Translations under genes and position numbers: made by a program
Notes under the pieces: model-generated
Told to the model about the DNA's origin: nothing
The model's database searches: none
What the model saw: only the letters and a program-made list of their open reading frames with translations
Shown: piece by piece, positions 1 to 64,000 of the stretch
Position numbering within the stretch: the first letter of the stretch is position 1
Layout of the letters: every line of letters begins with the position of its first letter
Source of the DNA: a virus
Strand: one strand, 5' to 3'
IMG/VR virus record: IMGVR_UViG_3300025451_000012
Location: 9,671-73,670 of that record
Length of the DNA: 64,000 nt

Positions 1-142
1 AAAGTGATGCAAGGGGAACTACCCCATGCGGCAGCAAGTTCAGAGGAAATGGATGAGTTTCTAAAGTTGGTAACGCATGTTGCTATGATTAAAACGGGTG
101 GTAGTGGTTATCAAACTGCTACCATTCAATAAAGGAGTTAGT

Positions 143-430
143 ATGATTTTTGGATGGCGTAAACGGCAAATTGCCAACACGGTTGATGCAGCTATTAACG
201 AGGAACCAACTGCAATTCCAGTTATACCTAAGGTAGTTGCTCCTCGCGACCCGATGAAGGATGATGCAGTGTACACAATCGGACGTAACCCTGCCGGCTA
301 TATTCAACTGCGTATGACCGGCGATGGCTACACCGCATCTACACTGACAATGAGTACAAGTGCAGTCCGATCTCTGATCCGGCAGCTTGAAGCAGCAATT
401 CCCGAAGAGGAAGACGAATCTAATGATTGA
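143..430 (+). CDS. hypothetical early protein (start refined from track ORF 98..430; AAGGAG RBS 7 nt upstream of ATG 143)
   Basis: ORF track; strong SD aaggag before ATG at 143. Confidence 0.5.
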   Translation: MIFGWRKRQIANTVDAAINEEPTAIPVIPKVVAPRDPMKDDAVYTIGRNPAGYIQLRMTGDGYTASTLTMSTSAVRSLIRQLEAAIPEEEDESND

Positions 431-818
431 GTGTTTACTGTTAGGTGATAGTATTGCAGTTGGCGTAGCACAGTATCGCCCTGAGTGTGAAGTTCATGCT
501 AAGGTGGGAATTAATAGTCGCAACTATGTTGATAGAAATATCACAAAGGATCTTGCAGCCAAAACAGTAATTATCAGTTTGGGGTCAAATGATTCCAAAA
601 ACATGAAAACTCTTGCAGAGTTGTTTGTACTTAGAGAAGTGGTTGATGCAAAAAGAGTATATTGGATCGTCCCTGCAATAAATGCAAACGCACAAGAGGC
701 AGTGAAAATTGTTGCTGGCAAGTTTGAGGATAAGATTTTGTTCATTCCTCAACTTTCAAAAGACAAAGTTCATCCTACAACAAATGGTTACAAAGAATTA
801 GCAAACAGTACACGGTGA
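423..818 (+). CDS. SGNH/GDSL-family hydrolase (start refined to internal ATG overlapping upstream stop, ATGA-type coupling)
   Basis: GDS motif LLLGDSIAVG, block III SLGSND, DxxH-like DKVHPT; RBS GAGGAAG upstream of ATG 423. Confidence 0.55.
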   Translation: MIECLLLGDSIAVGVAQYRPECEVHAKVGINSRNYVDRNITKDLAAKTVIISLGSNDSKNMKTLAELFVLREVVDAKRVYWIVPAINANAQEAVKIVAGKFEDKILFIPQLSKDKVHPTTNGYKELANSTR

Positions 819-823
819 AGAAA

Positions 824-1288
824 ATGGCAAAATGTTATCAATTAGTCGGAGTGCCCGCAGCAGGTAAAAGTACTTGGATCAAGAACCAAGCCTGGGCTAG
901 TGATTGTACTATTGTATCTACCGACATGTGGGTTGACATGGAAGCCGAACGACTTGGACTAACCTATAACGAAGTGTTCAAAGACTATATGCCACAAGCC
1001 GTAAAGCTAATGGCTATTCAAGTTGAGAATGCTCGGGACCTGGGCCGAGATATCATATGGGACCAAACTTCTACTACAGTTAATAGCCGTAAAAAGAAGT
1101 TTAATATGTTGCGTGATTATGAGCATGTTGCTGTGGTGTTCCGCACACCCGTACGTGACGAGTTAGATGTGCGATTGAGTGGTCGCTTTGGTAAACACAT
1201 TCCGAAAAATGTTGTTGATAGTATGATTGCAGGTTGGCAAGAACCAACTAAGGATGAAGGATTTATTGAGGTACGATATGTGGATTGA
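824..1288 (+). CDS. polynucleotide 5'-hydroxyl kinase domain protein (T4 PseT kinase-domain-like P-loop NTPase)
   Basis: Walker A GVPAAGKSTW; collinear similarity to T4 Pnk kinase domain (DQTSTTVN~DTNLNP, VFRTPVRDEL~VFDVPWTEL, KHIPKNVVDSM~KAVPIDVLRSM); no HAD phosphatase domain. Confidence 0.6.
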   Translation: MAKCYQLVGVPAAGKSTWIKNQAWASDCTIVSTDMWVDMEAERLGLTYNEVFKDYMPQAVKLMAIQVENARDLGRDIIWDQTSTTVNSRKKKFNMLRDYEHVAVVFRTPVRDELDVRLSGRFGKHIPKNVVDSMIAGWQEPTKDEGFIEVRYVD

Positions 1289-1742
1289 GAATGTAGCTGC
1301 TAGTGATATCCCAACTCGCTTCCATCATGAAGCAGGTGAGAACTCTATGCTGATTAGCATTACAGATCCTGCAGGTTGGAAGCCAGAAGCAAAGCACGTG
1401 TTCAAGGAACGTCATAACTTTGAGTTCCTTGACATTGAATTGCATGACTATGCATTGGAAGAAGAAATGCGTTGCAGCCAAGAACAAGCTAACGAGTTGG
1501 TTCGATTGCTGCAACATGCAAAAGACAATCGCATGAACGTGGTTGTTCACTGTACTATGGGCATTTGCCGTAGTGGTGCAGTTTGCGAAGTCGGTGTAAT
1601 GATGGGATTTGAAGACACTGGAAGATTTCGTAGCCCTAACTTGTTAGTCAAGCATCGTATGATGAAGGCATTGGGTTGGACATATGATGAAAACGAAAAG
1701 CCAAACTTAGATGATTGGCGAACTTTTAAGAATGATTTTTAA
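1278..1742 (+). CDS. Cys-based (CX5R) protein-tyrosine/dual-specificity-type phosphatase
   Basis: classical PTP signature VVHCTMGICRSGA (VHCxxGxxRSG); start refined to ATG 1278 overlapping upstream stop. Confidence 0.65.
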   Translation: MWIENVAASDIPTRFHHEAGENSMLISITDPAGWKPEAKHVFKERHNFEFLDIELHDYALEEEMRCSQEQANELVRLLQHAKDNRMNVVVHCTMGICRSGAVCEVGVMMGFEDTGRFRSPNLLVKHRMMKALGWTYDENEKPNLDDWRTFKNDF

Positions 1743-1960
1743 TGTTTAAAGTAAAAGGTAAGACTGTTTCATTTGATGCAATGACATTGGATGAAGCAAT
1801 GCACACCGCTAAAGTAATGAACGAGTTTGTGACCATCACCGGTCCAGACTTTGAAATCGTAGGTATGTTCGGAGTTGATACTATCAAAGACGGCAAATGT
1901 CCAGATGGGGTTGCATACGACTGGAATAAGGCTAGTCGGATCGGACAGACCAAACGATGA
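1742..1960 (+). CDS. hypothetical small early protein
   Basis: ORF track; ATG overlaps upstream stop (TAATG). Confidence 0.5.
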   Translation: MFKVKGKTVSFDAMTLDEAMHTAKVMNEFVTITGPDFEIVGMFGVDTIKDGKCPDGVAYDWNKASRIGQTKR

Positions 1961-2027
1961 TTTATCTGCCCGAAAGTACTTGCTTCATTATTGTATTGAG
2001 TGTTATAATGACGCTAGAGAAATATAT

Positions 2028-2306
2028 ATGATCCATCTTAACCTCACAATTCAAAATCCATGGAGTAACACATTCAAAACTGTGTTTGTTAAAGCCGGCC
2101 AACTAACTAAAAACAAGTCTTGGGAAATTGAATGTTACCGATGTGGTGTGTTAATTAGTTTTAGCTTTGAGATGACTTTCCGTAGAGACCACGGAGGACT
2201 CTGCATAGAGATGGGGTTTTTGGGATACACAATCGGTGCACAAATTTATGACAACCGACACTGGAACAGTGGAACAAATACTTGGGTGAAACATGACAAT
2301 GACTAA
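2028..2306 (+). CDS. hypothetical protein (start refined from 1875 to internal ATG 2028 to avoid long overlap)
   Basis: ORF track frame; weak promoter-like TTGCTT..TATAAT in the 68-bp gap upstream. Confidence 0.4.
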   Translation: MIHLNLTIQNPWSNTFKTVFVKAGQLTKNKSWEIECYRCGVLISFSFEMTFRRDHGGLCIEMGFLGYTIGAQIYDNRHWNSGTNTWVKHDND

Positions 2307-2526
2307 AGAAGAAGTAATCCACATGATGTGCCTAGAGTACAGGCATGATTTTGGATTGCGAAAACAACCTACTGACCCTTCTTGGGAAGCAGGGATGACA
2401 GAGCGTGATGCCAAAATACTTTACAGTGTAATGGAATTCATCTATAATGAAATTATCAAATTAGCAGACTTACAAACCCTTAAAGGAAAACAAAATGCAA
2501 CTAAAAGACGTAAACGAAAGTCTTGA
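2293..2526 (+). CDS. hypothetical basic protein
   Basis: ORF track. Confidence 0.45.
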   Translation: MTMTKEEVIHMMCLEYRHDFGLRKQPTDPSWEAGMTERDAKILYSVMEFIYNEIIKLADLQTLKGKQNATKRRKRKS

Positions 2527-2992
2527 ACATCGTATCAATGGCGGCAGCGAATATGGCTGGAAGTGTTACGGTCCTAACGCCCGCTTTCTAGATTATGAAA
2601 GTGCTTATGCAACTGGGTCATGCGTATTTGATACGACAGATCAAGTAGTCTACGAAATTCATGTTGAAATCAAAGATTCAGAACAAAAGCCTTATCGTTG
2701 GTTGAATCCTCTGTTTAAGAATGTTATGTATGAGGAAGCATCGTACCGTACAATAGATGCAGACCAAGCATGGGATGATGTTAAGTGGATTGACTTGGAG
2801 ACAGAAGAAGACTTCCTAGAAAAAGCAAGTGCTATTTTCAAAGGTGAAGACTTTGACAAACGTGTTAGTGTGCCGATCAATTTATCCAAAGATGAATTGT
2901 TTACTATGATGCAACTTGCGCACGAGAAAGATATCACACTCAATGAGTTAGTGGTTGAAATTTTACAAGCAGTGATTGATAAACATGAATGA
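2495..2992 (+). CDS. hypothetical acidic protein
   Basis: ORF track; RBS aaagga before ATG. Confidence 0.55.
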   Translation: MQLKDVNESLEHRINGGSEYGWKCYGPNARFLDYESAYATGSCVFDTTDQVVYEIHVEIKDSEQKPYRWLNPLFKNVMYEEASYRTIDADQAWDDVKWIDLETEEDFLEKASAIFKGEDFDKRVSVPINLSKDELFTMMQLAHEKDITLNELVVEILQAVIDKHE

Positions 2993-3275
2993 TGCGGTAG
3001 CTAGTATTTTTACTTGGATCAAAGATGACTATAAAACTTACCCTGTTCGTTTTGTCGTTGAAATTATGGCTTGGGCTATTTCAATCGCGTGTTCGATCAC
3101 AATGGCGCTCACTGTACCCAATCCGCCTCTTATCTATCTTTATCCTATATGGATTTGTGGCTGCGCTATGTACGGTTGGGCTGCTTATACTCGTAAATCG
3201 TTTGGTATGATTGCAAATTATTTGTTGCTTGTCACTATTGACAGCATTGGTTTAATTAGAATGTTGGTAAATTAA
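2976..3275 (+). CDS. hypothetical membrane protein
   Basis: ORF track; 2-3 predicted TM helices (WAISIACSITMALTV, IWICGCAMYGWAAY). Confidence 0.5.
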   Translation: MINMNDAVASIFTWIKDDYKTYPVRFVVEIMAWAISIACSITMALTVPNPPLIYLYPIWICGCAMYGWAAYTRKSFGMIANYLLLVTIDSIGLIRMLVN

Positions 3276-3276
3276 T

Positions 3277-3747
3277 ATGAATGAAAATAAAACTTTTACA
3301 GTTATCGTTGAGGAAGATCCTGAGACAGGTGATCTAATTCTTCCCTTCCCCGAAGGTCTGTGTGATCAGCTGGGCTGGGAAATTGATGATACTCTCAACT
3401 GGGAACCCAATGATGATGGTTCGTTTACTCTGTCTAAGAAGGTAGAAACTCAATGGGTTCTCGTTGAATGCGTTAGTACGTTCCGCGACCGCTATATGGT
3501 CGAAGTTCCTATTGGTGTTGATGATTTCGGTAAAGATAAATCTACATGGGCATTGGATACCGTAACGATGGAAGAAGCCAAGACATTCAGTTCAGAGCAT
3601 TTAGGTGAACAAATTGTGTCGCATCGTGTTGTTACTAAGGCAGAGGCACTGACCTTGTGTGACAAAGATAATGACTACACTACTTCTTGGGATGAAGAAA
3701 CTAAGATCAAAAACTTCTTTACAACTTGGAAAGAACAAGGGCAATAA
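3277..3747 (+). CDS. hypothetical acidic protein
   Basis: ORF track; tight packing. Confidence 0.55.
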   Translation: MNENKTFTVIVEEDPETGDLILPFPEGLCDQLGWEIDDTLNWEPNDDGSFTLSKKVETQWVLVECVSTFRDRYMVEVPIGVDDFGKDKSTWALDTVTMEEAKTFSSEHLGEQIVSHRVVTKAEALTLCDKDNDYTTSWDEETKIKNFFTTWKEQGQ

Positions 3748-4071
3748 ATGGCACAAGCAATTCAAATGACCCATACTAAAACTGGTATCGTCAAAGACGG
3801 ATACATTGGTTTTAGCTATAGCTATTTCTTTCTAGGCATCTTTAGTCTAGGATGGATTGTACCGCTTTATCGTGGTAATCTCGTAATGTCATTGATTTGT
3901 CTAATCTTTCACATGTTCACATTACCACTGTGGATGCTTACTGCATTGATGTTCGGGTTGTTCTTTAACAAATTCTACACATTGCGACTTATCGAAGAAG
4001 GTTACCGATTCACTGACAGTGATGAGGAACTTGTCGCCCGAGCAAAAACAATTTTAGGAGTATCAAAATAA
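3748..4071 (+). CDS. hypothetical membrane protein
   Basis: ORF track; TM helices; ATG immediately after upstream stop. Confidence 0.55.
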   Translation: MAQAIQMTHTKTGIVKDGYIGFSYSYFFLGIFSLGWIVPLYRGNLVMSLICLIFHMFTLPLWMLTALMFGLFFNKFYTLRLIEEGYRFTDSDEELVARAKTILGVSK

Positions 4072-4403
4072 TGGAAACTGGTAACTGGGTTAATACAGAT
4101 GTTGCGATTACTGATGAGATGGAACCTAAACTGCACGAGTGGCTTAAGGGAATGCTAGCAATCGGTGAAGCAACTATTACTTTCACTAAAGTTGATGGCA
4201 CGGAGCGAGTAATGAAATGCACATTGGAAGCAAGCAAGCTACCTGTAGTTGAATTGAAAGAAGGTGCAAAGCCCCGCAAACAATCTGATAGTACAAAGGC
4301 ATTGCGTGTCTTTGACTTAGAAAAAAATGAGTGGCGCGCATTCACTATCAAAAATATCAAACGCATTGAATTCTCATTAGGAGAAAGTAATGATCCGGTA
4401 TGA
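4071..4403 (+). CDS. hypothetical protein
   Basis: ORF track; TAATG overlap. Confidence 0.55.
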   Translation: METGNWVNTDVAITDEMEPKLHEWLKGMLAIGEATITFTKVDGTERVMKCTLEASKLPVVELKEGAKPRKQSDSTKALRVFDLEKNEWRAFTIKNIKRIEFSLGESNDPV

Positions 4404-4626
4404 TGAAACTACGTCAGTCAAATGTGTTGACAACAACCAAACTGTAACTGCTGAGGTACTTGACTTTAAACCTAATGTGCTACTCAGCATCAGCCTTGAT
4501 CGGAGCATCAAATTGGTGTTGAAGTACAATGTTAAAAGTGACGAGTACCAGGGAGATTTGTATGGAAGAACTTTTATCAGCAAAGGTCCAAAAGGTAAAC
4601 ACTACACCACTGGTCGCCAAGGTTGA
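4390..4626 (+). CDS. hypothetical protein
   Basis: ORF track. Confidence 0.45.
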   Translation: MIRYDETTSVKCVDNNQTVTAEVLDFKPNVLLSISLDRSIKLVLKYNVKSDEYQGDLYGRTFISKGPKGKHYTTGRQG

Positions 4627-4651
4627 CAATAAATACTCATTGTGTTATACT
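4623..4651 (+). promoter_or_regulatory. sigma70-type early promoter (TTGACA-17-TATACT)
   Basis: read directly from sequence; member of the repeated early-promoter family. Confidence 0.6.
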
Positions 4652-4815
4652 ATGAGTTATGAAAAAGGTAATATCTTTCACTGTTGAACAGCCCAAACAT
4701 CGGGCACATAGGGTGCTTTTCTGCGAGAACACCCCGTTCAAACCTAAGGTTGTCCAATCCAAAGTGCAGTACCGTCGTAAGAATAAGCACTGCAATCGCC
4801 CTGAGACCTAAAAGG
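4652..4815 (+). ncRNA. candidate small non-coding RNA / leader region between two early promoters
   Basis: ~160 nt with no convincing ORF, immediately downstream of promoter 4623..4651; contains GGGTG...CACCC stem; speculative. Confidence 0.2.
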
Positions 4816-4844
4816 TTGACATTAAATGGTTTCCGTGATACAAT
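4816..4844 (+). promoter_or_regulatory. early promoter (TTGACA-17-TACAAT)
   Basis: sequence. Confidence 0.6.
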
Positions 4845-4873
4845 ACATGTATTGAAACGATAAGGAACTGGAA

Positions 4874-5020
4874 ATGAACTTCACGCTGATTACATCAAAT
4901 GGTAAAGTTCTCACATTTTTCGTCAAAGCCGTAGCTGAAACGTATCAGCAAGCATACGGTGGTGTTATCGTCACAAACACAATTCTCACACAAAAGGAAA
5001 TTCAAAATGTCTCTTAAACT
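4874..5020 (+). CDS. small ORF (48 aa) not in track; translationally coupled to next gene (TAA overlaps ATGTCTCTTAAA)
   Basis: RBS aaggaactggaaATG; own translation MNFTLITSNGKVLTFFVKAVAETYQQAYGGVIVTNTILTQKEIQNVS. Confidence 0.3.
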
Positions 5021-5249
5021 CAAAGCTCTACTCATTCTGGCTGGATTCATGGCTGGTACAGTCGCCGCAGCAGGCCTAGTACATTACATTGCACACAATG
5101 TCTCTGTGGAGACAATTCAAACTGCATTTTCAGTCGGTATAATGAGTGTACTATTGTACACCGTGTATGGATTAATCCTTTCTAAGTTGGAACATGATAA
5201 AAAAATTGACGAAATCTCTGCAAATATCAACAAAATTACTTCCAAATAA
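5007..5249 (+). CDS. hypothetical single-pass membrane protein (start refined from 4959)
   Basis: RBS aaaaggaaattcaaaATG; TM segment LKALLILAGFMAGTVAAAGLV. Confidence 0.5.
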   Translation: MSLKLKALLILAGFMAGTVAAAGLVHYIAHNVSVETIQTAFSVGIMSVLLYTVYGLILSKLEHDKKIDEISANINKITSK

Positions 5250-5497
5250 TGAGTAAGACTATTCCAGAAGATCACCGAGACCTTCTGGGTCGTACTGTGG
5301 CAGAGGGTGATGCAGTCGCATACACCCATCACAATAGCCTTTATGTGGGTAAGGTTATCAAAATCACACCCAAGCAAGTTCGTGTCGTTGATATGCTATC
5401 AAAATACCGTGATGATACTGGTTACCTAAAGTACACGTGTCAATGCGTACTGATCGGCGGCCCTGACCTAACAATGCACCTATTGAAGAACCTATAA
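5249..5497 (+). CDS. hypothetical protein
   Basis: ORF track; TAATG coupling. Confidence 0.5.
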   Translation: MSKTIPEDHRDLLGRTVAEGDAVAYTHHNSLYVGKVIKITPKQVRVVDMLSKYRDDTGYLKYTCQCVLIGGPDLTMHLLKNL

Positions 5498-5502
5498 AAA
5501 GG

Positions 5503-5531
5503 TTGACGGTAAATGGTTTCGGTGCTATAAT
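5503..5531 (+). promoter_or_regulatory. early promoter (TTGACG-17-TATAAT) with conserved leader
   Basis: sequence. Confidence 0.65.
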
Positions 5532-5563
5532 AGAATCTTAGACAGTAAAGAACAGGAACTAAA

Positions 5564-5851
5564 ATGCGTGAAAAACACAGTCCAACAATCAGTGCAGCAT
5601 ACATCAAGGACAAGAAGTGGTTCAAAAAGTATAGCGACTACGACAATCAACCGGTTGCTTGGTTTATCTATGACCCTGAAGGTTATGACCAGTGCGGCTA
5701 CGATGAGGACGAGATTGACCGCGCAGGCAATACAGAGTCTGCCTACTACTATCTAGCGGATGATGGCACTGAAGGTGATTGCAACGACTTCTATGAGGAG
5801 ATAGCAAATGAATGGACTTTTGATGGGGTGAAACCTGTTAAAAAAGGTTGA
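5564..5851 (+). CDS. hypothetical acidic protein
   Basis: ORF track; conserved leader/RBS cagtaaagaacaggaactaaaATG. Confidence 0.55.
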   Translation: MREKHSPTISAAYIKDKKWFKKYSDYDNQPVAWFIYDPEGYDQCGYDEDEIDRAGNTESAYYYLADDGTEGDCNDFYEEIANEWTFDGVKPVKKG

Positions 5852-5876
5852 CAATAAATCACTTTGGGTATATAAT
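5848..5876 (+). promoter_or_regulatory. early promoter (TTGACA-17-TATAAT)
   Basis: sequence. Confidence 0.65.
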
Positions 5877-5908
5877 AGAATCTTAAACAGTCGAAACAAG
5901 GAATCAAA

Positions 5909-6181
5909 ATGACTTTGCAAGAAATCAATCGTTCTATCATCGCAGGCACTTTCTCTAACGAAGACCTGAATTCAATCAATGATGCAATCAAATTTGCTCG
6001 TGGTCAAATCGCAACGAAAAACAAATTCACCCTAGTCAAGGGCTCACAAGTAAAATTCACTAGCTCACGCTCCGGTCAGACTGTGATTGGTTCAGTTGAA
6101 AAGGTGAATCGTAAATTCATTATCGTCAAGTCTGGTATGACCAACTGGCGTGTCCCTGCAAACATGTTGTCTGCTGCTTAA
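5909..6181 (+). CDS. hypothetical protein
   Basis: ORF track; conserved leader. Confidence 0.55.
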   Translation: MTLQEINRSIIAGTFSNEDLNSINDAIKFARGQIATKNKFTLVKGSQVKFTSSRSGQTVIGSVEKVNRKFIIVKSGMTNWRVPANMLSAA

Positions 6182-6203
6182 TTTTTAAACTCTAGGAAAA
6201 ATC

Positions 6204-6419
6204 ATGGAAAAAGTTGTCGTTGTCGTTGGTGCAGTTGTTCTTGGTATCATGGGCATTCTGTTTCTCAGTTTCTTGCTGAGTTGGCCGGTGTACATGTTGT
6301 GGAACGGTTGCTTGGTCGGCGCCATCGCAGGAGTGGCCGAAGTGACTTGGTTGCAAGCATGGGGCTTGACCGTACTGAGTGGTTTCTTGTTTAAATCTAC
6401 CGTGAGCAAATCAAAATGA
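6204..6419 (+). CDS. hypothetical membrane protein
   Basis: ORF track; RBS taggaaaaatcATG; two TM segments. Confidence 0.5.
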   Translation: MEKVVVVVGAVVLGIMGILFLSFLLSWPVYMLWNGCLVGAIAGVAEVTWLQAWGLTVLSGFLFKSTVSKSK

Positions 6420-6583
6420 GCCGAATGTCTGAACTCTACTACGATATTGAACTGATGCTGGAACAGGGCGATTCACCTGTCAAAATCGCTCAATATCTAC
6501 AAGTGCCCATCAAATGGGTGTACGAAGTTTCCGAGTCTTCGGATGAAGAACTGAGTCCATTCAAAACTGTCAACTCTTAAGGT
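6416..6583 (+). CDS. small ORF (~55 aa) not in track; possible HTH-like protein
   Basis: ATGA overlap with upstream stop; own translation MSRMSELYYDIELMLEQGDSPVKIAQYLQVPIKWVYEV... Confidence 0.35.
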
Positions 6584-6596
6584 TCCTATGCTTATC

Positions 6597-6734
6597 CTCA
6601 ATTTATTGTGCCTCATAGCCTGTGCCTACTTTGTAGCTATAGACAGAACTTGGAGTCTTGCATGGTGGATAAGCGGAATCGGAGTCATTTTCAACACCTT
6701 CGCAGTGCTTACCGTTCTAGCCTAAATTTGACAT
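6597..6734 (+). CDS. small hydrophobic peptide ORF (45 aa) not in track
   Basis: own translation MLILNLLCLIACAYFVAIDRTWSLAWWISGIGVIFNTFAVLTVLA; weak RBS. Confidence 0.25.
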
Positions 6735-6756
6735 TAAATGGATATTCTGCTATAAT
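6728..6756 (+). promoter_or_regulatory. early promoter (TTGACA-17-TATAAT); overlaps 3' end of preceding small ORF
   Basis: sequence. Confidence 0.6.
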
Positions 6757-6789
6757 ACATACATAGACAGTAAAGAACAGGACATTGAA

Positions 6790-7011
6790 ATGCGTACAGA
6801 ACTCGGACAAGTGGCTCAAAGCAAATTCAACAATAAGTGGAGTATTACCCTAGTAAGTTACAAGGGTATTCCCGGACAAGAATATGTCTGCTCTGAGGTT
6901 GAAAGTGCTGCGGTTTTTGCTACAGAAGACGAAGCATACGCAGGCGGAACTCGTGCCCTTGATATTCTTGAAGAAACCGGTGTCTTCCCTAACATGTGTG
7001 AAGCATTTTAA
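6790..7011 (+). CDS. hypothetical protein
   Basis: ORF track; conserved leader. Confidence 0.55.
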   Translation: MRTELGQVAQSKFNNKWSITLVSYKGIPGQEYVCSEVESAAVFATEDEAYAGGTRALDILEETGVFPNMCEAF

Positions 7012-7024
7012 AGGTTGACATTAA

Positions 7025-7053
7025 ATGGTTTCGGTGATATAATAGAATCTTAA
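7025..7053 (+). promoter_or_regulatory. early promoter (TTGACA-17-TATAAT), consensus copy
   Basis: sequence. Confidence 0.7.
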
Positions 7054-7076
7054 ACAGTAAAGAACAGGACTATCAA

Positions 7077-7487
7077 ATGGCTTACATGAATCAAGAACGC
7101 AAAGCAGAACGTGCCCCAGCTATCAAAGCAATTTTGAAAAAGTACAACGTCAAAGGTTCGCTTGCTGTGCGCAATCACATGACTTTGGTTTTGAACATCA
7201 AGAGTGGTTCTATTGATTTTATCGGCAACTTCAACGATACCGTTAGTGCTGATCCGTATCTCTCTGCACGAGGTTTCAATAAAGCGGAAAAGTCTCTGGA
7301 CGTGAATCCTTATCACTATCAAAATCATTTCAGCGGTGACGCTAAAGCATTCATGCAAGAAGTTTTTGCAGTTATGAATGGTGGCAATCACGACCGCAGC
7401 GACATTCAAACCGACTACTTTGACGTGGGCTGGTACGTTGACGTGAACGTTGGTCAATGGAACAAACCTTACACAGTTGGTGCATAA
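7077..7487 (+). CDS. hypothetical protein
   Basis: ORF track; conserved leader. Confidence 0.55.
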   Translation: MAYMNQERKAERAPAIKAILKKYNVKGSLAVRNHMTLVLNIKSGSIDFIGNFNDTVSADPYLSARGFNKAEKSLDVNPYHYQNHFSGDAKAFMQEVFAVMNGGNHDRSDIQTDYFDVGWYVDVNVGQWNKPYTVGA

Positions 7488-7642
7488 TATGAACAGTTAT
7501 CGGGTCCGAGTTTTTATGAGTGAATCCTACTATCAGGATATGGTCCTTTCAGGTGATACTTGCTGGGTTGCAGAAGGTATGGGGCGAGGTATGAGCCCAA
7601 TCGGTAAGGCAATCTTTTTGGGCGAAGCCTAATAAAAACGGC

Positions 7643-7671
7643 TTGACACAAAAAGTGTTTGGTGTTATAAT
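7643..7671 (+). promoter_or_regulatory. early promoter (TTGACA-17-TATAAT)
   Basis: sequence. Confidence 0.65.
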
Positions 7672-7701
7672 TAATTTTTAAACTTCCTTAAAGGAAATGA
7701 T

Positions 7702-7953
7702 ATGACAACTAATGATGAGTACTATGCAGGTATGATTGAAGGTGTACTTGATGGTTTTGCTTTGCGAAAAACGCAAGAAATTCCAAGAACTAATGTATCT
7801 GCCGGCGCCAAAGCCCTAATGAGTGTAGTTGAAGGGACAGAAAATCCCAAAACTATCCCTGGACCTAAAATGACAGCCATAATGGGAAGTTGGGGCACAC
7901 GTAACGATTATGTATTGGTTCCGGGAACGCACCCGAAACTTGTTCGCAACTAA
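7702..7953 (+). CDS. hypothetical protein
   Basis: ORF track; RBS aaaggaaatgatATG. Confidence 0.5.
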   Translation: MTTNDEYYAGMIEGVLDGFALRKTQEIPRTNVSAGAKALMSVVEGTENPKTIPGPKMTAIMGSWGTRNDYVLVPGTHPKLVRN

Positions 7954-7971
7954 TAATGGGTAACACACTGC

Positions 7972-8000
7972 TTGACAATAATGCCAAACTGTGTTATCAT
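7972..8000 (+). promoter_or_regulatory. early promoter (TTGACA-17-TATCAT)
   Basis: sequence. Confidence 0.55.
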
Positions 8001-8061
8001 TGTAACAGTGCTGATGATATCGGCACATTTTTAAACTTAGCTCTTATCTATAAGGAACACA

Positions 8062-8454
8062 ATGGCTAATCAATCTTTCAAAGTCGCTGGTATCACTACA
8101 CATGGTACTTCTACAAAAGTTCGCTTCACGGATGACCTCGTTCGTCGGGTGAAACAATTCTCTAAAGGTGGTGCATCACGCATTGACTTGATGGAGTTGC
8201 CTACTTCAATGACAAAACTTGAGGCACTTGCGTATCTGCAAGCACACGCTGATTTTCAATCCCCGTCCGATCAGGCTACGATCAATGATGCGATTGAGGA
8301 CCGTTCTAAGGAAGCAAACAAAGGTATCGTCAAGGTCAAAGTGACTAAGGCAAAAGCAAAGCCTAGCATTGATGCAATCAAGGCACGTGCTAAGAAAGAA
8401 TTGACCCCCGAACAAGTGCTTGCACAAGCATTGCACAACGTGGACCCAGCATAA
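8062..8454 (+). CDS. hypothetical Lys/Ala-rich protein
   Basis: ORF track; RBS taaggaacacaATG. Confidence 0.55.
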   Translation: MANQSFKVAGITTHGTSTKVRFTDDLVRRVKQFSKGGASRIDLMELPTSMTKLEALAYLQAHADFQSPSDQATINDAIEDRSKEANKGIVKVKVTKAKAKPSIDAIKARAKKELTPEQVLAQALHNVDPA

Positions 8455-8642
8455 TGAAACTCTCTACTAAACTTGCAAAGTGCGGTGATAGCCTGACTGT
8501 CAACATGTACGACAACGGCTTCATGGTTGAAGTGTCCGGTCGTGACGATAAAGACGACTGGAAGACTGCAAAGGTCATGTGTACTACATTGGATGAAGTC
8601 TACGCAGTTATCAAAGACGCTACCGACATGCCCCGCGAATAA
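8454..8642 (+). CDS. hypothetical protein
   Basis: ORF track; TAATG coupling. Confidence 0.45.
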   Translation: MKLSTKLAKCGDSLTVNMYDNGFMVEVSGRDDKDDWKTAKVMCTTLDEVYAVIKDATDMPRE

Positions 8643-8849
8643 ATGATCTTAACCACATTCCGTAAAGCGTTTGCTGAACGCCGAGAGTTCAATCCAGCTG
8701 ACAAAAAAGATTTAGCTGAATTGAAATACTTTAAGGTAAATGGTAAATGGAAACAGGGTTGCCCCTTCTATTTGGAAGACCCCTACATTGAAGTGCCTGC
8801 AATGTGTGATCATAAATTTACAAATTACATGCTAATGAAAGTAAAATAA
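8643..8849 (+). CDS. hypothetical protein
   Basis: ORF track. Confidence 0.45.
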   Translation: MILTTFRKAFAERREFNPADKKDLAELKYFKVNGKWKQGCPFYLEDPYIEVPAMCDHKFTNYMLMKVK

Positions 8850-8876
8850 AAAAGCCCCGAAAGGGGCTTTTTATTT
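8848..8876. terminator. bidirectional intrinsic terminator (AGCCCC-GAAA-GGGGCT flanked by A-run and T-run) between convergent + and - gene blocks
   Basis: perfect 6-bp GC stem, GAAA tetraloop, TTTTT 3' and AAAAAA 5'. Confidence 0.8.
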
Positions 8877-8878
8877 GG

Positions 8879-10594
8879 TTAGAATGTGTACCATTGCGTA
8901 CTTGATGACGCACTAAATTCTACCCTACTGTTTGACGTTAGTACAAACGCAGCGTTTGCAGCCAATGAATTAATTGTGCCACCTGCAGCAGGAAAAACGT
9001 TTACACTGTTTGCACTGGTGTTTACTATTTTGATTGAAACACCTGTAGTTGGAGTAGGCAGTACTGCACTATTAGCTCCGTTGATTGAGGCAGTAATAAC
9101 ATTCAACTGTTTGGTCAATGCAACTGCCGCTGATTGAGTTGCTCCTGTACTTGATACTGATGCAGCTACTGATTGTGACACTAGATTGGCTACTAGAGTA
9201 TCAGTAGTAACTGATCCAATCACTGAAACATTGCCACCAACGTTTAAGTTCTCACCGATACCTACGCCACCCGCAACCCTTAATGCGCCGGTTGTAGAAT
9301 TAGTTGATGTGGTCAAAGTGTCCACTTGTACATTTCCTGCTGCAACTTGTATCGCATACGGATTTGTGAGTGTGATATTGCCACCTGCGATCGGTGCGCC
9401 TGCAACATAGAATGATGCAGCTTTTGTCACCGTGACAGTATAATTTGCAGCAGCAATTGTTGGTCTAGCAATAGTATGAATATGTGCATTTGCTACATTG
9501 CCTGATGCAAGAGTTGAATTATCAGTATATGTCGCACCTGTTGCAATAAAGCCTATACCAGTTGTTCCCCATGCACTAGTTATCTTAGCACCTGAAGTTG
9601 TCACCGTTACACCCTGTACGGTACGGGTTGTAATGAGATTACCACCAGTGATGTTACCAGTAGCAACAACTTGTCCGGCAGTGGTCAAATTACCACCAAT
9701 TACGTTACCTGTTACATTGGCAACTCCTGCTGTAACTAAATTGCCTGCGTTTACATTACCCGTTACATTCGCAGTAGTGTTACTAAGAATCTTTGCTGCG
9801 ACTAGATTGCCGACTAACGTAATATCATTAGGAATCTCTACTGTGATAGTTCCTGATTGGGTGATTGGACTGTTTAATACAGTCAACGTATTACTCGCTA
9901 CATCAACACGAGTTACTGTGCCAGCCGCTTTCAGTGTAGATGAGATAGTAATTTCACCAGTGATTCCACTTAGCTCAATACCAGTACCAGCTGTAAGACG
10001 AGTCACACCTGTATTGGTAATTACAATTGTTCCGTTACCGATAATAGGACTACCGGTAACTGCGATTCCATTGCCGAACGCTTGCATTGCTACACTAGTT
10101 ACTGTACCGGCTGATGCAGTGTTTGTGATGCTAGTGATTCTACCGTATGCGTCTACGGTCATTGTGGGTGCAATATATTGACCCGGACTAAATTGTAGTC
10201 CTTGTTCTATCATAGGCAATTCAATACCAATGATACCTGCACTGATAACTGGACTATTTGAGACAGTGAGTGTGCTTGATGTTACGCCAACGCTAGTAAC
10301 ACCTGTATTTCCGTTACCCGATGCAGAGATAGTAACGTTACCGGCTGTGTTCGATACAGTAACGCCTGTTCCTGCAAGTACATTTAGTACTCCTGTATTG
10401 GTAATAGTAACTGTATTTCCGGATTTTTCAGTAAGTATGCCATTACCTGCTGTAAAATTTTGATAAGGACTAGCTGTTGAAAATAGTGTAGTGAAGTTTT
10501 CTTCTGTTTTGGTAAATGCAGAAAATAGACTATCTGCGCCTGTTGCTTGATTTTCTACCCCTACTTGTATGTGTTGTTGTCCTGAAATAGCCAT
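8879..10594 (-). CDS. tail-fibre-like / beta-helical repeat protein (Gly/Thr/Asn/Val-rich, almost no charged residues)
   Basis: 571-aa ORF; repetitive GNxxxTGNV motifs typical of phage fibre/adhesin shafts; late-promoter-like motif upstream. Confidence 0.65.
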   Translation of the reverse strand: MAISGQQHIQVGVENQATGADSLFSAFTKTEENFTTLFSTASPYQNFTAGNGILTEKSGNTVTITNTGVLNVLAGTGVTVSNTAGNVTISASGNGNTGVTSVGVTSSTLTVSNSPVISAGIIGIELPMIEQGLQFSPGQYIAPTMTVDAYGRITSITNTASAGTVTSVAMQAFGNGIAVTGSPIIGNGTIVITNTGVTRLTAGTGIELSGITGEITISSTLKAAGTVTRVDVASNTLTVLNSPITQSGTITVEIPNDITLVGNLVAAKILSNTTANVTGNVNAGNLVTAGVANVTGNVIGGNLTTAGQVVATGNITGGNLITTRTVQGVTVTTSGAKITSAWGTTGIGFIATGATYTDNSTLASGNVANAHIHTIARPTIAAANYTVTVTKAASFYVAGAPIAGGNITLTNPYAIQVAAGNVQVDTLTTSTNSTTGALRVAGGVGIGENLNVGGNVSVIGSVTTDTLVANLVSQSVAASVSSTGATQSAAVALTKQLNVITASINGANSAVLPTPTTGVSIKIVNTSANSVNVFPAAGGTINSLAANAAFVLTSNSRVEFSASSSTQWYTF

Positions 10595-10610
10595 ATATTC
10601 ATCCTTATTT

Positions 10611-10620
10611 AGTATTTATC
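10611..10620 (-). promoter_or_regulatory. T4-late-promoter-like element (GATAAATACT; 7/8 match to TATAAATA) ~25 nt upstream of fibre-like gene ATG
   Basis: rc of plus agtatttatc; followed by RBS AAGGATG. Confidence 0.3.
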
Positions 10621-10947
10621 TCAAACACTAAATGAGCTACCGCAGCCGCACGTTGATTGTGCTTGGGGATTCTTTATCTTGAAACTAGCACCCATTAGTT
10701 CTTCTACGTAGTCAACCTCAGCACCCTCTAGATATTGTGCGCTCATACTGTCAACTAATACACTACTATTACCGGCCGGAATCTGCCAGTCATCTTCATT
10801 TATTTCTTCATCTAGGGTAAAGCCGTAACTAAATCCACTGCAACCGCCACCTTGTACAAACATACGTAGGTGTATTGCTGGATTATTTTCTTCCGCTAGG
10901 ATATCTGCAATTTTATTGCGGGCAGAGTCTGATATTGTGATGTTCAT
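10621..10947 (-). CDS. erpA: A-type iron-sulfur cluster carrier (HesB/IscA/ErpA family)
   Basis: [11 protein letters not shown] and C-terminal [11 protein letters not shown] motifs; near-collinear similarity to E. coli ErpA. Confidence 0.8.
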
Positions 10948-10980
10948 ACAGTATTTAGTGTGTATGAACGTGGCTAACGA

Positions 10981-11196
10981 TTATCGGCGACGTGTAATAC
11001 GACCCTTGCTCAAGTCATATGGACTGAACTCAATCTCAACTACATCACCTAGCAATATTTTGATTGCATGTTGACGCATTTTACCTGATATATACCCGGT
11101 CACCGTAGGACCTGAGGTTAATACTACTCTAAAAACAGCATTGGGCAACACATCAGTTACCGTACCGTCCATTCTAACACCTTCTTCTTTTGCCAT
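10981..11196 (-). CDS. infA: translation initiation factor IF-1
   Basis: 71 aa; [24 protein letters not shown]...ISGKMR...[20 protein letters not shown] closely parallels bacterial InfA (S1-like OB fold). Confidence 0.85.
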
Positions 11197-11215
11197 ACTA
11201 TTTGCCTTAAGCTCC

Positions 11216-11539
11216 TTATTTAAATACTCGGGCTTGCAACTTTGCCCACATGAATTTCTTCATTTCTTCTTCATCTTTGGTTACATACTGATATATGCCA
11301 GTAGTACGCTCTTTGATAATCTTTACACCACCACGTGGACCTTGACGCCAAACTTTGTCGCTAACTGTGGTAAGTCTATTGAATCTCAATAAAGAACGAG
11401 GCCCGTCAGTTGTGAATGAATAGGTGCCAGGCCTAATATCAGCACGGTCAAGTGTGACCTCACAGTAATATGTAAAATCAGCCACGGCGCATCCTTGCGA
11501 TATCAATTGCATCTTGGTCACAGAATACTGGAACTGCAT
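11216..11539 (-). CDS. hypothetical protein
   Basis: ORF track; 5' end overlaps upstream gene (true start may be internal). Confidence 0.45.
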
Positions 11540-11873
11540 TGCTCTTATGCAGTTGACCGATACCTAGCATTTTTGTACCTGTGTATTTAGGAGATTCTTT
11601 GTACGTGCCAGCACCTGCTTCACCTGTATTAAGAGAAGGGAAGTGCTTAGTTGTTCGTTGAGTAGGCGTAGTAATACTATACTGCAATGGAGCAGCTTTG
11701 AGCGCACGATTACGCTTCTTTTCTTCTTGCTCTACGCCCCATTTATTTTGCAAGTCTTTCCAAGAGGCATCAAGTTCGCGGGCACGTTGGGCCTCAACAG
11801 CATTCTTGAATTTAGTTTTACCCTTGCGCTTACCACCCATAGTTAGTGAAGGGTGCATCAGATGCATAGTCAT
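11478..11873 (-). CDS. hypothetical basic protein
   Basis: ORF track; early promoter upstream. Confidence 0.5.
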   Translation of the reverse strand: MTMHLMHPSLTMGGKRKGKTKFKNAVEAQRARELDASWKDLQNKWGVEQEEKKRNRALKAAPLQYSITTPTQRTTKHFPSLNTGEAGAGTYKESPKYTGTKMLGIGQLHKSNAVPVFCDQDAIDIARMRRG

Positions 11874-11905
11874 GGCTTAGCTTTAGTCATAGTTGATATG
11901 AGTCT

Positions 11906-11933
11906 ATTATACACGGATCTGATTAAAAGTCAA
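11906..11933 (-). promoter_or_regulatory. early promoter (TTGACT-16-TATAAT on - strand)
   Basis: plus strand reads ATTATA..AGTCAA. Confidence 0.5.
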
Positions 11934-11936
11934 GCA

Positions 11937-12326
11937 TTATCGCTTTAATATTGCCCACATTGCTTCTTTTTCAATGATTTCTTTTTCCAATGCTACGTAA
12001 GCCTCACGTAAGCCTCGTAGATTTTCCCATTTTTCTTCTAGCTTTTCGTTTGGGTGAAGGATAGCTAGTCGTGATTCTATGTTTTCTAGTAATTCGGACA
12101 ACTTCTTACCCTTAATAGTAATTTCACCGTCAAAGTTTGCATCACCTTTTACCTCTAATGACTGGCCAGCGAGATTAGTGCTACCGGTAATAGAACTGAG
12201 ATTAGACCAATTTATGCTATTAGTACCAGTTGTACCAGTTGCACCAACGGTGAGGTATGTGCCATTACTAATAGAGGTAGTGTATACCGGAACGGATGCC
12301 ATAGTATTGTTAATTGTATAAGTCAT
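11937..12326 (-). CDS. hypothetical protein with Thr/Gly-rich fibre-like N-terminus and coiled-coil C-terminus
   Basis: ORF track; TGTTGTNSINWSNLSSITGSTNLAG segment. Confidence 0.45.
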   Translation of the reverse strand: MTYTINNTMASVPVYTTSISNGTYLTVGATGTTGTNSINWSNLSSITGSTNLAGQSLEVKGDANFDGEITIKGKKLSELLENIESRLAILHPNEKLEEKWENLRGLREAYVALEKEIIEKEAMWAILKR

Positions 12327-12517
12327 TCTTTAATTGCTTTCGTCAGTACAAACTGACCTTCATCATCTAACCCAAACTGAATATCATCGCCAGTTTTCCA
12401 TCCTAGCTTTTTCAGCAAGTGAGGGGGAATGGGTAATAGTATGTCTCCGGTTATATCATCTTTCTGAGTGATGACCTCATAGCTGTCAATATGACCTTCG
12501 GGTAATTCATTGCTCAT
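12323..12517 (-). CDS. hypothetical acidic protein
   Basis: ORF track; ATGA coupling. Confidence 0.4.
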   Translation of the reverse strand: MSNELPEGHIDSYEVITQKDDITGDILLPIPPHLLKKLGWKTGDDIQFGLDDEGQFVLTKAIKE

Positions 12518-12518
12518 G

Positions 12519-13076
12519 TTATTGTTGTCCTAGATAGGGAGCGTAAATCTTTTCCAATTGCTGGATAGTGTTTTGTGTGGTCTCATCAATGTGCTTCACG
12601 GCAATGCCACCATGTTCAGACCATGCATTTAGGTACTTGTCATAGTCATCAACTAGCACATTGGGTTGACCACCTGCGGTTGCATACTTGTATTTGGCGC
12701 TAGTGAAGATTGCGTCTTTACTTGTGCCTGGATTGTGTGCATCTAACCACTCTCGCTTGCCCTGCTTACTTGCTTCGGGTTCAATTCTGATAGGAGCGCT
12801 CAGTACAGTATATGGGATGTTGTTCTTCTGTAGCCATTCTACTATAGCATTGCCACCGTGTAATGGTTTCAAATCACGGAAGAATTTGTACACTTGTTCT
12901 GGTCCTGCACTAGCCAATTTTACAATTGACGCTTCGTGGTCAGTGATGTGCTTATAGTGGTGCACATTCTCGTAGTCTGCCCATGCTTGAAAAAAGTCGG
13001 CTTGTACTCCATCCATATCCAGGTATAGATGGGGCATCTTGTCTGTAGCTGATTCCATAATGTCTCGTATCCTCAT
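12519..13076 (-). CDS. HAD-superfamily 5'(3')-deoxyribonucleotidase-like phosphatase
   Basis: HAD motif I LYLDMDGV near N-terminus; size/fold typical of phage dNMP nucleotidases. Confidence 0.65.
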   Translation of the reverse strand: MRIRDIMESATDKMPHLYLDMDGVQADFFQAWADYENVHHYKHITDHEASIVKLASAGPEQVYKFFRDLKPLHGGNAIVEWLQKNNIPYTVLSAPIRIEPEASKQGKREWLDAHNPGTSKDAIFTSAKYKYATAGGQPNVLVDDYDKYLNAWSEHGGIAVKHIDETTQNTIQQLEKIYAPYLGQQ

Positions 13077-13136
13077 TAAAATATTTATCTTATTATAGCA
13101 GTATATTTTAATAAATACAAGACATTAGGAGAAACC

Positions 13137-13343
13137 ATGGCAACCACTTTCATTTTAGATCAGTTGAACAAATTACGGGAATTTGACATTGAAGTAGATA
13201 TTCCCGAAGGATGCCATCTTCCAGGCATCATTCCGTTCAACGCTACTATCAATGAGAACAGGGGTAAATTTAAAGTCTTTGCTACTAGTTTTACCGAAGC
13301 GGAACAAAAAATTCAAGACTACATAGCAAAAAACACTGTCTAG
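13137..13343 (+). CDS. hypothetical protein
   Basis: ORF track; RBS ttaggagaaaccATG. Confidence 0.45.
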   Translation: MATTFILDQLNKLREFDIEVDIPEGCHLPGIIPFNATINENRGKFKVFATSFTEAEQKIQDYIAKNTV

Positions 13344-13382
13344 CTATCTAGCGACATATATCTTTTGATCTAAGTCAACTAA

Positions 13383-13404
13383 ATATGTATATAACTATAC
13401 ATAT
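13383..13404. repeat. perfect AT-only palindrome ATATGTATA-TAAC-TATACATAT
   Basis: read from sequence; 9-bp arms, 4-nt spacer; intergenic. Confidence 0.6.
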
Positions 13405-13415
13405 CGGAGCAACTA

Positions 13416-13619
13416 ATGATAAGAGGTATATTAAGTACCCTATTGCTCAGTTCAATTACCACTACAGTAGTCCCCGGGACTATACTAGCAGAAATGCTAA
13501 GAGATCGTCCTCAGTGCTTACGTTGGGCTTGGAGTGGGGACGTATACAATCGTACAGTATGGTGTTTAGAGTGGTCTAAGCCTGATACTACTAAGAAGGA
13601 TCAAAAGAAAAATGCTTGA
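13416..13619 (+). CDS. hypothetical protein (alt frame 13385..13579 also open)
   Basis: ORF track; RBS tatcggagcaactaATG. Confidence 0.35.
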   Translation: MIRGILSTLLLSSITTTVVPGTILAEMLRDRPQCLRWAWSGDVYNRTVWCLEWSKPDTTKKDQKKNA

Positions 13620-14229
13620 TCCTATCACCATTGGTTTGGCTTTTACAGCAGCACAATCCGCAGTCAGTCACATCAAGCAAGCCATTGCTCTAGGTAAGGA
13701 TATCAATAGCCTTGCTGGCCAGTTTAACACCTTCTTTGATTCGGCTGATAGTGTGCATCGTGCTAGAACCGAAGCAAAAGTAAAGGCAGCATTGCTCGGA
13801 AAGACTGATGCTGAGTTGGGTAAAGAGGCATTACAGATAGCAATGCACAGTAACTCATTGCGTGAAGCCGAACGAGAGTTGAAAGATATGATTATTTGGC
13901 AACTGGGTAAGCCGCAAATATGGGAGGATATGATTAAAGAACGTAACCGACTATTCAAGGAAAGAGCACAGGCCAGACGTGAAGAAGAAGAAAGACAACT
14001 AGAACATAAGAAAAAAATGGCAAATCAATTTATGATTGCTATGTATTTTATAGGATTTTCTATTGTTGCATTTTGTACTATTATGGCAGGTGTCGGAATA
14101 TACGGTGCGATAGAAGATAAAAGAATATATGAAGAAAAAGTAGAAGCACGTAGACAATCAGTATACAGGCAACACCAAGCTAGGCTAGCTGAGGATAAGA
14201 AAGCATTAGCAGACTATGCTAAAAATTAA
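13612..14229 (+). CDS. hypothetical membrane-anchored coiled-coil protein
   Basis: ORF track; C-terminal TM segment FMIAMYFIGFSIVAFCTIMAGVGIYGAI; charged coiled-coil region. Confidence 0.55.
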   Translation: MLDPITIGLAFTAAQSAVSHIKQAIALGKDINSLAGQFNTFFDSADSVHRARTEAKVKAALLGKTDAELGKEALQIAMHSNSLREAERELKDMIIWQLGKPQIWEDMIKERNRLFKERAQARREEEERQLEHKKKMANQFMIAMYFIGFSIVAFCTIMAGVGIYGAIEDKRIYEEKVEARRQSVYRQHQARLAEDKKALADYAKN

Positions 14230-14260
14230 TATTAAATAAATATACAATAGGAGAAACATT

Positions 14261-14797
14261 ATGGCAGAAGAAAAGAAACCCCTTTCACGTAGCGAACGTG
14301 AAGCACAGATCAAAGATAAGGCTGGATTAGTCATTGTCTTTATGGCATTGTTCTTGGCGGGCAATACTTATTTGTCTAACAACTTTAGTGGTGTGGCACA
14401 AACCAACTTGCTCAAAGCGAGTAACACCTATGGGTTTTATCAGTCAAAGAGTATCAAGCAAACTATTGCTGAAGGGCAATTAGAAGATGCTAAGAAAGAA
14501 AAAGACAAAGTTCGTATTGAAAAACTACAAGCTAAGATTGACCGCTATGAAAGCGATCCTAAGTCTGGCGAAGGTAAGAAAGAATTATTAGCAAAGGCAC
14601 AGGCACAAGAAGCAGCACGTGATGAAGCAAGATTACACAGCCCTTGGCTAACTTTCTCGGGTATGCTATTTCAATTAGCAATCGTATTGTTATCGGCAAG
14701 TATTTTAGCAGTTAACAATAAAATGTATACTGGTAGCATTGCGGTTGGTGCATTAGGATTAATTCTAATGGCGCAAGGTTACTGGTTATGGTTATAA
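14261..14797 (+). CDS. hypothetical membrane protein (N- and C-terminal TM helices, charged coiled-coil middle)
   Basis: ORF track; RBS ataggagaaacattATG. Confidence 0.55.
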   Translation: MAEEKKPLSRSEREAQIKDKAGLVIVFMALFLAGNTYLSNNFSGVAQTNLLKASNTYGFYQSKSIKQTIAEGQLEDAKKEKDKVRIEKLQAKIDRYESDPKSGEGKKELLAKAQAQEAARDEARLHSPWLTFSGMLFQLAIVLLSASILAVNNKMYTGSIAVGALGLILMAQGYWLWL

Positions 14798-14816
14798 CCA
14801 GTGAGGTACTATTTAT

Positions 14817-15032
14817 ATGAAGAAACTATGGGAGAAAATCTGCCAAATTTCTAAATGGGTAATAGAAGCAATACCACTAAGGACTTTGTGGCAAATATGG
14901 GCACTAGCTAATTTAGTGATCATATTTGTATTAGTTGTTGAATCAATTTTTCTATCGGGATCAACTGATAATATAAGCCGGGCTTTGCTAGGATTGTACT
15001 TAGGTGAGCCGCAGTGTAGATCAATTAGATAA
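14817..15032 (+). CDS. hypothetical small membrane protein
   Basis: ORF track; good SD GTGAGGT 8 nt upstream; preferred over antisense ORF 14813..15148. Confidence 0.4.
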   Translation: MKKLWEKICQISKWVIEAIPLRTLWQIWALANLVIIFVLVVESIFLSGSTDNISRALLGLYLGEPQCRSIR

Positions 15033-15393
15033 TCATTGCCCAAGCAATAAACAGATAGACAAGTTGATGCGCCATCTGGTCTAATCCAAGATGATTCCAA
15101 AAAGCAGGGGTAGAAATATCCCTGTTTCCATAATTCATTTTTGTCCAATCAATATGATAGTGCAATACGAAATCTAAGAATCCAAGAATTGCAGCGAATG
15201 CAATATACGGTGTACCAACTGCTAGTACGATAGCTATCATAGTGCCGATACCTTGCTTTGCACTATGATTAACACCCTCACGATCTCCGTAGATGCCTTT
15301 GCTAACAACTTCGTTCATTGATTGATTTACGAAATCAATGTACCAATGTTTGATTTGAAGAAGAATAAGTAAGATAAAAATTGAGGTAGTCAT
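15025..15393 (-). CDS. DUF3307-like integral membrane protein (start refined to ATG 15393, abutting upstream stop)
   Basis: ORF track frame; HWYIDFV...NHSAKQGIG...HYHIDW pattern. Confidence 0.45.
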   Translation of the reverse strand: MTTSIFILLILLQIKHWYIDFVNQSMNEVVSKGIYGDREGVNHSAKQGIGTMIAIVLAVGTPYIAFAAILGFLDFVLHYHIDWTKMNYGNRDISTPAFWNHLGLDQMAHQLVYLFIAWAMII

Positions 15394-15394
15394 A

Positions 15395-15655
15395 TTATTT
15401 CCTGATGGGTACGTAGTCAACGTATGGTTTGGGTGAGTAATCTTTAGTGATATTGGTTCTAATTTCATCACCGTACTTTAACGTGATGTAACTAAAAATC
15501 TTCTCGGCATCTTTCTTGTACAGGCTGATACCAATCTGTAAATAATGTGTCCATCGAGTTTTTTCAGTCACAAACTTTTTAAGGGCTATGTCTTTTAGAA
15601 TGTCATCAAAGTTATTGCTCTCGCGGTAGAAGGTATAGTATTTCATGTTTTCCAA
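15395..15655 (-). CDS. hypothetical protein
   Basis: ORF track. Confidence 0.5.
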   Translation of the reverse strand: MENMKYYTFYRESNNFDDILKDIALKKFVTEKTRWTHYLQIGISLYKKDAEKIFSYITLKYGDEIRTNITKDYSPKPYVDYVPIRK

Positions 15656-15843
15656 AGTATAAAATTAACGTAGTCTGTTTCTTCATCAAAGTAGAATCGA
15701 TACATTCCCGCATCTCTACCTGCTGACTCTATTATATCATAGCTCCAGTTATTTGCACAGTAGTCACTTGCCCATTTGATAACAGGGCCAAGTTGTCCAA
15801 ACCCTATTTCAACGTCAATCTTGAACAGGGCATTGGGTAACAC
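15643..15843 (-). CDS. hypothetical protein
   Basis: ORF track. Confidence 0.4.
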   Translation of the reverse strand: MLPNALFKIDVEIGFGQLGPVIKWASDYCANNWSYDIIESAGRDAGMYRFYFDEETDYVNFILWKT

Positions 15844-16342
15844 TTACACCACTCTTTTCTAAGAATTTTACTCCCGCCACGTCCCGATAACTATTGCGAT
15901 AGAATACGCTAGATATACCAGATTGGTAAATGAGCTTGGCACAATCAAGACAAGGAGCATGAGTAATAAAAACACTAGCATCACAGCCGCTTTGGCTCGA
16001 TTTGGCCAGCTTCGCAATCGCATTGGATTCAGCATGTAACACCTCTGGTTTAGTTTTTAAACGATAACGTCTGGCATAACCTAAATCGGGGTCTAGGTCA
16101 TCTTCAACAAAGGGCCAGCTTTCGTAAATCTCTTCTGGACTTAGCCAACCACCAGCATCTCTGCTCATGTATTCAACGTTCTCACAATTGTTATCCCAAC
16201 CTGCAGGCATACCATTGTAACCATAGCTGATAACTGAGTCATCTTTTACAATGACTGCTCCCACTTGCAGGCGTTTAGCGTGGCTTAACTTTGCAGTGCG
16301 ATCTGCCCAGTCCATATATAAGTCAATATATTTTTGTTTCAT
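15815..16342 (-). CDS. cd: dCMP deaminase
   Basis: zinc-binding HAESNAI ... PCLDCAKLI motifs of cytidine/deoxycytidylate deaminase family. Confidence 0.8.
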   Translation of the reverse strand: MKQKYIDLYMDWADRTAKLSHAKRLQVGAVIVKDDSVISYGYNGMPAGWDNNCENVEYMSRDAGGWLSPEEIYESWPFVEDDLDPDLGYARRYRLKTKPEVLHAESNAIAKLAKSSQSGCDASVFITHAPCLDCAKLIYQSGISSVFYRNSYRDVAGVKFLEKSGVSVTQCPVQD

Positions 16343-16584
16343 TTAACGTAACCGCAGTATTCAATATGCTTCATGGCATCTTCTTGTTCTCTAAACATAC
16401 TTAGTACTCTATCACTGCACTGGAATCTTTTTCTAAAGGCTCTACCAAAATTGTCACCTCTCAGCTTATCAAAGATATATTCTTTGCAGAATACTTCATA
16501 GTCTTTTTTACTGATCGGAATGAACTCAGTGTCTTTAAATGCATCACTAGCTATAGTAGAAACTATAGGGCCCCATGGATCCAT
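16339..16584 (-). CDS. hypothetical protein (start refined to ATG abutting upstream stop; track ORF 16339..16722)
   Basis: ORF track frame; avoids 137-nt overlap. Confidence 0.35.
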   Translation of the reverse strand: MDPWGPIVSTIASDAFKDTEFIPISKKDYEVFCKEYIFDKLRGDNFGRAFRKRFQCSDRVLSMFREQEDAMKHIEYCGYVK

Positions 16585-16585
16585 A

Positions 16586-17122
16586 TTAGTCCCAGAGACT
16601 TCTGTAGTATTTGCCGAACAATTCAAGACCTTCTTGGATTCGTTCTTCATGCTTTTGATGCCCAACGTAATCGTACCAGTGTTCACTGGGATTCTTGTCA
16701 ACCATTTGATAAGTAGGTTCAATTTTACCAGTGATAGGATTAGGATACGTCTTATCAGACTTTACCCAATCAAATTTTGCATCTCCGTGATGATATTGAC
16801 TATCATAATCTTTGTAAGCAATTTGCTGAAAGCTCCAGATTATTTTGTCTAATACTTCATCCCATCTTTTACATGCGAGTTCCCATGATTCATTGTGGGT
16901 ATCTTTGTAGAAATCAAAACAACTTTGATCAGTCCAATCTTCTCCACCAACATCATTCACTAACTCACTAGGAACACCGTGTTTTGATTCTTTCAACTGA
17001 ATCAACATTGGATAGATAATCTTAGCAAGAGTACTATCCATATTCCAAGTATCCCAGTTGTCGATATGTATATCAACTTTCTGATTTCCATTTTTAGGAA
17101 ACTTACCTATGTTGATTTTCAT
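16586..17122 (-). CDS. hypothetical protein
   Basis: ORF track. Confidence 0.55.
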   Translation of the reverse strand: MKINIGKFPKNGNQKVDIHIDNWDTWNMDSTLAKIIYPMLIQLKESKHGVPSELVNDVGGEDWTDQSCFDFYKDTHNESWELACKRWDEVLDKIIWSFQQIAYKDYDSQYHHGDAKFDWVKSDKTYPNPITGKIEPTYQMVDKNPSEHWYDYVGHQKHEERIQEGLELFGKYYRSLWD

Positions 17123-17457
17123 TTTGTTTCCTTTACTTCACCGTCCATAAAGATAACAATCTTGTCGTCATGCATCACGGATGCAAACTGAATGTTATTG
17201 TGCTCTTTGCATCGGGAAGCTAGTTCAGCTAGGGTTTTACCTTGGCAAATAAACATGTCTTGGTCATCGTACAATAGAATGGAGTCGGGTGTTGCAGTAG
17301 TTTTTAGCTTAAACACTTCTACTACGTCAGTGGTATCTTCTTCTGATTGTGCAATACTCAACATTACATATTGGATTCTTTTAGCTAGATATACCTCACC
17401 CAGAAAGAATCCAATAGCGAACACTACGACAAATTCAAGAAATTCTACATACATCAT
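17119..17457 (-). CDS. hypothetical membrane-anchored protein
   Basis: ORF track; N-terminal TM FVVVFAIGFFLGEVYL. Confidence 0.5.
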   Translation of the reverse strand: MMYVEFLEFVVVFAIGFFLGEVYLAKRIQYVMLSIAQSEEDTTDVVEVFKLKTTATPDSILLYDDQDMFICQGKTLAELASRCKEHNNIQFASVMHDDKIVIFMDGEVKETK

Positions 17458-17735
17458 TTGTTGATAGTCAAATTAGACCACACCTTTAGTTTTTCAAATT
17501 TATTCTTCTTAGCCAATGCTAGACCTTCGGTAGTCACCCCGATATCTAAGTCAGTTAGCAATTCAACCATTGCCAAAAAGTCACCAATTTCTTCTTCAAG
17601 CATACCGATGTTGGACACTTCCTTGTTTGGCTTGATTTGATCGGGACCAAAACGCATACACTTGCTCACCGCTTGAATGACCTCTGCACCTTCTTCTTGC
17701 AGGATCAACATGATTTCTCTTGTTTGGTCGTTCAT
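17454..17735 (-). CDS. MazG-like nucleoside triphosphate pyrophosphohydrolase (small all-alpha NTP-PPase)
   Basis: EEGAEVIQAV and LEEEIGDFLAM motifs resembling MazG EExxE/EExGD boxes. Confidence 0.45.
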   Translation of the reverse strand: MNDQTREIMLILQEEGAEVIQAVSKCMRFGPDQIKPNKEVSNIGMLEEEIGDFLAMVELLTDLDIGVTTEGLALAKKNKFEKLKVWSNLTINK

Positions 17736-17950
17736 TTTCGTTTTATCGAGTTCAACACAGTAACTAAATCTTCAAGCGGTTCTGATACTTCCCAAGTACC
17801 ATGAGGTGGACAGAATACATAAGTGATGCGCTCTGTTACTCCATTCTCCCGGGTGACTAGTGCGTCATGCACCGTAGCAATTAGATTTGCATTAATTGCT
17901 ATGCTATTTCCCTTATGGGCTTCGGTTGCGTTTGTTAATGTTACGTACAT
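17732..17950 (-). CDS. hypothetical protein
   Basis: ORF track; ATGA coupling. Confidence 0.45.
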   Translation of the reverse strand: MYVTLTNATEAHKGNSIAINANLIATVHDALVTRENGVTERITYVFCPPHGTWEVSEPLEDLVTVLNSIKRK

Positions 17951-17951
17951 A

Positions 17952-18485
17952 TTATTCTTTCTTTTTGCTTGCAGCTTTTACTACATATTTTTGATGATAG
18001 TTTTTCCATCCACTTAGATAATCTGTCCACTTGATCCAGCGATGCAGACCTTTCTTAGTTTGTACTAGAAAGCCCCATTCACGTTGTTGACGACCCATGA
18101 AGAACAATGTAGTAGCAGGTCCTACACTTTCATCTAGTTCAAGCCAGTGAAACTCATTTGCACTACGCTTGATGATAGAGCCCGGACCACGCCATGTTTG
18201 AAACTCTGCTAATTTTCTACCATCGTTGGCAAAGATAGGAGTGTGTTCCCAGTAACCACCTTTAAGGATAATCGTCATGTAGCCCCACGGGTGATCATGC
18301 ATGATTTGGTCATCACTGCGAACAATTTTGTGCAGTGTGACGTTGAAGGGGAACCAACTACGGTCCTTCAGGAACAGATAGTACCGATGTAGATAGTCTT
18401 CACCTGTCGCACGATCTGGAATCAATCGATATCGACCTAGTTTGTTCATAATGTTGTGAAAGAAACTCATAATACTCCTAGTCAA
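17952..18485 (-). CDS. cupin-domain protein
   Basis: HDHPWGYMTIILKGGYWEH resembles cupin metal-binding motif HxH..E..H. Confidence 0.45.
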   Translation of the reverse strand: MTRSIMSFFHNIMNKLGRYRLIPDRATGEDYLHRYYLFLKDRSWFPFNVTLHKIVRSDDQIMHDHPWGYMTIILKGGYWEHTPIFANDGRKLAEFQTWRGPGSIIKRSANEFHWLELDESVGPATTLFFMGRQQREWGFLVQTKKGLHRWIKWTDYLSGWKNYHQKYVVKAASKKKE

Positions 18486-18489
18486 TATC

Positions 18490-18522
18490 TAAAAATTTGT
18501 AATGGGCTTTAGGTGCCCATTG
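18490..18522 (-). terminator. intrinsic terminator (AATGGGC-TTTAGGT-GCCCATT, T-run on - strand)
   Basis: 7-bp stem; minus-strand transcript reads hairpin then ACAAATTTTTAG. Confidence 0.55.
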
Positions 18523-18536
18523 AACCTTATAGCAAA

Positions 18537-18797
18537 TTAAGCCTTTGCAAGTGCTTTGTAACCAGCAGCGACAACTTCGCGGCTAGGGGTACCCAAACGA
18601 TACTTAGTGTAAGTATCACCTAGTTTGTTGGTACGCTTATTAGCATAAATTGCCAAACCGACACGCAAGCGCAAGTCGCTTACAGTTGCAGTTGGATTAG
18701 CAAAACCAAAACGTTGGGTAATTTGCTTTGCAGTTAGTTCCTGCCCTTTTGTAAATGCCTCAACAAGGCGTTCGCTTTTAGTAGTCATAGTCATCAT
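18537..18797 (-). CDS. hypothetical basic protein
   Basis: ORF track. Confidence 0.5.
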   Translation of the reverse strand: MMTMTTKSERLVEAFTKGQELTAKQITQRFGFANPTATVSDLRLRVGLAIYANKRTNKLGDTYTKYRLGTPSREVVAAGYKALAKA

Positions 18798-18838
18798 AAA
18801 TTTCCTTTAATGTTTCGCTGTTCGTCACAGCGTGATAC

Positions 18839-18867
18839 TATTGTAACAGAACTTGATGTCCTGTACA
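18839..18867 (-). promoter_or_regulatory. promoter-like (TTGTAC-17-TACAAT) embedded in an imperfect inverted repeat ATTGTAacAG...CTgTACAAT
   Basis: sequence; possible operator. Confidence 0.35.
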
Positions 18868-18892
18868 ATAGTATTCGGTGAACAAAGTAAAC

Positions 18893-19735
18893 TTAGATGT
18901 CCAGAAACTTCAACTCAAAAATATCGGCATGTTCGTCATGACCTGCATAGCCTCGAGGGTTGCAAACCACACGAGTTTCACCAACTACATAGTCAAACGG
19001 ATCATGAGTGTGACCATGAGTCCACAATTTGATCTGAGGACGATCCATGATGAACTCGCTAAGGTCCGAGCGGTAACCACCGTTCATAAGGTCCTGACCG
19101 ACATAGCGTTCATGCGTACTCAGAGTAGTAGGAGCGTGGTGCCCAACAACTACAAACTTTTCATCATGCATACCTTCAACAATGTTTTTGATATAACTGA
19201 GACTATTCCTATGACGACTAACCGTATGAGCAGGACGTAGTTTAGTATATCCAGCTTCATCGTTACGGATGATGCGGAAGTCGTTCATCATGTCAGTCAA
19301 GGCATGAAGTGTCAATGGATCACCTTTGTTACAGTCGGTCCACAATGTACAACCAATGAACGTATGCTCACCGATAGTCTTGATATCGTTTTCCAAAAAG
19401 TAAACGTTAGGTAATTGACCGCATTGAAAGCGCAGGTCATCAATAGAACCCTTCCACTTACCGTGATAGAATTCGTGATTGCCTGCAACATAGATAACAT
19501 GCGGGAACTCAAAACTGCAACGCTTTAGGAAGTCACGGAATCGTACACTCATTAACATTTTGTGACCAAAGTCACGCATACCACCTGATGTGTATGGATC
19601 GGGTGCAGGATGGTCATGCAAATAGTCAGCGACCATAATGTCACCTGACAGAATAAGGACCTCTGCACCCTCTGTGTTCTTGAGGTTGATATCTTGAAAC
19701 TCTAAGTGCAGGTCACTGCATAATGCTATTTTCAT
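18893..19735 (-). CDS. calcineurin-like metallophosphoesterase
   Basis: motifs CSDLHLE, GDIMVADY, VAGNHEFY, GHTHD. Confidence 0.75.
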   Translation of the reverse strand: MKIALCSDLHLEFQDINLKNTEGAEVLILSGDIMVADYLHDHPAPDPYTSGGMRDFGHKMLMSVRFRDFLKRCSFEFPHVIYVAGNHEFYHGKWKGSIDDLRFQCGQLPNVYFLENDIKTIGEHTFIGCTLWTDCNKGDPLTLHALTDMMNDFRIIRNDEAGYTKLRPAHTVSRHRNSLSYIKNIVEGMHDEKFVVVGHHAPTTLSTHERYVGQDLMNGGYRSDLSEFIMDRPQIKLWTHGHTHDPFDYVVGETRVVCNPRGYAGHDEHADIFELKFLDI

Positions 19736-20055
19736 TTTGTTAACAATTCTATTAATTTCTTTTGGGTGATCACCTCGTGAACACCTTTAACTTCTTTTAC
19801 TACCATTTCAATCTCAACGATTTCCCAATCTGATATTTTGTGACTCTGATGTTGGTTTGACATAACACCTGTCAGGAATGTACGCAATTTACCAATCTTT
19901 TGAAAAACTCTTCCCATATTGTCATAGTGATTATAAGTTGGAGTACCACTCACAAACATCGCTGGGTTGTCTTTACTTCTAATCTTGTAATAAATCATGC
20001 TATCGCTACCAAATGCTTGCAAGCACCCCGAAACATATATCCGGGGCATGTACAT
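19732..20055 (-). CDS. hypothetical protein (true start may be internal ATG 19998)
   Basis: ORF track. Confidence 0.45.
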   Translation of the reverse strand: MYMPRIYVSGCLQAFGSDSMIYYKIRSKDNPAMFVSGTPTYNHYDNMGRVFQKIGKLRTFLTGVMSNQHQSHKISDWEIVEIEMVVKEVKGVHEVITQKKLIELLTK

Positions 20056-20327
20056 GTTTTTGCTTCTGTATCAATAGAGTAGACTGCACCTTTGCTACCG
20101 GACACTTTGATAACTGTATCTTTTTCTTTGATCACCTTGAAGGGATTAACTTTGACAGCTACAAACTTGCGACCACGCTTGTCAATTGTGATCGGGTTTT
20201 TAAAGTAGAAAGGAACTGTATCACCTCGCTTGACGTATGCAACCATCTTGCTACCATCAAACAAGTAAGTATGATTGCCTAGAACACTTTTGTCTGACCA
20301 TTCAGTCGTTTCTACTACTGCTTCCAT
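19995..20327 (-). CDS. SWIM zinc-finger protein
   Basis: C-terminal CTCPGYMFRGACKHLVA = CxCx(n)CxH SWIM pattern. Confidence 0.5.
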   Translation of the reverse strand: MEAVVETTEWSDKSVLGNHTYLFDGSKMVAYVKRGDTVPFYFKNPITIDKRGRKFVAVKVNPFKVIKEKDTVIKVSGSKGAVYSIDTEAKTCTCPGYMFRGACKHLVAIA

Positions 20328-20560
20328 TATGCTTCAACTCCAAAATGTTCTCGAATCTGTTCATCAACAAATTCAGCATCACCATAAGTTGATATATTCA
20401 TCACATGGTGCTTGGCAATGTCAGCACATTCCTTAACAATCAACTCGGCGAACTTTTCTTTATCAAAATTTTGCCACTGCCAAAGTTTGTCCAGGGTAGA
20501 AAACTGCTTATCATCGAGCCATCCAGCCTGTTCAGCAAGTTCTCGGATTCGTTCGTTCAT
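20327..20560 (-). CDS. small-protein paralog family member A (start refined to MNERIRELAEQ)
   Basis: shares N-terminal MNERI(R/K)ELAEQAG, central KFAELIV(K/R)EC and C-terminal (R/K)EHFGVE with 26998..27222 and 44780..45007. Confidence 0.5.
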   Translation of the reverse strand: MNERIRELAEQAGWLDDKQFSTLDKLWQWQNFDKEKFAELIVKECADIAKHHVMNISTYGDAEFVDEQIREHFGVEA

Positions 20561-20757
20561 ACCTTTGCCACCTGTTCTGGAAATTTCAAACATTCATCTG
20601 CCGAATATGACCAACACTTATCGGTCAATTGGATCTTTACTTTCTTTGGGGTGAACCCAATGATGACGCCCATTGACAGTGAATCTGTATAACCATTTTG
20701 GGGTATTAATACAATATTATCACCCACTGTTAACAATTTGCCAGTTACATCGTTCAT
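20557..20757 (-). CDS. hypothetical protein
   Basis: ORF track; ATGA coupling. Confidence 0.45.
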   Translation of the reverse strand: MNDVTGKLLTVGDNIVLIPQNGYTDSLSMGVIIGFTPKKVKIQLTDKCWSYSADECLKFPEQVAKV

Positions 20758-20933
20758 TTTTCAATCCTTACGCAACGCATTCTAACGGAGCCTGTTTTGC
20801 CTTGTGCGTCTTGGTCAAACGCAACAATAGCAGCTTCACATTTTTGCTGAGTAGAAAACTCCATAGTGGGCACAACGGTATGGACAAAGTGACCGTTAGA
20901 AACTAATGCGATTAATACCCAAACTGTGTTCAT
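20754..20933 (-). CDS. small ORF (59 aa) not in track
   Basis: own translation MNTVWVLIALVSNGHFVHTVVPTMEFSTQQKCEAAIVAFDQDAQGKTGSVRMRCVRIEK; ATGA overlaps at both ends. Confidence 0.3.
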   Translation of the reverse strand: MNTVWVLIALVSNGHFVHTVVPTMEFSTQQKCEAAIVAFDQDAQGKTGSVRMRCVRIEK

Positions 20934-21094
20934 TCTTCAACTCCATACTTAGCAAGTTCTTCAAAGGTGTCGATAGTGCCGTCTTCAATCAATGCAATGA
21001 GACAATCAAACTCGTCACGCTCACTGGAGTCATACACTTCGTCTTCCTTGAGATATGCAAGGGCTAGTAGCTGTTCCGTAATACTATTGTTCAT
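20930..21094 (-). CDS. small acidic ORF (54 aa) not in track
   Basis: own translation MNNSITEQLLALAYLKEDEVYDSSERDEFDCLIALIEDGTIDTFEELAKYGVEE; TAATG coupling. Confidence 0.3.
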   Translation of the reverse strand: MNNSITEQLLALAYLKEDEVYDSSERDEFDCLIALIEDGTIDTFEELAKYGVEE

Positions 21095-21519
21095 TATGCA
21101 GCCGCCATTTCTTTAGCAAGAGCCTCGCTCAACACGGTCCACTCTGCACCTTCACTCACGAACCAGACACCGTCTTTCATCACGTAGAAATATTCAGCGT
21201 CAATGCCCTCAAACAACTCTTGGTCATTGAAAAATGTTTTGAACTCGATACCAGTCTCACCGCGATCACGACCATAGAAACGACATTGTTTAGCAATGTT
21301 GTCACCTTCGTAAACCATGCGGTCGTTGAAGTCAATTTTCTCGCCGATTTCTTTGCCCAACACGCTCATGTCACCCATTGCAACCAAGAAGTTAGCCTTG
21401 GACGAATCATAGTTAGCAAGCAGGACCTTGCCATTGTAGCTCAAGTAGCCGTCAGAATGACAGTAAATTGCTTTACACACATCACCATGCATCACACCAA
21501 TTGCTGAACGAGTAGACAT
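21094..21519 (-). CDS. hypothetical protein
   Basis: ORF track; early promoter 30 nt upstream. Confidence 0.55.
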   Translation of the reverse strand: MSTRSAIGVMHGDVCKAIYCHSDGYLSYNGKVLLANYDSSKANFLVAMGDMSVLGKEIGEKIDFNDRMVYEGDNIAKQCRFYGRDRGETGIEFKTFFNDQELFEGIDAEYFYVMKDGVWFVSEGAEWTVLSEALAKEMAAA

Positions 21520-21549
21520 TTTGATTTCCTTTTGACTGTTTAAGATTCT

Positions 21550-21578
21550 ATTATATCACCAAAACCATTTAATGTCAA
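21550..21578 (-). promoter_or_regulatory. early promoter (TTGACA-17-TATAAT, - strand) with conserved leader
   Basis: plus strand ATTATA..TGTCAA. Confidence 0.7.
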
Positions 21579-21820
21579 GCCATAGTCAACTGAATTGCCA
21601 AATCTTCCCAAGTTCCAGCGATACCGCATGCACATTGGTCAGCGATTCCATCTCCGGAGCGGGTGAATTCTAGTGCATCAAGCGCCTTTTGAGTAGCAGC
21701 ATTGCACTTGTAAAAGTCACCGACATTATTGCGAATCTGTTTAGCGGTAGAATAGAAACATGCTGGACCAACGATAACACGAAACTTCTGGGTCTGTTTG
21801 AAACGCTTGATAACTAACAT
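21575..21820 (-). CDS. hypothetical Cys-containing small protein
   Basis: ORF track. Confidence 0.5.
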   Translation of the reverse strand: MLVIKRFKQTQKFRVIVGPACFYSTAKQIRNNVGDFYKCNAATQKALDALEFTRSGDGIADQCACGIAGTWEDLAIQLTMA

Positions 21821-21852
21821 TTTGAGTCCTTTTCTTTACTGTCTAAGATTCT

Positions 21853-21881
21853 ATTATATACCCAAAACCATTTAATGTCAA
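21853..21881 (-). promoter_or_regulatory. early promoter (- strand)
   Basis: ATTATA-17-TGTCAA on plus. Confidence 0.65.
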
Positions 21882-22177
21882 GCGATTTCTGCGAGGATCC
21901 GATTGTAAACATCGGCCTTTGCCATGTAGTATTCGTAATCACGTTCGCCGGGACGAAAGTTTTTCCATTGATTCTGACCTGCATAGGACAGGATATCTTG
22001 TTCCAAAGTACCATCAGAATAGTTGGAGATGAAACCGTACATGTCATAGTGTGCAATGAAACCACTGCACAGATACAAAAAGTTGTAACCAGTCTTGTTC
22101 AGGTTATCAATGTTTTTCACTGCCTTGACCACGTTATTGACAATGAGAGTTTTTTGACGTTCTGTGAGTGCTTGCAT
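21878..22177 (-). CDS. hypothetical protein
   Basis: ORF track. Confidence 0.5.
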   Translation of the reverse strand: MQALTERQKTLIVNNVVKAVKNIDNLNKTGYNFLYLCSGFIAHYDMYGFISNYSDGTLEQDILSYAGQNQWKNFRPGERDYEYYMAKADVYNRILAEIA

Positions 22178-22210
22178 TTTCGTGTCCTTTAATTAACTGT
22201 CTATGTATGT

Positions 22211-22239
22211 ATTATATACCCAAAACCATTTAATGTCAA
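22211..22239 (-). promoter_or_regulatory. early promoter (- strand)
   Basis: ATTATA-17-TGTCAA. Confidence 0.65.
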
Positions 22240-22454
22240 GCCTTGAGAATGTCAGTGATCCGTTTGTGGATCATGTCCATTTCACTTTGTTCCAGATAGA
22301 AGTCGGTAGTAGGATCGTAGTACTGACCTTCTTTGTTGTCATAATACAACACTCGTCCCGAGAAGTTGAACGGGCCCTCAAGACCTTTGCGAGGACCGTA
22401 CTTTGTACGCATCATGTCCATTGTGTCTTTGTCTGCAACGATCTTGTAACCCAT
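22236..22454 (-). CDS. hypothetical protein
   Basis: ORF track. Confidence 0.5.
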   Translation of the reverse strand: MGYKIVADKDTMDMMRTKYGPRKGLEGPFNFSGRVLYYDNKEGQYYDPTTDFYLEQSEMDMIHKRITDILKA

Positions 22455-22484
22455 CTTGAACTCCTCTTGACTGTTTAAGATTCT

Positions 22485-22513
22485 ATTATATCACCAAACC
22501 CATTTAACGTCAA
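22485..22513 (-). promoter_or_regulatory. early promoter (TTGACG-17-TATAAT, - strand)
   Basis: ATTATA-17-CGTCAA. Confidence 0.6.
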
Positions 22514-23046
22514 ATATTGGTTACCTTCATTTTTGCTTTGGTATAGAAGATGTGCTGACCAATCTGTTGTATTTTTGCAACAGGATCACGCCACTTTGGA
22601 CTGACGTATTCAGCATGGTAGAACATTGCGTCCTTAAGAGGTGTAACCCGATCTCCGTGCAATACTCGGTGAGCGACCCATTGACTATCAGCCCACGCCG
22701 TGCCACTAGGTTTCTCTAACTTCTTTTTCAATGTCCAGGAAAACTGACTTTTTGCATGGACTACGCTGCAAACGCTGTTACCCCATTTACCGGATTTCAA
22801 TCGGTTGAGTGTAACTTGTGCGACTGCATATTTGCCTTTTTCACTTTCAATGCCAGCTTCGTAGTAAACATTTTTAGCTAAACAATCTTGGTCTTTTTCA
22901 GTGAATGCAACCTGCTCATTCGTTTGAGTAATGAATGCTTGTTTAATTTCAGCTACATCCTGTGAAATTGTTGCCAGTTGATATTGTTGAACTCCAAGTA
23001 CCGCGACCAGTGCAGTACAAGTGACGCCGATTAGGACTTTGCTCAT
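22510..23046 (-). CDS. secreted SleB-like cell-wall hydrolase (Hydrolase_2 family) with signal peptide
   Basis: N-terminal hydrophobic leader; NVYYEAG, VAQVTLNRL, HAKSQFSW, FYHA motifs. Confidence 0.6.
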   Translation of the reverse strand: MSKVLIGVTCTALVAVLGVQQYQLATISQDVAEIKQAFITQTNEQVAFTEKDQDCLAKNVYYEAGIESEKGKYAVAQVTLNRLKSGKWGNSVCSVVHAKSQFSWTLKKKLEKPSGTAWADSQWVAHRVLHGDRVTPLKDAMFYHAEYVSPKWRDPVAKIQQIGQHIFYTKAKMKVTNI

Positions 23047-23078
23047 TAACCATCTCCAGTGTGTCTGTGTAAAGATAC

Positions 23079-23107
23079 ATTATACACCCAAATTGATTAA
23101 ATGTCAA
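23079..23107 (-). promoter_or_regulatory. early promoter (- strand)
   Basis: ATTATA-17-TGTCAA. Confidence 0.6.
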
Positions 23108-23136
23108 CCAAAAAAAAGAGTACCGAAGTACTCTTT
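23108..23136 (-). terminator. intrinsic terminator (AGAGTAC-CGAA-GTACTCT with A8 upstream on plus = U-run on - strand); identical hairpin recurs at 29030..29060
   Basis: sequence. Confidence 0.65.
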
Positions 23137-23151
23137 CCTATATGCTACCGA

Positions 23152-24243
23152 TCAGAATGCATCCATGTAGCTGTAAGTCTTTTCTTTGACTTTGGTCAAA
23201 GTCACTGATTCACCTTCTTTGTTCATGAAGATGAATGTACCAGATTGTGGATCAATCTTTTGCAAGTCAGCTGGAACAAAGTGTGCTTCTTCCCAATCGT
23301 AGTTATTATCAGCATCATCCTCGTCATCAGTGGGGTCAGGTGGAAGCATACGCTTGTAGCCGATTTCAATTTCAGCTTGCAAAGGATTACCTTTCCATTC
23401 TTTGTTATTGAGCTTGTCGGGTTCAACTGGCACACCCTTGATTGTCAACGACACATTGTATTTGTTACCACTGTCAAACTCTGGCTTGACGTTAAGCATA
23501 CGCAATGCAGCTTCTGGAGGTTCGTTGTAACGATTCATTTCTTCAACCAATGCCTTAAGCATATCAAAGTTGAATTGGCTGAACAAACTTGTGATAGCAC
23601 AGATACGTTCAATATGGCTCTTGTCGTTCAAGTTGTCATTACAGTATTCAATGATGAAATCCTGTGTCAAACCCTTGTAGTCCAGCATGTAGAAAATACG
23701 ACCAGGACGATTACGCATGTGACTGTCAACCCGCCATTTGTCGTTACATGTAATCACAAACAATTTCTTGCTTGGGAACACACCATCCAACAATGTCAAC
23801 ATTGCTTCTTGGTCATCAGAACTGTAGACTTTTTCAAACTCGTCAAACAACACCATACAAGGTTGCTCAATAGATTGAATAAGTTGATTGAACTTATCAC
23901 CAGTCCACGGCTGATTGATAACAATAGTTGGGATACCCATCGTAGCAGTTTGGATACTCAATGCTTTGGCAAGCAAACTTTTACCAGAACCTTTTTCACC
24001 AGTCAGCATTACGCCAGTGCTAGCTGCACGTGACATGAAGGTACTGATGATACGGTCAGTGTTACTGTCCAGATCGCCGTAACGCTTGCCCTTAATCTCA
24101 AAGGACTCAATCTGTTCTAGGAACAGATTACCCATCATATCTGCTTTGATGGTGTAATTGCCGGCGGGCAAATAGTCATGCAAGTCCATTGCCTCTTTTG
24201 AAGACACTCGGAACGTGTTACCAGATTTCAGAAAATAGCTCAT
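23152..24243 (-). CDS. AAA+ family ATPase
   Basis: Walker A GEKGSGKSLLAKAL, Walker B VLFDEFE; acidic C-terminal region. Confidence 0.7.
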   Translation of the reverse strand: MSYFLKSGNTFRVSSKEAMDLHDYLPAGNYTIKADMMGNLFLEQIESFEIKGKRYGDLDSNTDRIISTFMSRAASTGVMLTGEKGSGKSLLAKALSIQTATMGIPTIVINQPWTGDKFNQLIQSIEQPCMVLFDEFEKVYSSDDQEAMLTLLDGVFPSKKLFVITCNDKWRVDSHMRNRPGRIFYMLDYKGLTQDFIIEYCNDNLNDKSHIERICAITSLFSQFNFDMLKALVEEMNRYNEPPEAALRMLNVKPEFDSGNKYNVSLTIKGVPVEPDKLNNKEWKGNPLQAEIEIGYKRMLPPDPTDDEDDADNNYDWEEAHFVPADLQKIDPQSGTFIFMNKEGESVTLTKVKEKTYSYMDAF

Positions 24244-24284
24244 TTTAAATTCTCTATTGTGTGTTAATGTGTGTACAGTATACT

Positions 24285-24320
24285 ATAAAAATGAGGGCTT
24301 GTCAAGGCCCTCATTGTTTT
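24285..24320 (-). terminator. intrinsic terminator (ATGAGGGC-TTGTCAAG-GCCCTCAT) downstream of NadV
   Basis: 8-bp stem; A/T runs both sides. Confidence 0.6.
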
Positions 24321-25752
24321 ATTTACGAGCGTTTGCCCGAACTTCTTCAAAGGTGATTTCTTTTACAAGAGCACCATCACGGTAGACTTCTTCAAGAACC
24401 TCAGTCCAAACCGTACCTTTATCAGTCCATCCCATTGGCATAGTAACCGATGATTGATATTCGCCACCTGATTCCCAAAGTGTAACACGACCACGCTTGC
24501 TACGCTTGCCACTGTCAGTGACGGGGTCTTTGTACACATCGCGCCAGGTAAGTTTCCATCCTGACCCTTGATCACCGTCTTCTACCCATTCACGAATACC
24601 AACTGCACTGCACTTCATTGCCCACTGCATTGTGTCACGGTTTACTTGTTGCAGCAATGCACCACCTTGACCGAACGCCACGTTGTCTGCTGAGAACCCT
24701 GCGATTTCCATACAGAACAAAATGCTGTGGATGCTAGCGTGATTGATACCATCACCCTGAAGGATACGCACTGCTGGGTTTAGTACACGGTAGCCTTTAG
24801 CATTAGTAGTAGAACCAAAATGTTTTTCAAGAATGTACAAACACTTTACAACCACATCACTGGGGTTACCCGAGTCTGGGCGGACGACCAAAGTTGCGCC
24901 ACTGTCAAGGACGTCTTGTTTGAGTACGGTGCCCCAGAGTTCGCAGGCTTGGTAAATGTCGTAGCTGTCCGAGACTGCTGCAAAGATGCCACCTTGCTTG
25001 GCATTTTGTTTGACCATGTTGCGGTATGCGTCAACTTCATTTTCTTTTCCCCATGATGTTACTGTAGAGTGCTCCATAGCTGGGATACTAAATCCAGCGA
25101 TATCAGCATTGTAATACTCCCGAGCAACAAGTAAAGCGGATACAGTGTCCGACCCCATAAAATTAATGAGGTGGGCTGCTCCGCCGAGTCCCGCTGACTC
25201 CATAGAAGAAACACCGCGAGAGCCAAAGTCATGCAACTTAAAATCGATAAGAGTAGGGTCACCTGTTTTCTCCAATGCAGCAAGGATAATTTTTTTAGAT
25301 TCGTAGCTATTAGTTGCTACAGTAGTAGGATACCAAATTGCGCGGAGCAATGCAGTTTCTAGGAAACTTGTAAGCCAGAAGCATTTTGGATCGGTGTTTT
25401 CGATAGTAGCCAACACATTTTTTGTGGGGATGATAAGTCCCTCTGGGGCGCTCTTGATAACGACGGGGAGTCGTCCACCATGGGCTTCCAAGATATAGTC
25501 CCAACCCGCTCGATTGAACGGTTCGCCGTGCGCTGTGATAATGGCTTCTGCAACATCAATGTCTTCCTTTGTAATTGGGGTGGTGAGATACTCTTTAATA
25601 AATGCTTGCAGTCCAAAATAGACTGTATCGTTCCATTGTCCGCCGCGCGATTCAATGTAAGAGTAAACATACTCAGTACCTGCTGGATACTGGTTGAATT
25701 GACTGTATTTGTAGCTATCCGAATTGAGGATAATGTTTTTTGCGAGTTTCAT
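24319..25752 (-). CDS. nadV: nicotinamide phosphoribosyltransferase
   Basis: 477 aa; family-wide conserved segments (FGSRGVSSMESAGLGGAAHLINFMGSDT etc.). Confidence 0.9.
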   Translation of the reverse strand: MKLAKNIILNSDSYKYSQFNQYPAGTEYVYSYIESRGGQWNDTVYFGLQAFIKEYLTTPITKEDIDVAEAIITAHGEPFNRAGWDYILEAHGGRLPVVIKSAPEGLIIPTKNVLATIENTDPKCFWLTSFLETALLRAIWYPTTVATNSYESKKIILAALEKTGDPTLIDFKLHDFGSRGVSSMESAGLGGAAHLINFMGSDTVSALLVAREYYNADIAGFSIPAMEHSTVTSWGKENEVDAYRNMVKQNAKQGGIFAAVSDSYDIYQACELWGTVLKQDVLDSGATLVVRPDSGNPSDVVVKCLYILEKHFGSTTNAKGYRVLNPAVRILQGDGINHASIHSILFCMEIAGFSADNVAFGQGGALLQQVNRDTMQWAMKCSAVGIREWVEDGDQGSGWKLTWRDVYKDPVTDSGKRSKRGRVTLWESGGEYQSSVTMPMGWTDKGTVWTEVLEEVYRDGALVKEITFEEVRANARK

Positions 25753-25808
25753 AATAAAGTTCCTTTATTTTCTAAATTGCCTAGAGTCTATCTCTAGGAC
25801 TTAATAAC

Positions 25809-25837
25809 AGTATAACATAAAACCATTTTTATGTCAA
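25809..25837 (-). promoter_or_regulatory. early promoter (TTGACA-17-TATACT, - strand)
   Basis: sequence. Confidence 0.55.
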
Positions 25838-25841
25838 CCTT

Positions 25842-26072
25842 TTACAACCACTTTAGGGCAAATATCATTGCGTCCTTGTGTTTAGTAAATCTAAAGTTAG
25901 CAGCTTGAAAACTTTCTTGTTGTTTCCAACCTGCTTGTGCATTCTTATTGCACCAAACTTTCAGTGTGTATAGATGATCATCCCATTCAAAATATCGCAT
26001 GTTGTTAGGTTGTTTCAACACGATTGTATGTGGATGATTTCGTTCTGATTGCCGACGTTGCTTGCTGTTCAT
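25842..26072 (-). CDS. hypothetical basic protein
   Basis: ORF track. Confidence 0.45.
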   Translation of the reverse strand: MNSKQRRQSERNHPHTIVLKQPNNMRYFEWDDHLYTLKVWCNKNAQAGWKQQESFQAANFRFTKHKDAMIFALKWL

Positions 26073-26671
26073 GCAAATTCTACTAGGGTAACGGAGCCAC
26101 CTTTGGCAGCAACACCGTATGCAAATGCTTCAATCATACTAATGATAGCATCCTTATCACCACCTGCAAGTCCCATGCCAATGTAGGGTAAGCCGATTCG
26201 CTTGTCACCATACACATGAATGAGTTTTAGCAAAATCAATTCAAATGCCACATACTCAAAAACATCTGTACCTTGACTCATATTGTATTGAGTGTAGGCG
26301 TTGATGATAGTGAATTTACCAGAATCAAACTCTGTCCAATTGCCTAACTTCATATGTTCGCCACGTTCGGTTAGTCGGTCAATTTCTTGACACATGGGAT
26401 AGCGTTCTGCAATCTCTCGGGCAATGCCGCCGCCCATTGTGTTAAAGCAGTTACAGCCCTGCACAATAATATCAAACTCACCTGCTTCTGCTAGGTCAAG
26501 TAGGTTACCTTTTGTATGTTTTAGTTTATCGATATTCATTGGAAAGTCAATTGGGTTATCTGTGTTTGTATAGTGTGGAAATATAATTCCGGCTTCTGCC
26601 GCCATTTTTAGTTTGTCTGCTACTGTAACAATTGTTTCATTTGCCATCATTCGACCTCTCCGGTACTTCAC
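26069..26671 (-). CDS. macro-domain protein (ADP-ribose binding/hydrolase)
   Basis: FDIIVQGCNCFNTMGGGIAREIAERYP resembles macro-domain N..GGGV..AI motif. Confidence 0.65.
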   Translation of the reverse strand: MKYRRGRMMANETIVTVADKLKMAAEAGIIFPHYTNTDNPIDFPMNIDKLKHTKGNLLDLAEAGEFDIIVQGCNCFNTMGGGIAREIAERYPMCQEIDRLTERGEHMKLGNWTEFDSGKFTIINAYTQYNMSQGTDVFEYVAFELILLKLIHVYGDKRIGLPYIGMGLAGGDKDAIISMIEAFAYGVAAKGGSVTLVEFA

Positions 26672-26849
26672 TTAGTATATCTTCACACGATTGCAAACCT
26701 CGTTCCCATCGTGCCATCTGTTCACGGAATTCAGCAATGTTTGCACGATTGTGGAACAAGTCTCCGCTCCAAATTGCAGCGTCAATCTCGTCCATTGGTC
26801 CGTTTTCTAAACGATTGTAATGTTGTGTTGTCATTTTGCTGGAATCCAC
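26637..26849 (-). CDS. hypothetical protein
   Basis: ORF track. Confidence 0.4.
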   Translation of the reverse strand: MDSSKMTTQHYNRLENGPMDEIDAAIWSGDLFHNRANIAEFREQMARWERGLQSCEDILSEVPERSNDGK

Positions 26850-26997
26850 TGTACTGTTACACGAAAGCTACCTTGCATGATACCGTTGTCATCTTGCGGA
26901 ATATCAAAATCGTCAATCAATGAATCAGAAAAGAATTCATTAACATCACGATCCATATCTACAACGGATTCACCAATATACTCTTTATCAAATATAA

Positions 26998-27222
26998 TCA
27001 TTCTTCAACTCCGAAATGTTCTTTAATCTCTTGTGCAGTTCCTTTAAGAGTAACGCACCATTCGTCACCACTGTCTTCTGTAGGTTCAACAATGCTCAAA
27101 CATTCCCGAACAATCAACTCGGCGAACTTTTCTAATTCATTGTTACGAAATACAAGCCCGCTAATGCCTGCCCTTCGGCCAGCGCCAGCCTGTTCAGCAA
27201 GTTCTTTAATTCGTTCGTTCAT
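26998..27222 (-). CDS. small-protein paralog family member B (start refined to MNERIKELAEQ abutting upstream stop)
   Basis: see 20327..20560. Confidence 0.5.
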   Translation of the reverse strand: MNERIKELAEQAGAGRRAGISGLVFRNNELEKFAELIVRECLSIVEPTEDSGDEWCVTLKGTAQEIKEHFGVEE

Positions 27223-27223
27223 A

Positions 27224-28249
27224 TCAAGCTCCAACTGCCCACATGACCATGTCATAGTGGTCTTCAAAACATTCTTCACTACGCACCTCTGCGATAGGAA
27301 CCCATCGTGCTTTTTCAGCATCGTCACTGCCTTTTACTTTTGGCAACTCACCGTCGGGCAATACGATTTTGAAACAGTGTGTGATAATACGACCACGTGG
27401 TGAGCGATCCACAGCATCAAACACACGATTGTCAACAATACTACCGCGCAGTACAGGACCGGGCACTTTGATTAATGTTTCTTCACGCAATTCACGAATA
27501 GCCGCATCCAATACAGTCTTGTCAGTGTTTGCGTTAACATAACCACCGGGCAATGCCCACAAGCCACGACCTGGTTCAGCACGGCGTTTAATCATTAGTA
27601 CATGCCCTGATTGAATCACGACAGCATCCGCAGTAGAGAAAATAGGAGGGTATTTCAAGCTAGAATATTGTTTTGCGTTCTCAATCAAAAACTCACGCTC
27701 ACGGATAACTTGTTCGTATTCTTTGGACTCTTTGAATTGTTCCAAGAAGTCAAAAGTAGTAGGAGGAACAACGTTACGGATAAAATTCATATTCACATCA
27801 CGCTTGAAATACAAACTGCGAATGTCAGTAGCATCAAGTGGCTCTAGCAATTCAACTTCTTCAAAGCCCCATTGAGGGAACATGTCTAAGTAGAATGAGC
27901 TTGGGTCTTTTCTGTGACCGATGATACCAATTTTGTCACCGGGCTTAGTGTGTTTAGCAACCAATGCCTGTACACGAACTGCCCATGCTTGGTCGTTGTA
28001 AATTGTATCTGGGTTAGGTTCTACACTAACTGTTAGTGTACCACTGAAGCCATTTGTGGCATACTTAATCATTTGCCTACGTTCATCAAAGGTAAACGGA
28101 TTCTTATAAGTGCGGGGCTGATTAGCACTACCGCAGATAAAGATCAAATTGTCAGCTAGTGCAGTTGCACGACCTGCCAATAGTAAGTGAGCAGTGTGAA
28201 ATGGTTGAAAGCGTCCAATGAGGACTAGGGTATCGTACTTTTTTGACAT
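27224..28249 (-). CDS. natV: bifunctional NMN adenylyltransferase / Nudix ADP-ribose pyrophosphatase (NadM-Nudix, NatV-like)
   Basis: N-terminal GRFQPFHTAH (HxGH-type nucleotidyltransferase); C-terminal Nudix box GGYVNANTDKTVLDAAIRELREETLIKV. Confidence 0.85.
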   Translation of the reverse strand: MSKKYDTLVLIGRFQPFHTAHLLLAGRATALADNLIFICGSANQPRTYKNPFTFDERRQMIKYATNGFSGTLTVSVEPNPDTIYNDQAWAVRVQALVAKHTKPGDKIGIIGHRKDPSSFYLDMFPQWGFEEVELLEPLDATDIRSLYFKRDVNMNFIRNVVPPTTFDFLEQFKESKEYEQVIREREFLIENAKQYSSLKYPPIFSTADAVVIQSGHVLMIKRRAEPGRGLWALPGGYVNANTDKTVLDAAIRELREETLIKVPGPVLRGSIVDNRVFDAVDRSPRGRIITHCFKIVLPDGELPKVKGSDDAEKARWVPIAEVRSEECFEDHYDMVMWAVGA

Positions 28250-28313
28250 TGAAAAATCCTTTCAATAATGTCAGCGCGGAGTCTATCTCGTTGCTTGTAT
28301 GTTTATTTATCTT

Positions 28314-28342
28314 ATTATATCAGACTTTACTTTTTCTGTCAA
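28314..28342 (-). promoter_or_regulatory. early promoter (- strand) upstream of natV
   Basis: ATTATA-17-TGTCAA. Confidence 0.6.
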
Positions 28343-28574
28343 ACTTTAATCGCCAGAAAAGTCTCCAAACTCTTGACTGCTTTGTCCGATGCAGGCTTTT
28401 GGTCCCTGTCAAAAACTTGTTGCCGCACAACATACCGAAAGGTTTAGCTTTTGGCTGACCCTTCAGTAGTTTTTCGGCTATACGTTCGTATGTAGTCATT
28501 CTATAGTGCATATTCTCAACCCAATCTTGCTTTGATTTCCATGTAAAAAGTATGATACTTTGCCATCCTAGCAA
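28320..28574 (-). CDS. possible small basic protein (uncertain; overlaps promoter and 3' end of HD gene)
   Basis: ORF track only. Confidence 0.25.
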   Translation of the reverse strand: MLGWQSIILFTWKSKQDWVENMHYRMTTYERIAEKLLKGQPKAKPFGMLCGNKFLTGTKSLHRTKQSRVWRLFWRLKFDRKSKV

Positions 28575-28959
28575 TGTCTTTTTCAGTCACACCTTTCAAT
28601 CGACGGATATCAGTGTTGTGACGTAAATCAGCCATCTTGACACGCATTGCATCTACGTTCGCAAAGACACCTTCTTTGTATTCCTCAAGAGTTTGACCGG
28701 GTTGCTTGGTCAGTCTCCAGATACCATCAATAACTCTTTCACTGATACCAGCATCACGAAGGTCCTTGTAAGTCACCGAAGTGTCTTCAATTACATCATG
28801 ACCAAGAGCCATGCACATCAGTTCCTCGTCATCACTTTTCAGGTAATGCATAACTTTCAGAGGGTGCAGAATGTAAGGAGCTCCGCCTTTGTCAAATTGA
28901 CCGTCATGTGCGTTTGTAACAATGACAAGCATTGTAGCTAACATGTGACCTTTTTTCAT
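28516..28959 (-). CDS. RelA/SpoT-type HD-domain small alarmone hydrolase ((p)ppGpp pyrophosphohydrolase-like)
   Basis: AHDGQFDKGGAPYILHP, ALGHDVIEDT, KMADLRHNTDIRRL, AKYHTFYMEIKARLG track RelA/SpoT HD hydrolase signatures. Confidence 0.8.
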   Translation of the reverse strand: MKKGHMLATMLVIVTNAHDGQFDKGGAPYILHPLKVMHYLKSDDEELMCMALGHDVIEDTSVTYKDLRDAGISERVIDGIWRLTKQPGQTLEEYKEGVFANVDAMRVKMADLRHNTDIRRLKGVTEKDIARMAKYHTFYMEIKARLG

Positions 28960-28989
28960 AATTTGTGCCCTTTCTCTTACTGTACTTAC

Positions 28990-29018
28990 AGTATATCATA
29001 CCATCCATTTACTGTCAA
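28990..29018 (-). promoter_or_regulatory. early promoter (TTGACA-17-TATACT, - strand)
   Basis: sequence. Confidence 0.55.
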
Positions 29019-29029
29019 CCTTTTAACCC

Positions 29030-29060
29030 GAAAAAAAGAGTACCGAAGTACTCTTTTTCT
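29030..29060. terminator. intrinsic terminator AGAGTAC-CGAA-GTACTCT flanked by A7 and T5 (bidirectional); terminates rIIB transcript
   Basis: identical hairpin to 23117..23134. Confidence 0.7.
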
Positions 29061-29062
29061 AC

Positions 29063-30103
29063 TTAACCCATTTCATTAGGGAAGGGCCAAGGACCATCTG
29101 CTGCGTTTGATACTGGGGCAGTCTTTGCGACGGTCACGTATTGATACCGAGGGGCGACTCCCCATTCAAAATCGTCCGTACCTTTACTAAAGCCTTCTTC
29201 GTAGTCCCTGTTGTAACGAACACCAGGGTTGTGCTCATTGAATTCTTCGTAGCCATCAGTGTAACCACGATAGAATTCACTAGAGCCAGTCTTAGGAGCA
29301 GTTACTACTGGCTTATGAATGTTGTTACTTGCGTTACTTTGCACCGGCTTAGAAAATGCAGTATCAACTTCATCACCATCATTACCGATTTCACCGATAA
29401 CTTCGTACTTGCATGTACGACCCTTAGCGTTGTTATAGTCGCTAGGGATAGAGACCACATCAGCAGGATTGATTTTCAAAATCATAACACGGCTGTCAGA
29501 ACCATTACCAAAGTGTGGCAGATATTCCTGTGAGCAGAAGTGCAAACCAGTACTACAAGTTTGATCCTTGTTGTCGTCAACTTCGTTGCGTTCCATTTCA
29601 CAGATGTAACCAACACTGTTGTTAAAGGTACCACTGTGAATGTCCATGTAATCGCTGCGAACTTTCTTGTAAGCCAAGAAGCAACCATCAGGAGTGATTG
29701 GCAAACTGTTCTTTTCCAAGAAGCCATACAACTCAGTGACAGCCCGCTTAGATGGGTTAGCCATCAAGTTTTCCATGAACGCCACGAGAGGTTCAACTGG
29801 GAAGCCATCTTGCAACATTGCAATCATTCGGCTAGTCAATGCATTGTGCATTGGTTTGCCTTTCCAGAACAATTCCTCACCCTGGACACTTACGTTACCA
29901 GCACCAAAATTCAACACAACCTTGATAGGCTCGATGATATTCTTAACCAAGTCCCAATCACTTGCCTTGATAGCATCCAACACCTTTTGATAGGTGATGT
30001 GTGATTTACTAATTGTGTGTGGCTTGTTGCCAATCACTACGGTAATGTTATTACCTTGAACGATATACGGAAAACTCATTTTAGACTCCTTTAGCCTGGT
30101 CAA
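29063..30103 (-). CDS. rIIB: rIIB protector-from-prophage-induced-early-lysis protein
   Basis: collinear similarity to T4 rIIB C-terminal half (NPSKRAVTELYGFL; DQTCSTGLHFCSQEYLPHFG; DVVSIPSDYNNAKGRTCKYEV). Confidence 0.9.
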   Translation of the reverse strand: MTRLKESKMSFPYIVQGNNITVVIGNKPHTISKSHITYQKVLDAIKASDWDLVKNIIEPIKVVLNFGAGNVSVQGEELFWKGKPMHNALTSRMIAMLQDGFPVEPLVAFMENLMANPSKRAVTELYGFLEKNSLPITPDGCFLAYKKVRSDYMDIHSGTFNNSVGYICEMERNEVDDNKDQTCSTGLHFCSQEYLPHFGNGSDSRVMILKINPADVVSIPSDYNNAKGRTCKYEVIGEIGNDGDEVDTAFSKPVQSNASNNIHKPVVTAPKTGSSEFYRGYTDGYEEFNEHNPGVRYNRDYEEGFSKGTDDFEWGVAPRYQYVTVAKTAPVSNAADGPWPFPNEMG

Positions 30104-32237
30104 TCAAATTAATATACTCTGCCAAATCAGCACCTTCGATGCTGTACTTGCTAAGACTTTTAATTAGCGGGTAACGCTTTTTAATAGTCTCAACCTCTTT
30201 TCTGTACTTATCAATCAGTGTAGTTGGGTCAACATTTGTTGACGTAGCTACCTTGTACTGACGGCACAACCATTCCAAACTCTGACGCAAACTAGTGTCA
30301 GCTTCTTTCACATCCTTGAACGTGTTGAACAACACTAGATAAGGGCTTGTTGCACTTTTCACAAGCATAGTAGCATTATACTGGAAAAGTTCTTTGTAGT
30401 CAATACTCTGTTTGACCAAACCCATCACATCAGCTTGTCCCAACAGAGCCAGTTTACCCTTAATGTGTTCGTCAAGGTTAACCCAGTTCTTTTGAGTTTT
30501 GATGTTTTCAATATCAGTCTTACGCACACCGTAAATGTCTTGAGTGTAGATACCACTCTTGCGCAGATGAACGTCCAAACTCTTAACATCCTCAACAACG
30601 CCGAGGTTCTTGTAACCACTCAAGGGCAAGTAGTAGTAAGTTTTAGTAGCATCAAAGTTAGAGGCCTTACCACCGTCATGCCATACCATCGGGGCACGTT
30701 CATTGTACCTGCGTCGGCTACCTTCTTCCAAGCGCATGATAGTAACGTTCTGGCCAATACCACTTGCACGTTCCTTCTCAAGCAAAGAACTTGCTACCAC
30801 AATCTTATCTTCCGGAGGACTAGACAATGCAGCAAAGAATGCCTTTGTGTTCACTGGCTTAGTCTTATCAACCACATCAATCACATATACCGAAGTGTTA
30901 TGATTATCACTCTTAGAATTTTTCCAGTGAAATTTAGCTCGTTCAGTAGCACCGACCTTTGTATCGTTGATAACAAAACAAACACTGCTATTTACTGAAA
31001 TTTCCCATTCATCAAAGTAAACAGTAGTACCGTTAACATTGTTGTATCCATGAACTGGCTTGATCGTAGAGCAAGCATTGTAACCACGACTCCGACTGAA
31101 AGCACGAATAGTAATATTGTACTTGGATGCCAACTCTTTCACTGGAAATTTGAATTTCTTCATAGCATTCCAACGATTGAGGTTCGGGGTATACAACTCA
31201 AACTTGGTGTCAGTGATATACTTGACAACAGCCTGATTGAACAATTTTTCCTCATGACGCTTTTCCAAATAGAAAGCACGTTCCCACAAGTTGGTAATCT
31301 TGTCAGCCTCAGTAGCAATGTGAATTGCCAATTGTGCGTTCAACAGTTCCAACTTATTTTTGATAGCGTTGATAGTTTGTGGAATGTAGCTCAAGCCCTC
31401 ACGACTTGCTTGGAAGTCAAGTTCGCCGATAGCAAACTCCATCACTAGTCCACAACTCAACAAACCTTGCAGACCACCGAGAGCCTTATCAGCACTAGGA
31501 ATGTCAGTCAACGGATACTTGATGTTACCCATGATAGCATAGCTATATTGTCCGCCATCAGTATAGTGAACACCAGGGATGATGTTTTCTTCCTTGTACG
31601 CAGGGTCTCGGAACTTGAATTCAGAGTAACCACTAACTACTGGACGCAGTTTGAAGTACTCGTAAACATAGCGGGCCTCAGTACGAAACTTGTCAAAATC
31701 GGAACGATCTTCCACAGCAAACTTAACCTCAACACCAGCTGGGTCAGTAGTTTGTTCTTCCATCATTTTAGCGATAGACGGGACACCTGCTTCATTGATA
31801 AAGGCTGTGTAAACACCCTTAACGCCATCTTTAACCGCAGTGACTGTAAAGTTGTCGGTGTAACTGAAGGGAGATTTTGAACCGAGACCCAATGCTCCGA
31901 TGAATTCGTTAGAATCAGTCTTTGTGGACTCAAAATAAGTGGTGTAGATGTTAGTGACTTGATCACCTGAAAGACCTGTACCATAGTCACGGATACTGAA
32001 CCAAGGTTCAAGACTGTTGGGCAAGTGAACGTCAAAGGGCGTGTCTTGTTTACCGGCTGCGGTATGCGAGTCAACCGCGTTGCAAGAAAGTTCACGCACG
32101 ATTGCACGAATCTTGTTTGCGTACAAACCTGATGAAAGAATGTTAAAAGCCTTCGCACTATTGCGAATGCGGAACTCACCAATCTGTCCTACGTTGGACA
32201 TGATTGCTTCGTTTTGCGGTGCTGCATTGATAATCAT
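30081..32237 (-). CDS. rIIA: rIIA protein
   Basis: 718 aa; N-terminus SAKAFNILSSGLYANKIRAIVRELSCNAVDSH matches T4 rIIA ([30 protein letters not shown]); GALGLGSKSPFSYTDNFTVT conserved. Confidence 0.9.
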   Translation of the reverse strand: MIINAAPQNEAIMSNVGQIGEFRIRNSAKAFNILSSGLYANKIRAIVRELSCNAVDSHTAAGKQDTPFDVHLPNSLEPWFSIRDYGTGLSGDQVTNIYTTYFESTKTDSNEFIGALGLGSKSPFSYTDNFTVTAVKDGVKGVYTAFINEAGVPSIAKMMEEQTTDPAGVEVKFAVEDRSDFDKFRTEARYVYEYFKLRPVVSGYSEFKFRDPAYKEENIIPGVHYTDGGQYSYAIMGNIKYPLTDIPSADKALGGLQGLLSCGLVMEFAIGELDFQASREGLSYIPQTINAIKNKLELLNAQLAIHIATEADKITNLWERAFYLEKRHEEKLFNQAVVKYITDTKFELYTPNLNRWNAMKKFKFPVKELASKYNITIRAFSRSRGYNACSTIKPVHGYNNVNGTTVYFDEWEISVNSSVCFVINDTKVGATERAKFHWKNSKSDNHNTSVYVIDVVDKTKPVNTKAFFAALSSPPEDKIVVASSLLEKERASGIGQNVTIMRLEEGSRRRYNERAPMVWHDGGKASNFDATKTYYYLPLSGYKNLGVVEDVKSLDVHLRKSGIYTQDIYGVRKTDIENIKTQKNWVNLDEHIKGKLALLGQADVMGLVKQSIDYKELFQYNATMLVKSATSPYLVLFNTFKDVKEADTSLRQSLEWLCRQYKVATSTNVDPTTLIDKYRKEVETIKKRYPLIKSLSKYSIEGADLAEYINLIDQAKGV

Positions 32238-32270
32238 TTATGTTTCCTGTTCTCTACTGTTTAAGATTCT

Positions 32271-32299
32271 ATTATATCACCGAAACCATTTAATGTCAA
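32271..32299 (-). promoter_or_regulatory. early promoter (- strand), consensus copy upstream of rIIA
   Basis: ATTATA-17-TGTCAA + conserved leader. Confidence 0.7.
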
Positions 32300-33445
32300 T
32301 TATTGGTAAGAAGCACTAGAATTGTAGGGCCCGATTCCAATTACGTTTCCCCGAGATTTAGGAATCAACCACGGAACCCAATTAACAGATTGGTCATCAA
32401 CTAGCAAAGTTGAAATTCCTGTAGAAAAATTATAAGCCTGTATTGCCATTCCTCGATACCAACCACCTACACTGGAGTTATCACTGGTTCGACTGACGTA
32501 CAACATAGCCACACTGTTAGTAGTAATGATAGTGAAGTCGTTGACTACACCGTGCCCGGGAAGCGGTGGGATTACAGTTGTAGTGTTACCAAAAATGCCA
32601 TTTCCATCACCGTACCACACCTTAGTAGGACTTGATGTCGCTCCATTCTGATCCCAGTCATTACCGCTTGCAATGATATCAATAACTCCGTCATTATTTA
32701 AATCGACTAACTCAACATTGAAGTAGCCCGTAGTTGTATTATCATTGATTCCGGTTGGTTGCTTGACGAAGGTACCATTACGTTGGTTTATAAAAATAGC
32801 TAATGTGCCGCCAGCAGCACGAACTAAATCGGGATACACATCACCGTTTATATCCGCAGCCGATACACCGTGATTGAATTCTGCGTCTAGTACATCGCTT
32901 AGTACGTAGTTACCTCGTCCATTGCTGAGTAAGAGTTTACTTTTTTCTCCGGGGAAAGGAACATCGTCATAGCCATGACATGCAACTAGTACATCCGGGA
33001 TATCATCTTTGTTAAAATCTGCAACAATCGCTTTGCGTGGATGCAAACACCCCTTGACGCTTGACACCTTAGTAAGTGTTTTATCCGAATTTATAGTCCA
33101 AAAAGTGAAGTCACTTAGGTATTTCACATCACTGGTTACAGTTGAAAAGCTATCGTGCTGCGTTGTATAATTTTGATTAGCAGTGAATACCCCAAGTTCA
33201 CCTTGCTTGTTGAACTCACCAAACCCATATGCTACAGGAACCCAACCAGACAATCCGTAATTGCTTGTAGGGAATGTAATCGTATCTATAGGATAAGATT
33301 TAAAATTCTTGTATGAGGTATCATAGAGCGATCCAGCTATGGCAGGCGCTGTTACAGTCACCGGTACGACTGGATTGGTACCTCCGCCTCCCCCGCATGC
33401 GGACAATAGAAGTGAAATTAGGATGACTGGTAAAGTATGTTTCAT
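32300..33445 (-). CDS. lipoprotein with FG-GAP (integrin-alpha-like beta-propeller) repeats
   Basis: lipobox LLSAC + G-rich linker; repeated DxNxDGxxD-like motifs (ADFNKDDIPDVLVA, ADINGDVYPDLV, VDLNNDGVIDIIA). Confidence 0.6.
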   Translation of the reverse strand: MKHTLPVILISLLLSACGGGGGTNPVVPVTVTAPAIAGSLYDTSYKNFKSYPIDTITFPTSNYGLSGWVPVAYGFGEFNKQGELGVFTANQNYTTQHDSFSTVTSDVKYLSDFTFWTINSDKTLTKVSSVKGCLHPRKAIVADFNKDDIPDVLVACHGYDDVPFPGEKSKLLLSNGRGNYVLSDVLDAEFNHGVSAADINGDVYPDLVRAAGGTLAIFINQRNGTFVKQPTGINDNTTTGYFNVELVDLNNDGVIDIIASGNDWDQNGATSSPTKVWYGDGNGIFGNTTTVIPPLPGHGVVNDFTIITTNSVAMLYVSRTSDNSSVGGWYRGMAIQAYNFSTGISTLLVDDQSVNWVPWLIPKSRGNVIGIGPYNSSASYQ

Positions 33446-33451
33446 ACAGCT

Positions 33452-33480
33452 ATTATATCACCAAACCTAGTTAAAGTCAA
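33452..33480 (-). promoter_or_regulatory. early promoter (TTGACT-17-TATAAT, - strand)
   Basis: sequence. Confidence 0.55.
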
Positions 33481-33505
33481 CCTCAGAATTTTTGTTCTCA
33501 TAGAA

Positions 33506-33546
33506 GCAAAAAGCCCCAAAAATGGCACTTTTCAGGGCTGTTTGTT
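33506..33546. terminator. intrinsic terminator (AGCCCCAAAA...TTTTCAGGGCT imperfect long hairpin with flanking A/T runs) downstream of clpP
   Basis: sequence. Confidence 0.5.
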
Positions 33547-33559
33547 CTTATGAGAGCAA

Positions 33560-34150
33560 TTAAATTCGTTTAGTCAGAATGCTATCAATGAGTCCGTAAT
33601 CTAGTGCAGCTTTTGCACTCATGAAATTGTCACGTTCCATGTCAGCACTGAACTGGTCGAATGTTTTACCGGTACTGTTGTGGTCAACATAGATTTGGGT
33701 CAGCACTTTCTTCATAGCCAAAATCTCAGTAACCTGAATCAGCATGTCAGTTGCTTGACCGCGACTACCGCCCGATGGTTGATGGATCATGTGACGTGCG
33801 TTTGGCAACATCATGCGCTTACCTTTAGCACCTGATGTTGCAAGCAAGCTGCCCATTGAACAGGCTTGACCCATAACGATTGTTTGTACATCGGGCTTGA
33901 TAAACTGCATTGCATCATAGATAGCCATACCCGCAGTCACTGATCCACCCGGACTATTAATGTACATTGAAATGTCTTTGCCACTGTCTTCACTTTCCAA
34001 GAACAATAGCTGGGCAACAATCAGATTTGCCATTTGATCATGCACTTCGCCTTCGAGCAAAATGACTCGGTCACGCAACAAACGACTATAAATGTCATAA
34101 CTGCGCTCACCCTTGCTGGTTGTTTCGATTACGATTGGAACTAAACTCAT
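33560..34150 (-). CDS. clpP: ATP-dependent Clp protease proteolytic subunit
   Basis: catalytic Ser motif [10 protein letters not shown], His in MIHQPSGG; overall ClpP collinearity. Confidence 0.9.
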
Positions 34151-34236
34151 TTTTTTTGCCTTTGTTAAAAATAATTTGCGATAAATACAATATGTGTGAT
34201 AGAATCATCACTTCACTAACTTTATAGAGATTATAC

Positions 34237-35454
34237 ATGAGACATTACGAATTTGCAACAACTCTGGTAGAAGCCGTTGACCCATTAGCAGCTCCAGTTG
34301 TAGCTCCTCAACCGACGACTACACCCGTAGTGAAAGCTAAGCCAGTAGCAAAAACGGTGACCAAGCCAGAAGCTAAGCCAGTTGTCAAAGCACTAGTTAA
34401 GCCTACTAAGGGCGTAGACCCAACTGAGATTAAGGCTGTGACTAAACCCGAAGTAGAAGCAGTTCTACGAGCAGGTGGATACGAGGATTTCAAGATTAAC
34501 GGTAACAAAATCAATGTTATCGTACAGATTCCAGATGGTGCTAAGAAGAATGAGTACCGAGTTGCGATTATGAAAGAAGTTATCGCATTGCTCAAGGCTG
34601 AATTTGACGAGGCAGTGCAATATGTTAACGATCCTGGATTGAGTAGTCTAGGTGGCGCAGTATTTGACAACAGCCCTGTATGCGTAGTTATCAAGGATGC
34701 GGGTAAGCAAGCTGAAAAATCAGCCGGAATGAGCAATGAGCTTGAACTAGCTAGTACGATCCAGTCAGTAATTGAGAAATATGGCATGGCTAATGTCACT
34801 TTCAAAGACAAACGTGGCAAGAAAATGACTATCAAGAACGCAACCGAAGCAGAAATGACCGGTAAAGAAACATCTGGCGGTAGAAAAGCAGATATTGTGT
34901 TGCGTAGTGCAAGAGGTGTTCTTCCAATCAGCATTAAAGAACTTAGCGCAGACTTTTGGGAGAGTTCAGACACAGCTTTCGGGGCCAGAGCTAAGGAAAT
35001 CCTTCAAAAACTGCAAGACGAAGGTATTGTCAAACTAACTCAAATTGCAGAACGTACTAACAAGCGTACAGGTGAGAAAACCCCAGTTTGGAAGCTAAAC
35101 AAAGAAATTGTCATGGAACCTACTACACAAGAAGCTATGAATGCTATCTTTGGTAGTGACTTGAATCCAAGAGGTGGAATTGTTATCCAAGACTTCGGTC
35201 CTGAACACTTTACACAAAAAGGAAACAACATTGAAGTTGCTTGTCATGCAGTTATTACTAACAAGGATGAGATTCCAGAGAGTCATTTGATGGTTTGGCA
35301 GATCAGAAATGATAGCACACGTATGAATCCTCTTCCAGGATTGCGTACTCTTGCTGCTACACTAACACGCGGTATCGGTAAGAAGGGTACTAAGGATGTT
35401 ATTCTAGTGGATCAATATGGTAACGTAGTGAAGAATCCAAACATCACGTCTTAA
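34237..35454 (+). CDS. hypothetical protein with N-terminal Pro/Lys/Ala/Val-rich (KPxxK) low-complexity tail and globular C-terminal domain
   Basis: ORF track; PVVKAKPVAKTVTKPEAKPVVKALVKPTKG repeats. Confidence 0.55.
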   Translation: MRHYEFATTLVEAVDPLAAPVVAPQPTTTPVVKAKPVAKTVTKPEAKPVVKALVKPTKGVDPTEIKAVTKPEVEAVLRAGGYEDFKINGNKINVIVQIPDGAKKNEYRVAIMKEVIALLKAEFDEAVQYVNDPGLSSLGGAVFDNSPVCVVIKDAGKQAEKSAGMSNELELASTIQSVIEKYGMANVTFKDKRGKKMTIKNATEAEMTGKETSGGRKADIVLRSARGVLPISIKELSADFWESSDTAFGARAKEILQKLQDEGIVKLTQIAERTNKRTGEKTPVWKLNKEIVMEPTTQEAMNAIFGSDLNPRGGIVIQDFGPEHFTQKGNNIEVACHAVITNKDEIPESHLMVWQIRNDSTRMNPLPGLRTLAATLTRGIGKKGTKDVILVDQYGNVVKNPNITS

Positions 35455-35953
35455 ATAAGTCCTGATATTTAAACCACTTGCGCATTCTATGCGCAGTCTT
35501 TAGGGGAATGTTATGTTCCCCTAACCTATTTCTGAACGTAAAGAAGCTAGGGCCGTGACTCATTAACCAGTCTTTGCCCTGTCTTGCTCTTGCAGGCCCG
35601 TTTATATCCCATTGATGCTGATGAGCCATTTCGTGAGCTAGAATAGTCACAAACCACTGTCTACAGTGCCATTTATCCATCAACTCTATCTCACAATAGC
35701 TACCAGTCTTGTGCTGTTCTATGGATCCTATACACATTCCCCAGTATTTTTGTCTTCTAGCAGCTATATCAAGTGTTGGCATTAGTAATTCGCCGGCAAA
35801 AACCTGCTTATTAAGCAGGTTATATGTATACTTGGCTTCAGCTAGTGTAGGACGAAACATTAGTCTCCTTTGATATGTTATCGGCGGCAAAGGAGTATCC
35901 ATCAGTTCTTTGAGAGTTAGACTTTCGTAGTACATACAACTATTTAGTACCAA
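35444..35953 (-). CDS. SprT-like / zincin metallopeptidase (HExxH)
   Basis: ILAHEMAHQHQW zinc-binding motif. Confidence 0.5.
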   Translation of the reverse strand: MVLNSCMYYESLTLKELMDTPLPPITYQRRLMFRPTLAEAKYTYNLLNKQVFAGELLMPTLDIAARRQKYWGMCIGSIEQHKTGSYCEIELMDKWHCRQWFVTILAHEMAHQHQWDINGPARARQGKDWLMSHGPSFFTFRNRLGEHNIPLKTAHRMRKWFKYQDLFKT

Positions 35954-36010
35954 AAGTTTTTTTTCACGGTTCTAATCCTTTTCTAAATAGTAGTAGAAGG
36001 AGATTATAAC

Positions 36011-36301
36011 ATGTTCAAATCTATCAAAAAATTCTTTGGTTTCGGCGCTTCTGCTGCACCCGAAGTAGCAGTTCAGGAAGTAGTACCGTATAAGGTTGAA
36101 GTTGAGGCAGCACCCGTTGTCGTTGAAGCAGCTATTTCACCGGTGGCGCCAGTTGCTCCCGTAGTCAAAGCGCCAGCTAAACCTAGAGCACCCGCTAAGA
36201 AGGTTGCCGCTGGGCCAGCAGCTAAACCTAAAGCAGCAGCTAGAACCGTAGCTAAAAAGCCTGCAGCGGGCGCCGCAGCTAAAGCTAAAAGTGCAAAGTA
36301 A
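36011..36301 (+). CDS. histone H1-like / AlgP-like KPAA-repeat DNA-binding protein
   Basis: C-terminal PAKPRAPAKKVAAGPAAKPKAAARTVAKKPAAGAAAKAKSAK. Confidence 0.55.
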   Translation: MFKSIKKFFGFGASAAPEVAVQEVVPYKVEVEAAPVVVEAAISPVAPVAPVVKAPAKPRAPAKKVAAGPAAKPKAAARTVAKKPAAGAAAKAKSAK

Positions 36302-36325
36302 TTTGTTTTACTTGTACTAAAAGAA

Positions 36326-36345
36326 ATAGGACGCTAGCGTCCTAT
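36326..36345 (+). terminator. perfect 20-nt palindrome ATAGGACGCTAGCGTCCTAT downstream of H1-like gene (putative terminator or binding site; no strong U-run)
   Basis: sequence. Confidence 0.35.
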
Positions 36346-36363
36346 TCCCACATAAATACTTAT

Positions 36364-37059
36364 ATGAATTTTGGTTTTGATATCATAAGTGACTTACACT
36401 TAACACCCGACAGTCTTTTTGAATGGGACGACAAAGCAACAAGTTTGTATTGCATCATACCTGGTAATATAAGTGAGGATCTGACCGTAGTTAGAACAGT
36501 GCTTAAAACATTGTGTGAACACTATCAGGGAATCTTCTACATAGACGGCGCGCTTGAGAACTCTGGGATAAAAACTAGGCAGTTCACCCATAAAGAAATT
36601 AAAAAAATATGCAAACCCATGAGCAAGGTCGTGTATCTACATGACAACGTGGTTGTTATTGAAGGTGTTGCATTGATTGGGATCAATGGTTGGTATGGAA
36701 ATTATGTTCCCGAAGATGCAGCAGCAGAAGTTGAATTGATTGTTGCGGGGTATGAAGACTTTTCATACTTAGATAGTACGATTGACAAGTTACAGCTTCA
36801 CTTGGATGTGAAGAAAATTGTCATTATTTCAAATAGTGTTCCGTTAACTAAACTATTTTACGGAGAGATTCCTAAAATGTACGGTGACACCTCTCCAGAA
36901 GAATCATTAGAGAATGATACGGCGAATAAAGTTTCACATTGGGTATTCGGCTCTACCCAAAAAATAATTGATACTACTTTTGATAGTATCAATTATATAA
37001 ATAACCCCTGTTATAATAGAAGTCCGTACTATGCTAAACGCATAGAAGTAGAGATTTAA
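36364..37059 (+). CDS. putative metallophosphoesterase-like protein
   Basis: N-terminal FGFDIISDLHLTPD resembles motif I of calcineurin-like phosphoesterases; other motifs degenerate. Confidence 0.4.
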   Translation: MNFGFDIISDLHLTPDSLFEWDDKATSLYCIIPGNISEDLTVVRTVLKTLCEHYQGIFYIDGALENSGIKTRQFTHKEIKKICKPMSKVVYLHDNVVVIEGVALIGINGWYGNYVPEDAAAEVELIVAGYEDFSYLDSTIDKLQLHLDVKKIVIISNSVPLTKLFYGEIPKMYGDTSPEESLENDTANKVSHWVFGSTQKIIDTTFDSINYINNPCYNRSPYYAKRIEVEI

Positions 37060-37367
37060 GACGCAGCTTCAATCTTAACTTGTAGCGGGTAGCCTTCTGT
37101 ACGTGCTTCCATAGTTACTTCAATGCCTTTTTGTTCGGCAATTTCATACGGCAACACTGCAACTACTGCACTACCGGATTCATGAATGCCAGTAGTGATA
37201 CCAACTGCGGTGTCACTTGTATAATGAAAATGATCCACTAAAGTACGAATAACAAACTCCATACTAGTCAATTCATCATTGATATAGATTACCTTGAACA
37301 GCGGTGGCTCAGGGATATCAATGATGGGTTTAATGCTAACGACTGAATCAATTTGTGTTTGTGCCAT
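37056..37367 (-). CDS. clpS: ATP-dependent Clp protease adaptor ClpS
   Basis: FKVIYINDELTSMEFVIRTLVDHF... matches ClpS core (VxLxNDDxTxMEFV). Confidence 0.8.
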   Translation of the reverse strand: MAQTQIDSVVSIKPIIDIPEPPLFKVIYINDELTSMEFVIRTLVDHFHYTSDTAVGITTGIHESGSAVVAVLPYEIAEQKGIEVTMEARTEGYPLQVKIEAAS

Positions 37368-37396
37368 TTTTTTCTTTCATTGTGTGTGCAGTGTCT

Positions 37397-37426
37397 ATTA
37401 TATTACGTATTGTATTTAATAGCAAT
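37397..37426 (-). promoter_or_regulatory. T4-middle-promoter-like element (MotA-box-like aTTGCTAtTA, ~14 nt, TATAAT) upstream of clpS
   Basis: rc of plus 37397..37426; speculative. Confidence 0.25.
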
Positions 37427-37852
37427 ACTCTTTGGCTTCATTTCTTCAGGAAGTTTTCGTTCTAGGTGAAGAGTTAAGATACCGTTAGCATTTTCTGCAT
37501 CTTTGACTTCTACGTGTTCAGCGAGAGTAAACTCACGCACAAAATTCCTATTACTAATACCATGGTGTAGATACTCTTTAGGTTCATCAAAGTTCATGTG
37601 CTTCGTTCCGGTGATGACTAACACCCTATTTTCAATTTGGATATCAATTTCCCCTTCAGTAAACCCAGCAACTGCTAGTTCAATATCAAAGTCATTTTCA
37701 GAACGTTTAACAATGTTATAGGGAGGGTAGTTTGTAGTTGTCTGCCCTGCATTCATTCGCATCAGTTCATCTAACACTGATTCAAACCCAATACCAAACT
37801 TATGAATTGATGGAATATCAATTGAACGTAGCGTTAGTGTTCCATTAGACAT
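37403..37852 (-). CDS. small heat-shock protein (Hsp20/alpha-crystallin, IbpA-like)
   Basis: [23 protein letters not shown]...[12 protein letters not shown] pattern of IbpA/IbpB. Confidence 0.85.
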
Positions 37853-39746
37853 TCTTACTCTCCTTCACTTCTGCATCAACTACGTTATCATCAACCGGTG
37901 CTTCAGTAGCAGATGATTGCTCTGCTGCCTCTGCATCCTGTTTCACCTTAGTAATTGGTCCAATTGCTTCGTACAGTTTGGGAATAGCTTCTTGGATAAC
38001 AGATACGTCTTCACCCTTAACTGCTTCTTCCAATGCTTTGATAGCGTCTTCCGCTAGTGTTTTCTCTTCGGCAGTTACTTTGTCACCATACTTGTCAAAG
38101 TCTTCCTTGAATGTACGTAGTGTACCTTCTGCACTGTTACGTGCTTCAATTAACTCACGTGCCTTCTTATCAGATTCTGCATTAAGTTCAGCGTCTTTAA
38201 CCATTGCTTGAATTTCAGCTTCGGTCAATCCACTATTAGCTTTGATAGTGATCTTATTTTCTTTGCCAGTGTTCTTATCTTTAGCACTTACACTCAAGAT
38301 ACCGTTAGCATCGATGTCCAATGTAACTTCAATCTGAGGCATACCGCGTCTTGCTGGAACAATACCTTCAAGATTGAACTCACCCAATAGTTTATTGAAC
38401 TGTGCTAGCTCACGTTCACCTTGAAATGCTTTGATAGTAACTGCAGGTTGATTATCTTCCGCTGTACTGAATGTTTGACTAGCTTTAGTAGGAATAGTTG
38501 TGTTCTTTTGAATCAACTTACTCATTACACCGCCCATAGTCTCGATACCAAGACTTAGTGGAGTCACATCAAGCAACAATACGTCTTTACGTCCACCACC
38601 TAGCACATCACCTTGAATAGCTGCGCCTGCTGCTACTGCTTCGTCTGGGTTAACATCTTTACGAGGTGCCTTGCCGAAGAATTTCTCAACTGCTTCAACA
38701 ACTTTAGGCATACGTGTCATACCACCGACGAGGATAACCTCGTCAATGTCTGCGTTAGTAACGCCTGCATCTTTCATAGCAATCTTGCATGGCTCAATGC
38801 TACGTAGGATCAATTCTTCAACTAGACTTTCTAGTTTAGAACGATTGATTGTAATGTTCAAATGCTTTGGACCACTTGCATCCGCAGTAACGTAAGGCAA
38901 GTTAACACTAGTGCTTGCAGAACTAGACAATTCAATCTTAGCTTTTTCTGCCGCTTCTTTCAAACGTTGCAATGCAAGCATATCCTTTTTCAAGTCAATG
39001 CCCTGTTCTTGTTTGAATGTATCAACCAAGAAATCCATAATGCGTTGGTCAAAGTCTTCACCACCTAAGAATGTATCACCATTCGTAGACAATACTTCAA
39101 ACTGTTTATCACCATCAACGTCTGCAATTTCAATGATAGATACGTCAAACGTACCACCACCCAAGTCATAGACTGCAATCTTGCGGTCTTTCTTGTCTTG
39201 CTTGTCAACACCGTACGCAAGTGCTGCCGCAGTTGGTTCATTGATAATACGCAACACTTCTAATCCAGCAATACGACCTGCATCCTTAGTTGCTTGACGT
39301 TGACTATCATTAAAGTATGCTGGCACTGTGATAACTGCTTGAGTTACTTCGTGACCAAGATAATCTTCTGCGGTCTTCTTCATCTTACGCAAGACTTCGG
39401 CAGAGATTTGCGGGGGCGCTAGCTTATCTTCGTTGACTTGAACCCAAGCATCACCATTCTCATTCTTGATAATAGTGTATGGCATCAAGTCAATGTCTTT
39501 TTGTACAGCTTGTTCATCAAACTTACGTCCGATCAATCGCTTGCTAGCATAAATTGTGTTTTTGGGGTTTGTAACTGCTTGACGTTTAGCACTTGCACCT
39601 ACCAAGATTTCACCGTTAGCATATGCTACGATACTTGGCGTGGTTCTAGTACCTTCGCTGTTTTCAATTATTTTGGGGATTCCGTTTTCGATGACGGCTA
39701 CGCATGAATTTGTGGTACCTAAGTCGATACCGATGACTTTGCTCAT
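37845..39746 (-). CDS. dnaK: molecular chaperone DnaK (Hsp70)
   Basis: 633 aa; [22 protein letters not shown], full-length Hsp70 collinearity. Confidence 0.95.
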
Positions 39747-39805
39747 TTTTTTCTCCTTTAGAAAGCAAGATTTTTGTGATAGACCCCGAAGGCATCTACT
39801 ATAAT

Positions 39806-39833
39806 ATATATTGCACCCTCTTGTGCAATATAT
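39806..39833. repeat. 11-bp perfect inverted repeat ATATATTGCAC-cctctt-GTGCAATATAT in dnaK 5' leader / clpX 3' flank
   Basis: sequence. Confidence 0.6.
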
Positions 39834-39840
39834 GCGACTA

Positions 39841-41049
39841 TTAAATGATAGGAGCCGGGTTTATTACCCGTTCTTTATCAATTAACAGAATTGTTATGTT
39901 GTTTTTCTTATACAACCTAGTGTGAAACATGTGGCACATAAGCACACGTTCAATTTCTGTATGTAAGCCTCTAGCACCAGTCTTCAATAGCAGTGTGTTT
40001 TCTGCCATCTGTTCTAAAGCATCAGTAGTAAATGATAGCTGGATGTTGTCCAAACTTAACAAATACTTATACTGACTAATGTAGTTGTTCTTAACATCAG
40101 TGAGAATATGTACCAATTGCTCTTTATTCAATTCACCAATGCTTACTGTTGTAGTGAAACGTCCGATAAACTCAGGAATCATTCCATATCTAGTTAAATC
40201 ATCAGGACTAACCTTTGTTAGTTCACCTTCAACTTTGCTATCACTGATAGAAGCATGAAACCCAATGCTAGTGCCATTCATACGAGTGGCAATAACATCT
40301 TTCAATCCAACAAAGGCTCCACCTGCGATAAAGAGAATGTCTTTGGTGTTAATTTCTGACATTTCACCACCCGGATGCTTACGTCCACCTTGTGCAGGGA
40401 TACGACAAGTCGTACCTTCTACTAATTTGAGTAGTGCTTGCTGTACACCTTCGCCCGATACGTCACGTGTGATACTAGCACTTTCACCTTTGCGGGCGAT
40501 CTTGTCAATTTCATCAATAAAGATGATACCACGCTCTGCAAGTTTAACATCGCCATCGGCTGCATTGATAAGCATATTAATCATGCTCTCAACGTCATCA
40601 CCTACATAACCTGCTTCGGTCAAACTAGTCGCATCTGCTACGACAAAGGGCACTTTGAGATATTTCGCTGCTGTCTTAGCTAATAGAGTTTTACCACTAC
40701 CAGTAGGACCTACAATGAGAACATTACCCTTTTGAATTTCAATATCTTTTGGTGGATTGTTGATTCGTTTATAATGATTAGCAATAGCTACGCTAAGAAC
40801 CATCTTGGCTTCGTCTTGTCCAATAACATGTTTATCCAAATACTCTTTAATAGCTTCTGGATCATGTACTGGCTCAGGAGGTTCTGCTACACTAACCGAA
40901 GATTCATCTTCAATTAATGTTTGGCATAGATCAACACAGTCATTGCAAATAGCAATGCCCTCACCGACGATTAGTTTCTTTACAGCGTCTTTACTGTTGC
41001 CACAAAAGTTGCAATGGTCTATTAAATTATGGTCTTCGTTCATATTCAT
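39841..41049 (-). CDS. clpX: ATP-dependent Clp protease ATP-binding subunit ClpX
   Basis: N-terminal C4 zinc finger CNFCGN...CNDCVDLC; Walker [14 protein letters not shown]; ClpX collinearity. Confidence 0.9.
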
Positions 41050-41056
41050 ATACTTA

Positions 41057-42013
41057 TCATTCCCTAAACGGTTTTGTACTATTTGAACAAGTAGTTACTG
41101 CTGATAATTCTACTCGTGCCGCATTTGACAATGCTGTGGTCATTTCGGCGTCAATTTCAATTTGAATGACTGATTTTATAACTTCTCTGGAATCCACTAC
41201 ATAAGTAGAGGACGAATACGAACCAGAAAACACAGGTGGAATCATGAAACAGCGAGTAGCGATTGCCTGATCACTTCTATTAATCATAACTGCTTGAAGT
41301 TGCAACCCACCATTCATTTGTTGTTTAATCAGTGCATACTTACCATAGTCATTGAACTTATAGGAGCTGTGCCCTACAACTATACTACTAGGTGCATTGT
41401 ACGATCCATCCGAAAGCAATTTCAACGACTCATGCAATGATACTAAAAATGGTTTGCTCCAACGCATCTCAAATGGGATTACCAATACTGCGTTTCGTTG
41501 GGTGTTCAGTTTAAATTCATGAGCACCTTGTGTAATGTTAAATGCTCGGGCAGGATAGTCATTCAACACAGCACTTAGAAAATTATCACCACTTTTTCTT
41601 TCGGTGAGATAACTGAGATACTGATTTGAAAGTCTAGCCCCATCTAATTCTTTTTCATCCTTACCCTTATTAAGGATTCGTTCATGAATTTTACTAGACT
41701 TAACTACCACTTGCATAATAACTACGACACTATCTGGTTTAATAATAGTATCAATGATAGTAAAGGTATCAATGTAACCAGCGCTGTAGTCAACTATATC
41801 TTCTTTAACCAGTTTATTATTGGTAAGCTGATTTTCACTCAATAGTGCTGACCCCACTTTCATAGAGATAGCATTTTTGAAACCATTACGTTTTGCTTCA
41901 TCAACGGTTTTACCAATACCCATTACTTGGATATAGCCAGGATCGTTTTTGTCAACAGGTTGACTATGTGCTACTCCTACAAAAAGAAGTAGCACAATAA
42001 GCCAGCGTATCAT
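41057..42013 (-). CDS. secreted protein, LPP20/LpoB-like fold (signal peptide)
   Basis: N-terminal hydrophobic leader; GIGKTVDEAKRNGFKNAI segment. Confidence 0.45.
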   Translation of the reverse strand: MIRWLIVLLLFVGVAHSQPVDKNDPGYIQVMGIGKTVDEAKRNGFKNAISMKVGSALLSENQLTNNKLVKEDIVDYSAGYIDTFTIIDTIIKPDSVVVIMQVVVKSSKIHERILNKGKDEKELDGARLSNQYLSYLTERKSGDNFLSAVLNDYPARAFNITQGAHEFKLNTQRNAVLVIPFEMRWSKPFLVSLHESLKLLSDGSYNAPSSIVVGHSSYKFNDYGKYALIKQQMNGGLQLQAVMINRSDQAIATRCFMIPPVFSGSYSSSTYVVDSREVIKSVIQIEIDAEMTTALSNAARVELSAVTTCSNSTKPFRE

Positions 42014-42666
42014 TTAAATTTCTTGCTGAAATAGTTAGAAGCCGATTCGCTATCCTTGTCCCAACGAATAGTCACTGCGACTGTTTGACGGTCAACGATA
42101 GATTCATCCTGAACTTGGATACCTTTAAGGATACCAGCAGCCTGTGTGCGAATGCTTTCAGTTACAGTACGAACGGTGTCATTTGAGTTTTCACGAATTG
42201 CAAAGTTTGTGTCTTTTGCCGCATCCTCATCAGACATTGCAACTTCTTCGTCAGACTTGATTCGGTTCTTGATCCTGTCATTTGCTTTTTCAACGTTCTT
42301 GGTCATAACGTTTTGGACACTTGAGCTGTACACGTCTTCACTAATGAAATGACGCAGTTTAGCCTTAGCTTTCATTTCAGCGACTTTGAACGCAGCTTCG
42401 CGGTTGTTTTCACTGTTGCCATTGCTAGTCGCATACGCAGTAACTTCAATCGCTTTGATATCACCTTTGATGCAGGTAGATTCCAACATGCCTGTACCCC
42501 AAGCACAGTCCCACTCAATTTTAACACCCTTGCGTTTAAAATTCGTAGACAACTTTTGGGCATTGATAGCAGTGATTTGACCACCTTCAATACTAGGTGC
42601 CTGTTTAGTGGTTGAACATGCAGTAAGAGCAAGTAATAGTGCCAGTGTGGAAAGTTTTGTAAACAC
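42010..42666 (-). CDS. lipoprotein (LPP20-like); apparent GTG start
   Basis: lipobox LTAC; start codon is GTG with GAAGGA SD 7 nt upstream. Confidence 0.55.
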   Translation of the reverse strand: MFTKLSTLALLLALTACSTTKQAPSIEGGQITAINAQKLSTNFKRKGVKIEWDCAWGTGMLESTCIKGDIKAIEVTAYATSNGNSENNREAAFKVAEMKAKAKLRHFISEDVYSSSVQNVMTKNVEKANDRIKNRIKSDEEVAMSDEDAAKDTNFAIRENSNDTVRTVTESIRTQAAGILKGIQVQDESIVDRQTVAVTIRWDKDSESASNYFSKKFK

Positions 42667-42693
42667 GAGAATCCTTCAAGGAAGTTATAAGAT

Positions 42694-42729
42694 GTAGACA
42701 GTATAACTCAACATGGATATACTGTCTAC
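42694..42729. repeat. 12-bp perfect inverted repeat GTAGACAGTATA-N12-TATACTGTCTAC overlapping a weak promoter-like TTGAGT-16-TATAAC for the lipoprotein operon
   Basis: sequence. Confidence 0.6.
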
Positions 42730-42737
42730 TATTTCGG

Positions 42738-44270
42738 TCAATTGACTTTGATGTGATTAGTAATTGCTTCCTGCTCATAGTCAGTTAGCAACTCAGGATC
42801 ATATTCACCTGTACTAATCTTTTCCATTAAATGATGCAAATAAGCAACGTTGCCCAAATATGCGCCAGTAGCTTGTTTGTTTATTTCAATCCACTTGCTA
42901 CCATTGTTCTTGTATACAACGTGCGGCATAGTGTCAATTTTGATAAAAGTGTCACCCATCTTGGCTGCACTAGGCAATGAACTACCAAACCCAATTTCAA
43001 TTTCTCTTGGATTGTCTTCTTTTAAGTTGAACAAGTCTGGACGCAGTGACTGCAACACCCGCTTGCTCATTTTCTTACCTTCAAACTCAACATAGCCGTC
43101 ACCAACATCTTTGAATGATGAACTAGTCTTAGGTTCAAATACTGGACCAGTCTGAATCCATTCTTTAGTTACAGGATCTTTGATTCCTTCAAATGAAGCG
43201 AACTGTGGGATAGCAACTATTTCGGTATCCACAGTGTCCGCCATTTGTTCTTCGATAGATAATTCTGGTACCAAAAGTTCGACTGTAGTTGATTCTATTT
43301 TACTGAACGCTTCGTCTTCCTCAACGGTTGGTTCAATGACTAATATTTCTGCTATCGGTTCTTCTTCAACGGGTTTTTTTACTTCTTCTATAATAGGTTC
43401 TTCAACTATTTCAGGAAAATCTGTTTTGTATCCATCTTCAAAAACCTCATCGTCATCATCCCGGTATTCATTTACTGGAACTTCAATCTTAGGTTCTTCT
43501 TCGAGGTCCCATTCTTTACTTGCATTAGCTGCCAGTACTAGTGCAATAGCAAGTGGATCGAACACGACAACAAGCAAGATGATAACCCATCGTACTGCGG
43601 CTTCTAGCATGTTTGCATCAGCATTGTCACCGTAAATCAATGCAGCAATATACTTGATCGGACCTACTTCTGCTTCAATTTTTCGTAACTCACTTGCAAG
43701 AGGTGCTCGTTGCTCATTCAGTGATTGAATCTCTTTATTAGATGCTTCAATACTTTTTAGAATCTTTGCACGTTCAGGTGCTTGTTGCTTACGAATGGCG
43801 ACGCTTCGTTCTACGCTTCGTTCACTGTCGCCTTTGCTCATGATATCATTAACCTGAGTATCCATCTGAGCCAACATAGCACGGTCACTCTTGATATTCT
43901 CACGTTGGATACTGATCTTCTCGTCAAACAATGCTACCTTAGAGCCTGCATCACCTGATGTAATGCCTTGCTCCATGTGTGCTTTACTCAAGAATCCAAA
44001 GATGCCCATTGAGGTAAGTAGTGCAAGTGCAATGACTGCGGGCACTAGATAAAGTTTCAACATCCAGCCTGCACGTTTCCAATACTTACGCAGCCATACT
44101 GTCGTGGTGATCTTTCCTACTTCAAGAATAGACCCCATGATGATAACAGGAACGACCGCACCTGCAAAGATAGCGGTTAGTCCAATGATACTGTAATATG
44201 CTGCTACTGAACTAAGTGAGAGTGCCACTAATAGTGTAAGCTGGCTGAATGTGAATATTTTCTTTAACAT
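42738..44270 (-). CDS. membrane protein with N-terminal TM helices, long coiled-coil, acidic Glu/Pro/Ile-rich linker and C-terminal globular domain (start refined to MLKKIF)
   Basis: ORF track 42738..44330. Confidence 0.55.
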   Translation of the reverse strand: MLKKIFTFSQLTLLVALSLSSVAAYYSIIGLTAIFAGAVVPVIIMGSILEVGKITTTVWLRKYWKRAGWMLKLYLVPAVIALALLTSMGIFGFLSKAHMEQGITSGDAGSKVALFDEKISIQRENIKSDRAMLAQMDTQVNDIMSKGDSERSVERSVAIRKQQAPERAKILKSIEASNKEIQSLNEQRAPLASELRKIEAEVGPIKYIAALIYGDNADANMLEAAVRWVIILLVVVFDPLAIALVLAANASKEWDLEEEPKIEVPVNEYRDDDDEVFEDGYKTDFPEIVEEPIIEEVKKPVEEEPIAEILVIEPTVEEDEAFSKIESTTVELLVPELSIEEQMADTVDTEIVAIPQFASFEGIKDPVTKEWIQTGPVFEPKTSSSFKDVGDGYVEFEGKKMSKRVLQSLRPDLFNLKEDNPREIEIGFGSSLPSAAKMGDTFIKIDTMPHVVYKNNGSKWIEINKQATGAYLGNVAYLHHLMEKISTGEYDPELLTDYEQEAITNHIKVN

Positions 44271-44277
44271 AGTATAT

Positions 44278-44481
44278 TTATTCTTCTGGTTCACCGAACA
44301 AGTGTTTGTAGTGATCCATAAATTCTCCATACTTCATAACTAGTTTTCTGGGCAAGCTAGAACCCATACTAATGTAGTAGTGAACCCAAGGACCATCTTC
44401 ACGCTGTTTAATTTGCGCTACTTCAATCCTTGCACCGTCCGGAAAAACATGTGACATTCCTGTTAAGTCTTTCATTACCAT
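44278..44481 (-). CDS. hypothetical protein
   Basis: ORF track. Confidence 0.45.
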   Translation of the reverse strand: MVMKDLTGMSHVFPDGARIEVAQIKQREDGPWVHYYISMGSSLPRKLVMKYGEFMDHYKHLFGEPEE

Positions 44482-44783
44482 AACCTCAATGTTTTCATAA
44501 TTTCTGGCCAGTCTTCTTTCTTACGTGGAGCAAACACAATGCCCACTTCGTCATTGTCAAGTCTGCTTTCGGTGATAACTTTGCAGTGTTCAACCTTCTT
44601 CAACTCGGCAAATTCTTCGTCGCTTACCTGACAGGTAACTTTCTTAAAACTGTCTTTAAGCCAATCTTGTGTTTCGGGCAAGTGTTGAAATTCTAACCAA
44701 CCAATCAAGCCGGCGTGTGCAGCAACATTAAGAGCGTGACCAGTTGGCACCCACTCTTTGATTGCGATATACATTTTCATCAT
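44475..44783 (-). CDS. hypothetical protein (weak resemblance to PTH2-type peptidyl-tRNA hydrolase)
   Basis: ORF track; weak motif resemblance only. Confidence 0.4.
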   Translation of the reverse strand: MMKMYIAIKEWVPTGHALNVAAHAGLIGWLEFQHLPETQDWLKDSFKKVTCQVSDEEFAELKKVEHCKVITESRLDNDEVGIVFAPRKKEDWPEIMKTLRLW

Positions 44784-45007
44784 TCAACTCCGAAATGTTT
44801 CTTCAATCGTTCTTGATAGATAACCTCGTCACCAAATTCTCTATCACTATCGTATGGGACCAATCTCAATGTCTCAATACATTCCCGAACAATCAACTCG
44901 GCGAACTTTTCCATACCTGCTGCACTAACCCATCGTCCACTCACATCAGTATATGCATTTGCTGTGTCGGCTAGTTCTTTAAATTTATTATTCATCCTGA
45001 GCTTCAT
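44780..45007 (-). CDS. small-protein paralog family member C
   Basis: EKFAELIVRECIETL ... KKHFGVE; shared 22-nt DNA core with members A and B. Confidence 0.5.
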   Translation of the reverse strand: MKLRMNNKFKELADTANAYTDVSGRWVSAAGMEKFAELIVRECIETLRLVPYDSDREFGDEVIYQERLKKHFGVE

Positions 45008-45266
45008 ATGTTACTTCGTATCCACCTTTACGGTCAGTCCACCAATCATCTTCATCCATCCAGTCCCAATCAAGATAGACTTTTGCATCATTACTATCTT
45101 CAATAAGTTGCTGATAATCGTAGTCACCATCTGTGATTTCTTCCATCACGTTAGCGATTTCTTCATCATCCATATCAGGATAAATTTCTCGCACAGTGTC
45201 TTCATTGACTTCCATGCTATATCGTTTTTCAACTTGATGCCATTCGCTTTTTACAATTTGTACCAT
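44988..45266 (-). CDS. hypothetical highly acidic Trp/Asp-rich protein
   Basis: ORF track. Confidence 0.5.
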   Translation of the reverse strand: MVQIVKSEWHQVEKRYSMEVNEDTVREIYPDMDDEEIANVMEEITDGDYDYQQLIEDSNDAKVYLDWDWMDEDDWWTDRKGGYEVTYEAQDE

Positions 45267-45274
45267 ATCATTCC

Positions 45275-45532
45275 TTAAAGTTCTATTAGCTTCTTAATGT
45301 CTTTTGGTTTTACAATTATAACATTGTGAATCACATCTTGATACTTAATTGGGAGATCCAAGTGAATAGTTACTCTTGGACCTTCGACTTCGTTAACAAC
45401 AGAATCGTTGCCGACCGATCCGATAAAGGGGATTTTATTCCACTTACCGGACACCCGGTCACCGATCTGCCATTTACCGATATATCTGTTTGCTGCAAAG
45501 TATTCTGCAAGACTAGCCATTACAATCTCCAA
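45275..45532 (-). CDS. hypothetical protein
   Basis: ORF track. Confidence 0.5.
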   Translation of the reverse strand: MEIVMASLAEYFAANRYIGKWQIGDRVSGKWNKIPFIGSVGNDSVVNEVEGPRVTIHLDLPIKYQDVIHNVIIVKPKDIKKLIEL

Positions 45533-45714
45533 AAAGTTTTAACGCCGACCCAATGAGCTAGAGGAGGGATCCATAAAGGTAAACCTAGTACAAGACAATA
45601 TGCAAACTGTATGTACTCAATAGGACTAAATTTATAGAACCAAATATTAATGATGCCAGCGATAGAATAAACTATACTGACATATACCAACCACCATCCT
45701 GGACTAATTTTCAT
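45520..45714 (-). CDS. hypothetical small membrane protein
   Basis: ORF track; two TM segments. Confidence 0.45.
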   Translation of the reverse strand: MKISPGWWLVYVSIVYSIAGIINIWFYKFSPIEYIQFAYCLVLGLPLWIPPLAHWVGVKTFWRL

Positions 45715-45770
45715 TTTATTTCCTTATCGAAACGGACTTATTGACATTGCCGTTACGCACACTGCAGGGG

Positions 45771-46568
45771 TTATTTAGGCATCATCAATGCATTGAAGTT
45801 ACTTGGAACAACAATAGTCTGGACCTTGCCGTTCTTGATGCCTTCGGAGATGTTCAACATAGCTTGTGCTTGCATGAATGCAATTGAACTGCCACTGTTA
45901 TTAGCCAATGCTGCCATACGACGGCTTTCAGCTTCGGCAGTCTTAACTTCAACTTCCTTTTGCTTCAATTCGTTCTTACTACGAACCAATGCATTGGCAC
46001 TTTCAACAACGGTGTCGCTAGGCACAACATTACGAATCATTACTTGGCTGATAGTGATTGCACCGTCCAGCTTTTCTTCAGCCATGTTACGCACGATCTC
46101 GTCCTGAATGAACTTTTCCATTTCATTGCGCTTGTCAGCCATGTCCAATGCTTCGTGCTTACGTGCTGCCTTGTAGATAGCATTACGAGCAGTTTGCACA
46201 ATGTAGTTGTACATCACGTAAGTATCACCTTTGAACTCTGCGTGGAAACTCTTGTTCTTAGTTGAATACAATTCTGACACCTGCGATGGATTGATGTTGT
46301 AAACAACCACAGCATCAAAGTCCTTCATTGTGGAGTTGTCAGCAGCCACAGGAGTCATATTCTCCAGGGTGACATTAACGTCCTTGATAGGGAATGTCAG
46401 TACATCACCGATAAAAGTTTGATTGAAAGATCCAGGCAATAGTTCACCACTTTGGACCTGTTTGTCAAAGCCGACACGCACGCCAACCTCGCCAGTTTCA
46501 ATACGAGTACAACCTGTTGCCAAAACAGCAGCAGCCAAAATAGAGAGAGTCAAAATACGTTTCATCAT
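45771..46568 (-). CDS. SPFH/band-7 (prohibitin/stomatin-like) lipoprotein
   Basis: lipobox LATGC; SPFH-like core plus C-terminal coiled coil. Confidence 0.55.
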   Translation of the reverse strand: MMKRILTLSILAAAVLATGCTRIETGEVGVRVGFDKQVQSGELLPGSFNQTFIGDVLTFPIKDVNVTLENMTPVAADNSTMKDFDAVVVYNINPSQVSELYSTKNKSFHAEFKGDTYVMYNYIVQTARNAIYKAARKHEALDMADKRNEMEKFIQDEIVRNMAEEKLDGAITISQVMIRNVVPSDTVVESANALVRSKNELKQKEVEVKTAEAESRRMAALANNSGSSIAFMQAQAMLNISEGIKNGKVQTIVVPSNFNALMMPK

Positions 46569-46574
46569 GTTTCC

Positions 46575-46751
46575 TTAAAATAAAATTACTAAACCAACTA
46601 ACACTATCAGTGATAGTATTGAACACATTATAGCATAGGTTATTGATTTTGTCAAGCCCCATACTTCTTTTCCTGACAATGTTCTGACCCAAGATATACC
46701 AAATCCAAATACAACTGTCAATATCACAAATGCTAAAAATACTTTAATCAT
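46575..46751 (-). CDS. small membrane protein ORF (58 aa) not in track; contains the SPFH-gene promoter
   Basis: own translation MIKVFLAFVILTVVFGFGISWVRTLSGKEVWGLTKSITYAIMCSILSLIVLVGLVILF; ATGA overlap with ligase stop. Confidence 0.3.
   Translation of the reverse strand: MIKVFLAFVILTVVFGFGISWVRTLSGKEVWGLTKSITYAIMCSILSLIVLVGLVILF
46627..46655 (-). promoter_or_regulatory. early promoter (TTGACA-17-TATAAT, - strand)
   Basis: perfect consensus hexamers. Confidence 0.65.
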
Positions 46752-48109
46752 CATACTACCTGTTGTTTGTCATCACGAAACCGAACAAATCGGGGGAATC
46801 GTAGAGAATACGTTCCATCTTGATTTTGTGTAATCACGTCACACATGACCTCAGCGGTGCGACCAATAACGATAGCAGAGTCAGTCCAATAACTATCTCT
46901 ATCACCATCACTAAACCCACTACCAACATTGACAGTGATTTCCTTTCCGTCGTCCACTCCGGAGCAGACCAGTGCTCCAAGTCGACCTTCATTGCGTCCA
47001 GTACCTTCTTCAACACCTACGACCTCCAAGTCTACAGTAATAGTGGGTTTCCACTTCATCCAGTCAGTTGACCGTTTGCACAAATATGGAGCATCCATGT
47101 TCTTAATCATAATACCTTCGAACCCTGCGTTCACGTTGTCTTTAGCATAACGCTCAAGTTGATCCTTACCTGCGGCAGTGTCGAGGTCAACCATGATGTG
47201 AGGAAGTAGTTCAACATTGTCCATTGTATCAATCACAGGACGAATTGCATCAAGTAGTGCAATACGCTTAGTCAACTGAGCATTCCAATGACCTCGACGG
47301 AAGTCTTCAAGCGGGATAATGTCAAAAATATTGAGTACTGAATCGTCGGCTTGTGCGTCAGTTTTGCGGCGTGCTTGGCGCATGAGTTCTTGGAATGTAT
47401 TACCGATCACTTCACCATCAAGTACGAAACCATTAATGAGGCTGCGACCTTGATCTACGTTTGTACATGCACGAACTAGCTTAGTCCAACTGTTGGCAAT
47501 CTGGTCTTCAATGTGAGTAAAGTTTTCAAACACTTTACCATTGCGACTGAAACAGATAATCGTCACATCACCGTCACTAGGGATAACAGTGAACAATGCA
47601 CGAACACCATCCAACTTAGGCTCAAGTCGTTTCATGCCCTTCATTTCAGGACGACCTTCACTGTTAGTTGCAAGCTGGCAACCAAAGATTGGGATTTCGT
47701 ATTCTGTCTTTTTACAGATTTTGTTGATAGTAGTTGACGAGATACCTGCACGAAGGTCCCGACGCAACACTGCGGCACAGAATGTATTCCATTCTTCACT
47801 GTCAAAGCGTTCTGCCATTTCTTGAATAGCATCACGTGCAGCGTGACCAGTCAATTGGCGCTGTGATAGCTGAACCAATAGTTCATTGAAGTCACTCCAG
47901 GGATTTTCTGAATCAATTAGACCGACTGTATCAGGAACTTTCTTAACACCAAATGTTACGTAGGGATTGTAACATGCCTTAGCGAGTCCCAGAAATGCTT
48001 GCGAGTTGATGCTGCCCAGAATAGCAGCTTCCAATGCTTGCCTTACTACATCTTCTTTGTGAAGGCGACTGTCTGATTCGTTAAGTTTGTTGATCCAAGA
48101 TGCTGACAT
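46751..48109 (-). CDS. ATP-dependent DNA ligase (T4 gp30-like)
   Basis: adenylation motif I KLDGVRAL; nucleotidyltransferase + OB domain length/collinearity. Confidence 0.85.
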   Translation of the reverse strand: MSASWINKLNESDSRLHKEDVVRQALEAAILGSINSQAFLGLAKACYNPYVTFGVKKVPDTVGLIDSENPWSDFNELLVQLSQRQLTGHAARDAIQEMAERFDSEEWNTFCAAVLRRDLRAGISSTTINKICKKTEYEIPIFGCQLATNSEGRPEMKGMKRLEPKLDGVRALFTVIPSDGDVTIICFSRNGKVFENFTHIEDQIANSWTKLVRACTNVDQGRSLINGFVLDGEVIGNTFQELMRQARRKTDAQADDSVLNIFDIIPLEDFRRGHWNAQLTKRIALLDAIRPVIDTMDNVELLPHIMVDLDTAAGKDQLERYAKDNVNAGFEGIMIKNMDAPYLCKRSTDWMKWKPTITVDLEVVGVEEGTGRNEGRLGALVCSGVDDGKEITVNVGSGFSDGDRDSYWTDSAIVIGRTAEVMCDVITQNQDGTYSLRFPRFVRFRDDKQQVV

Positions 48110-48139
48110 TTTTACTCCGTTGTCTGATTTAAGCTACAA

Positions 48140-48168
48140 GTATAACACAGGTATGATTTATTGTCAAG
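48140..48168 (-). promoter_or_regulatory. early promoter (TTGACA-17-TTATAC, - strand)
   Basis: sequence. Confidence 0.5.
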
Positions 48169-48526
48169 CCTTTAGTGTCTTCCAGATATAGTTCTTTTCA
48201 ATGTCTGTCACATATTCAGTGCGGATACCCTTCTTGTCATTGCACCAATCTTCTACCCGTTCATAGCTACCCCAACTACCATTAGGAAGATTAGTCATAA
48301 TGAATCTACCGATAGCCCACATCATTTGTCGGTTACCGGTGTCAGCACTATTCACTGCACGAAACATATCACCAGCAAGCATACTAGTCAGAAACCCGCC
48401 GGGCTGCCAACCACGCAACAAGTAACTAGTGATTGCTTCTTGGGTATGCACAGGCACTTCCATGCCCATATAACCTATTTCGCTAGTATCAAAGTCAATC
48501 ATCTTGTCCAGTGTTAAGATAGTCAT
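48164..48526 (-). CDS. hypothetical protein
   Basis: ORF track. Confidence 0.5.
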   Translation of the reverse strand: MTILTLDKMIDFDTSEIGYMGMEVPVHTQEAITSYLLRGWQPGGFLTSMLAGDMFRAVNSADTGNRQMMWAIGRFIMTNLPNGSWGSYERVEDWCNDKKGIRTEYVTDIEKNYIWKTLKA

Positions 48527-48527
48527 A

Positions 48528-48959
48528 TTACCAACTTGAATTATAAAACACTTTGAAACCCAAGAACAATTCTACCTTAGCATCAGCACAAAATTTGAGG
48601 TCATGTTCGTAGTAGGTATTGTCGCTAGGCTTGCCAAAGAAGAAACCTTCAGTGAATGGAAGTTTTCCGTGTCGCACTACCTGTTCAAGGTCATCAACGT
48701 CTTGCCAAGTTAGCTCAAGTTCAATGCCATTAAAGTCAGCATCAGTGTTGCCTGTACCTGGCATACCTTTCTTCTGCCACAACTGTTCCATGTAACCATG
48801 CAATGAAGGATGCTTGCGCCAGTAAGCAAGTTCAATTGGTTTAGTTACAGGGCCTTTAGCAACCCATTCACGAGTTTCAGGATCCCAGTCACTTCCTTGT
48901 TCATTGTATTCAGAGCGTTGACCTTCACGGGCAATATAAGCGTACATGTCGAGACCCAT
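48528..48959 (-). CDS. hypothetical protein
   Basis: ORF track. Confidence 0.5.
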   Translation of the reverse strand: MGLDMYAYIAREGQRSEYNEQGSDWDPETREWVAKGPVTKPIELAYWRKHPSLHGYMEQLWQKKGMPGTGNTDADFNGIELELTWQDVDDLEQVVRHGKLPFTEGFFFGKPSDNTYYEHDLKFCADAKVELFLGFKVFYNSSW

Positions 48960-49159
48960 TATTTTGCTCCTTCTGTTGCGATTTCTTTTGTCTTAGCGAT
49001 ACCGTTGTCAAGCAACCTAGCAATACCACTAAAGCCTACAGTTGCGACAACGATACCAAACACGGTGCCAATTAGAAAGTTTTTCATATAATTACTCAAA
49101 AGAAAATTCACGAACCCAGTCAAACCTAGTAGTTGCTGGGACCCACTTGAAATGCTCAC
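48959..49159 (-). CDS. hypothetical small membrane protein
   Basis: ORF track. Confidence 0.45.
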   Translation of the reverse strand: MSISSGSQQLLGLTGFVNFLLSNYMKNFLIGTVFGIVVATVGFSGIARLLDNGIAKTKEIATEGAK

Positions 49160-49289
49160 GCTTACGGTCTATCTTTTCAAAGTCAAAACAAACCATAACC
49201 CAGTCCTTGTCAGTAGAGAAGCCTACGGTGTCAGCAACACGTACAACTTGGACTATCTTGCCATCTGTCATTTTTGCTACTATCACCAT
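49092..49289 (-). CDS. hypothetical protein
   Basis: ORF track. Confidence 0.4.
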   Translation of the reverse strand: MVIVAKMTDGKIVQVVRVADTVGFSTDKDWVMVCFDFEKIDRKREHFKWVPATTRFDWVREFSFE

Positions 49290-49306
49290 ATTAACTCCTA
49301 CAATTT

Positions 49307-49513
49307 TTAAGCTACAAAGTCAAACACGTATTCTACCGGAGTCTTGGAGATTTTCACCTTACCGAGACCAGCGTCATACGACAATTTGTGAAACACTGAA
49401 CGGGCAGTTTTTTCAGAACATTCAACAAACAGTGAACCATATGAGAATTCAGCACGTTCGCCAGAGTCAAGCAAAGGAGCGATGTTGTTGATAACTTGTG
49501 TTTCGAATACCAT
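49307..49513 (-). CDS. hypothetical protein
   Basis: ORF track. Confidence 0.45.
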   Translation of the reverse strand: MVFETQVINNIAPLLDSGERAEFSYGSLFVECSEKTARSVFHKLSYDAGLGKVKISKTPVEYVFDFVA

Positions 49514-49545
49514 TTTATAGTCCTGTTCTTTACTGTTTAAGATTC

Positions 49546-49574
49546 TATTATATACCCAAAGCCATTTACCGTCA
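49546..49574 (-). promoter_or_regulatory. early promoter (TTGACG-17-TATAAT, - strand)
   Basis: sequence. Confidence 0.6.
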
Positions 49575-49730
49575 ACCTTTATTTCTGTGTGTGAATCAAC
49601 CCTGTTTTAGTGTAAGTGATAGTGCCACCAGTTGAGGACTTGATAGGCTTTGGAAGTTGCGGTTGAATAGTTTTGATCATTGTGTGTTTGTTGTTAGGGT
49701 TGAGGATAGTCGCGGAAAGTGTAGTGATCA

Positions 49731-49901
49731 ATAAATTTCCTTGAGAATTTGAAATTGTGCAGTAGGATACTTCTCCATGAATTCCTCTGACTTCACGAAT
49801 TCATTGTATGCCTTAGCGTCAAAGAACACCTTACGAAATACGCTCGACAGCGTACCAATTGGGGTGACTGTGAGATAGACCGATTTTGCTTTGCCTGCCA
49901 T
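49731..49901 (-). CDS. small ORF (57 aa) not in track
   Basis: own translation MAGKAKSVYLTVTPIGTLSSVFRKVFFDAKAYNEFVKSEEFMEKYPTAQFQILKEIY; directly downstream of promoter 49932..49960. Confidence 0.3.
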
Positions 49902-49931
49902 GATGTATTCCTTGTTACTGTTTAAGATTCT

Positions 49932-49960
49932 ATTATATCACCGAAACCATTTAATGTCAA
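49932..49960 (-). promoter_or_regulatory. early promoter (- strand)
   Basis: ATTATA-17-TGTCAA. Confidence 0.65.
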
Positions 49961-50187
49961 CCTACAACGACTACTCGTTGAAAGGATTCGTCAAACATAC
50001 CAGCACCCTGAACCACTGTGCGGAACTCTTTGTTGAACTTTTCGTTGGGCAATGCTTTGCCGTCAAACACTTGTTTGATTGTCACGCAAGTAATGAAGTC
50101 ACCTTCTACCTTAGTCACAGTACCAACCATGTAGCAGTTCAAGTTGCCGGGGAAGTCAAAAGACTTGATGATAGTTCCGATTTGCAT
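49957..50187 (-). CDS. hypothetical protein (start refined to MQIGTIIK)
   Basis: RBS AAGGAA upstream of ATG 50187. Confidence 0.45.
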   Translation of the reverse strand: MQIGTIIKSFDFPGNLNCYMVGTVTKVEGDFITCVTIKQVFDGKALPNEKFNKEFRTVVQGAGMFDESFQRVVVVG

Positions 50188-50218
50188 TTGTGTTCCTTGT
50201 TTTTCAGTGTATGTGTAC

Positions 50219-50247
50219 ATTATATACCCAAATCCATTTAATGTCAA
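50219..50247 (-). promoter_or_regulatory. early promoter (- strand); part of a ~65-bp tandemly duplicated promoter-RBS-start cassette
   Basis: sequence. Confidence 0.6.
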
Positions 50248-50456
50248 ATTTTGGATACTTGCATCATGATCAGGTTGCTGTGAGTTGCGCACAGACGAAC
50301 CGAGTAAGGACGACCAAATTTGTTGATAACTTCAATGTCAATCCAAGGAACAGTCTCATATTGAGCATTTTCGCTCAGAACCACATTCTTGATAGAACCA
50401 TTCAGCAAGCCTGCAGCAGAAAACCATTCTACTTTGTCGTTGATATTGAGTTTCAT
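50244..50456 (-). CDS. hypothetical protein (start refined to MKLNINDK)
   Basis: RBS AAGGAA upstream of ATG 50456. Confidence 0.45.
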   Translation of the reverse strand: MKLNINDKVEWFSAAGLLNGSIKNVVLSENAQYETVPWIDIEVINKFGRPYSVRLCATHSNLIMMQVSKI

Positions 50457-50487
50457 ATTAGTTCCTTGTTTTTCAGTGTATGTGTAC

Positions 50488-50516
50488 ATTATATACCCAA
50501 AACCATTTAATGTCAA
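50488..50516 (-). promoter_or_regulatory. early promoter (- strand); second copy of duplicated cassette
   Basis: sequence. Confidence 0.6.
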
Positions 50517-50764
50517 GTTTTGGTTTCCGTAAAATAATGCACTGGAATCAGAACACCGTTGACCGGAACTTCCGTACGCTTCTCTACACTGTAGAACTCC
50601 ATTGTCTTGTAGTGCTTCCAGAAGTCACCGCAGGCGAAGTAGGCTTTAGAACTACCACAGATTTCCACTGCAAAGAAAAACTGGTCGTCCCAGGGCTTCT
50701 TGGAGTTCTGGCGGATGCTCTTGTACTTACGGATGACTTCTGGATGTGCTGTATATTTAAACAT
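50513..50764 (-). CDS. hypothetical protein
   Basis: ORF track. Confidence 0.5.
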   Translation of the reverse strand: MFKYTAHPEVIRKYKSIRQNSKKPWDDQFFFAVEICGSSKAYFACGDFWKHYKTMEFYSVEKRTEVPVNGVLIPVHYFTETKT

Positions 50765-50770
50765 GAGTGT

Positions 50771-50799
50771 ATTATATACCCAAAACGATTTAACGTCAA
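50771..50799 (-). promoter_or_regulatory. early promoter (TTGACG-17-TATAAT, - strand)
   Basis: sequence. Confidence 0.6.
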
Positions 50800-50805
50800 C
50801 CGTAG

Positions 50806-50832
50806 GAAAGCCCCGATTAAGGGGCTTTTTGT
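50806..50832. terminator. intrinsic terminator AAGCCCC-GATTAA-GGGGCTTTTT
   Basis: 6-7 bp GC stem + T5; lies just downstream of 50834..51100. Confidence 0.6.
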
Positions 50833-50833
50833 C

Positions 50834-51100
50834 TTACTTCTTAGTTGCTTGGTTCACGAAACCATACATCTTTTCAGCAGCTTCTAGAATCTTTTCCATT
50901 CCTGGAAACTCTGGCATTGCGATTGATGTAACGAGTTGCCCAGTCTTTTCATCTTTGGCAGCAGTCAGTTGCCAACCTGCAACCTTAACGTTATAGTCTT
51001 GCATGACGATGTCCTTAGCCATTGCTAGAACGTCAGCACGAATTTCATATCCGTTTTTGTTGAATTTAACTTCTGGAAGTTTTGGTGTAAAATCTGTCAT
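50834..51100 (-). CDS. hypothetical protein
   Basis: ORF track. Confidence 0.5.
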   Translation of the reverse strand: MTDFTPKLPEVKFNKNGYEIRADVLAMAKDIVMQDYNVKVAGWQLTAAKDEKTGQLVTSIAMPEFPGMEKILEAAEKMYGFVNQATKK

Positions 51101-51154
51101 GTCTATCTCCTGTGTGTGTTTATTTTATATCTATTTCAAGATATTGTCAAGCAT

Positions 51155-51709
51155 TTATGATGTGAAGATCCAAGGTAAACGATTTCGTTTACCCACATAA
51201 TCTAACATAGCAAAATTGCTATCCATGCCTTCTTTGATAAAAGTACCAAATCCGGGTGCGTCTAATTCAATGTCAGCTTCCGTCTCTCCGTGTTCAGTAT
51301 GAAAATGAATTCCATGCTTGACACACAAATGTCTGATAGCTCGGTTGTGGCTTAGACAAACCATACAACCTTTTAGTATATTATGAGTGCGACACCATTG
51401 AATACATCGTTTCATTAATGCATCACCCATACCCTTACCTTGATGGTCTTTAAGAACACTGAATGCCAGTTCCATACCATCAGTAGTAGCGATATGCCCT
51501 ACGGCGATAAACTCTAAATTGTCATTTTCAATACAAAACAAAATATGATGGGCGTGATCTGTATCAAAGCCATCGCACAGTTTGTCTAATATTTCATCGT
51601 TGACCATAAAGCCAAAGCGCAAGTGTCTACTCTCTACATCAAGTGCCTTCAAATGAGTACGGTATTTTTCGTACTCATGTTGAAGAACTTTTCTTACCAC
51701 ATATGGCAT
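51155..51709 (-). CDS. GNAT-family N-acetyltransferase
   Basis: HQGKGMGDALMKRCIQWC acetyl-CoA-binding-like motif. Confidence 0.5.
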   Translation of the reverse strand: MPYVVRKVLQHEYEKYRTHLKALDVESRHLRFGFMVNDEILDKLCDGFDTDHAHHILFCIENDNLEFIAVGHIATTDGMELAFSVLKDHQGKGMGDALMKRCIQWCRTHNILKGCMVCLSHNRAIRHLCVKHGIHFHTEHGETEADIELDAPGFGTFIKEGMDSNFAMLDYVGKRNRLPWIFTS

Positions 51710-51808
51710 GTTAGTACCAGAATGATTGTGGGTTGCGATTGTATCTAGCAGACTTAGCTTTTGAAATGGCTAGCATGACATCCCAGATTGAATTTAGAAT
51801 TTGCTTAA

Positions 51809-52003
51809 TCATATTACCCATCCAGCGCTATTACGACGGGCTTGCGCTTGATCAAACTGTCGTTGCAGTCTATCAATGTCACAGCCATCCTGAGGGTTAT
51901 GAGAAACAATATATGCTTCTAATGCTGAACCATAAGTTTGCGGTTTCTCAAAGACACTGAATAGATCAATCAAATAATTATTGAGTGATTTTAACAGGAC
52001 CAT
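51809..52003 (-). CDS. hypothetical protein
   Basis: ORF track. Confidence 0.4.
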   Translation of the reverse strand: MVLLKSLNNYLIDLFSVFEKPQTYGSALEAYIVSHNPQDGCDIDRLQRQFDQAQARRNSAGWVI

Positions 52004-52005
52004 GA

Positions 52006-52299
52006 TTAAACAGCCTTCTTAGCTTTGGCTTTAGTAGTTTTGAAAAGATCAGTAGCTGGTACTAGAGTTTTGATTTGTTCACTAACATCATCATAAAATG
52101 TTTTGCTAGAAAAAATCATACCTAAAGCCATCATAGATTGCATTCCTGCATCGGCTGCTGTTTTAGTGTACTTGCGTTGCGCTTCAACGAAACCGTTAAG
52201 TGCATTTTTGATACCGTCGTGCTTGACGGCTTGGTCGACAAATTTCAATTTGAAATCAGAAACGCCGTCGATAAAGGCGTGTGAGGATGCGTTAAACAT
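52006..52299 (-). CDS. hypothetical protein
   Basis: ORF track. Confidence 0.5.
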   Translation of the reverse strand: MFNASSHAFIDGVSDFKLKFVDQAVKHDGIKNALNGFVEAQRKYTKTAADAGMQSMMALGMIFSSKTFYDDVSEQIKTLVPATDLFKTTKAKAKKAV

Positions 52300-52549
52300 A
52301 ATTATCTCCTAAGTGTGTGTGTTTAATTGAGTTTTTATGAAGAACTCTAACTTCATATCTATTTATGCCAGCATATAGATTTCTCTATATTTCTGCATAG
52401 CTAATTCTCTAGAAAGTGCCAATCTACTAGTGACATAATCAGATAGTTCATCTGTATCATTATCACTATTGACTAGCTTCGGACGACTATATCCTCGTTG
52501 CAGATCCAGATCATCTGGACCATTAGAGTCGTCGTCCGAATCGTCTAGA

Positions 52550-52822
52550 TTACTTAGCTGCTGGAGCTGCGACGACTGCTGGCTTAGCAGGAACTGCTGG
52601 TACTGCGTCCTTGACAGTGCTTTTTGCAGGCGCTGCCTTTTTGTCCTTGCTATGGTCTTTCTTCTTAGCCAATTTGATTTCAGGCTTCGCCGGAGTAGAT
52701 GCTGCTGCAACTGGTGCGACAACTGCTGCGGGTGCGACTGGAGCTGCTGGTGCTTTAACTGCGTCTGCTGCGAAAGCGGTTACTGCAAATGCAGTGGCTA
52801 AGATTACGATTGCTGATTTCAT
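52550..52822 (-). CDS. secreted Ala/Pro/Lys-rich low-complexity protein (signal peptide); alternative overlapping frame 52363..52722 also open
   Basis: N-terminal MKSAIVILATAFAVTAFA leader. Confidence 0.35.
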   Translation of the reverse strand: MKSAIVILATAFAVTAFAADAVKAPAAPVAPAAVVAPVAAASTPAKPEIKLAKKKDHSKDKKAAPAKSTVKDAVPAVPAKPAVVAAPAAK

Positions 52823-52917
52823 TTTAAGTTTCCTTTAAGTTAATGAATAGAGAATTTTAATCTCTACATATATAACGCCTCTGCCAACGTTTCCGTTGAC
52901 ACGATTTGGGTAATTAT

Positions 52918-53078
52918 CCACCGCGCCCAGTTTTTCTAACCGGTGCGCCTGCAAAGCCCTTGCTTGGCTTTCCCATCTTTTGAGCAGGTGTTTTTGTCAT
53001 TGGTAGCCGTGGGCTGTTTTTCTTTGCTTCATTTGCCATGTTGATAAATGGGTTTGAGCTTTTCTTGGGTTCTATCAT
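52918..53078 (-). CDS. small basic ORF (53 aa) not in track
   Basis: own translation MIEPKKSSNPFINMANEAKKNSPRLPMTKTPAQKMGKPSKGFAGAPVRKTGRGG; ATGA overlap. Confidence 0.3.
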
Positions 53079-53497
53079 CTTCTTACCTTTAGTGATTTGA
53101 GATAAGAATCAATGTTACCATACAAGCTGACCATCATAGCAATCTTACTATCGTATAGTCTAATGTAGGGCTGATTCTTTTTACCTTCACTTTTATTTAC
53201 CCCCAGGTAATAGGGGCATTTGATTTTTCTGCTTAGTTCAAGTATGTAGCTATGATAGCTGCCCTCTATCTTAGCCGTAAAATCATATTGGTAAAACTCT
53301 ATTTCACCTAAACGGAAAGCCATGTCACCTATTTCTGTTAGACGAAGGCTATCTCCGCGCAAACCAGTTTGCCACCATTTCTTCATAGCCTCTTCTACGG
53401 TCCAGTCAGTCCAGCCCTCTGGCATCTGACCTACTACAGCTTGAGTTATAAGTTCCTTGACGGATGGTTTACTCATCGGGATAAACTTTAGTACCAT
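53075..53497 (-). CDS. hypothetical protein
   Basis: ORF track. Confidence 0.5.
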   Translation of the reverse strand: MVLKFIPMSKPSVKELITQAVVGQMPEGWTDWTVEEAMKKWWQTGLRGDSLRLTEIGDMAFRLGEIEFYQYDFTAKIEGSYHSYILELSRKIKCPYYLGVNKSEGKKNQPYIRLYDSKIAMMVSLYGNIDSYLKSLKVRR

Positions 53498-53777
53498 TGT
53501 TCATAAACACGACACTAAATTTATCACTTTTGAATTGTGCGTTAAGTTTACGACACAGGTTTCTTGCATGACCAGGATTACTGAAACTGGTCTTCTTGTA
53601 CTTAGGCACAGCTTCACTATCCAAGTAGTGTTGGCTTTTTAAGTTGATAGGTGATCCATCATAGAATACTGCCCATATGCCAGCGGCTTCTACAATCTGG
53701 TCACACTTGTAAGTTGTTTTGTCTACTAGTTCTAGTACGACTTTTGGTTGTGTCCTGCTCATATTACCATTTCCCAC
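53469..53777 (-). CDS. hypothetical protein
   Basis: ORF track. Confidence 0.45.
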   Translation of the reverse strand: MGNGNMSRTQPKVVLELVDKTTYKCDQIVEAAGIWAVFYDGSPINLKSQHYLDSEAVPKYKKTSFSNPGHARNLCRKLNAQFKSDKFSVVFMNNGTKVYPDE

Positions 53778-53952
53778 CTGACATTACAACTTGAATAGTT
53801 TCAGGTTCTTTAGTGTATTCACGTTGGTCTAATAAGATTTTCGTAAGCTCATCACGTAACTCTTTAGCATCATTCAATGTCAAAATGACTTCACGTGATT
53901 GTCTACCTTCAGCTACGGCGATCTTATCAATAAACTTCTTTATATTGCTCAT
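53764..53952 (-). CDS. hypothetical protein
   Basis: ORF track. Confidence 0.4.
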   Translation of the reverse strand: MSNIKKFIDKIAVAEGRQSREVILTLNDAKELRDELTKILLDQREYTKEPETIQVVMSGGKW

Positions 53953-54404
53953 ACACTATTTATGCTACTATTTGCCTCTTTTTCTGTTTTGAATGGGCCG
54001 ATGTAGTCATAACGTTGAATAAAGATATACTTCGGGCAAAAAATACTTACAAACTCAGTTCCTTGTTGAATGGCAAACCAGCCAGCAGCATAGTAGCATT
54101 TGCTTTTAGGCGTAGTAGTATATAGGTGTAGCTTTTTACGAACATCTAGTATGCTGTTATAGATAGTAGTTCGGTCAGTGGGGAATATTGCAAAGGGCGG
54201 GTCAGTAATCTTTGACTTTTCAATTTTAGAAAATTCAATATGCTTTGTCTTCTGAATGGCTTTAGTAGAATTGTAGTGTTCGATGTTGTTGCCAATTTTA
54301 ACATCAAATCCAGTACCCTCAGCGGTTACATTGCCTACTTTTTTGTCACCATCGGTTACTACCCAATATTGATTTTTGATAATTGGTTTAGCTATTAGAT
54401 TCAT
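53949..54404 (-). CDS. hypothetical protein
   Basis: ORF track. Confidence 0.5.
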   Translation of the reverse strand: MNLIAKPIIKNQYWVVTDGDKKVGNVTAEGTGFDVKIGNNIEHYNSTKAIQKTKHIEFSKIEKSKITDPPFAIFPTDRTTIYNSILDVRKKLHLYTTTPKSKCYYAAGWFAIQQGTEFVSIFCPKYIFIQRYDYIGPFKTEKEANSSINSV

Positions 54405-54852
54405 GTTGATCCTTTGTTAGTTCGCACAGAAACATAAAATGTTCGTATGCTTTTCGTACACTTGGTACTGAGAGTAATTTCTCTGCTTCTATTTGCATTG
54501 CTGCAACTGCGGCATCAGCAGCATCTTGTGCTGCTGGCCAAGTTAGATTGTATACATCATTGCCAAATTCTTCTGACAATTTTTTCCAAGCATTGCGCTG
54601 TCCTTCAGTAATAGGAGTGCTAGTAGGTCGTAGTGCTAATGCACTGCGAATTGAATCAGTAACTGCATCCTTACCATATCTACCTGCAGCAATCATTGGA
54701 GCAAATGCTGGATTAATTTTCTGACGACTTGATCCATTCTTATGCACTGATAGTAGATGATCACCGTAACCTATGCTTGATGAAAAGTTGTCATCATACT
54801 CAGAGATAGGAATATACTTCCTACCTTCCTTGACATAGAAAATTGTTTTCAC
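54388..54852 (-). CDS. hypothetical protein
   Basis: ORF track. Confidence 0.5.
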   Translation of the reverse strand: MKTIFYVKEGRKYIPISEYDDNFSSSIGYGDHLLSVHKNGSSRQKINPAFAPMIAAGRYGKDAVTDSIRSALALRPTSTPITEGQRNAWKKLSEEFGNDVYNLTWPAAQDAADAAVAAMQIEAEKLLSVPSVRKAYEHFMFLCELTKDQHESNS

Positions 54853-55067
54853 AGTTGAAACTTCTTAAGGTATGATTGTGCCAAAGAAGTATTCTCTACA
54901 CTGTAGTCAGGTACTTCAGGCTCAATATCATTATCTTCAAAGCCATACAATGAAGCATATTGTTCAATCATTGCATCAATCAATGTACCAAACTGTTCTT
55001 GATCAAGGATAGAGGCAATCTCACCTAGATTAATTCTAATATTTTTGTTCATGTTATTTACTTTCAA
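54849..55067 (-). CDS. hypothetical acidic protein
   Basis: ORF track. Confidence 0.45.
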   Translation of the reverse strand: MKVNNMNKNIRINLGEIASILDQEQFGTLIDAMIEQYASLYGFEDNDIEPEVPDYSVENTSLAQSYLKKFQL

Positions 55068-56061
55068 TTAAAGGACCGTTGTAAGTACTGTTGAGCCATT
55101 TTGAGTATGTTTCCGCTTGATCTGCAATCTTGGGTAAATCATACTTGCCCGCGAACTTCATTAAATGGATGCCAACTTGTGTTGTATTTCGGGGTTGCAA
55201 AGATTCCTTGATAGTTTTATCAAACGCATCTTTCAAATCTTGGGGCTGTGCTGTCAAATCGATAAGTGTGCGATTGCGTTCATATGCATCTTTGACACGA
55301 ACCTCATTGCCCTCATGATCGGACCAGCGTTGCAACATCAGATTGTTCCACGAAAATCCCATTTTGTGACGGTCTTCAAATGCCTCTTTGATACCAACTT
55401 TGTTTTTACTACCAACTTCACGCACTCCCGGAAAAGCACTGAAAATATTATCGCTTGAATCTCCCCTAATGCACTTGCGAAAAAGTAGATACTCAGGATC
55501 CTCAAGCAACTTGGGATTTTTTTCTTTGTCTAATACGGGCTTGCCCGACTCTTTAAAATATCCGGCCAGTGTTGCAAGCTCGCCGAGCACCCCATTATAT
55601 TGTTTAACTTTATCGGTGATCAACTGGTTGTAATCTGTATCGGTGCTGATGATAAAATGTTCGTCTTCGGGATGCAGTGCGAGGAATCGGGCAATCATAT
55701 CGTCAGCTTCTGCCTGAGGATGCCTGAGGACACTTACATTAGTACGGTCTTTGAGATACGTAGTGAATTTTTCATACGTGTCCCAAAAAAGTTTGCTTTC
55801 CTCAGCCTCAGCCTCAGTAACTGATTGTGCATCAACAATGCGATTCTTTTTATACGGAGCATACATGTCCTTGCGAAACGACCTGCCCTCTAAACAGAAT
55901 ACGACATGATCAATTCCATATTTGCGAACAGCTTGATTGACTGATGCGAATGTAATGTGCAAGGCTTGTGCAACTTTTTCTTCTGCGTCAGTGCCGCGCG
56001 CGGCCACGTGACGGGCACGAAAAAAAGTGTTGGCAGTATCGATGAGGGCATATGTAGTCAT
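55054..56061 (-). CDS. rnh: RNase H / 5'-3' exonuclease (flap endonuclease, T4 rnh-like)
   Basis: FEN/pol I 5'-nuclease pattern: YALIDTANTFFRARH, VFCLEGRSFRKDMYAPYKKNR, EADDMIARFLA, IISTDTDYNQL. Confidence 0.8.
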   Translation of the reverse strand: MTTYALIDTANTFFRARHVAARGTDAEEKVAQALHITFASVNQAVRKYGIDHVVFCLEGRSFRKDMYAPYKKNRIVDAQSVTEAEAEESKLFWDTYEKFTTYLKDRTNVSVLRHPQAEADDMIARFLALHPEDEHFIISTDTDYNQLITDKVKQYNGVLGELATLAGYFKESGKPVLDKEKNPKLLEDPEYLLFRKCIRGDSSDNIFSAFPGVREVGSKNKVGIKEAFEDRHKMGFSWNNLMLQRWSDHEGNEVRVKDAYERNRTLIDLTAQPQDLKDAFDKTIKESLQPRNTTQVGIHLMKFAGKYDLPKIADQAETYSKWLNSTYNGPLIESK

Positions 56062-56067
56062 GTGTCT

Positions 56068-56096
56068 ATTATAGTCGTATATTTAAAAAATGTCAA
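56068..56096 (-). promoter_or_regulatory. early promoter (- strand) upstream of rnh
   Basis: ATTATA-17-TGTCAA. Confidence 0.6.
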
Positions 56097-56097
56097 G

Positions 56098-56541
56098 TTA
56101 AATTTGTTCCAAATACTTGTCAGGATCATCGTTGATGCCCGAAAAGATATTAGTTGGGCTGAATGGGAGAAATTCTTTTTTCACTCTATAAATTTCAGGG
56201 TAGCTAACTTTAGCTCTTGTCTCTACAATATCTACTATACGTTCTCCGTCAATTTTAGATTCATCATGGAACCATTCTAATCTTTTCTCAAACAAGACCA
56301 ATAGTTGATCGCCGTACTCATTTTTGAGATAGTCTTCAAGTGCAGAAATTTCACTTGCCCTGCCGTAATAAAGATAATCAAATGTTTGAGTTTTGTTAAT
56401 ACTAGGGAGTATGTAATTTTTTACCAAATAGTTTTTGATGTTAGCATTTTTGATGTGCTTACCGAACCCCCATAAATCTGACTGATGATGATGCAATACA
56501 TACAACCAGCCGCACTTGTTAGGAAGAACTATATTAGGCAT
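56098..56541 (-). CDS. T5orf172/GIY-YIG-like domain protein
   Basis: N-terminal GWLYVLHHHQSDLWGFGKH resembles T5orf172 GYVYVL..KIG motif; tentative. Confidence 0.4.
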   Translation of the reverse strand: MPNIVLPNKCGWLYVLHHHQSDLWGFGKHIKNANIKNYLVKNYILPSINKTQTFDYLYYGRASEISALEDYLKNEYGDQLLVLFEKRLEWFHDESKIDGERIVDIVETRAKVSYPEIYRVKKEFLPFSPTNIFSGINDDPDKYLEQI

Positions 56542-57727
56542 TTTTTACTGCGTCAATAACATCAACTGCGTCCAAATAATTGTAAAGGTCATACCCATTG
56601 TAGTTAAAATCATTCGCATCGTTGGTCAGTGGATGAGATCCATGCAAGTTTTGATAAATTTTCAAAACAATAGCCAAAGCACAATTAGTTGAATTAAGTT
56701 TGTGATTTTTGATGTTAGGATATGCGTCAGTATGCCATGCAACGTGTGCTGCTTCTGTTTCTTTACGCAAGGTAGACAAATCAGTGAAACACTTTTTAAT
56801 GATAGCGTGAAAGTTATCCAAAAACTCACTCCATTGAGGACCGGTCATTGGGATATGTTTGGCTTTCATATTATCATACAAGTGACCATACAAGCCGTAC
56901 GCAGCACTATCAAATTTTGTGCCATGCCAGTATTTTTTGTGCGTACCCATAATAAAGTCAAGTGTCTTTAATTTCCAATTGTATATCGGGTCAACCCGAT
57001 CCAATGTACCTGCTTTGCCGCGTTGCGAATGATTTGCTTGGACAGGGATTGCTTCGTGCTTTTCGCAAATAGCTTGACGCTTTTCAGCATCCACATAAGT
57101 TTTATCTGTGGAATTATGTTGACGAACACCTACAACTTTGATTCGGTGAAAATCAAAGCCGGTCCATTTCTTTTGACCTTTACCATTTCGGTGATAGGCA
57201 GCTTCGTTGGCAAATGCTGTATCTGTGTTGTTAACAATAAAGAACGGGAATTCAAAGTCTTCCCATTTGGTCGGGTCTACCCCGTCCCACAAGCCATGCT
57301 TTGCAAATAATCCAACTACGTTAATGCCGTGTTGAGTATCAAATGAGGGATTAGTTTTACCGTCTGCGCTGACAGTAGCAAATACAGGGCTCAGTAACTC
57401 TTCCTGACAACCATTCATAATATCAGCTACGTGCTTTGCAATTACGAGTCGTTGGGTTTCTTCCAAGAAAGTTGCTCGTCCAATCTTTTGATTTTTGAAT
57501 ACGCCGATTTTGGCTGGATTAAACGTTTTGCCACGCTTTTTCAAATCTGCTAATACGTTAGCAACGAGAGGATTCTTTTCAAGCTCCGCTACTGATTGTG
57601 CTAATGTTTTAGGCTTTGCTGACTTCAACCGTTTACTATCAAGTGGATTTTTGATTTTTGAGATATCAACTAGCTGACCTTTTGGTACATCGGTCCAGGG
57701 AAATATGAATGCTATTTTAGTTGCCAT
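56534..57727 (-). CDS. conserved hypothetical protein (397 aa), possible nucleic-acid-modifying enzyme
   Basis: ORF track; own early promoter. Confidence 0.55.
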   Translation of the reverse strand: MATKIAFIFPWTDVPKGQLVDISKIKNPLDSKRLKSAKPKTLAQSVAELEKNPLVANVLADLKKRGKTFNPAKIGVFKNQKIGRATFLEETQRLVIAKHVADIMNGCQEELLSPVFATVSADGKTNPSFDTQHGINVVGLFAKHGLWDGVDPTKWEDFEFPFFIVNNTDTAFANEAAYHRNGKGQKKWTGFDFHRIKVVGVRQHNSTDKTYVDAEKRQAICEKHEAIPVQANHSQRGKAGTLDRVDPIYNWKLKTLDFIMGTHKKYWHGTKFDSAAYGLYGHLYDNMKAKHIPMTGPQWSEFLDNFHAIIKKCFTDLSTLRKETEAAHVAWHTDAYPNIKNHKLNSTNCALAIVLKIYQNLHGSHPLTNDANDFNYNGYDLYNYLDAVDVIDAVKNA

Positions 57728-57759
57728 TTTATGAATCCAGTTGCTTGTAAGAAGTCTCT

Positions 57760-57788
57760 ATTATAGCACCAAATTCATTAAATGTCAA
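57760..57788 (-). promoter_or_regulatory. early promoter (- strand)
   Basis: ATTATA-17-TGTCAA. Confidence 0.6.
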
Positions 57789-57795
57789 CCTTTTA

Positions 57796-58284
57796 TCAAC
57801 TTACTTCGGTTCTACCGTCGCCTAAGTCTTTAGTATTCATTTTTCGCAAGTCTCGGGCGTCTCGGTTCTCCGGATCCGCTTGGGCCTGCTCATAGACTTC
57901 TAAAGCTACGTTGCGGCATACGCTCTGAAACCATCGGTCAATGATGTCCGATTCTTTGTCGTTCTCTTTCATCTGGTAACCAACACGACTGAGATTCAAA
58001 ATGAACTTCTCATTCCAGTCTAGTTCGAAGGAACCTGCATTGATATTGTCTGGATCGACTTCCATGCTGAGAATATTGACATAGGGTTCACCTGCTAATG
58101 TAGCTTTTTCTTTAGCAGTAAGTTCCTTCTCAACCTTTTCAACCTTCTTTTCTTTGGGCTTGCGAGGTTTCTTCACCTTTACGGGCGCAGGCTCTGCAAC
58201 AGCAACGACAATGGGTTCGACTACTGGATCAGGCTTTTTAGAGAATAGGGTTTTTAGTTTGTTTAGCATTATTGTATGTATCAT
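57796..58284 (-). CDS. hypothetical protein with Pro/Val/Lys-rich basic N-terminal region
   Basis: ORF track. Confidence 0.5.
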   Translation of the reverse strand: MIHTIMLNKLKTLFSKKPDPVVEPIVVAVAEPAPVKVKKPRKPKEKKVEKVEKELTAKEKATLAGEPYVNILSMEVDPDNINAGSFELDWNEKFILNLSRVGYQMKENDKESDIIDRWFQSVCRNVALEVYEQAQADPENRDARDLRKMNTKDLGDGRTEVS

Positions 58285-59272
58285 AAAGTTTGAAGCTGGC
58301 TAAGTTTTTAGCTTTGCTTTCGCACATCATGTCAAAATTTTCATAGAAAGTCAGTGCCCAATCGTTCACTGCGTCATTCCAGTAATAGTCACTGTGTGCC
58401 CGTAGTTTTTGTTTATTGTGTCCTGCTGCAATCAGCGCGCCATGATCGGGTAGTTGTGCAACGGAATGACCTGTGAGTACATCTTCGCGGCTAACACTGT
58501 AATGGCAAGTAGGGCGAACGCCACGCCAAGAATCAATAACCCGTTGTACAATCGCATCATTAGGTTGAACGTATTCTCCCTCACGAATCCAATTATGGTG
58601 AATGTCCATGACCGTAGGGACGAGGTCAGATAACGATAAGCAGTCAAGTAGTCCATGTGTGTATTCTTCATTCTCTAGTGTAAGTGTGTTGCGGGCTTCG
58701 GGTGACAAACGATTGTATACATCACGAATGCCCTGCGGACCTTTACGACCACTGATGTGTACATTAACTTTGAAGTCTTGAAATGTCTTGCCATAGCCCA
58801 TCCAACGAACCATGTCAGTATGATATTCAAATTCTCTGATACTGTTATTTACTACTTCTTCACGGTCGCTTGCTAAAACTACAAACTGGTCAGGGTGAAA
58901 CGAAAGACGAACATCATTGGCTCGTGCAGTCTCACCGATGGGCGCAAACCAATGTGCTAGCTTGTTTTGAATGTCAGTGTCTTGCCAGAAACCTTGCCAG
59001 TCGGGATGTGTGTAGAATGAAAGCATGTCACTAGTAAGACGAACCATGCGTAGTTCGGGTCGCAGTGAGGCGACACGCTTGACCAGATTGTGAGTATGCA
59101 GGATGTTGCGTTTTGCAACTTCAATGATTTTTTCTTCTGCTACTGACTTACTTTGACGCTTTGCCCAGGCAAGAGTTGTGCCACCTGTGTTTAGTTCGGG
59201 TATACTAGATACCTCACCCTTGCTATTGATTTCAGAAAATTTGCAGGCAAAGCCGATACGTTTAATAGTCAT
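58238..59272 (-). CDS. uvdE: UV damage endonuclease (UvdE/UVDE family, TIM-barrel)
   Basis: RIGFACKF, LENEEYT, RAHSDYY segments parallel Bacillus UvsE (RLGYVCI, LENDDKT, RSHADYV). Confidence 0.75.
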   Translation of the reverse strand: MTIKRIGFACKFSEINSKGEVSSIPELNTGGTTLAWAKRQSKSVAEEKIIEVAKRNILHTHNLVKRVASLRPELRMVRLTSDMLSFYTHPDWQGFWQDTDIQNKLAHWFAPIGETARANDVRLSFHPDQFVVLASDREEVVNNSIREFEYHTDMVRWMGYGKTFQDFKVNVHISGRKGPQGIRDVYNRLSPEARNTLTLENEEYTHGLLDCLSLSDLVPTVMDIHHNWIREGEYVQPNDAIVQRVIDSWRGVRPTCHYSVSREDVLTGHSVAQLPDHGALIAAGHNKQKLRAHSDYYWNDAVNDWALTFYENFDMMCESKAKNLASFKLYDTYNNAKQTKNPIL

Positions 59273-59301
59273 AAGTCATCCATAAATATTGAGTAGAACG
59301 T

Positions 59302-59330
59302 ATCATAACACAAAGATGTTTAATTGTCAA
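59302..59330 (-). promoter_or_regulatory. early promoter (TTGACA-17-TATGAT, - strand) inside 3' end of epimerase gene, upstream of uvdE
   Basis: sequence. Confidence 0.5.
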
Positions 59331-60150
59331 CCTTTAACAATTCGTCCATAGTATAGAGGTTCCTCATGTAAGGTGACACGTCTTCTAATACCGAACTAGC
59401 AATGTCGCCCTTTCTTCTAGGACCATATTTCACATCAAAGTCAACATCATTGACGATCTGGAACTTGTCTACAATTTCTTGCACAGTGTATCCCACACCA
59501 TGCCCTAATGATTCAACACTGTTGCTAGGCTTCTCAATTGCTGTACGTAATGCATCACAGATTTCATTCACGTGAACATAGTCACGCACACACGTACCGT
59601 CACTGCTGATATCATAGTCTTTACCAAAGATAGTAAATTCACCTGTCTCTTTAGCTCTCAATAGATTGTACATCAGTCCGTCTGGATTTGTCGGGGCAAA
59701 GCCATCACTACCGATCACATTGTAGAATCTAAAGATAGTGTATGGAGTAACCTTGTGCTGAGTACAATATTCACGAACCACATCTTCTGCTGCTCTTTTG
59801 CTGATTCCATATGCTGACTCACAACTGACTGCGGCGCCGGTACTAGCAAATATAAAGTTCTTTGTCTTTATTTTACTTAGTACATTCATTGTGCCGTTCA
59901 AGTTAGTGATATAGTAACTCAGTGGTTTCAATTCACTCTCGCCTACGTTCACTAATGCAGCTAAATGAATGACTGCATCGTATTCGTAGTGAAGTTCAAA
60001 CAACCTACGAATGTCAATAATATGCTGCTTGTCAACATCAATTTTGTTAGGCACTAAATCTAGCCCGTGAATCTCGTATTCACCCTTCAACATCTTAGTA
60101 AGATGCGAACCGATGTAACCTGAGTTACCTGTAATCAAAATCTTTTTCAT
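59320..60150 (-). CDS. NAD-dependent nucleotide-sugar epimerase/dehydratase (extended SDR)
   Basis: Rossmann motif ITGNSGYIGSHL; catalytic YGISK (YxxxK). Confidence 0.75.
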   Translation of the reverse strand: MKKILITGNSGYIGSHLTKMLKGEYEIHGLDLVPNKIDVDKQHIIDIRRLFELHYEYDAVIHLAALVNVGESELKPLSYYITNLNGTMNVLSKIKTKNFIFASTGAAVSCESAYGISKRAAEDVVREYCTQHKVTPYTIFRFYNVIGSDGFAPTNPDGLMYNLLRAKETGEFTIFGKDYDISSDGTCVRDYVHVNEICDALRTAIEKPSNSVESLGHGVGYTVQEIVDKFQIVNDVDFDVKYGPRRKGDIASSVLEDVSPYMRNLYTMDELLKVDN

Positions 60151-61508
60151 GCGAATTCAAACAGACTTGCGCCTGTTACTTCCTCTACTGGTTTAAATGT
60201 TGGGTCTTTGCTTAAGTATGTGTCATTGTCAGTGTACCAAACATTGATAAACTTGTACTTGTTTGACAACACACTTTCAAAGTCTTCTCGTGCCAAATGC
60301 TTGCGATTCAACTGAGAAATGTAATCACGATACTTGATTGTCTCGTAAGTGTTAATCTTTGCGGCTGATGTATTACTACGCTTACCAACAAAGTTATCTA
60401 GAAAACTTACCCAACCATGTGCAACTTGGTCGTCTAGTTCACGTACATAGTCCAGTGCCTCCGTACTTTGTATTGATCCGTACACTGCGTTAATTGTCTC
60501 TGCTACATTCTTGACATTTACTTTATGAAAATATTTTTCATCAAAATTATCTGACCAATCTTGATTGTCTAATACTACGCATGGCATGTGACCAAGACAT
60601 TCCAAGAAAGCAAAAGGATAGTTCTCACGCAGACTTGGCATAAAGAACACACTAGAACTTGTGATAAAGTCTACTTTTTCTTGACCAGTGATGCCCGCTT
60701 TGATTTCATAATCAATAATACCTGCATCAGCAAACGCTTTCTCAAACTTCTTTGCACCATTGCTGTTAGTCATTACTTTGCAAGGAAGTTGTGCTTCTTT
60801 CATTGCACGAATATATGCATCTGGGTTCTTGCCTTCTTCCCAACGACCAATGAATAACACCCCACTTCGCTTAGTAACATTGTGTTCTAATAGACCACGC
60901 TCACTCATAGGCATGCGTAGAAGTGCGGTATTTGTCGCGCCGTACTTTGTTAACTCATCTATATTCTTTTGACTTTGTGTTCCGATGACGATATCAGTAA
61001 ACTCCATATGCTTGTTATAGAAATTATGATAGCTATCTAAGAACACATCGCTACCCTGACTATCACGAAAAATCATTGAATGTAAGTGGGTGTAGAATAT
61101 CACAGGGATATACTTGTTAATAGTCATAGCATAGGCAGCAGTCATTGCTTCCTGCGTATTACACACCACCATGTCATATACGTTTTCTTCAAATGCTTCT
61201 AGTAATGCTTTGCGAAAGTTGATAATCTTTTCAAAGTTGATGGTATCACTAAACGCAAAGGTAGCAGTGTGGTCACTGTACTTTAGTGGTTCAAGTGGCC
61301 ATACTAGATTTGCGCCTGCATTTTTAATAACTGTGTCAAAGGTACCAGTAGGCGCTTTGTCTAAGATAATGTCAACTTTCCAATTCAATCGGCCACACAT
61401 TTCTGTAAAACTCTTACAGAAGGAACCAATTCCACCGTGGGGGATAAAGTGTTGGTCACTTATTAAGAATGCAATTCGTTTGCTGTATAATTTCATTATT
61501 TTACCCAT
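60147..61508 (-). CDS. GT-B fold glycosyltransferase (GT4-like)
   Basis: C-terminal E-x7-E motif ENYPFAFLE; N-terminal HGGIGSF sugar-acceptor domain pattern. Confidence 0.6.
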   Translation of the reverse strand: MGKIMKLYSKRIAFLISDQHFIPHGGIGSFCKSFTEMCGRLNWKVDIILDKAPTGTFDTVIKNAGANLVWPLEPLKYSDHTATFAFSDTINFEKIINFRKALLEAFEENVYDMVVCNTQEAMTAAYAMTINKYIPVIFYTHLHSMIFRDSQGSDVFLDSYHNFYNKHMEFTDIVIGTQSQKNIDELTKYGATNTALLRMPMSERGLLEHNVTKRSGVLFIGRWEEGKNPDAYIRAMKEAQLPCKVMTNSNGAKKFEKAFADAGIIDYEIKAGITGQEKVDFITSSSVFFMPSLRENYPFAFLECLGHMPCVVLDNQDWSDNFDEKYFHKVNVKNVAETINAVYGSIQSTEALDYVRELDDQVAHGWVSFLDNFVGKRSNTSAAKINTYETIKYRDYISQLNRKHLAREDFESVLSNKYKFINVWYTDNDTYLSKDPTFKPVEEVTGASLFEFA

Positions 61509-61756
61509 TTCTTGTAATAGTCAATAAACTTTACTCGGTCTTCTATATCCGATATATGTTCTTCTACGTGCGTAGTGAACCGTGCTATGCACTTGTCAAC
61601 TGATAATATTTCTAAGAGGCTTATATCAAATTCAGGAAGTTTAACCGCATCAATCACAATAGTAATACCATGAATAGTGCCTCTACCAGTTAGAGGTACT
61701 TTTAATACTGCACCCATGTCATTGTCTATAATTCTAGTTGCAATCATGTGCCCCAC
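61496..61756 (-). CDS. hypothetical protein
   Basis: ORF track. Confidence 0.4.
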   Translation of the reverse strand: MGHMIATRIIDNDMGAVLKVPLTGRGTIHGITIVIDAVKLPEFDISLLEILSVDKCIARFTTHVEEHISDIEDRVKFIDYYKKWVK

Positions 61757-62592
61757 TCGTTCTTAAACAATGGCACCTGTAGTCTATCACTATAACGCCA
61801 GCCACGATTCATTGCTGCGATTGCAACATTCTTAGCATTTAGATTGTATAGTGATTCTACCCCACCGCATGGCATCAAGTAAATATGACCCTTGAATCCT
61901 TTACGCTTGTATGCTAACACTGTATCCTCAGCTTCTTTCACATCGGATTCAGTTGCTACTACAAACTTGAGATACACCGAGCCATAGTTTTGATATTGAT
62001 TGATCACATCGGGAATGATAGCATCTTCTGTTTTCTCACCGCTGATAGACAACTTTGGACTGACACTAAATGTGACCGAATGTTTCATTCTCATCTTTTG
62101 CCAGTCATGCAAGTACTGTCCAAACTCAGGTGTAATCATCTGAGTACCGTTTGTTTCAAATGTTAGTTCTTGCAAACCCTTCATTCTCTCATGCGAAAGT
62201 AATTCAGGATACGCTCTTTGCCAACCAAGAAGCGGTTCGCCACCCGTGATAACCAAGTGTTCATCGAGCCAACGATGTCCAGGCAGTAAATCACAAATGC
62301 TGTTAGCAATAGTATCGGAATCGAGCACAGGACTAAGATGTTTGAAACGAGGGTCCCAAGATGCATAAGAATCACAACCCGTGCTGACAAGTGGTAAGGA
62401 TTTATAATCCGTGTAATCTTCTGCCTTAACCGCAATAATATCTCTTTCATTACTCATTTCTCCCTTGGCCATACCAAAGCCACCGCATGTAAAATTGCAT
62501 CCGTATGTTCTAAGAAACACGGAGGGAACACCCATGTACTTCCCTTCACCCTGAATGCTATAGAACAACTCACTAATTTTTAATTTACTCAT
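61744..62592 (-). CDS. queE: 7-carboxy-7-deazaguanine synthase-like radical SAM protein (QueE family) with atypical Cys spacing
   Basis: N-terminus ELFYSIQGEGKYMGVPSVFLRTYGCN mirrors QueE (FQTLQGEGYFTGVPAIFIRLQGC); Cys cluster CNFTC...(~30 aa)...C. Confidence 0.7.
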   Translation of the reverse strand: MSKLKISELFYSIQGEGKYMGVPSVFLRTYGCNFTCGGFGMAKGEMSNERDIIAVKAEDYTDYKSLPLVSTGCDSYASWDPRFKHLSPVLDSDTIANSICDLLPGHRWLDEHLVITGGEPLLGWQRAYPELLSHERMKGLQELTFETNGTQMITPEFGQYLHDWQKMRMKHSVTFSVSPKLSISGEKTEDAIIPDVINQYQNYGSVYLKFVVATESDVKEAEDTVLAYKRKGFKGHIYLMPCGGVESLYNLNAKNVAIAAMNRGWRYSDRLQVPLFKNEWGT

Positions 62593-63071
62593 TATTGAAA
62601 CTCGTTATCTTCTCTACGACCTTGACGACCTGCCATGTTGTTATCTGTCTCACGCACTTCAACCCGTGTACACCAAACTCGTTCAGCTTCTGCACTGCCA
62701 CAGCTTGGCAAGAAAATTGTATTAACATATTCATACAAGAAGTCAGCAATGCCTTCGCATCCTGTCTTTTCTACTTCTGTAATCTTCGCTAGTTTCAGTT
62801 TACCCAAGTTAAGTAATTCTTCACGCATTGGGTCATCTTGTGCAACTAATAATGTGTGATCAAACCAATCTTCTAGCAATGCTTTGAGTGGCTTTAGTCC
62901 ACCAAAGTCAGTTACCCAGTTTCGTGCGTCTAGGGTGTCTGCTTCAAATTCAAAATGAAACGACATTGCATAACCGTGAATTAGATTGCAATGACTATCT
63001 GCACGCCATTGACGATAAGCAACTGGTCCAATCTGCTTGTATGTTTTTGTACTGAAATATTTCTTTGACAT
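62592..63071 (-). CDS. queD: 6-carboxy-5,6,7,8-tetrahydropterin synthase (QueD / PTPS family)
   Basis: HCNLIHGYAMSFHFEF (CxxxHGH-type zinc motif, HGY variant) and DFGGLKPL...DHTLL parallel E. coli QueD. Confidence 0.7.
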   Translation of the reverse strand: MSKKYFSTKTYKQIGPVAYRQWRADSHCNLIHGYAMSFHFEFEADTLDARNWVTDFGGLKPLKALLEDWFDHTLLVAQDDPMREELLNLGKLKLAKITEVEKTGCEGIADFLYEYVNTIFLPSCGSAEAERVWCTRVEVRETDNNMAGRQGRREDNEFQ

Positions 63072-63147
63072 TATTTTTCCTATGTTATATTATATCATAG
63101 GCAGCAGAATTTGTAAAGCGGGATGATGCCCTAAAAGGCCGCTACTC

Positions 63148-63606
63148 TTATTTACCTTTTTGTGCTTCCACTACTCTTTTTCTCAAGCTACTAGAGCTAA
63201 AAGAGTGGTCACGTCCATTGAACACTAATTCAATGTTTCTTTGGGCACAGATATCTTTGCCCGTAAATTCTTTGTCTCTGTACTCTACACCCAAAATGCG
63301 AACATCAATAGGTAGTGTGAGTAAGATATCTTCAAGGTCCTTCTCGGTGTTGTAGACTACGATTTCATCTACAAACCTTACAGCACTTAAACTAATCTGT
63401 CTTTCAACGATACTTTGAATAGGTTCGTTCTTTTCAGGACGATCCCATTGAGCATTGTTTTGCAGTGCAGCAATAAGATAATCACAATGGTTCTTAGCTT
63501 GACTAAGCATTGCAATGTGACCGGCGTGAAGTAGGTCAAATTGGGAAAAAGTTATCCCAATCTTTAATCCTTTATCTTTTAGTTCTTTGATCTTATTGAA
63601 TATCAT
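63148..63606 (-). CDS. cytidylyltransferase-like nucleotidyltransferase (TagD / RfaE-domain-II-like)
   Basis: HxGH motif FDLLHAGH and downstream RFVDEIVVY resemble glycerol-3-phosphate cytidylyltransferase. Confidence 0.55.
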   Translation of the reverse strand: MIFNKIKELKDKGLKIGITFSQFDLLHAGHIAMLSQAKNHCDYLIAALQNNAQWDRPEKNEPIQSIVERQISLSAVRFVDEIVVYNTEKDLEDILLTLPIDVRILGVEYRDKEFTGKDICAQRNIELVFNGRDHSFSSSSLRKRVVEAQKGK

Positions 63607-63796
63607 TTTTAGCCTTGTTTATCGCATCTTTCATTCTAACTTCGTGTTCTCTTTCAGAGATACTAAGTTGATGTAATCTATCTGCACAACTACGAATGTC
63701 TTCACTCAATTGACCGGTGCCTACTTCTGTCTCTACAGTACAGGCAACTTCATGTAATGCTATTACTGCATCAACTAATTCAAGATTTCTCATCAT
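63593..63796 (-). CDS. hypothetical protein
   Basis: ORF track. Confidence 0.4.
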   Translation of the reverse strand: MMRNLELVDAVIALHEVACTVETEVGTGQLSEDIRSCADRLHQLSISEREHEVRMKDAINKAKNDIQ

Positions 63797-63989
63797 CGTT
63801 CTCCGGTAGTATCTCTGTTAATTCGTCAAATCCAACACCGTCAGTTAGGTGATACTCTTTGCCTGCATGATGATACACTGTAGTCCAAGTATGTTGATTG
63901 TTACTTGTGTCAGTGGGTTTAATGAGCCTGAACACAGTTAACATATGTTCTTTCTCAACTCCCTCAATGATTCTACAAGACGGCCCCAT
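63780..63989 (-). CDS. hypothetical protein (window edge)
   Basis: ORF track. Confidence 0.35.
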   Translation of the reverse strand: MGPSCRIIEGVEKEHMLTVFRLIKPTDTSNNQHTWTTVYHHAGKEYHLTDGVGFDELTEILPENDDEKS

Positions 63990-64000
63990 TACATCACGTA

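Follow-up and report, generated by a model that had tools for sequence, protein, structure and literature searches.

Near-consensus promoters with a shared leader as probable recombination linkers in an uncultured large phage

Overview

About thirty genes of an uncultured large phage are preceded by a standard promoter and leader, a design that has already been described in T4-type phages. The window, i.e., the whole stretch of 64,000 nucleotides that was analysed, is best read as containing early promoters that probably double as recombination linkers. The sites look like strong promoters of the host sigma-70 type, presumably early, and in related phages many changes in gene order, and boundaries of two gains or losses of DNA, fall at their edges.

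Promoter sites in the window

When at most one mismatch per hexamer was allowed, 31 convincing copies of TTGACA-N17-TATAAT were found between positions 4623 and 59330, which bears out the at least 29 copies claimed in the earlier note; 16 of them are exact, against 0.03 expected from shuffled sequences. The spacing, previously described as nearly always 17 nt, is 17 nt in all 31 copies, and the matches with spacers of 16 or 18 nt are mostly weak. Eight promoters are on the + strand (4.6-8.0 kb), before small genes as had been claimed, and 23 on the - strand (21.5-59.3 kb); every one of them points in the direction of the local genes and has a start codon shortly downstream. The weight-matrix scan that had been proposed as a check gave 30 sites scoring above every shuffle, all 30 co-oriented with the local genes, and an independent repeat finder returned the same copies as families of direct repeats of 60-76 nt. 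Weaker candidate promoters are located at 2420 (+), 11933 (-, 16 nt spacer), 42728 (-) and 63117 (-). The near-consensus hexamers, the TGn present in 19 of the 31 promoters, the co-orientation and the fixed distance to the ATG are consistent with the strong host-sigma70 promoters proposed earlier; a structured leader is not supported. From these features we infer promoter activity and early timing: the RNA polymerase carrying the host's primary sigma factor would read the sites, which most likely form the early class of the phage.

Anatomy of the cassette

The description of a highly conserved cassette holds for 16-18 of the 31 copies; only these are genuine repeats of one cassette, conserved spacer included. 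This family is a tight repeat of 60-75 nt with the order AAAGG, -35 hexamer, spacer, -10 hexamer, A-rich leader of ~33 nt, AGGA ribosome-binding site and ATG. The remaining copies have nothing in common beyond the hexamers and a TAAAT motif that follows the -35, and are probably ordinary sigma-70-type promoters. The conserved family spacer reads TTAAATGGnTTyGGkkA; this conservation of the spacer sequence itself had been overlooked. The ATG is located 29-34 nt past the -10, most often 33 nt, and the ribosome-binding motif, which contains GGA, has its centre ~8-10 nt before the ATG, in agreement with the shared ribosome-binding context suggested previously. On the other hand, the shared leader was confirmed only in part: its first 15 nt, AGAATCTTA[A/G]ACAGT, recur in 9 copies, but the full 26 nt (up to 3 mismatches) in only 5, two further leader types are found twice each, and the leaders of 13 promoters are unrelated. 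Spacer variants and leader types are combined in all four possible ways. The genes behind the family copies are mostly small and belong to no known family, and most of the small ORFs lack a match to any PHROG family. The downstream ORFs are not paralogous, with a single paralogue pair in the whole window; the repetition appears to belong to the cassette and not to duplicated genes.

In the proposed mechanism, about half of the sites would carry one standard cassette, beginning with an A-rich stretch that ends in GG, and each cassette would provide its own transcription and translation start for the small gene behind it. Successive units would usually lack a terminator between them, and the preceding stop codon would often be the TGA in TTGACA, as is seen in approximately half of the copies. 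Since terminators are few and the stop codon lies in the -35, the arrays would be gene-promoter-gene-promoter strings without spare DNA.

Family leaders fold with energies of 0 to -3 kcal/mol, showing less structure than their shuffles (positive z-scores), no Rfam family was matched anywhere in the window, and no common helix is possible for the three leader types. These results disfavour a structured RNA element in the leader, be it a riboswitch, an attenuator or a processing hairpin; such an element, for which a folding test had been proposed in the earlier note, seems highly improbable even though a few generic promoters (7972, 25837) do have hairpins in their longer leaders. In ~12% of the promoters the ATG is exactly at the predicted transcription start, and leaderless mRNAs are therefore predicted for them.

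Location of the promoters

The first + strand site is a generic sigma-70-type promoter (4623..4661; TTGACA/TATACT, TGn), and ORF 4659-4811 is a leaderless candidate because its ATG is 7 nt after the -10, an offset that is kept in orthologues. It is followed by a cassette-family promoter and leader at 4816..4876 (spacer with 4 mismatches, -10 TACAAT; before ORF 4874-5017), a family copy with leader AGAATCTTAGACAGTAAAGAACAGGA at 5503..5566, before ORF 5564-5851 (95 aa, without PHROG family), and another with the AGAATCTTAAACAGT leader at 5848..5911, before ORF 5909-6181, where ORF 5564-5851 ends at the TGA in the -35. A borderline family copy with leader type ACATACATAGACAGT (6728..6792; 7 spacer mismatches; before ORF 6790-7011) precedes a family copy with the exact 26 nt leader (7015..7079), located before ORF 7077-7487 (phrog_10415, unknown function). 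The last two sites of this strand are generic promoters: 7643..7704, with its own leader, before ORF 7702-7953, and 7972..8064 (TATCAT), with a 61 nt leader that includes a hairpin, before ORF 8062-8454.

All the other sites are on the - strand. Family copies are found at 21517..21578 (AGAATCTTAAACAGT; before ORF 21094-21519, with ORF 21575-21820 ending at the TGA in the -35), at 21818..21881 (consensus spacer; before ORF 21575-21820) and at 22175..22239 (leader type ACATACATAGACAGT; before ORF 21878-22177), the upstream ORF ending in the -35 in these last two as well. The family copy at 22452..22513 (TTGACG; before ORF 22236-22454) has orthologues in 15 unique loci with unrelated upstream neighbours. 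Directly 5' of the family-like promoter at 23044..23107, which precedes an endolysin-like ORF (22510-23046), there is a terminator hairpin, AAAGAGTACTTCGGTACTCTTTTTTTT, and this site seems to be a true terminator-plus-promoter layout of the PeSL (promoter-early stem-loop) type; the same hairpin is 5' of the promoter at 28957..29018, before the HD phosphohydrolase gene (28516-28959). Generic promoters in this region are 24241..24315, with its -35 in the loop of the hairpin AATGAGGGCC-TTGACA-AGCCCTCATT, before an AAA ATPase gene (23152-24243); 25750..25837 (TATACT, TGn), with a 56 nt leader and hairpin, before nadV (24319-25752); and 28247..28342, which has a leader of 64 nt and precedes 'natV', the NMNAT+Nudix gene (27224-28249). 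A promoter at 30375..30403 lies within rIIA, towards its 3' end and at a distance of ~270-300 nt upstream from rIIB (29063-30103), and rIIA itself (30081-32237) is preceded by a family copy with a near-exact 26 nt leader (32235..32299). The family-like promoter at 33443..33480 (TTGACT) has the ATG 6 nt past the -10, which makes the FG-GAP lipoprotein gene (32300-33445) a leaderless candidate; a terminator-like hairpin is located upstream, at 33512-33539.

Between 46 and 59 kb, generic promoters precede the SPFH gene (46566..46655, 58 nt leader; gene 45771-46568) and the DNA ligase gene (48107..48167, TATACT, TGn, with the upstream ORF ending in the -35; gene 46751-48109). Upstream of these there are family copies at 49511..49575 (exact 26 nt leader; before ORF 49307-49513), at 49899..49960 (before ORF 49728-49901; the upstream ORF ends in the -35), and, with leader type GTACACATACACTGAAAAACAAGGAAC, at 50185..50247 (before ORF 49957-50187) and 50454..50516 (before ORF 50244-50456). 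The next, at 50762..50830, combines the hairpin AAAAAGCCCCTTAATCGGGGCTTT with a cassette-family promoter (TTGACG) whose ATG is 6 nt past the -10, so that ORF 50513-50764 is another leaderless candidate. The remaining sites are a generic promoter at 51098..51150 (TAAAAT), found in the same place in relatives, before ORF 50834-51100; a generic promoter at 56059..56096, with the ATG 6 nt past the -10, for the leaderless candidate rnh/FEN (55054-56061); a borderline family copy at 57725..57788 (6 spacer mismatches; before ORF 56534-57727); and a generic promoter at 59270..59330 (TATGAT, TGn) before uvdE (58238-59272). The downstream genes named in the earlier note, nadV, 'natV' (NMNAT+Nudix), the HD hydrolase, rIIA, FG-GAP, SPFH, ligase, rnh (FEN/RNase H) and UvdE, were confirmed.

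Conservation in related phages

The exact 29 nt core is present in more than 115 IMG/VR metagenomic viral contigs, an exact-core conservation that is inflated by the way in which loci L001-L115 were fetched; the coding DNA of these contigs is ~70% identical to that of the window and their proteins 40-85%. At orthologous positions the identity of the core is 0.89-0.98 and that of the first 15 leader nt 0.77-0.87, versus 0.57-0.72 for third codon positions, while in the 40 nt that precede the cassette the identity (0.24-0.42) is approximately that of unrelated sequences. In a set of 76 loci fetched by ligase homology only, and hence without regard to the spacer, the usual number of substitutions in a family spacer is 2-4, the family makes up only one third of the promoters, and of 204 unique promoters 200 point in the direction of the ligase gene; no cultured phage has a ligase more than 36% identical to that of this clade. 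On these comparisons, the cassette is kept throughout a large clade of uncultured phages and is better conserved than the genes behind it.

The spacer (-29 to -13) and the leader (-6 to +12) are conserved beyond the known needs of sigma-70 contacts, and the flavour of the leader is genome-specific, as would be expected if it co-evolves with a trans-acting factor. Accordingly, the spacer or the CTTA..CAGT motif of the leader could be the binding or cutting site of a dedicated factor: a repressor or shut-off protein of the phage, an RNase or translational repressor of the RegA/RegB kind, or a site-specific recombinase, in which last case the system would be integron-like. This explanation is improbable in our opinion: no candidate factor was identified, the motif is missing in a third of the promoters of the clade and in 13 of the 31 in the window, with comparable genes behind, and the crossover positions are spread along the cassette and not at one point. 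Homology-driven recombination in T4-type phages needs less than 50 bp (PMC2839356), so no dedicated enzyme would be required. Nevertheless, the contacts of the E. coli polymerase leave the conservation of the spacer sequence unaccounted for, which is also a point against promoters that double as linkers.

Gene shuffling at the cassettes

Another possibility is that the sites are promoters only, their identity reflecting selection for promoter strength and translation start, and that gene order breaks at them since selection acts on each promoter-plus-gene unit; recombination would have no role. T4-type early promoters do have a consensus beyond the hexamers ('uber' promoters, PMC2988021) and are known before novel ORFs (PMC1524935), and selection on modules would also yield gene-order breaks at promoters, which counts against the linker reading. 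However, the breakpoints are concentrated narrowly at the edges of the cassettes. Where the downstream gene is shared and the upstream one differs (1013 pairs), similarity collapses within ~6 nt of the start of the -35; where the upstream gene is shared and the downstream one differs (420 pairs), the collapse falls between the -10 and the ATG. At least two different upstream partners were found for 36 of 45 downstream protein clusters, and gene adjacency is ~six times less conserved across promoter junctions (13/248 shared with the window versus 301/916 across others; Mann-Whitney p=0.004). A first control on all ORF junctions, with noisy ORF calls, gave no difference between promoter and non-promoter junctions, and this lack of excess partner changes favours promoters without a recombination role.

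One indel counts against that explanation. Relative L117 lacks exactly 50799-50517, a unit of 283 nt that extends from one -35 start to the next, with the copies at 50762..50830 and 50454..50516 as its left-hand and right-hand repeats; the unit is missing from L011 too, and at the cassette of this indel the identity between L117 and the window changes from ~77% to 97-100%. A second segment missing from L117, of 484 nt (49575-49092), begins exactly at the -35 of the 49511..49575 copy, its left edge, and has a cassette on one side only; likewise, the tract that is near-identical with L117 has its right-hand end inside an ORF and not at a cassette, and such boundaries away from cassettes agree with a promoter-only role. 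Leaders are homogenised within the genome: the AGAATCTTA.ACAGT leaders of the window differ by 2.5-7.5 nt from orthologous cassettes versus 0.2-0.8 nt from their paralogues in the window, and leaders of the same locus resemble each other more than leaders of different loci do (permutation test, p<0.0005). Together with the experiments in RB49/phi1 that showed recombination between such cassettes (PMC2839356), these results make promoters without a recombination role unlikely, although less so than a dedicated factor.

In contrast, early promoters that double as linkers would account for the cassettes as what they appear to be, the seams of gene shuffling between related phages, and we infer that recombination at the cassettes, rather than selection on modules alone, caused these seams. 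A unit of 30-60 nt that is near-identical within the genome and across relatives would also be a patch of homology for recombination, which could delete, insert, swap or move whole promoter-plus-gene modules, and the copies in one genome would evolve in concert.

Comparison with known systems

Integron gene cassettes and phage 'morons' are also small genes that bring or receive a promoter and are gained or lost as units at defined junctions. We know of no conserved linker flanking morons. Here, the junction is the promoter itself and each gene has its own; unlike in integrons, neither an integrase nor a folded site resembling attC was observed, and homology is the simplest explanation for the recombination.

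T4-type early promoters (Hinton 2010, PMC2988021; Nolan et al. 2006, PMC1524935) likewise use the host sigma-70 and have a consensus that extends past the hexamers, with an A-rich stretch at ~-40, a G before the -35 (cf. the GTTGAC type of RB49, RB43 and Aeh1), a GT-rich region just 5' of the -10 and a frequent TGn, and many of them precede novel ORFs. They differ in that the -35 of T4 is GTTTAC and that of the window the full TTGACA, and in that the clade of the window keeps the spacer together with the first 15 leader nt as one conserved block.

The mobile regulatory PeSL cassettes have been described in the pairs RB49/phi1, T4/PST and KVP40/nt-1 (Arbiol et al. 2010, PMC2839356; Comeau et al. 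2014, PMC4122927). They share with the window TTGACA-N17-TATAAT, a conserved leader of ~30 nt, a ribosome-binding site and the ATG, a stop codon of the preceding gene within the A-rich upstream stretch, dense arrays before small genes without known relatives, including those upstream of the ligase gene, and a link to insertions, deletions, replacements and displaced genes between relatives. The RB49 counterpart of the ligase array, ORFs 185-211 before gene 30, has the same succession of promoter, conserved leader of ~33 nt, ribosome-binding site and ATG (PMC2839356). In contrast, most copies in the window have no stem-loop and only ~6 of the 31 have a hairpin nearby, the preceding stop is usually the TGA inside the -35 hexamer, and there is a sharply defined leaderless subclass. 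The RB49 spacer is a palindrome, GGGGATC..GATCCCC, versus a fixed non-palindromic sequence in the window, and the spacer and leader are unrelated to those of RB49, save for a ACACATAC-like start in one leader type. With these differences, the best reading is that the cassettes of the window would work like the PeSL cassettes of RB49/phi1, the stem-loop being missing from most copies.

Promoter copies and the genes behind them

Exact copies of TTGACA-N17-TATAAT occur 16 times in the window, versus 0.03 expected from dinucleotide-preserving shuffles; when up to one mismatch per hexamer is allowed, 31 convincing copies are found, 8 on the plus strand between 4.6 and 8.0 kb and 23 on the minus strand between 21.5 and 59.3 kb, with arrays of cassettes at 4.8-7.1, 21.5-22.5 and 49.5-50.8 kb. 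These counts bear out the repeated promoter unit described in the earlier note, together with its strict spacing, as the spacer is 17 nt long in 31 of 31 copies. The weight-matrix scan proposed in the same note, built here from the 31 copies, gave 30 sites that score over all shuffles, and 30 of 30 are co-oriented with the local genes. A general promoter scan placed all 11/12 and 12/12 matches within two coding-strand stretches of 14-16 kb, with one exception that has an 18 nt spacer, and an independent repeat finder returned the copies as direct-repeat families of 60-76 nt. The interpretation of these units as promoters is well supported by the sequence evidence. The claim of one conserved cassette holds for 16-18 copies, which are a true repeat, but the other ~13 have just the hexamers in common; likewise, the leader in full (26 nt, up to 3 mismatches) is present in only 5 copies, and its first 15 nt in 9.

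The downstream genes named in the note were recovered under the same names, i.e., NadV, natV (NMNAT+Nudix), the FG-GAP protein, the ligase, the HD hydrolase, the SPFH protein, FEN/RNase H, UvdE and rIIA, and rIIB was found as well. A near-consensus promoter is located at 30375-30403(-), inside the 3' end of rIIA and ~270-300 nt upstream of rIIB, and resembles the rIIB promoters listed within rIIA of T4 (PMC2988021). The ORFs behind the copies are mutually unrelated, and the window has one paralogue pair, which lies outside the arrays; tandem gene duplication was rejected as the source of the repeat, since the downstream ORFs are not paralogous. No PHROG family was found for 14 of 20 proteins scanned (17 of the 20 are shorter than 150 aa, and most are small ORFs behind cassettes). 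The small ORFs upstream of the ligase agree with gene calls made independently on further contigs of this phage.

Layout of the consensus unit

The consensus of the cassette reads, 5' to 3', aAAGG / TTGACA / TTAAATGGnTTyGGkkA / TATAAT / leader / AGGA / ~7 nt / ATG. The 3' end of the spacer has two flavours in the window, GGTGA, which provides an extended -10 element (TGn), and GGGTA, which does not. Three types of leader were distinguished (AGAATCTTA[A/G]ACAGT..., ACATACATAGACAGT... and GTACACATACACTGAAAAACAAGGAAC), and spacer flavours and leader types occur together in all four combinations. The distance from the -10 hexamer to the ATG is 29-34 nt, with a mode at 33, in ~85% of 346 unique family copies (window plus related contigs), and a GGA-containing ribosome binding motif is centred ~8-10 nt 5' of the ATG. 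Across the same 346 copies, the conserved leader positions are -6, -4, -1, +1 to +3, +6 to +9 and +11 to +12. Upstream, positions -41 to -38 are A-rich, with an A content of 56-65% at -40 and -39, and G reaches 62% at -37 and 44% at -36; GGGTA or GGTGA occupies -17 to -13, and TGn is present in 19 of the 31 window copies.

The cassette also overlaps the end of the preceding gene. The TGA inside TTGACA is the stop codon of the upstream ORF in 177 of the 307 copies that have such an ORF, and in another 67 of these 307 the stop is 4-8 nt 5' of the hexamer; window ORFs that stop inside a -35 hexamer include those ending at 5851, 21575, 21878, 22236, 22510, 48164, 49957, 50244 and 50513. Ahead of the following ATG, most cassettes have a stop in each of the three frames, namely the TGA of the -35 and the TAA of TCTTAA and of CAGTTAA; only the -35 TGA is often used by real upstream ORFs. 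The idea that the leader motifs CTTAA and CAGTTAA supply stops for the two remaining frames was not adopted: they end real upstream ORFs in just 25 of 346 copies, and an AT-rich leader often has stops by chance.

Folding of the leader and terminators

The earlier note had suggested that the leader could be a shared post-transcriptional element. The leaders are A-rich and fold at 0 to -3 kcal/mol, with less structure than their own shuffles, and Rfam gave zero family matches across the whole window; a structured leader is rejected on these results. Because folding is weak and no Rfam family matches, the leader is, as judged from predicted folding, an open ribosome-loading region and not a structured element.

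Hairpins occur at or near only ~6 of the 31 copies (23107, 29018, 24305, 33480, 50799 and 51150), and terminator-like sites over the window are overall at the level expected by chance. One terminator hairpin, AAAGAGTACTTCGGTACTCTTTTTTT, lies 5' of two different promoters, 23107 (window ~23110-23140, minus strand) and 29018 (~29025-29055, minus strand); since it precedes both of them, this terminator is itself a repeated unit.

Relatives of the window and conservation of the core

Cultured phages show no DNA-level match to the window, and none has a ligase more than 36% identical to that of the window; against them, a 73 nt cassette query gave chance-level matches only (E >= 0.2). The 29 nt core has no exact match among the bacterial and archaeal genomes of 185,579 species, and on this search neither host-promoter mimicry nor a repeat element of bacterial origin is supported. 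The relatives are metagenomic: four contigs, the longest of 359 kb (359,393 nt), encode the same proteins as the window, the exact core is present in more than 115 IMG/VR contigs (at least, among the matches listed), and ligase relatives are encoded on 218 contigs, the best 80 of which are all at least 80% identical. The coding DNA of the relatives shares ~70% identity with the window, and their proteins 40-85%.

At orthologous positions the identity of the core is 0.89-0.98, a value to be read with caution, since the core itself was used to retrieve loci L001-L115; that of the first 15 leader nt is 0.77-0.87, that of third codon positions 0.57-0.72, and that of the 40 nt upstream of the cassette 0.24-0.42, which is about the level of unrelated sequence. 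In 76 loci fetched via the ligase alone, 204 unique promoters were found, 200 of them co-oriented with the ligase, and 68 of the 204 (33%) belong to the spacer family, typically with 2-4 substitutions; the distribution is bimodal.

The window probably derives from an uncultured jumbo phage. It has no core structural or replication genes, and the label 'T4-like' would be based on rIIA, rIIB, an rnh-type FEN gene, nadV and natV only. The T4 late promoter TATAAATA is not enriched in the window (2 sites versus 3.5 expected), and the window has no tRNA genes. Other genes include a full-length Hsp70/DnaK (37845-39746, Pfam E=8e-255) adjoining a ClpX-like AAA+ protein with the ClpX zinc finger (39841-41049), both on the minus strand, and QueE-like and QueD-like genes at 61744-63071, also on the minus strand, which suggest 7-deazaguanine modification of DNA or tRNA; a weaker promoter precedes QueD at 63117. 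Three paralogous ORFs, 20327-20593, 26998-27327 and 44780-45007, form a small gene family, which was detected as the repeat families D6 and D8 at 20421-20561, 27095-27223 and 44874-44911 and has homologues in 23-32 related loci.

Cassettes as probable junctions of gene exchange

Throughout the clade, the cassette most likely serves as a linker for the exchange of modules, an aspect that the earlier note had missed. Orthologues of four cassette-driven genes have many unrelated upstream neighbours, and one gene upstream of a cassette has three different successors, depending on the contig. When the proteins were clustered, two or more partners were seen upstream for 36 of 45 downstream clusters, and downstream for 39 of 60 upstream clusters. 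The breakpoints cluster at the edges of the unit: among 1013 pairs with the same downstream and a different upstream gene, similarity is lost within ~6 nt of the start of the -35, and among 420 pairs with the same upstream and a different downstream gene it is lost between the -10 and the ATG. A first control based on all ORF junctions was uninformative, being swamped by wrong-strand stop-to-stop ORFs, and a window-anchored adjacency test was used instead; gene adjacency was kept in 13 of 248 cases (5%) at 14 promoter junctions, versus 301 of 916 (33%) at 49 other junctions (Mann-Whitney p=0.004).

The clearest individual rearrangement is seen in the contig IMGVR_UViG_3300013285_000038 (loci L117 and L011), which lacks exactly window positions 50799-50517, i.e., 283 nt that comprise one cassette and one ORF of 83 codons; this indel starts with the first T of a -35 hexamer and stops one base short of the following -35. 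At this indel the identity of L117 rises from ~77% to 97-100% and stays there for ~650 nt, a tract that includes three cassettes. A second indel of L117, 49575-49092, starts exactly at a -35. Two details do not agree with the simplest picture: at its far side the near-identical tract ends within an ORF, and only one of the two sides of the second indel has a cassette. In locus L039, from the same metagenome, modules from 1, 5, 28, 30 and 49 kb of the window adjoin each other, and the promoter with its HD-hydrolase unit is located before rIIA instead of after rIIB.

The copies within a genome also resemble each other. Window leaders of the AGAATCTTA.ACAGT type are just 0.2-0.8 nt apart from their own paralogous copies, whereas they are 2.5-7.5 nt apart from cassettes at orthologous positions in other contigs, most of which read AGAGTCTTAATCAGT. 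Over 50 loci, leaders are more alike within than between loci (permutation p<0.0005), the effect being small. This homogeneity fits frequent exchange between copies; alternatively, it could reflect co-evolution with a genome-specific factor.

A predicted leaderless class

Among 634 unique promoters (loci L001-L191 and the window), 65 have an ATG at exactly 6 nt from the -10 and 10 have one at 7 nt, counting only ATGs that open ORFs of 50 codons or more; offsets of 1-5 and 8-20 nt are nearly empty. The 75 cases represent 19 protein clusters, and together they define sharply a class of predicted leaderless mRNAs. In the window the candidates are 56059-56096 (rnh), 33443-33480 (FG-GAP lipoprotein), 50762-50799 (ORF 50513-50764) and 4623-4661 (ORF 4659-4811). 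Orthologues of rnh keep their spacing although the 6 nt discriminator and the N-terminus vary, and the start codon of the FG-GAP lipoprotein is fixed by its signal peptide. If real, this subclass would represent an unusual mode of translation for early genes under such promoters.

A joint reading may be put forward, to which we give little credence: the conserved spacer and leader would go beyond an optimised promoter and be recognised by a dedicated factor (a recombination helper or else a global regulator of early genes), the arrays would constitute an integron-like exchange system of a large uncultured, probably jumbo, phage clade, and leaderless early expression would operate at about one in eight promoters.

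Comparison with PeSLs and T4-type early promoters

Early promoters of T4-type phages have a consensus that extends beyond the hexamers, and novel ORFs downstream (PMC2988021, PMC1524935). The window family shares with them the G before the -35, the A-rich positions near -40, and the GT-rich or TGn sequence before the -10. In RB49/phi1, T4/PST and KVP40/nt-1, conserved units of ~100 bp known as PeSLs (promoter-early stem-loop cassettes) consist of an A/T-rich stretch with the upstream stop, a stem-loop, a sigma-70 promoter (in RB49, TTGACA-N17-TATAAT), a ribosome binding site and the ATG; they are located in variable regions, mark indels and recombine into mini-circles (PMC2839356, PMC4122927). 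The PeSL array of RB49 (locus L192, RB49 114.5-123.3 kb) shows the layout of the window cassettes and, like the densest array of the window (48-51 kb), has its small ORFs directly upstream of the DNA ligase gene; its consensus is aaaaAGTTG TTGACA ggggatc..gatcccc TATAAT ACAC(C/A)CATACCGAAACGAA..AGGAGAATCAAAATG. The RB49 spacer is palindromic, whereas that of the window family is not; among the window leaders, one type (GTACACATAC...) is similar to the beginning of that of RB49 (ACACACATAC...).

The window copies share with PeSLs the hexamers with a 17 nt spacer, the A/T-rich stretch with the stop of the preceding gene, here in a more compact variant, and the Shine-Dalgarno sequence and start codon at a fixed 3' distance. 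They are likewise concentrated in variable regions before small familyless genes, where gene adjacency is poorly kept, and indels, replacements and displacements between related genomes end at them, as seen in the 283 nt unit between two cassettes, the second indel that starts from a -35 and the breakpoints clustered at the edges. In contrast, most window copies lack a stable stem-loop within or next to the promoter. Because every feature recognizable at the sequence level except the stem-loop is present, the window cassettes are, by this comparison, a stem-loop-less variant that would work like PeSLs, and not strict members.

The stem-loop would be dispensable for the shuffling behaviour of the cassette, and the picture of a mobile regulatory cassette, based on a small number of cultured T4-type phage pairs, is widened to a large uncultured clade with apparently very big genomes, for which metagenomic sampling is deep enough to provide hundreds of junctions. 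The 29 nt core is also a practical handle, as it detects these phages and marks off their accessory early genes, the ones likely involved in host takeover and anti-defence. The window offers a clear example, sampled unusually well, of a design already known.

Follow-up and report, generated by a model that had tools for sequence, protein, structure and literature searches.

An IF-1 translation initiation factor and an ErpA-type Fe-S carrier at a conserved locus of uncultivated jumbo phages

We found that a 64,000-nucleotide stretch of an uncultivated viral genome (positions 9,671 to 73,670 of IMG/VR record IMGVR_UViG_3300025451_000012; hereafter the window) encodes a translation initiation factor IF-1 (infA) and an A-type Fe-S carrier of the ErpA kind, both of which retain the residues and fold of their families and occupy a conserved position in a large phage clade. 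We consider it likely that the two genes are long-resident and selected in these phages, with IF-1 sustaining initiation on host 30S subunits and ErpA delivering Fe-S clusters. The two genes and the interval between them are as follows.

10981 to 11196, minus strand: infA, 71-aa translation initiation factor IF-1 (TIGR00008, PF01176, fold and 30S-contact residues)
10621 to 10947, minus strand: erpA, 108-aa A-type Fe-S carrier of the ErpA (ATC-I) type (NF010147, cysteines and fold)
10948 to 10980, minus strand: infA-erpA spacer of 33 nt, at the position of the variable slot in relatives

The source of the window is an uncultivated jumbo phage with a genome of ~360 kb. Identical IF-1 and ErpA proteins were encoded on a 359,393-bp metagenomic contig and the window was 99.7–100% identical to independent JGI, ENA and Logan contigs over 4–15 kb. 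An rIIA/rIIB pair in the window, together with the IMG/VR relatives, identified the sequence as phage. A relative was encoded by 113 IMG/VR contigs, and each of the two proteins matched more than 120 protein clusters at 72–96% identity, many on contigs of 340–367 kb, such that the carriers of infA and erpA form a large clade of uncultivated jumbo phages. Megablast of region 9000–13000 returned zero matches among GenBank phages, leaving no cultured relative from which annotation could be transferred, and the relatives of two other window proteins that we searched were only 25–44% identical. The literature searched held no description of the clade. Aquatic jumbo phages with DnaK have been described as ‘moraphage’ (PMC12619734), and we did not equate the two clades, since moraphage genomes are at most 307 kb with Bacteroidota hosts and IF-1 is unmentioned. 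The survey for further translation and Fe-S genes covered the 64 kb of the window out of the ~360-kb genome, and no tRNA genes were present in it. One IMG/VR contig (3300027749_002876, 524,565 bp) carried two differing infA-erpA regions, whose IF-1 copies were 82% and 85% identical to that of the window; it is probably two related genomes joined and not a real 525-kb phage.

Three further genes share the strand and the neighborhood of infA and erpA.

11478 to 11873, minus strand: p131, conserved phage protein and first gene of the unit (PHROG 27048, E = 6e-22)
11216 to 11539, minus strand: p89, small ORF between p131 and infA, start uncertain, 89–107 aa (ORF list)
8879 to 10594, minus strand: p571, Cys-free, repeat-rich, fibre-like protein (weak match to PHROG 697 ‘structural protein’)

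The gene order p131-p89-infA-[variable slot]-erpA-p571 recurred on 80 or more related viral contigs, which were up to 367 kb long. Across 80 IMG/VR loci, NT5C-p64-p129-p131-(p89)-infA was kept upstream and erpA-p571 downstream. p131 immediately preceded infA in nearly every locus, and p571 always came behind erpA, at a median distance of 55 nt from it (58 loci). Only some of the relatives had p89, for which an 89-aa gene was called on contigs belonging to the window phage. erpA followed infA in 66 of the 80 loci and a further 12 ended too early to tell, while two (L042 and L055) kept infA, sod and p571 without erpA, which indicates that erpA, though near-core, can be dispensed with. The variable slot ranged from 33 nt to 5.7 kb and in most relatives spanned 0.6–5.7 kb, so the two genes, parted by others in most relatives, are not a fixed pair. 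Among the 66 loci with both genes, 49 had an Fe/Mn superoxide dismutase in the slot, 4 had iscU-iscA there, and only 2 had infA and erpA directly adjacent as in the window; over all 80 loci, a dismutase of 183 aa (Pfam Sod_Fe_C and Sod_Fe_N) was in the slot of 61. In four relatives (L049 and L009–L011; L049:6445-12181), IscU (TIGR01999, 219.5 bits, cut-off 192.4) and an IscA-like carrier were encoded directly before erpA. Neither sod nor iscU was found within the 64-kb window, and the dismutase is lost in the window phage. Slots in relatives (L049, L009–L011, L017/L018/L022) also contained genes for a metallophosphatase, a GT2 glycosyltransferase and a LysM/chitinase-like protein.

The product of infA was assigned to IF-1 by NCBIfam TIGR00008 (97.7 bits, cut-off 61.15) and Pfam PF01176 (eIF-1a; E = 3.8e-21, 74.9 against a cut-off of 30.2). 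Collinearity with E. coli InfA, which the initial annotation had read from the sequence, held over residues 1–70 (58.6% identity); a PDB sequence search returned both the P. aeruginosa and the E. coli factor, aligned over this stretch without gaps. The AlphaFold model based on the clade alignment (pLDDT 87.5) was an OB barrel in the order b1-b2-b3-helix-b4-b5, with strands at residues 8–17, 21–26 and 31–36, the helix at 38–42, and strands at 52–58 and 61–70. Foldseek placed this model on 30S-bound E. coli IF-1 (9fco_I) with a TM score of 0.94 and an rmsd of 0.9 Å, and the top 13 PDB entries in its ranking were all IF-1. The initial annotation had also called an initiation factor in a phage unusual, in line with our count of IF-1 in 35 of 50,697 GenBank phage records, several of which are apparently bacterial fragments. 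Its proposal that such a factor could bias initiation toward phage mRNAs is speculative.

Conservation of the ribosome-contact surface was assessed in 120 IF-1 homologues of the clade, using 30S-contact residues listed in 10.1101/2023.10.27.564398 and PMC10913371. K3, N19, F22, G38, R41, Y60, D61, R66 and R70 were invariant, P18 was present in 117 homologues, position 23 was R or K, position 39 K or R, and position 64 K/R; contacts to h44, the 530 loop and uS12 were thus kept or R/K-exchanged. At position 46, where the Arg of bacterial IF-1 contacts A1493, Lys was present in 120 of 120 members, the one systematic change among the contact positions, and further systematic differences from bacterial IF-1 were F69R (118/120), T16V, T49L, T54E and T58S, with an RRR C-terminus clade-wide. 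The retained contact surface and fold suggest ordinary A-site binding on the host 30S subunit, as by the host factor. Phage IF-1 would then raise or maintain the IF-1 pool as host gene expression declines, and with the pool maintained, initiation on phage mRNAs could go on. R46K and F69R could nonetheless make ribosome affinity or behavior differ from that of the host factor.

Some of these clade-fixed substitutions (R46K, F69R, T16V, T49L and T54E) would also suit a protein that serves mainly as an RNA chaperone, cold-shock-like RNA binder or antiterminator for phage transcripts. IF-1 is an S1/OB-fold RNA binder with RNA-chaperone activity among its functions, and at 57–60% identity to every bacterial IF-1 the phage protein lies beyond the cross-phylum divergence reported for C. 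difficile (PMC10913371). We regard such a role as unlikely, because it is precisely the contact residues for h44, the 530 loop and uS12 that stay invariant, an rmsd of 0.9 Å separates the model from 30S-bound IF-1, and the uS12 contacts Y60/D61 would be needless for a plain RNA chaperone.

We assigned the product of erpA to the ErpA type, since it scored 153.5 bits on NCBIfam NF010147 (cut-off 117) and fell below the cut-offs of the IscA (79.4 vs. 150.6) and SufA (80.0 vs. 136.2) models. The three cluster-ligating cysteines and the STCGCGSSF signature at the C-terminus, which had been noted at the outset, were confirmed as C36, C100 and C102 (C-x63-C-x-C), all invariant in 48 distinct relatives. 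The PDB sequence search returned H. influenzae HI1723, an ErpA orthologue, and the AlphaFold model (pLDDT 79.4; below 50 in the Cys-bearing C-terminal tail, as expected of a flexible apo tail) had the fold of A-type carriers, with HI1723, SufA and IscA at TM 0.72–0.77 in Foldseek.

We then considered how far the two proteins have diverged from cellular copies. Among named bacteria in PLSDB, phage IF-1 was 57–60% identical to that of Yersinia, Proteus, Aquabacterium, Aerococcus, Legionella, Bacteroides and Ralstonia, a level that was equal across Proteobacteria, Firmicutes and Bacteroidota and gave no donor signal in any phylum. C. difficile IF-1 is 64–69% identical to IF-1 of several other phyla (PMC10913371), and phage IF-1 is thus more diverged than distant bacterial IF-1s are from one another. 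Phage ErpA was 50.0% identical to E. coli ErpA, and among PLSDB named bacteria it was 52–55% identical to ErpA of Legionella, Pseudomonas and Paraburkholderia, 60% to that of Neisseria and 61% to that of Polaromonas, which would point weakly to Betaproteobacteria as donors. A scan of GTDB species genomes with ErpA gave only six loci (44–53% identity); since the conserved C-terminus was not covered by the 8-mer patterns used, the scan bounds close relatives and does not resolve the donor. No close cellular copy was found, with none above 53% in the GTDB species scan and none above 61% among the PLSDB named bacteria.

The initial annotation had described both proteins as closely gammaproteobacterial and proposed searching for a donor lineage and for deviating GC or codon usage. 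Family membership and functional residues agree with that description, while the closeness and host origin do not, as identities were 50–60% and were not specific to Gammaproteobacteria. A gammaproteobacterial donor was rejected: ErpA matched betaproteobacteria best (60–61%; Polaromonas 61% vs. E. coli 50%), and IF-1 was at 57–60% in all phyla. Composition did not deviate from that of neighboring genes either. Both genes had a GC content of 0.42 and GC3 of 0.32–0.34, and their GC, GC3 and codon usage were within 1 sd of 35 other window genes; a CAI-like codon index of infA was 1.3 sd below the other window genes. Pairwise Nei-Gojobori medians of dN/dS were ~0.10 for infA and ~0.20 for erpA, compared with 0.18 and 0.31 for the phage-only neighbors p131 and p129, values that are rough because dS (~1.4) is near saturation. 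Both infA and erpA are under purifying selection, and their conserved position across a large phage clade indicates old phage genes, not a recent acquisition.

These data bear directly on whether infA and erpA could be recent host-derived passengers, or mis-assembled host DNA, with no role in infection. Both belong to typical cellular housekeeping families, and GenBank ‘phage’ entries matching IF-1 or ErpA include some that resemble bacterial fragments. The same arrangement was nevertheless present on independent JGI, ENA and Logan assemblies (99.7–100%) and in 80 IMG/VR loci, both genes showed purifying selection and phage-like composition, and the cellular copies found in GTDB and PLSDB reached at most 61% identity. 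This explanation is already contradicted by the evidence, and we give it almost no credence.

Expression signals around the locus, and a promoter family found elsewhere in the window, were predicted from the sequence.

11906 to 11933, minus strand: putative sigma-70-type promoter TTGACT-16-TATAAT, 11/12 consensus, before p131-p89-infA-erpA-p571
8849 to 8872, no strand assigned: predicted bidirectional terminator, a 10-bp GC-rich hairpin with A/T runs on both sides (terminator scan)
4816–7671, plus strand: members of a 29-nt promoter family
21550–23107, 28314, 32271, 33452, 46627, 49547–50799, 56068 and 57760, minus strand: members of the same 29-nt family

The promoter lies between p129 and p131, ~60 nt before the p131 start, and the predicted terminator, a strong hairpin, lies 7 nt past the p571 stop codon. 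Of 53 distinct related loci, 47 matched at least 11 of 12 consensus bases at the same position, and 32 matched perfectly. The promoter belongs to a family that is strongly over-represented in the window: perfect TTGACA-N16-18-TATAAT sites numbered 16 (0.06 expected), many of them sharing a 29-nt sigma-70 consensus (TTGACATTAAATGGTTTYGGKDATATAAT), and the long consensus was matched 15 times (0 expected). Members of this family mostly precede clusters of small genes and look like phage early promoters. The T4-type late promoter motif TATAAATA was not enriched in the window (2 vs. 3.5 expected). We infer from these motifs that p131-p89-infA-erpA-p571 forms one unit, transcribed by host RNA polymerase and probably early, such that the unit could be read from the start of infection. 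A Shine-Dalgarno sequence was not recognizable before the erpA ATG (ACACTAAATACTGT, 10948–10980); infA and p571 had AAGG/AAGGA at the usual distance.

A near-consensus and hence probably strong promoter would also fit a phage IF-1 that acts as a competitor or inhibitor, filling the A sites of host 30S subunits, blocking subunit joining and stopping host translation. Excess IF-1 has been proposed to block subunit association and thereby inhibit protein synthesis (PMC10913371), and the whole clade shares R46K and a more basic C-terminus (F69R, RRR end). We consider inhibition improbable, more so than a chaperone role, as the phage needs the same ribosomes, there is no sequence sign of selectivity for host mRNAs, and the amino-acid exchanges are conservative ones. 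At three positions where the phage protein departs from E. coli IF-1, it has the residues of Thermus IF-1 (A20, P30 and Y35). One published list of IF-1 contacts (10.1101/2023.10.27.564398) includes Ala20 and Tyr35. Support of initiation remains the reading that we prefer for phage IF-1.

The route proposed for aerobic E. coli runs from IscU through IscA and ErpA to the target, with ATC-I proteins as terminal carriers (PMC2682760), and the order iscU-iscA-erpA in L049 and L009–L011 mirrors this route. The ATC-I type of the phage protein and the position of erpA in relatives, beside SOD and in some of them beside iscU-iscA, suggest that it functions in Fe-S delivery or repair under oxygen. Phage ErpA would take ready-made clusters from host IscU/IscA, or from the phage’s own IscU/IscA in some relatives, and insert them into apo-proteins, and its delivery or repair would protect Fe-S-dependent steps under oxic conditions. 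Alternatively, ErpA could act as an iron binder, donor or buffer instead of carrying preformed clusters, given that A-type proteins are reported to bind iron alone in vitro and have been proposed as iron donors (PMC2682760) and that the neighboring SOD of relatives is an Fe/Mn enzyme. E. coli genetic evidence favors cluster carriage (PMC2682760), and the placement of erpA directly after iscU and iscA in the four relatives fits a cluster relay; we consider a role in iron handling unlikely.

Candidate targets of cluster transfer by ErpA would include a QueE-like enzyme of the phage, a ferredoxin of a sister strain and 4Fe-4S enzymes of the host. The first of these is encoded near the end of the window.

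61744 to 62592, minus strand: QueE-like radical-SAM protein, candidate ErpA client (PHROG 2076, 181 bits)

A QueE had been reported in this stretch and put forward as a beneficiary of the Fe-S carrier. The gene is present, with a match to PHROG 2076 ‘QueE-like radical SAM domain’, and is plausible as a client; the support is tempered by NCBIfam QueE model scores of 41–58 bits, below cut-offs of 200–300, and by an atypical cysteine motif, in which C32-x3-C36 is separated by a ~36-aa insertion from C73 in a CDSY context and the canonical CxxxCxxC is absent. The ferredoxin gene (7Fe type, CxxCxxxxCxxxCP and CxxCxxCxxxCP) was found upstream of dCMP deaminase in a strain 99.7% identical to the window phage (L001:50-373). 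It was rejected as a window gene, since other small ORFs occupy that place and the ferredoxin is a strain-level variant. Tail-tip proteins of the lambda gpL type are Fe-S proteins, and p571 was considered as a similar client within the unit; it contains no cysteine, and this candidate was rejected.

The QueE-like gene adjoins a QueD/PTPS-like gene (62592–63071, minus strand) and lies near genes for a GT1 glycosyltransferase (60147–61508) and an NAD-dependent epimerase (59320–60150), which together may be a 7-deazaguanine DNA-modification cluster. Elsewhere on the minus strand, ClpP (33560–34150; NF001368, 310 bits), Hsp20 (37403–37852), DnaK (37845–39746; NF001413, 975 bits) and ClpX (39841–41049; NF003745, 515 bits) make up a full proteostasis set with scores at the level of cellular equivalogs. 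The same strand encodes an NAD salvage pair, nicotinamide phosphoribosyltransferase and an NMN adenylyltransferase-Nudix fusion (24319–25752 and 27224–28249), as well as a UvdE UV-damage endonuclease (58238–59272), an ATP-dependent DNA ligase (46751–48109) and an SPFH/Band-7 protein (45771–46568).

A broader interpretation is that p131-infA-(sod)-(iscU-iscA)-erpA constitutes a dedicated takeover module, in which a diverged IF-1 (R46K, basic C-terminus) would favor phage mRNAs or resist host shut-off, and SOD, ISC proteins and ErpA would sustain Fe-S enzymes through a long infection in oxic conditions. We view this as a speculative possibility, somewhat less remote than the alternatives above. 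If true, and taken with the phage DnaK, ClpXP and Hsp20, it would mean that a so far undescribed clade of ~350–367-kb phages provides for its own protein synthesis and maturation on an unusually broad scale. Should the proteins merely complement host mutants, the locus would be a routine case of auxiliary genes. To our knowledge, metagenomic surveys of huge phages list IF-1 among the encoded proteins, but the phage protein has never been tested. The clade offers hundreds of natural IF-1 variants with a conserved core and few fixed differences (R46K, F69R), and since IF-1 is short enough to be synthesized, these variants make it practical to test whether the phage protein supplements the host factor or changes initiation. 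The position of erpA by SOD, and in some relatives by iscU-iscA, supports the view that large phages protect Fe-S metabolism in oxic water.

Compared with bacterial IF-1 (TIGR00008; PDB 9fco and 1ah9, and T. thermophilus 1hr0), the phage protein is of equal length and has the same single OB fold, but it is encoded by a phage and lies behind a promoter of phage early type. Phage ErpA likewise has the three Cys ligands, CGCGSSF end and fold of E. coli ErpA and HI1723 (PMC2682760), and differs from the E. coli protein in the absence of its short N-terminal extension. In bacteria, genes of the ATC-I type are not beside ISC genes (PMC2682760), whereas in some of the phage relatives erpA directly follows iscU-iscA.

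Both kinds of protein are already documented in phages and have PHROG families (phrog_30201 for IF-1 and PHROG 17776 for the A-type carrier); what the present locus adds is conservation across a clade, an early-promoter context and the SOD/ISC slot. Huge phages with IF1/IF3 were reported by Al-Shayeb et al. 2020 (PMC7162821), and a ‘translation initiation factor 1A’ is core in Jug phages (PMC12880540). Those huge and jumbo phages share with ours an IF-1 in a genome of more than 200 kb, read as redirecting or sustaining host translation, but their proteins are at most 57% identical to that of the window (46–57% for Lak phages, Sinorhizobium phage Phosso and others), and the window phage belongs to a different clade. 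A-type carrier and IscU genes have been described as viral auxiliary genes (Nishimura et al. 2017, PMC5332604), with erpA and iscU in HMO-2011-type phages (PMC9038755). In marine phages, Fe-S carrier genes occur with radical-SAM and other Fe-S genes, and the same interpretation has been proposed there. The marine copies are described as scattered among relatives, whereas in the clade described here erpA is near-core in phages of ~360 kb and occupies a fixed site by SOD and infA.

Follow-up and report, generated by a model that had tools for sequence, protein, structure and literature searches.

A macrodomain-extended NARP2-type NAD+ reconstitution operon and a nearby predicted alarmone hydrolase in an uncultivated jumbo phage

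Related phage systems

The NAD+ reconstitution pathway NARP2 of Vibrio phage KVP40 is reported to cancel the Thoeris and DSR2 defences, to raise NAD+ even without a defence system, and to impose a metabolic cost and toxicity (Osterman et al., bioRxiv 10.1101/2024.02.11.579819). In a published assay, NARP2 alone also cancelled the aRES defence (bioRxiv 10.64898/2026.01.28.702374). The NARP1-AP pathway of Vibrio phage Gary (Osterman et al., 10.64898/2026.01.28.702374) has a Poa1p-like macrodomain protein, Adpp, in its NAD+ operon. Adpp is an ADPR-1''-phosphate phosphatase with an essential His (the mutant H24A was made to inactivate it), and the published Adpp survey is confined to NARP1 operons. 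Related macrodomain proteins include T4 Tk.4, also named AdfM, the deletion of which sensitises T4 to DarTG2 (HIDEN-SEQ preprint 10.1101/2025.11.20.689424), and the chimallivirus AdfM (PhiKZ gp104; PMC13309987). The characterised Tk.4/AdfM/Adpp members cleave substituents from the 1'' position of ADP-ribose. Among alarmone hydrolases, Aph1 of Bacteroides caccae (PDB entry 7SMG; PMC10083569) belongs to a prophage toxin cassette, and the stand-alone small alarmone hydrolase (SAH) of Salmonella phage PVP-SE1, which belongs to the PbcSpo subfamily, is reported to neutralise CapRel, PhRel, PhRel2, FaRel and FaRel2, the full set of five toxSAS families tested (Jimmy et al. 2020, PMC7229694).

The locus described here contains a macrodomain-extended NARP2, which is a new variant; its other parts are mostly known counter-defence tools.

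Organization of the block

The block was analysed within a stretch of 64,000 nucleotides (the window) from an uncultivated jumbo phage, and it has rIIA and rIIB directly upstream. The NadV, macro, NatV and HD genes are all real and lie on the minus strand where a preliminary description had placed them (Table 1), together with five small ORFs (63, 74, 56, 65 and 76 aa) that it had left unmentioned. The two flanking terminators that it proposed are likewise real; in both, the folding energy is near −14 kcal/mol and z is under −3.8. The one after rIIB has the hairpin AAAAAGAGUAC-UUCG-GUACUCUUUUU with a U run behind it; it folds at −14.1 kcal/mol (z −3.9), and 0/200 shuffles fold equally well. 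The loop of the one after NadV contains the −35 box of the promoter that comes next.

Table 1 Features of the block
Feature	Position	Strand	Evidence or remark
Intrinsic terminator after rIIB	29031..29060	-	Upstream boundary of the block
HD gene promoter, sigma70-type	28990..29018	-	TTGACA-17-TATACT with TG extension, 11/12 matches
HD small alarmone hydrolase (predicted), 147 aa, Aph1/PbcSpo type	28516..28959	-	7SMG, NCBIfam, PHROG
orf63, small basic protein between HD and NatV	28320..28511	-	ATG 4 nt past the HD stop codon
NatV operon promoter, sigma70-type	28314..28342	-	Perfect TTGACA-17-TATAAT with TG extension, 12/12 matches
NatV, bifunctional NMN adenylyltransferase (NadM) and Nudix ADP-ribose pyrophosphatase, 341 aa	27224..28249	-	
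orf74	26998..27222	-	Start 2 nt past the NatV stop codon
orf56	26831..27001	-	ATGA overlap with orf74
orf65	26637..26834	-	ATGA overlap with orf56; 14-nt overlap with the macro gene
Macrodomain protein (predicted fold), 193 aa, Gln64/Lys166 variant	26069..26650	-	phrog_335, AF2 and Foldseek, BLASTP
orf76, small basic, last gene of the NatV operon	25842..26072	-	ATGA overlap with the macro gene
NadV promoter, sigma70-type	25809..25837	-	TTGACA-17-TATACT with TG extension, 11/12 matches
NadV, nicotinamide phosphoribosyltransferase (Nampt), 477 aa	24319..25752	-	Pfam, NCBIfam, PHROG
Intrinsic terminator after NadV	24290..24315	-	Terminator scan; hairpin −14.2 kcal/mol, z −4.4

The block is an early region under sigma70-type promoters; near-consensus TTGACA-N17-TATAAT sites number 36 across the window, compared with 2.6 in shuffles. 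An early promoter for each gene, as first suggested, is present for HD, NatV and NadV, but the macro gene has no near-consensus site of its own. A series of overlapping stop and start codons links NatV to orf76 behind a single consensus promoter, which precedes NatV; within this operon the macro gene is translationally coupled, along with four conserved small ORFs. Such a promoterless macro gene inside a NatV-to-orf76 operon is new. Its real start is the ATG at 26650, where the ribosome-binding site GGAGAGG precedes ATG ATG.

NAD+ reconstitution pair

NadV matches the Pfam families NAMPT_N (2e-28) and NAPRTase (1e-52), NCBIfam PRK09198 (612 bits; cut-off 405) and phrog_448 (1e-152), and it is 44% identical to a KVP40-type NadV, against just 25–28% identity to the Namat proteins of NARP1. 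NatV matches CTP_transf_like (2.5e-11), NUDIX (1.8e-19) and phrog_395 (4e-73), scores 369 bits with the bifunctional NMNAT/Nudix profile PRK05379 (slightly below its cut-off of 397), is 40–50% identical to annotated phage NadM-Nudix proteins and contains the motifs GRFQPFHTAH and RELREE. No Adps/Prs-like gene was found across the 64-kb window. The domain matches bear out the two-enzyme NAD+ route of the preliminary description, and, as judged by sequence, NadV and NatV are a NARP2-type NAD+ reconstitution pair.

The pair has the same enzyme types, domain architectures and early-region location as the NARP2 of KVP40, which also lacks Adps. However, NatV and NadV here bracket the macro gene and four small ORFs in an operon-like unit, inside which NadV has its own promoter, and NatV carries HTAH rather than HxGH as its nucleotidyltransferase motif and a two-residue insertion in the Nudix box. 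The KVP40-type phage PVA8 has no annotated NatV-type gene within 6 kb of its NadV; six other cultured phages carry the two genes side by side, with at most one small ORF between them. A near-identical natural variant has a nonsense mutation in NatV.

Macrodomain protein

The Pfam Macro profile scores 17.9 bits, below its cut-off of 22, but the macro-domain assignment made earlier is upheld by phrog_335 (1.9e-38), to which Tk.4 also belongs, and by the AF2 model (pLDDT 79), for which Foldseek returned the macrodomains of DarG, TARG1 and Poa1p (E about 2e-7, target-normalised TM 0.68–0.78). BLASTP matches include phiAbaA1 Adpp (42% identity, 5e-28), T4 Tk.4 (33%, 2e-18) and Gary Adpp (31%, 3e-15). 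According to the model and these matches, the protein has a macrodomain fold and is a member of the phage Tk.4/AdfM/Adpp (Poa1p-like) family. The same protein is encoded on a 359 kb JGI contig.

Two residues depart from the family. The catalytic His (H24 in Adpp, H23 in Poa1p), which T4 Tk.4 and all of the cultured-phage homologues examined share, is replaced by Gln64; the conserved Trp of the GGDW motif is replaced by Lys166. Gln occupies position 64 in 117 of 120 close homologues, and position 166 varies across the clade (K, Q, P, R, V, S, E). Asn67, equivalent to the essential N27 of Adpp, and Gln121 are invariant, as are the ligand-binding loops. This clade-wide replacement of the catalytic His and the conserved Trp is a new point; in view of it, the protein may have an altered ADPR-1''-phosphate phosphatase activity or none. 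A further difference from NARP1-AP is that the pathway here is NARP2, of which ADPR is not a substrate.

Linkage across related loci

The order NatV–macro–NadV recurs in 35 of 57 NatV-anchored metagenomic loci, and NadV lies within 4 kb of NatV in 53 of them; in macro-anchored loci, NatV or NadV is within 2 kb of the macro gene in 8 of 13. All of these related loci come from one phage clade (NatV 64–86% identical), so the recurrence partly reflects common ancestry. None of eight cultured NARP2 phages has this order or a macro gene nearby. The HD gene adjoins NatV in only 1 of 68 NatV-anchored and 13 of 49 HD-anchored loci and is only loosely linked to the NatV operon. The single four-gene island originally envisaged is not sustained by these counts, whereas the macro gene sits inside the operon in most of the loci. 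This operon context favours a role for the macro protein in NAD+/ADPR recycling.

The macro protein had been put forward as a candidate eraser of DarT modifications. In the corresponding alternative, it is an anti-DarTG2 factor like T4 Tk.4/AdfM that strips thymidine-linked ADP-ribose from phage DNA, and it lies in the operon only because early genes happen to cluster. Some probability attaches to this proposal because the family holds both Tk.4/AdfM and Adpp, but we consider it unlikely. Tk.4 and the macro protein share the CNCF, MGxGIA and YTQ(Y/F) motifs and a P-x-I-G glycine-rich loop in addition to their overall identity, and the deletion phenotype of tk.4 is direct. Structurally, the best matches are the DarG2 macrodomain and chimallivirus AdfM, which belong to the same ALC1-like macro class, and there are weak DarG profile hits (NCBIfam DarG 25 bits; cut-off 250). 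Moreover, SCO6735 cleaves dT-ADPr through a Gln at the catalytic-Lys position, where Gln121 is found here. However, the 193-aa protein lacks a DarT-binding C-terminal domain, and its catalytic residues are not DarG-like: Gln64 occupies the position of a His in Tk.4 and of an Asn in DarG2 (N22) and chimallivirus AdfM (N23), Gln121 stands where the latter two have K80 and K78 (PMC13309987), and the Trp that Tk.4 retains is gone. The gene for Tk.4 lies between vs and tk, away from NAD genes, and in 35 of 57 loci the translationally coupled macro gene sits exactly between those for NatV and NadV, which exceeds loose clustering.

Alarmone hydrolase

The HD protein scores 20.8 with Pfam HD_4, below the cut-off of 27.2, but its RelA/SpoT-type assignment is confirmed by NCBIfam spoT_relA (52 bits) and phrog_990 (5e-58), and by its best PDB match, 7SMG, annotated as a '(p)ppApp hydrolase' (E 2.7e-24, alignment over the full length), which is followed by Rel/SpoT hydrolase domains. 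It is a single-domain hydrolase close in length to Aph1 (147 and 149 aa), its closest relative of solved structure. The HD and ED motifs and the Aph1 signature D23, D117, R120, K134 and Y135 (D24, D116, R119, K133 and Y134 in Aph1) are invariant in 83 relatives, and five of six (p)ppApp-specificity residues are kept; R96 of Aph1 is changed to Gly97. The earlier assignment as an alarmone hydrolase is retained, but the signature residues suggest that its substrates are (p)ppApp and toxSAS products rather than (p)ppGpp.

In contrast to Aph1, the HD gene has neither a (p)ppApp synthetase toxin gene nor a Tis1-like immunity gene beside it, and no lysogeny gene was seen among the phage ORFs examined. 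It resembles the SAH of PVP-SE1 in being a stand-alone early phage gene, although PVP-SE1 has NARP1-type genes and the present phage NARP2. The protein is 58% identical over 136 aa to PVP-SE1 gp220, which is presumably the SAH tested against toxSAS, as the 96 kb of PVP-SE1 that were covered, which lie outside the first 50 kb, contain no other HD match.

A purely metabolic function, in which the block supplies NAD+ to NAD-dependent phage enzymes and the HD protein damps the stringent response by degrading (p)ppGpp, appears quite improbable. The defence-independent rise in NAD+ caused by NARP2, the kinship of the HD protein to SpoT/Rel hydrolase domains and the listing of PbcSpo-type ATfaRel among enzymes active on both nucleotides agree with it, and for NARP2 it is compatible with counter-defence. 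Nevertheless, of the six residues by which Aph1 excludes (p)ppGpp, five are invariant here; among them are D24 and R119, the double mutation of which admits ppGpp. Moreover, homologues of all three components show direct anti-defence phenotypes.

Proposed function

The block probably acts in early counter-defence, with a NARP2 core, a built-in macrodomain that frees ADP-ribose and a separate hydrolase directed at (p)ppApp. The sequence analysis establishes what the genes are, how the operon is built, that the arrangement recurs and which residues have changed; the enzymatic activities, the substrate of the macro protein and the way metabolites flow are inferred from these. NadV would convert nicotinamide and PRPP into NMN, and the NadM domain of NatV would join NMN and ATP into NAD+. 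The Nudix domain of NatV would cleave free ADP-ribose to AMP and ribose-5-phosphate, which host Prs could return to PRPP. The macro protein would most likely free ADP-ribose from blocked forms and so supply the loop of NatV Nudix, PRPP and NadV; candidate forms are ADPR-1''-phosphate from RES-type NAD+ phosphorylases, other ADPR esters and ADP-ribose adducts. Against aRES itself a phosphatase would be unnecessary, because NARP2 alone cancels that defence in the published assay. If this scheme is correct, the macro-bearing operon would be the NARP2 counterpart of NARP1-AP. The separately promoted HD hydrolase would most likely remove 3'-pyrophosphates from (p)ppApp and thereby detoxify toxSAS-type immunity.

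That the Gln64/Lys166 protein is instead a non-hydrolytic binder of ADP-ribose-derived molecules, serving as an immune-signal sponge or as a sensor gating NARP2, is very doubtful. In its favour, both residues invariant elsewhere in the family are changed, position 166 is free to vary while the ligand-binding loops are not, NARP2 is reported to be costly and toxic, and there is the natural NatV nonsense variant, but Asn67 (required in Adpp) and Gln121 are invariant, Gln is chemically near the catalytic Asn found at this position in DarG-type macrodomains (PMC13309987), and no description of a macrodomain sponge was found in the literature covered.

Small conserved ORFs

Each of the five small ORFs has relatives in related contigs (tblastn). 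No family match was obtained for orf63 in profile searches, nor for orf74, orf65 and orf76; orf56 matches phrog_11659 (function unknown; 5.7e-15) and is 96% identical to its counterpart in one related contig. The NatV promoter falls in the 3' end of orf63, for which tblastn matches of 65–83% were found in four related contigs and further matches in several NatV-anchored loci. Paralogous copies of orf74 (33–49% identity) occur in many related contigs. In five related loci, orf65 (68–95% identity) lies immediately upstream of a long-form macro gene, and orf76 has relatives of 63% identity in one of these five and of 39–46% in two other loci.

Organization of the block

The block at 24319–28959 comprises nine genes, all on the minus strand. 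Between the end of NatV and orf76, neighbouring genes are joined by an ATGA-type overlap, a 14-nt overlap or a gap of 2 nt, and because all of these genes overlap or nearly touch, the stretch is taken to be a single translationally coupled operon. Promoters close to the sigma70 consensus (TTGACA-N17-TATAAT), in most cases with a TG extension, are present 5′ of the HD, NatV and NadV genes, and a scan upstream of the macro gene found no near-consensus sigma70 site. The preliminary description had given each of the four named genes an early promoter of its own, which holds for HD, NatV and NadV but not for macro. Across the whole window there are 36 near-consensus sites, against 2.6 in shuffled sequence, with a 17-bp spacer in almost all of them, and the promoter strand tracks the coding strand. 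Both edges of the block are formed by a stable hairpin with a U run, in agreement with the flanking terminators described earlier. The loop of the NadV terminator holds the −35 hexamer (TTGACA) of the promoter of the AAA ATPase gene, so that terminator and promoter occupy the same 26 bp. Promoter cassettes of approximately 45–65 bp (86–100% identity) recur upstream of successive small early genes.

Table. Coordinates of the block, its surroundings and compared loci (window positions unless a locus is named)
Feature	Position	Strand	Remarks
HD protein	28516-28959	-	
orf63	28320-28511	-	
NatV	27224-28249	-	
orf74	26998-27222	-	
orf56	26831-27001	-	
orf65	26637-26834	-	
macro	26069-26650	-	
macro residues 1-45	26516-26650	-	N-terminal extension
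orf76	25842-26072	-	
NadV	24319-25752	-	
Terminator hairpins at block edges	29031-29060; 24290-24315		
rIIB and rIIA homologues	29063-32237	-	346 aa and 718 aa
ClpP-type protease	33560-34150	-	267 bits
Hsp70/DnaK homologue	37845-39746	-	full-length; Pfam HSP70, 847 bits
Other early-region genes	17952-18485; 18893-19735; 32300-33445	-	
Repeated promoter cassettes	21517-21578; 21818-21883; 22175-22241; 22452-22513; 50476-50517		
Further promoter cassettes	7015-7069; 49916-49960; about 32245-32299		
NatV variant sites	27853 and 27559; L102 4795 and 5089		
NARP1-type genes, PVP-SE1	L100 22127-25251		gp095-gp097
NARP1-type genes, Pseudomonas phage EM	L002 4396-6603		

NadV and NatV

NadV is of the Nampt type, with NAMPT_N and NAPRTase domains whose Pfam and NCBIfam scores exceed the cut-offs, and is 44% identical to a KVP40-type NadV and 25–28% identical to the NARP1 Namat of PVP-SE1 and phage EM. 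NatV is composed of CTP_transf_like and NUDIX domains; its nucleotidyltransferase motif is the HTAH variant (GRFQPFHTAH) and its Nudix box carries a 2-residue insertion, both typical of the NatV clade. The assignment of these two proteins to a two-enzyme NAD+ salvage route is thus sustained by Pfam, PHROG and NCBIfam, all comfortably passed save that NatV scores 369 bits on PRK05379, slightly below the equivalog cut-off of 397. No Adps/Prs-like gene was detected in the 64-kb window (tblastn with PVP-SE1 Adps, E up to 0.01), a phage Sir2 was sought and none found, and searches with aRad1 (aRad1a and aRad1b), an anti-RES inhibitor, gave nothing below E 0.15 in the window and 95 related loci. PADLOC matches were limited to weak ones, to DarG (24 bits) and Nudix.

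NadM-Nudix proteins split ADP-ribose (ADPR) into AMP and ribose-5-phosphate. The pair would rebuild NAD+ from nicotinamide, PRPP and ATP, and the Nudix domain of NatV would act on the ADPR left by NADases, yielding AMP and ribose-5-phosphate that host Prs could return to PRPP. The NadV/NatV pair of Vibrio phage KVP40 defines NARP2 and abolishes Thoeris and DSR2 defence (bioRxiv 10.1101/2024.02.11.579819); aRES defence is likewise abolished by the KVP40 pair alone. From these validated homologues, a NARP2 function is assigned to NadV and NatV with high confidence.

Over 12.6 kb, the window and a JGI contig (Ga0075464_10000063, sample 3300006805; locus L102) share 99.96% identity and differ by five SNPs, four of which lie in NatV or the macro gene. 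In NatV they comprise E133stop, located between the NMNAT and Nudix domains, and W231R, which alters a Trp invariant in relatives; the macro pair appears silent. The NatV changes could represent either natural loss of NARP2, a costly function, or an artefact of sequencing.

Fold and family of the macro protein

Both the macro protein (17.9 bits against a Pfam Macro cut-off of 22) and the HD protein (Pfam HD_4) score below threshold. Dismissing the two assignments on Pfam cut-offs alone was considered and overruled by PHROG, PDB, structural and homologue evidence, which upholds both domain calls. The macro protein matches phrog_335 (1.9e-38) and, in PDB sequences, Poa1p and Mtb DarG. Its AF2 model (pLDDT 79, pTM 0.71) retrieves DarG, TARG1, BT1257, Poa1p and SCO6735 with Foldseek (E about 1e-7 to 6e-6). 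Together, these matches establish the protein as a macrodomain of the ALC1-like class. The family is very widespread in phages, with tblastn matches in 2,638 records. The macro protein is 42% identical to phiAbaA1 Adpp (BLASTP 5e-28) and to Synechococcus phage B23 gp124, 37% to PVP-SE1 gp232, 33% to T4 Tk.4 (E 2e-18) and 31% to Gary Adpp (BLASTP, about E 3e-16 to 3e-15).

Two members of this family have been characterised. Adpp is an ADPR-1″-phosphate phosphatase, found in 15% of NARP1 operons, that enables NARP1 to beat the RES-domain defence aRES (bioRxiv 10.64898/2026.01.28.702374). T4 Tk.4 now bears the name AdfM, since deleting it sensitises T4 to DarTG2 (10.1101/2025.11.20.689424).

Active site of the macro protein

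The catalytic His of Poa1p (H23) and Adpp (H24), mutated to Ala in both published studies, is replaced by Gln64, and Gln occupies this position in 117 of 120 close homologues. The His is kept in Poa1p, Tk.4, all NARP1 Adpp examined and every cultured-phage homologue examined (seven beyond NARP1 Adpp). The Trp of the GGDW motif, invariant across that same set, is Lys166 in the window and varies freely within the clade. Other elements are retained: Asn67 (Poa1p N26, Adpp N27) is invariant in relatives, Gly74 of the Gly-rich loop (G33) is nearly so, the glycine-rich loops are invariant, and Thr71 stands at the position of S30, as in phage Adele. The protein has the macrodomain fold, homology to a validated Adpp, the catalytic Asn and, like Adpp, a place in an NAD+ reconstitution operon, but lacks the catalytic His, and its operon encodes NARP2 rather than NARP1. 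It is also homologous to Tk.4, whose His and Trp are not kept.

Residues 1–45 form an N-terminal extension with a near-invariant motif, PHYTNTDNPIDFP, modelled at low confidence. Neither this extension nor the orf65 that precedes the gene is present in short-form relatives (about 152 aa). A conserved His from the extension as substitute for the catalytic His was rejected, because the relatives without it also have Gln.

The preliminary description proposed an eraser of ADP-ribosylation, such as the DarT-type modification of DNA. A DarG-like catalytic Lys was sought in the macro protein and is absent: in a sequence-level HMMER alignment to 5M3I, the N22 and K80 positions of Taq DarG2 correspond to Gln64 and Gln121, whereas the Taq DarG2 macrodomain and chimallivirus AdfM have the Asn and Lys pair. 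The mechanism is therefore not DarG-like. As SCO6735 cleaves dT-ADPr with Gln at the Lys position, the missing Lys is nonetheless compatible with DNA de-ADP-ribosylation.

Association of the four genes

Linkage was assessed in a NatV-anchored sample of 80 loci (NatV 64–86% identical). NadV lies at most 4 kb downstream of NatV in 53 of 57 NatV-anchored IMG/VR loci, and in 35 of the same 57 the macro gene is located between them. No macro gene is near the NatV/NadV pair in any of eight cultured NARP2 phages (B23, RSP15, LucasX, DSS3_MAL1, Milchi, DLP_6, K64-1 and BUCT-ZZ01). The published macro survey took in NARP1 operons only (bioRxiv 10.64898/2026.01.28.702374).

Of 68 NatV-anchored loci, 1 has the HD gene next to NatV; of 49 HD-anchored loci, 13 have it next to NatV or NadV. 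The closest large relative carries it about 24 kb away, beyond rIIA/rIIB. On these counts, the originally proposed island, read as one conserved unit of four genes, is rejected for HD, which is loosely placed, while macro is tightly tied to NatV and NadV. Since rV5-like phages have the same loose order (HD, ATPase, macro, SleB) without NARP2 genes, part of the neighbourhood is inherited early-region synteny.

NARP1-type Namat genes, under the annotation nicotinate or nicotinamide phosphoribosyltransferase, are present in PVP-SE1 and in the Pakpunavirus EM. A Poa1p-like macro gene adjoins Namat in EM, as in the NARP1-AP layout; the macro gene of PVP-SE1 (gp232, 'similar to Tk.4') is about 67 kb from Namat, with a Sir2 homologue (gp108) nearby. 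The 50–100 kb region of PVP-SE1 contains no HD or macro homologue; both sit at 100–146 kb.

Proposed role of the macro protein

Family and context suggest, with moderate confidence, that the macro protein would free ADPR from 1″-blocked forms and so widen what can be recycled, as the NARP2 analogue of NARP1-AP. Caution is warranted by the His-to-Gln change and because NARP2 alone already defeats aRES. An improbable alternative is that the Gln64/Lys166 macrodomain, specific to this clade, is neither an ADPR-1″P phosphatase nor a DarT2 eraser but has been redirected to a different 1″-linked ADPR species: it would cleave or sequester a Thoeris-type signal (1″-2′ or 1″-3′ gcADPR, His-ADPR), or sense ADPR and switch on costly NARP2 only during NAD+ destruction. 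If so, NatV, macro and NadV would form a coupled device that kills the signal or senses attack, then rebuilds NAD+.

Few bacterial anti-phage strategies are as common as NAD+ depletion, which phages are known to counter with NARP1, NARP1-AP, NARP2 and NARP3. So far, a macrodomain extension has been described for NARP1 alone, which needs it because it depends on free ADPR; NARP2 is considered to do without one. The presence of macrodomains in the NARP2 operons of a large environmental jumbo-phage clade, in which the catalytic His of the family is systematically exchanged, could mean that the recycling of ADPR by the Nudix domain is important to NARP2 as well, or that the ADP-ribose arms race has given this enzyme family an additional substrate. 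Published work already covers NARP2, phage alarmone hydrolases and counter-defence by phage macrodomains. What is new is the extension of the NARP2 operon by a macro gene, together with the Gln64/Lys166 variant of the active site; both dominate a large clade of environmental phages that has no cultured member. NARP2 itself and the alarmone hydrolase are further instances of known tools, useful mainly for annotation.

The HD protein

The best solved relative of the HD protein is Aph1 of Bacteroides caccae (PDB entry 7SMG, E 2.7e-24, end-to-end alignment), and the next PDB matches are Rel/SpoT hydrolase domains. The catalytic residues (H..HD..ED..D..N) are H32, H54-D55, E58-D59, D111 and N115, invariant in 83 relatives. 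At 147 aa, and with a match limited to the hydrolase portion (profile positions 4–149 of 687), it is a small alarmone hydrolase; a long RelA/SpoT homologue with synthetase, TGS and ACT domains was rejected.

Aph1 is a (p)ppApp-specific hydrolase with a six-residue signature (D24, R96, D116, R119, K133, Y134), and its D24R/R119A double mutant gains ppGpp activity (PMC10083569). Five of the six residues, all those near the active site, are kept in the HD protein (D23, D117, R120, K134, Y135) and are invariant in the 83 relatives; only R96 differs (Gly97). The HD protein is 58% identical to PVP-SE1 gp220, taken to be the stand-alone PbcSpo hydrolase that neutralises CapRel, PhRel, PhRel2, FaRel and FaRel2 (Jimmy et al., PMC7229694). 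Because the Aph1 signature is kept and because of the relationship to gp220, the likely substrates are adenosine 3′-pyrophosphates and toxSAS products rather than (p)ppGpp. The RelA/SpoT-type hydrolase first proposed was thus right in kind. By analogy with these homologues, the protein would detoxify toxSAS or (p)ppApp-based immunity independently.

Genomic neighbourhood and phage origin

Megablast with the block as query gave no match among 50,697 phage records; with no close cultured relative, all comparisons were made at the protein level. JGI metagenome contigs, the largest of 359 kb, encode a macro protein that is 100% identical over the aligned 99%, and IMG/VR contains many related contigs of 100–364 kb. 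These large contigs place the window in an uncultivated jumbo-phage clade.

Homologues of rIIA and rIIB lie directly upstream of the block, and an AAA ATPase and a SleB-type lysin downstream. In many relatives, NatV follows immediately on rIIA/rIIB, without an intervening HD gene. The surrounding region also encodes Hsp70/DnaK and ClpP-type proteins, and the other early-region genes encode a 'cysteine dioxygenase'-like protein (phrog_4786), a calcineurin-like metallophosphoesterase and a protein with FG-GAP repeats, the N-terminus of which resembles a lipoprotein signal (…LLSAC). Small genes resembling orf74 occur in related contigs as several diverged paralogues (33–49% identity), often in tandem, with copies recorded in loci L006, L021, L025, L040, L051 and L061.
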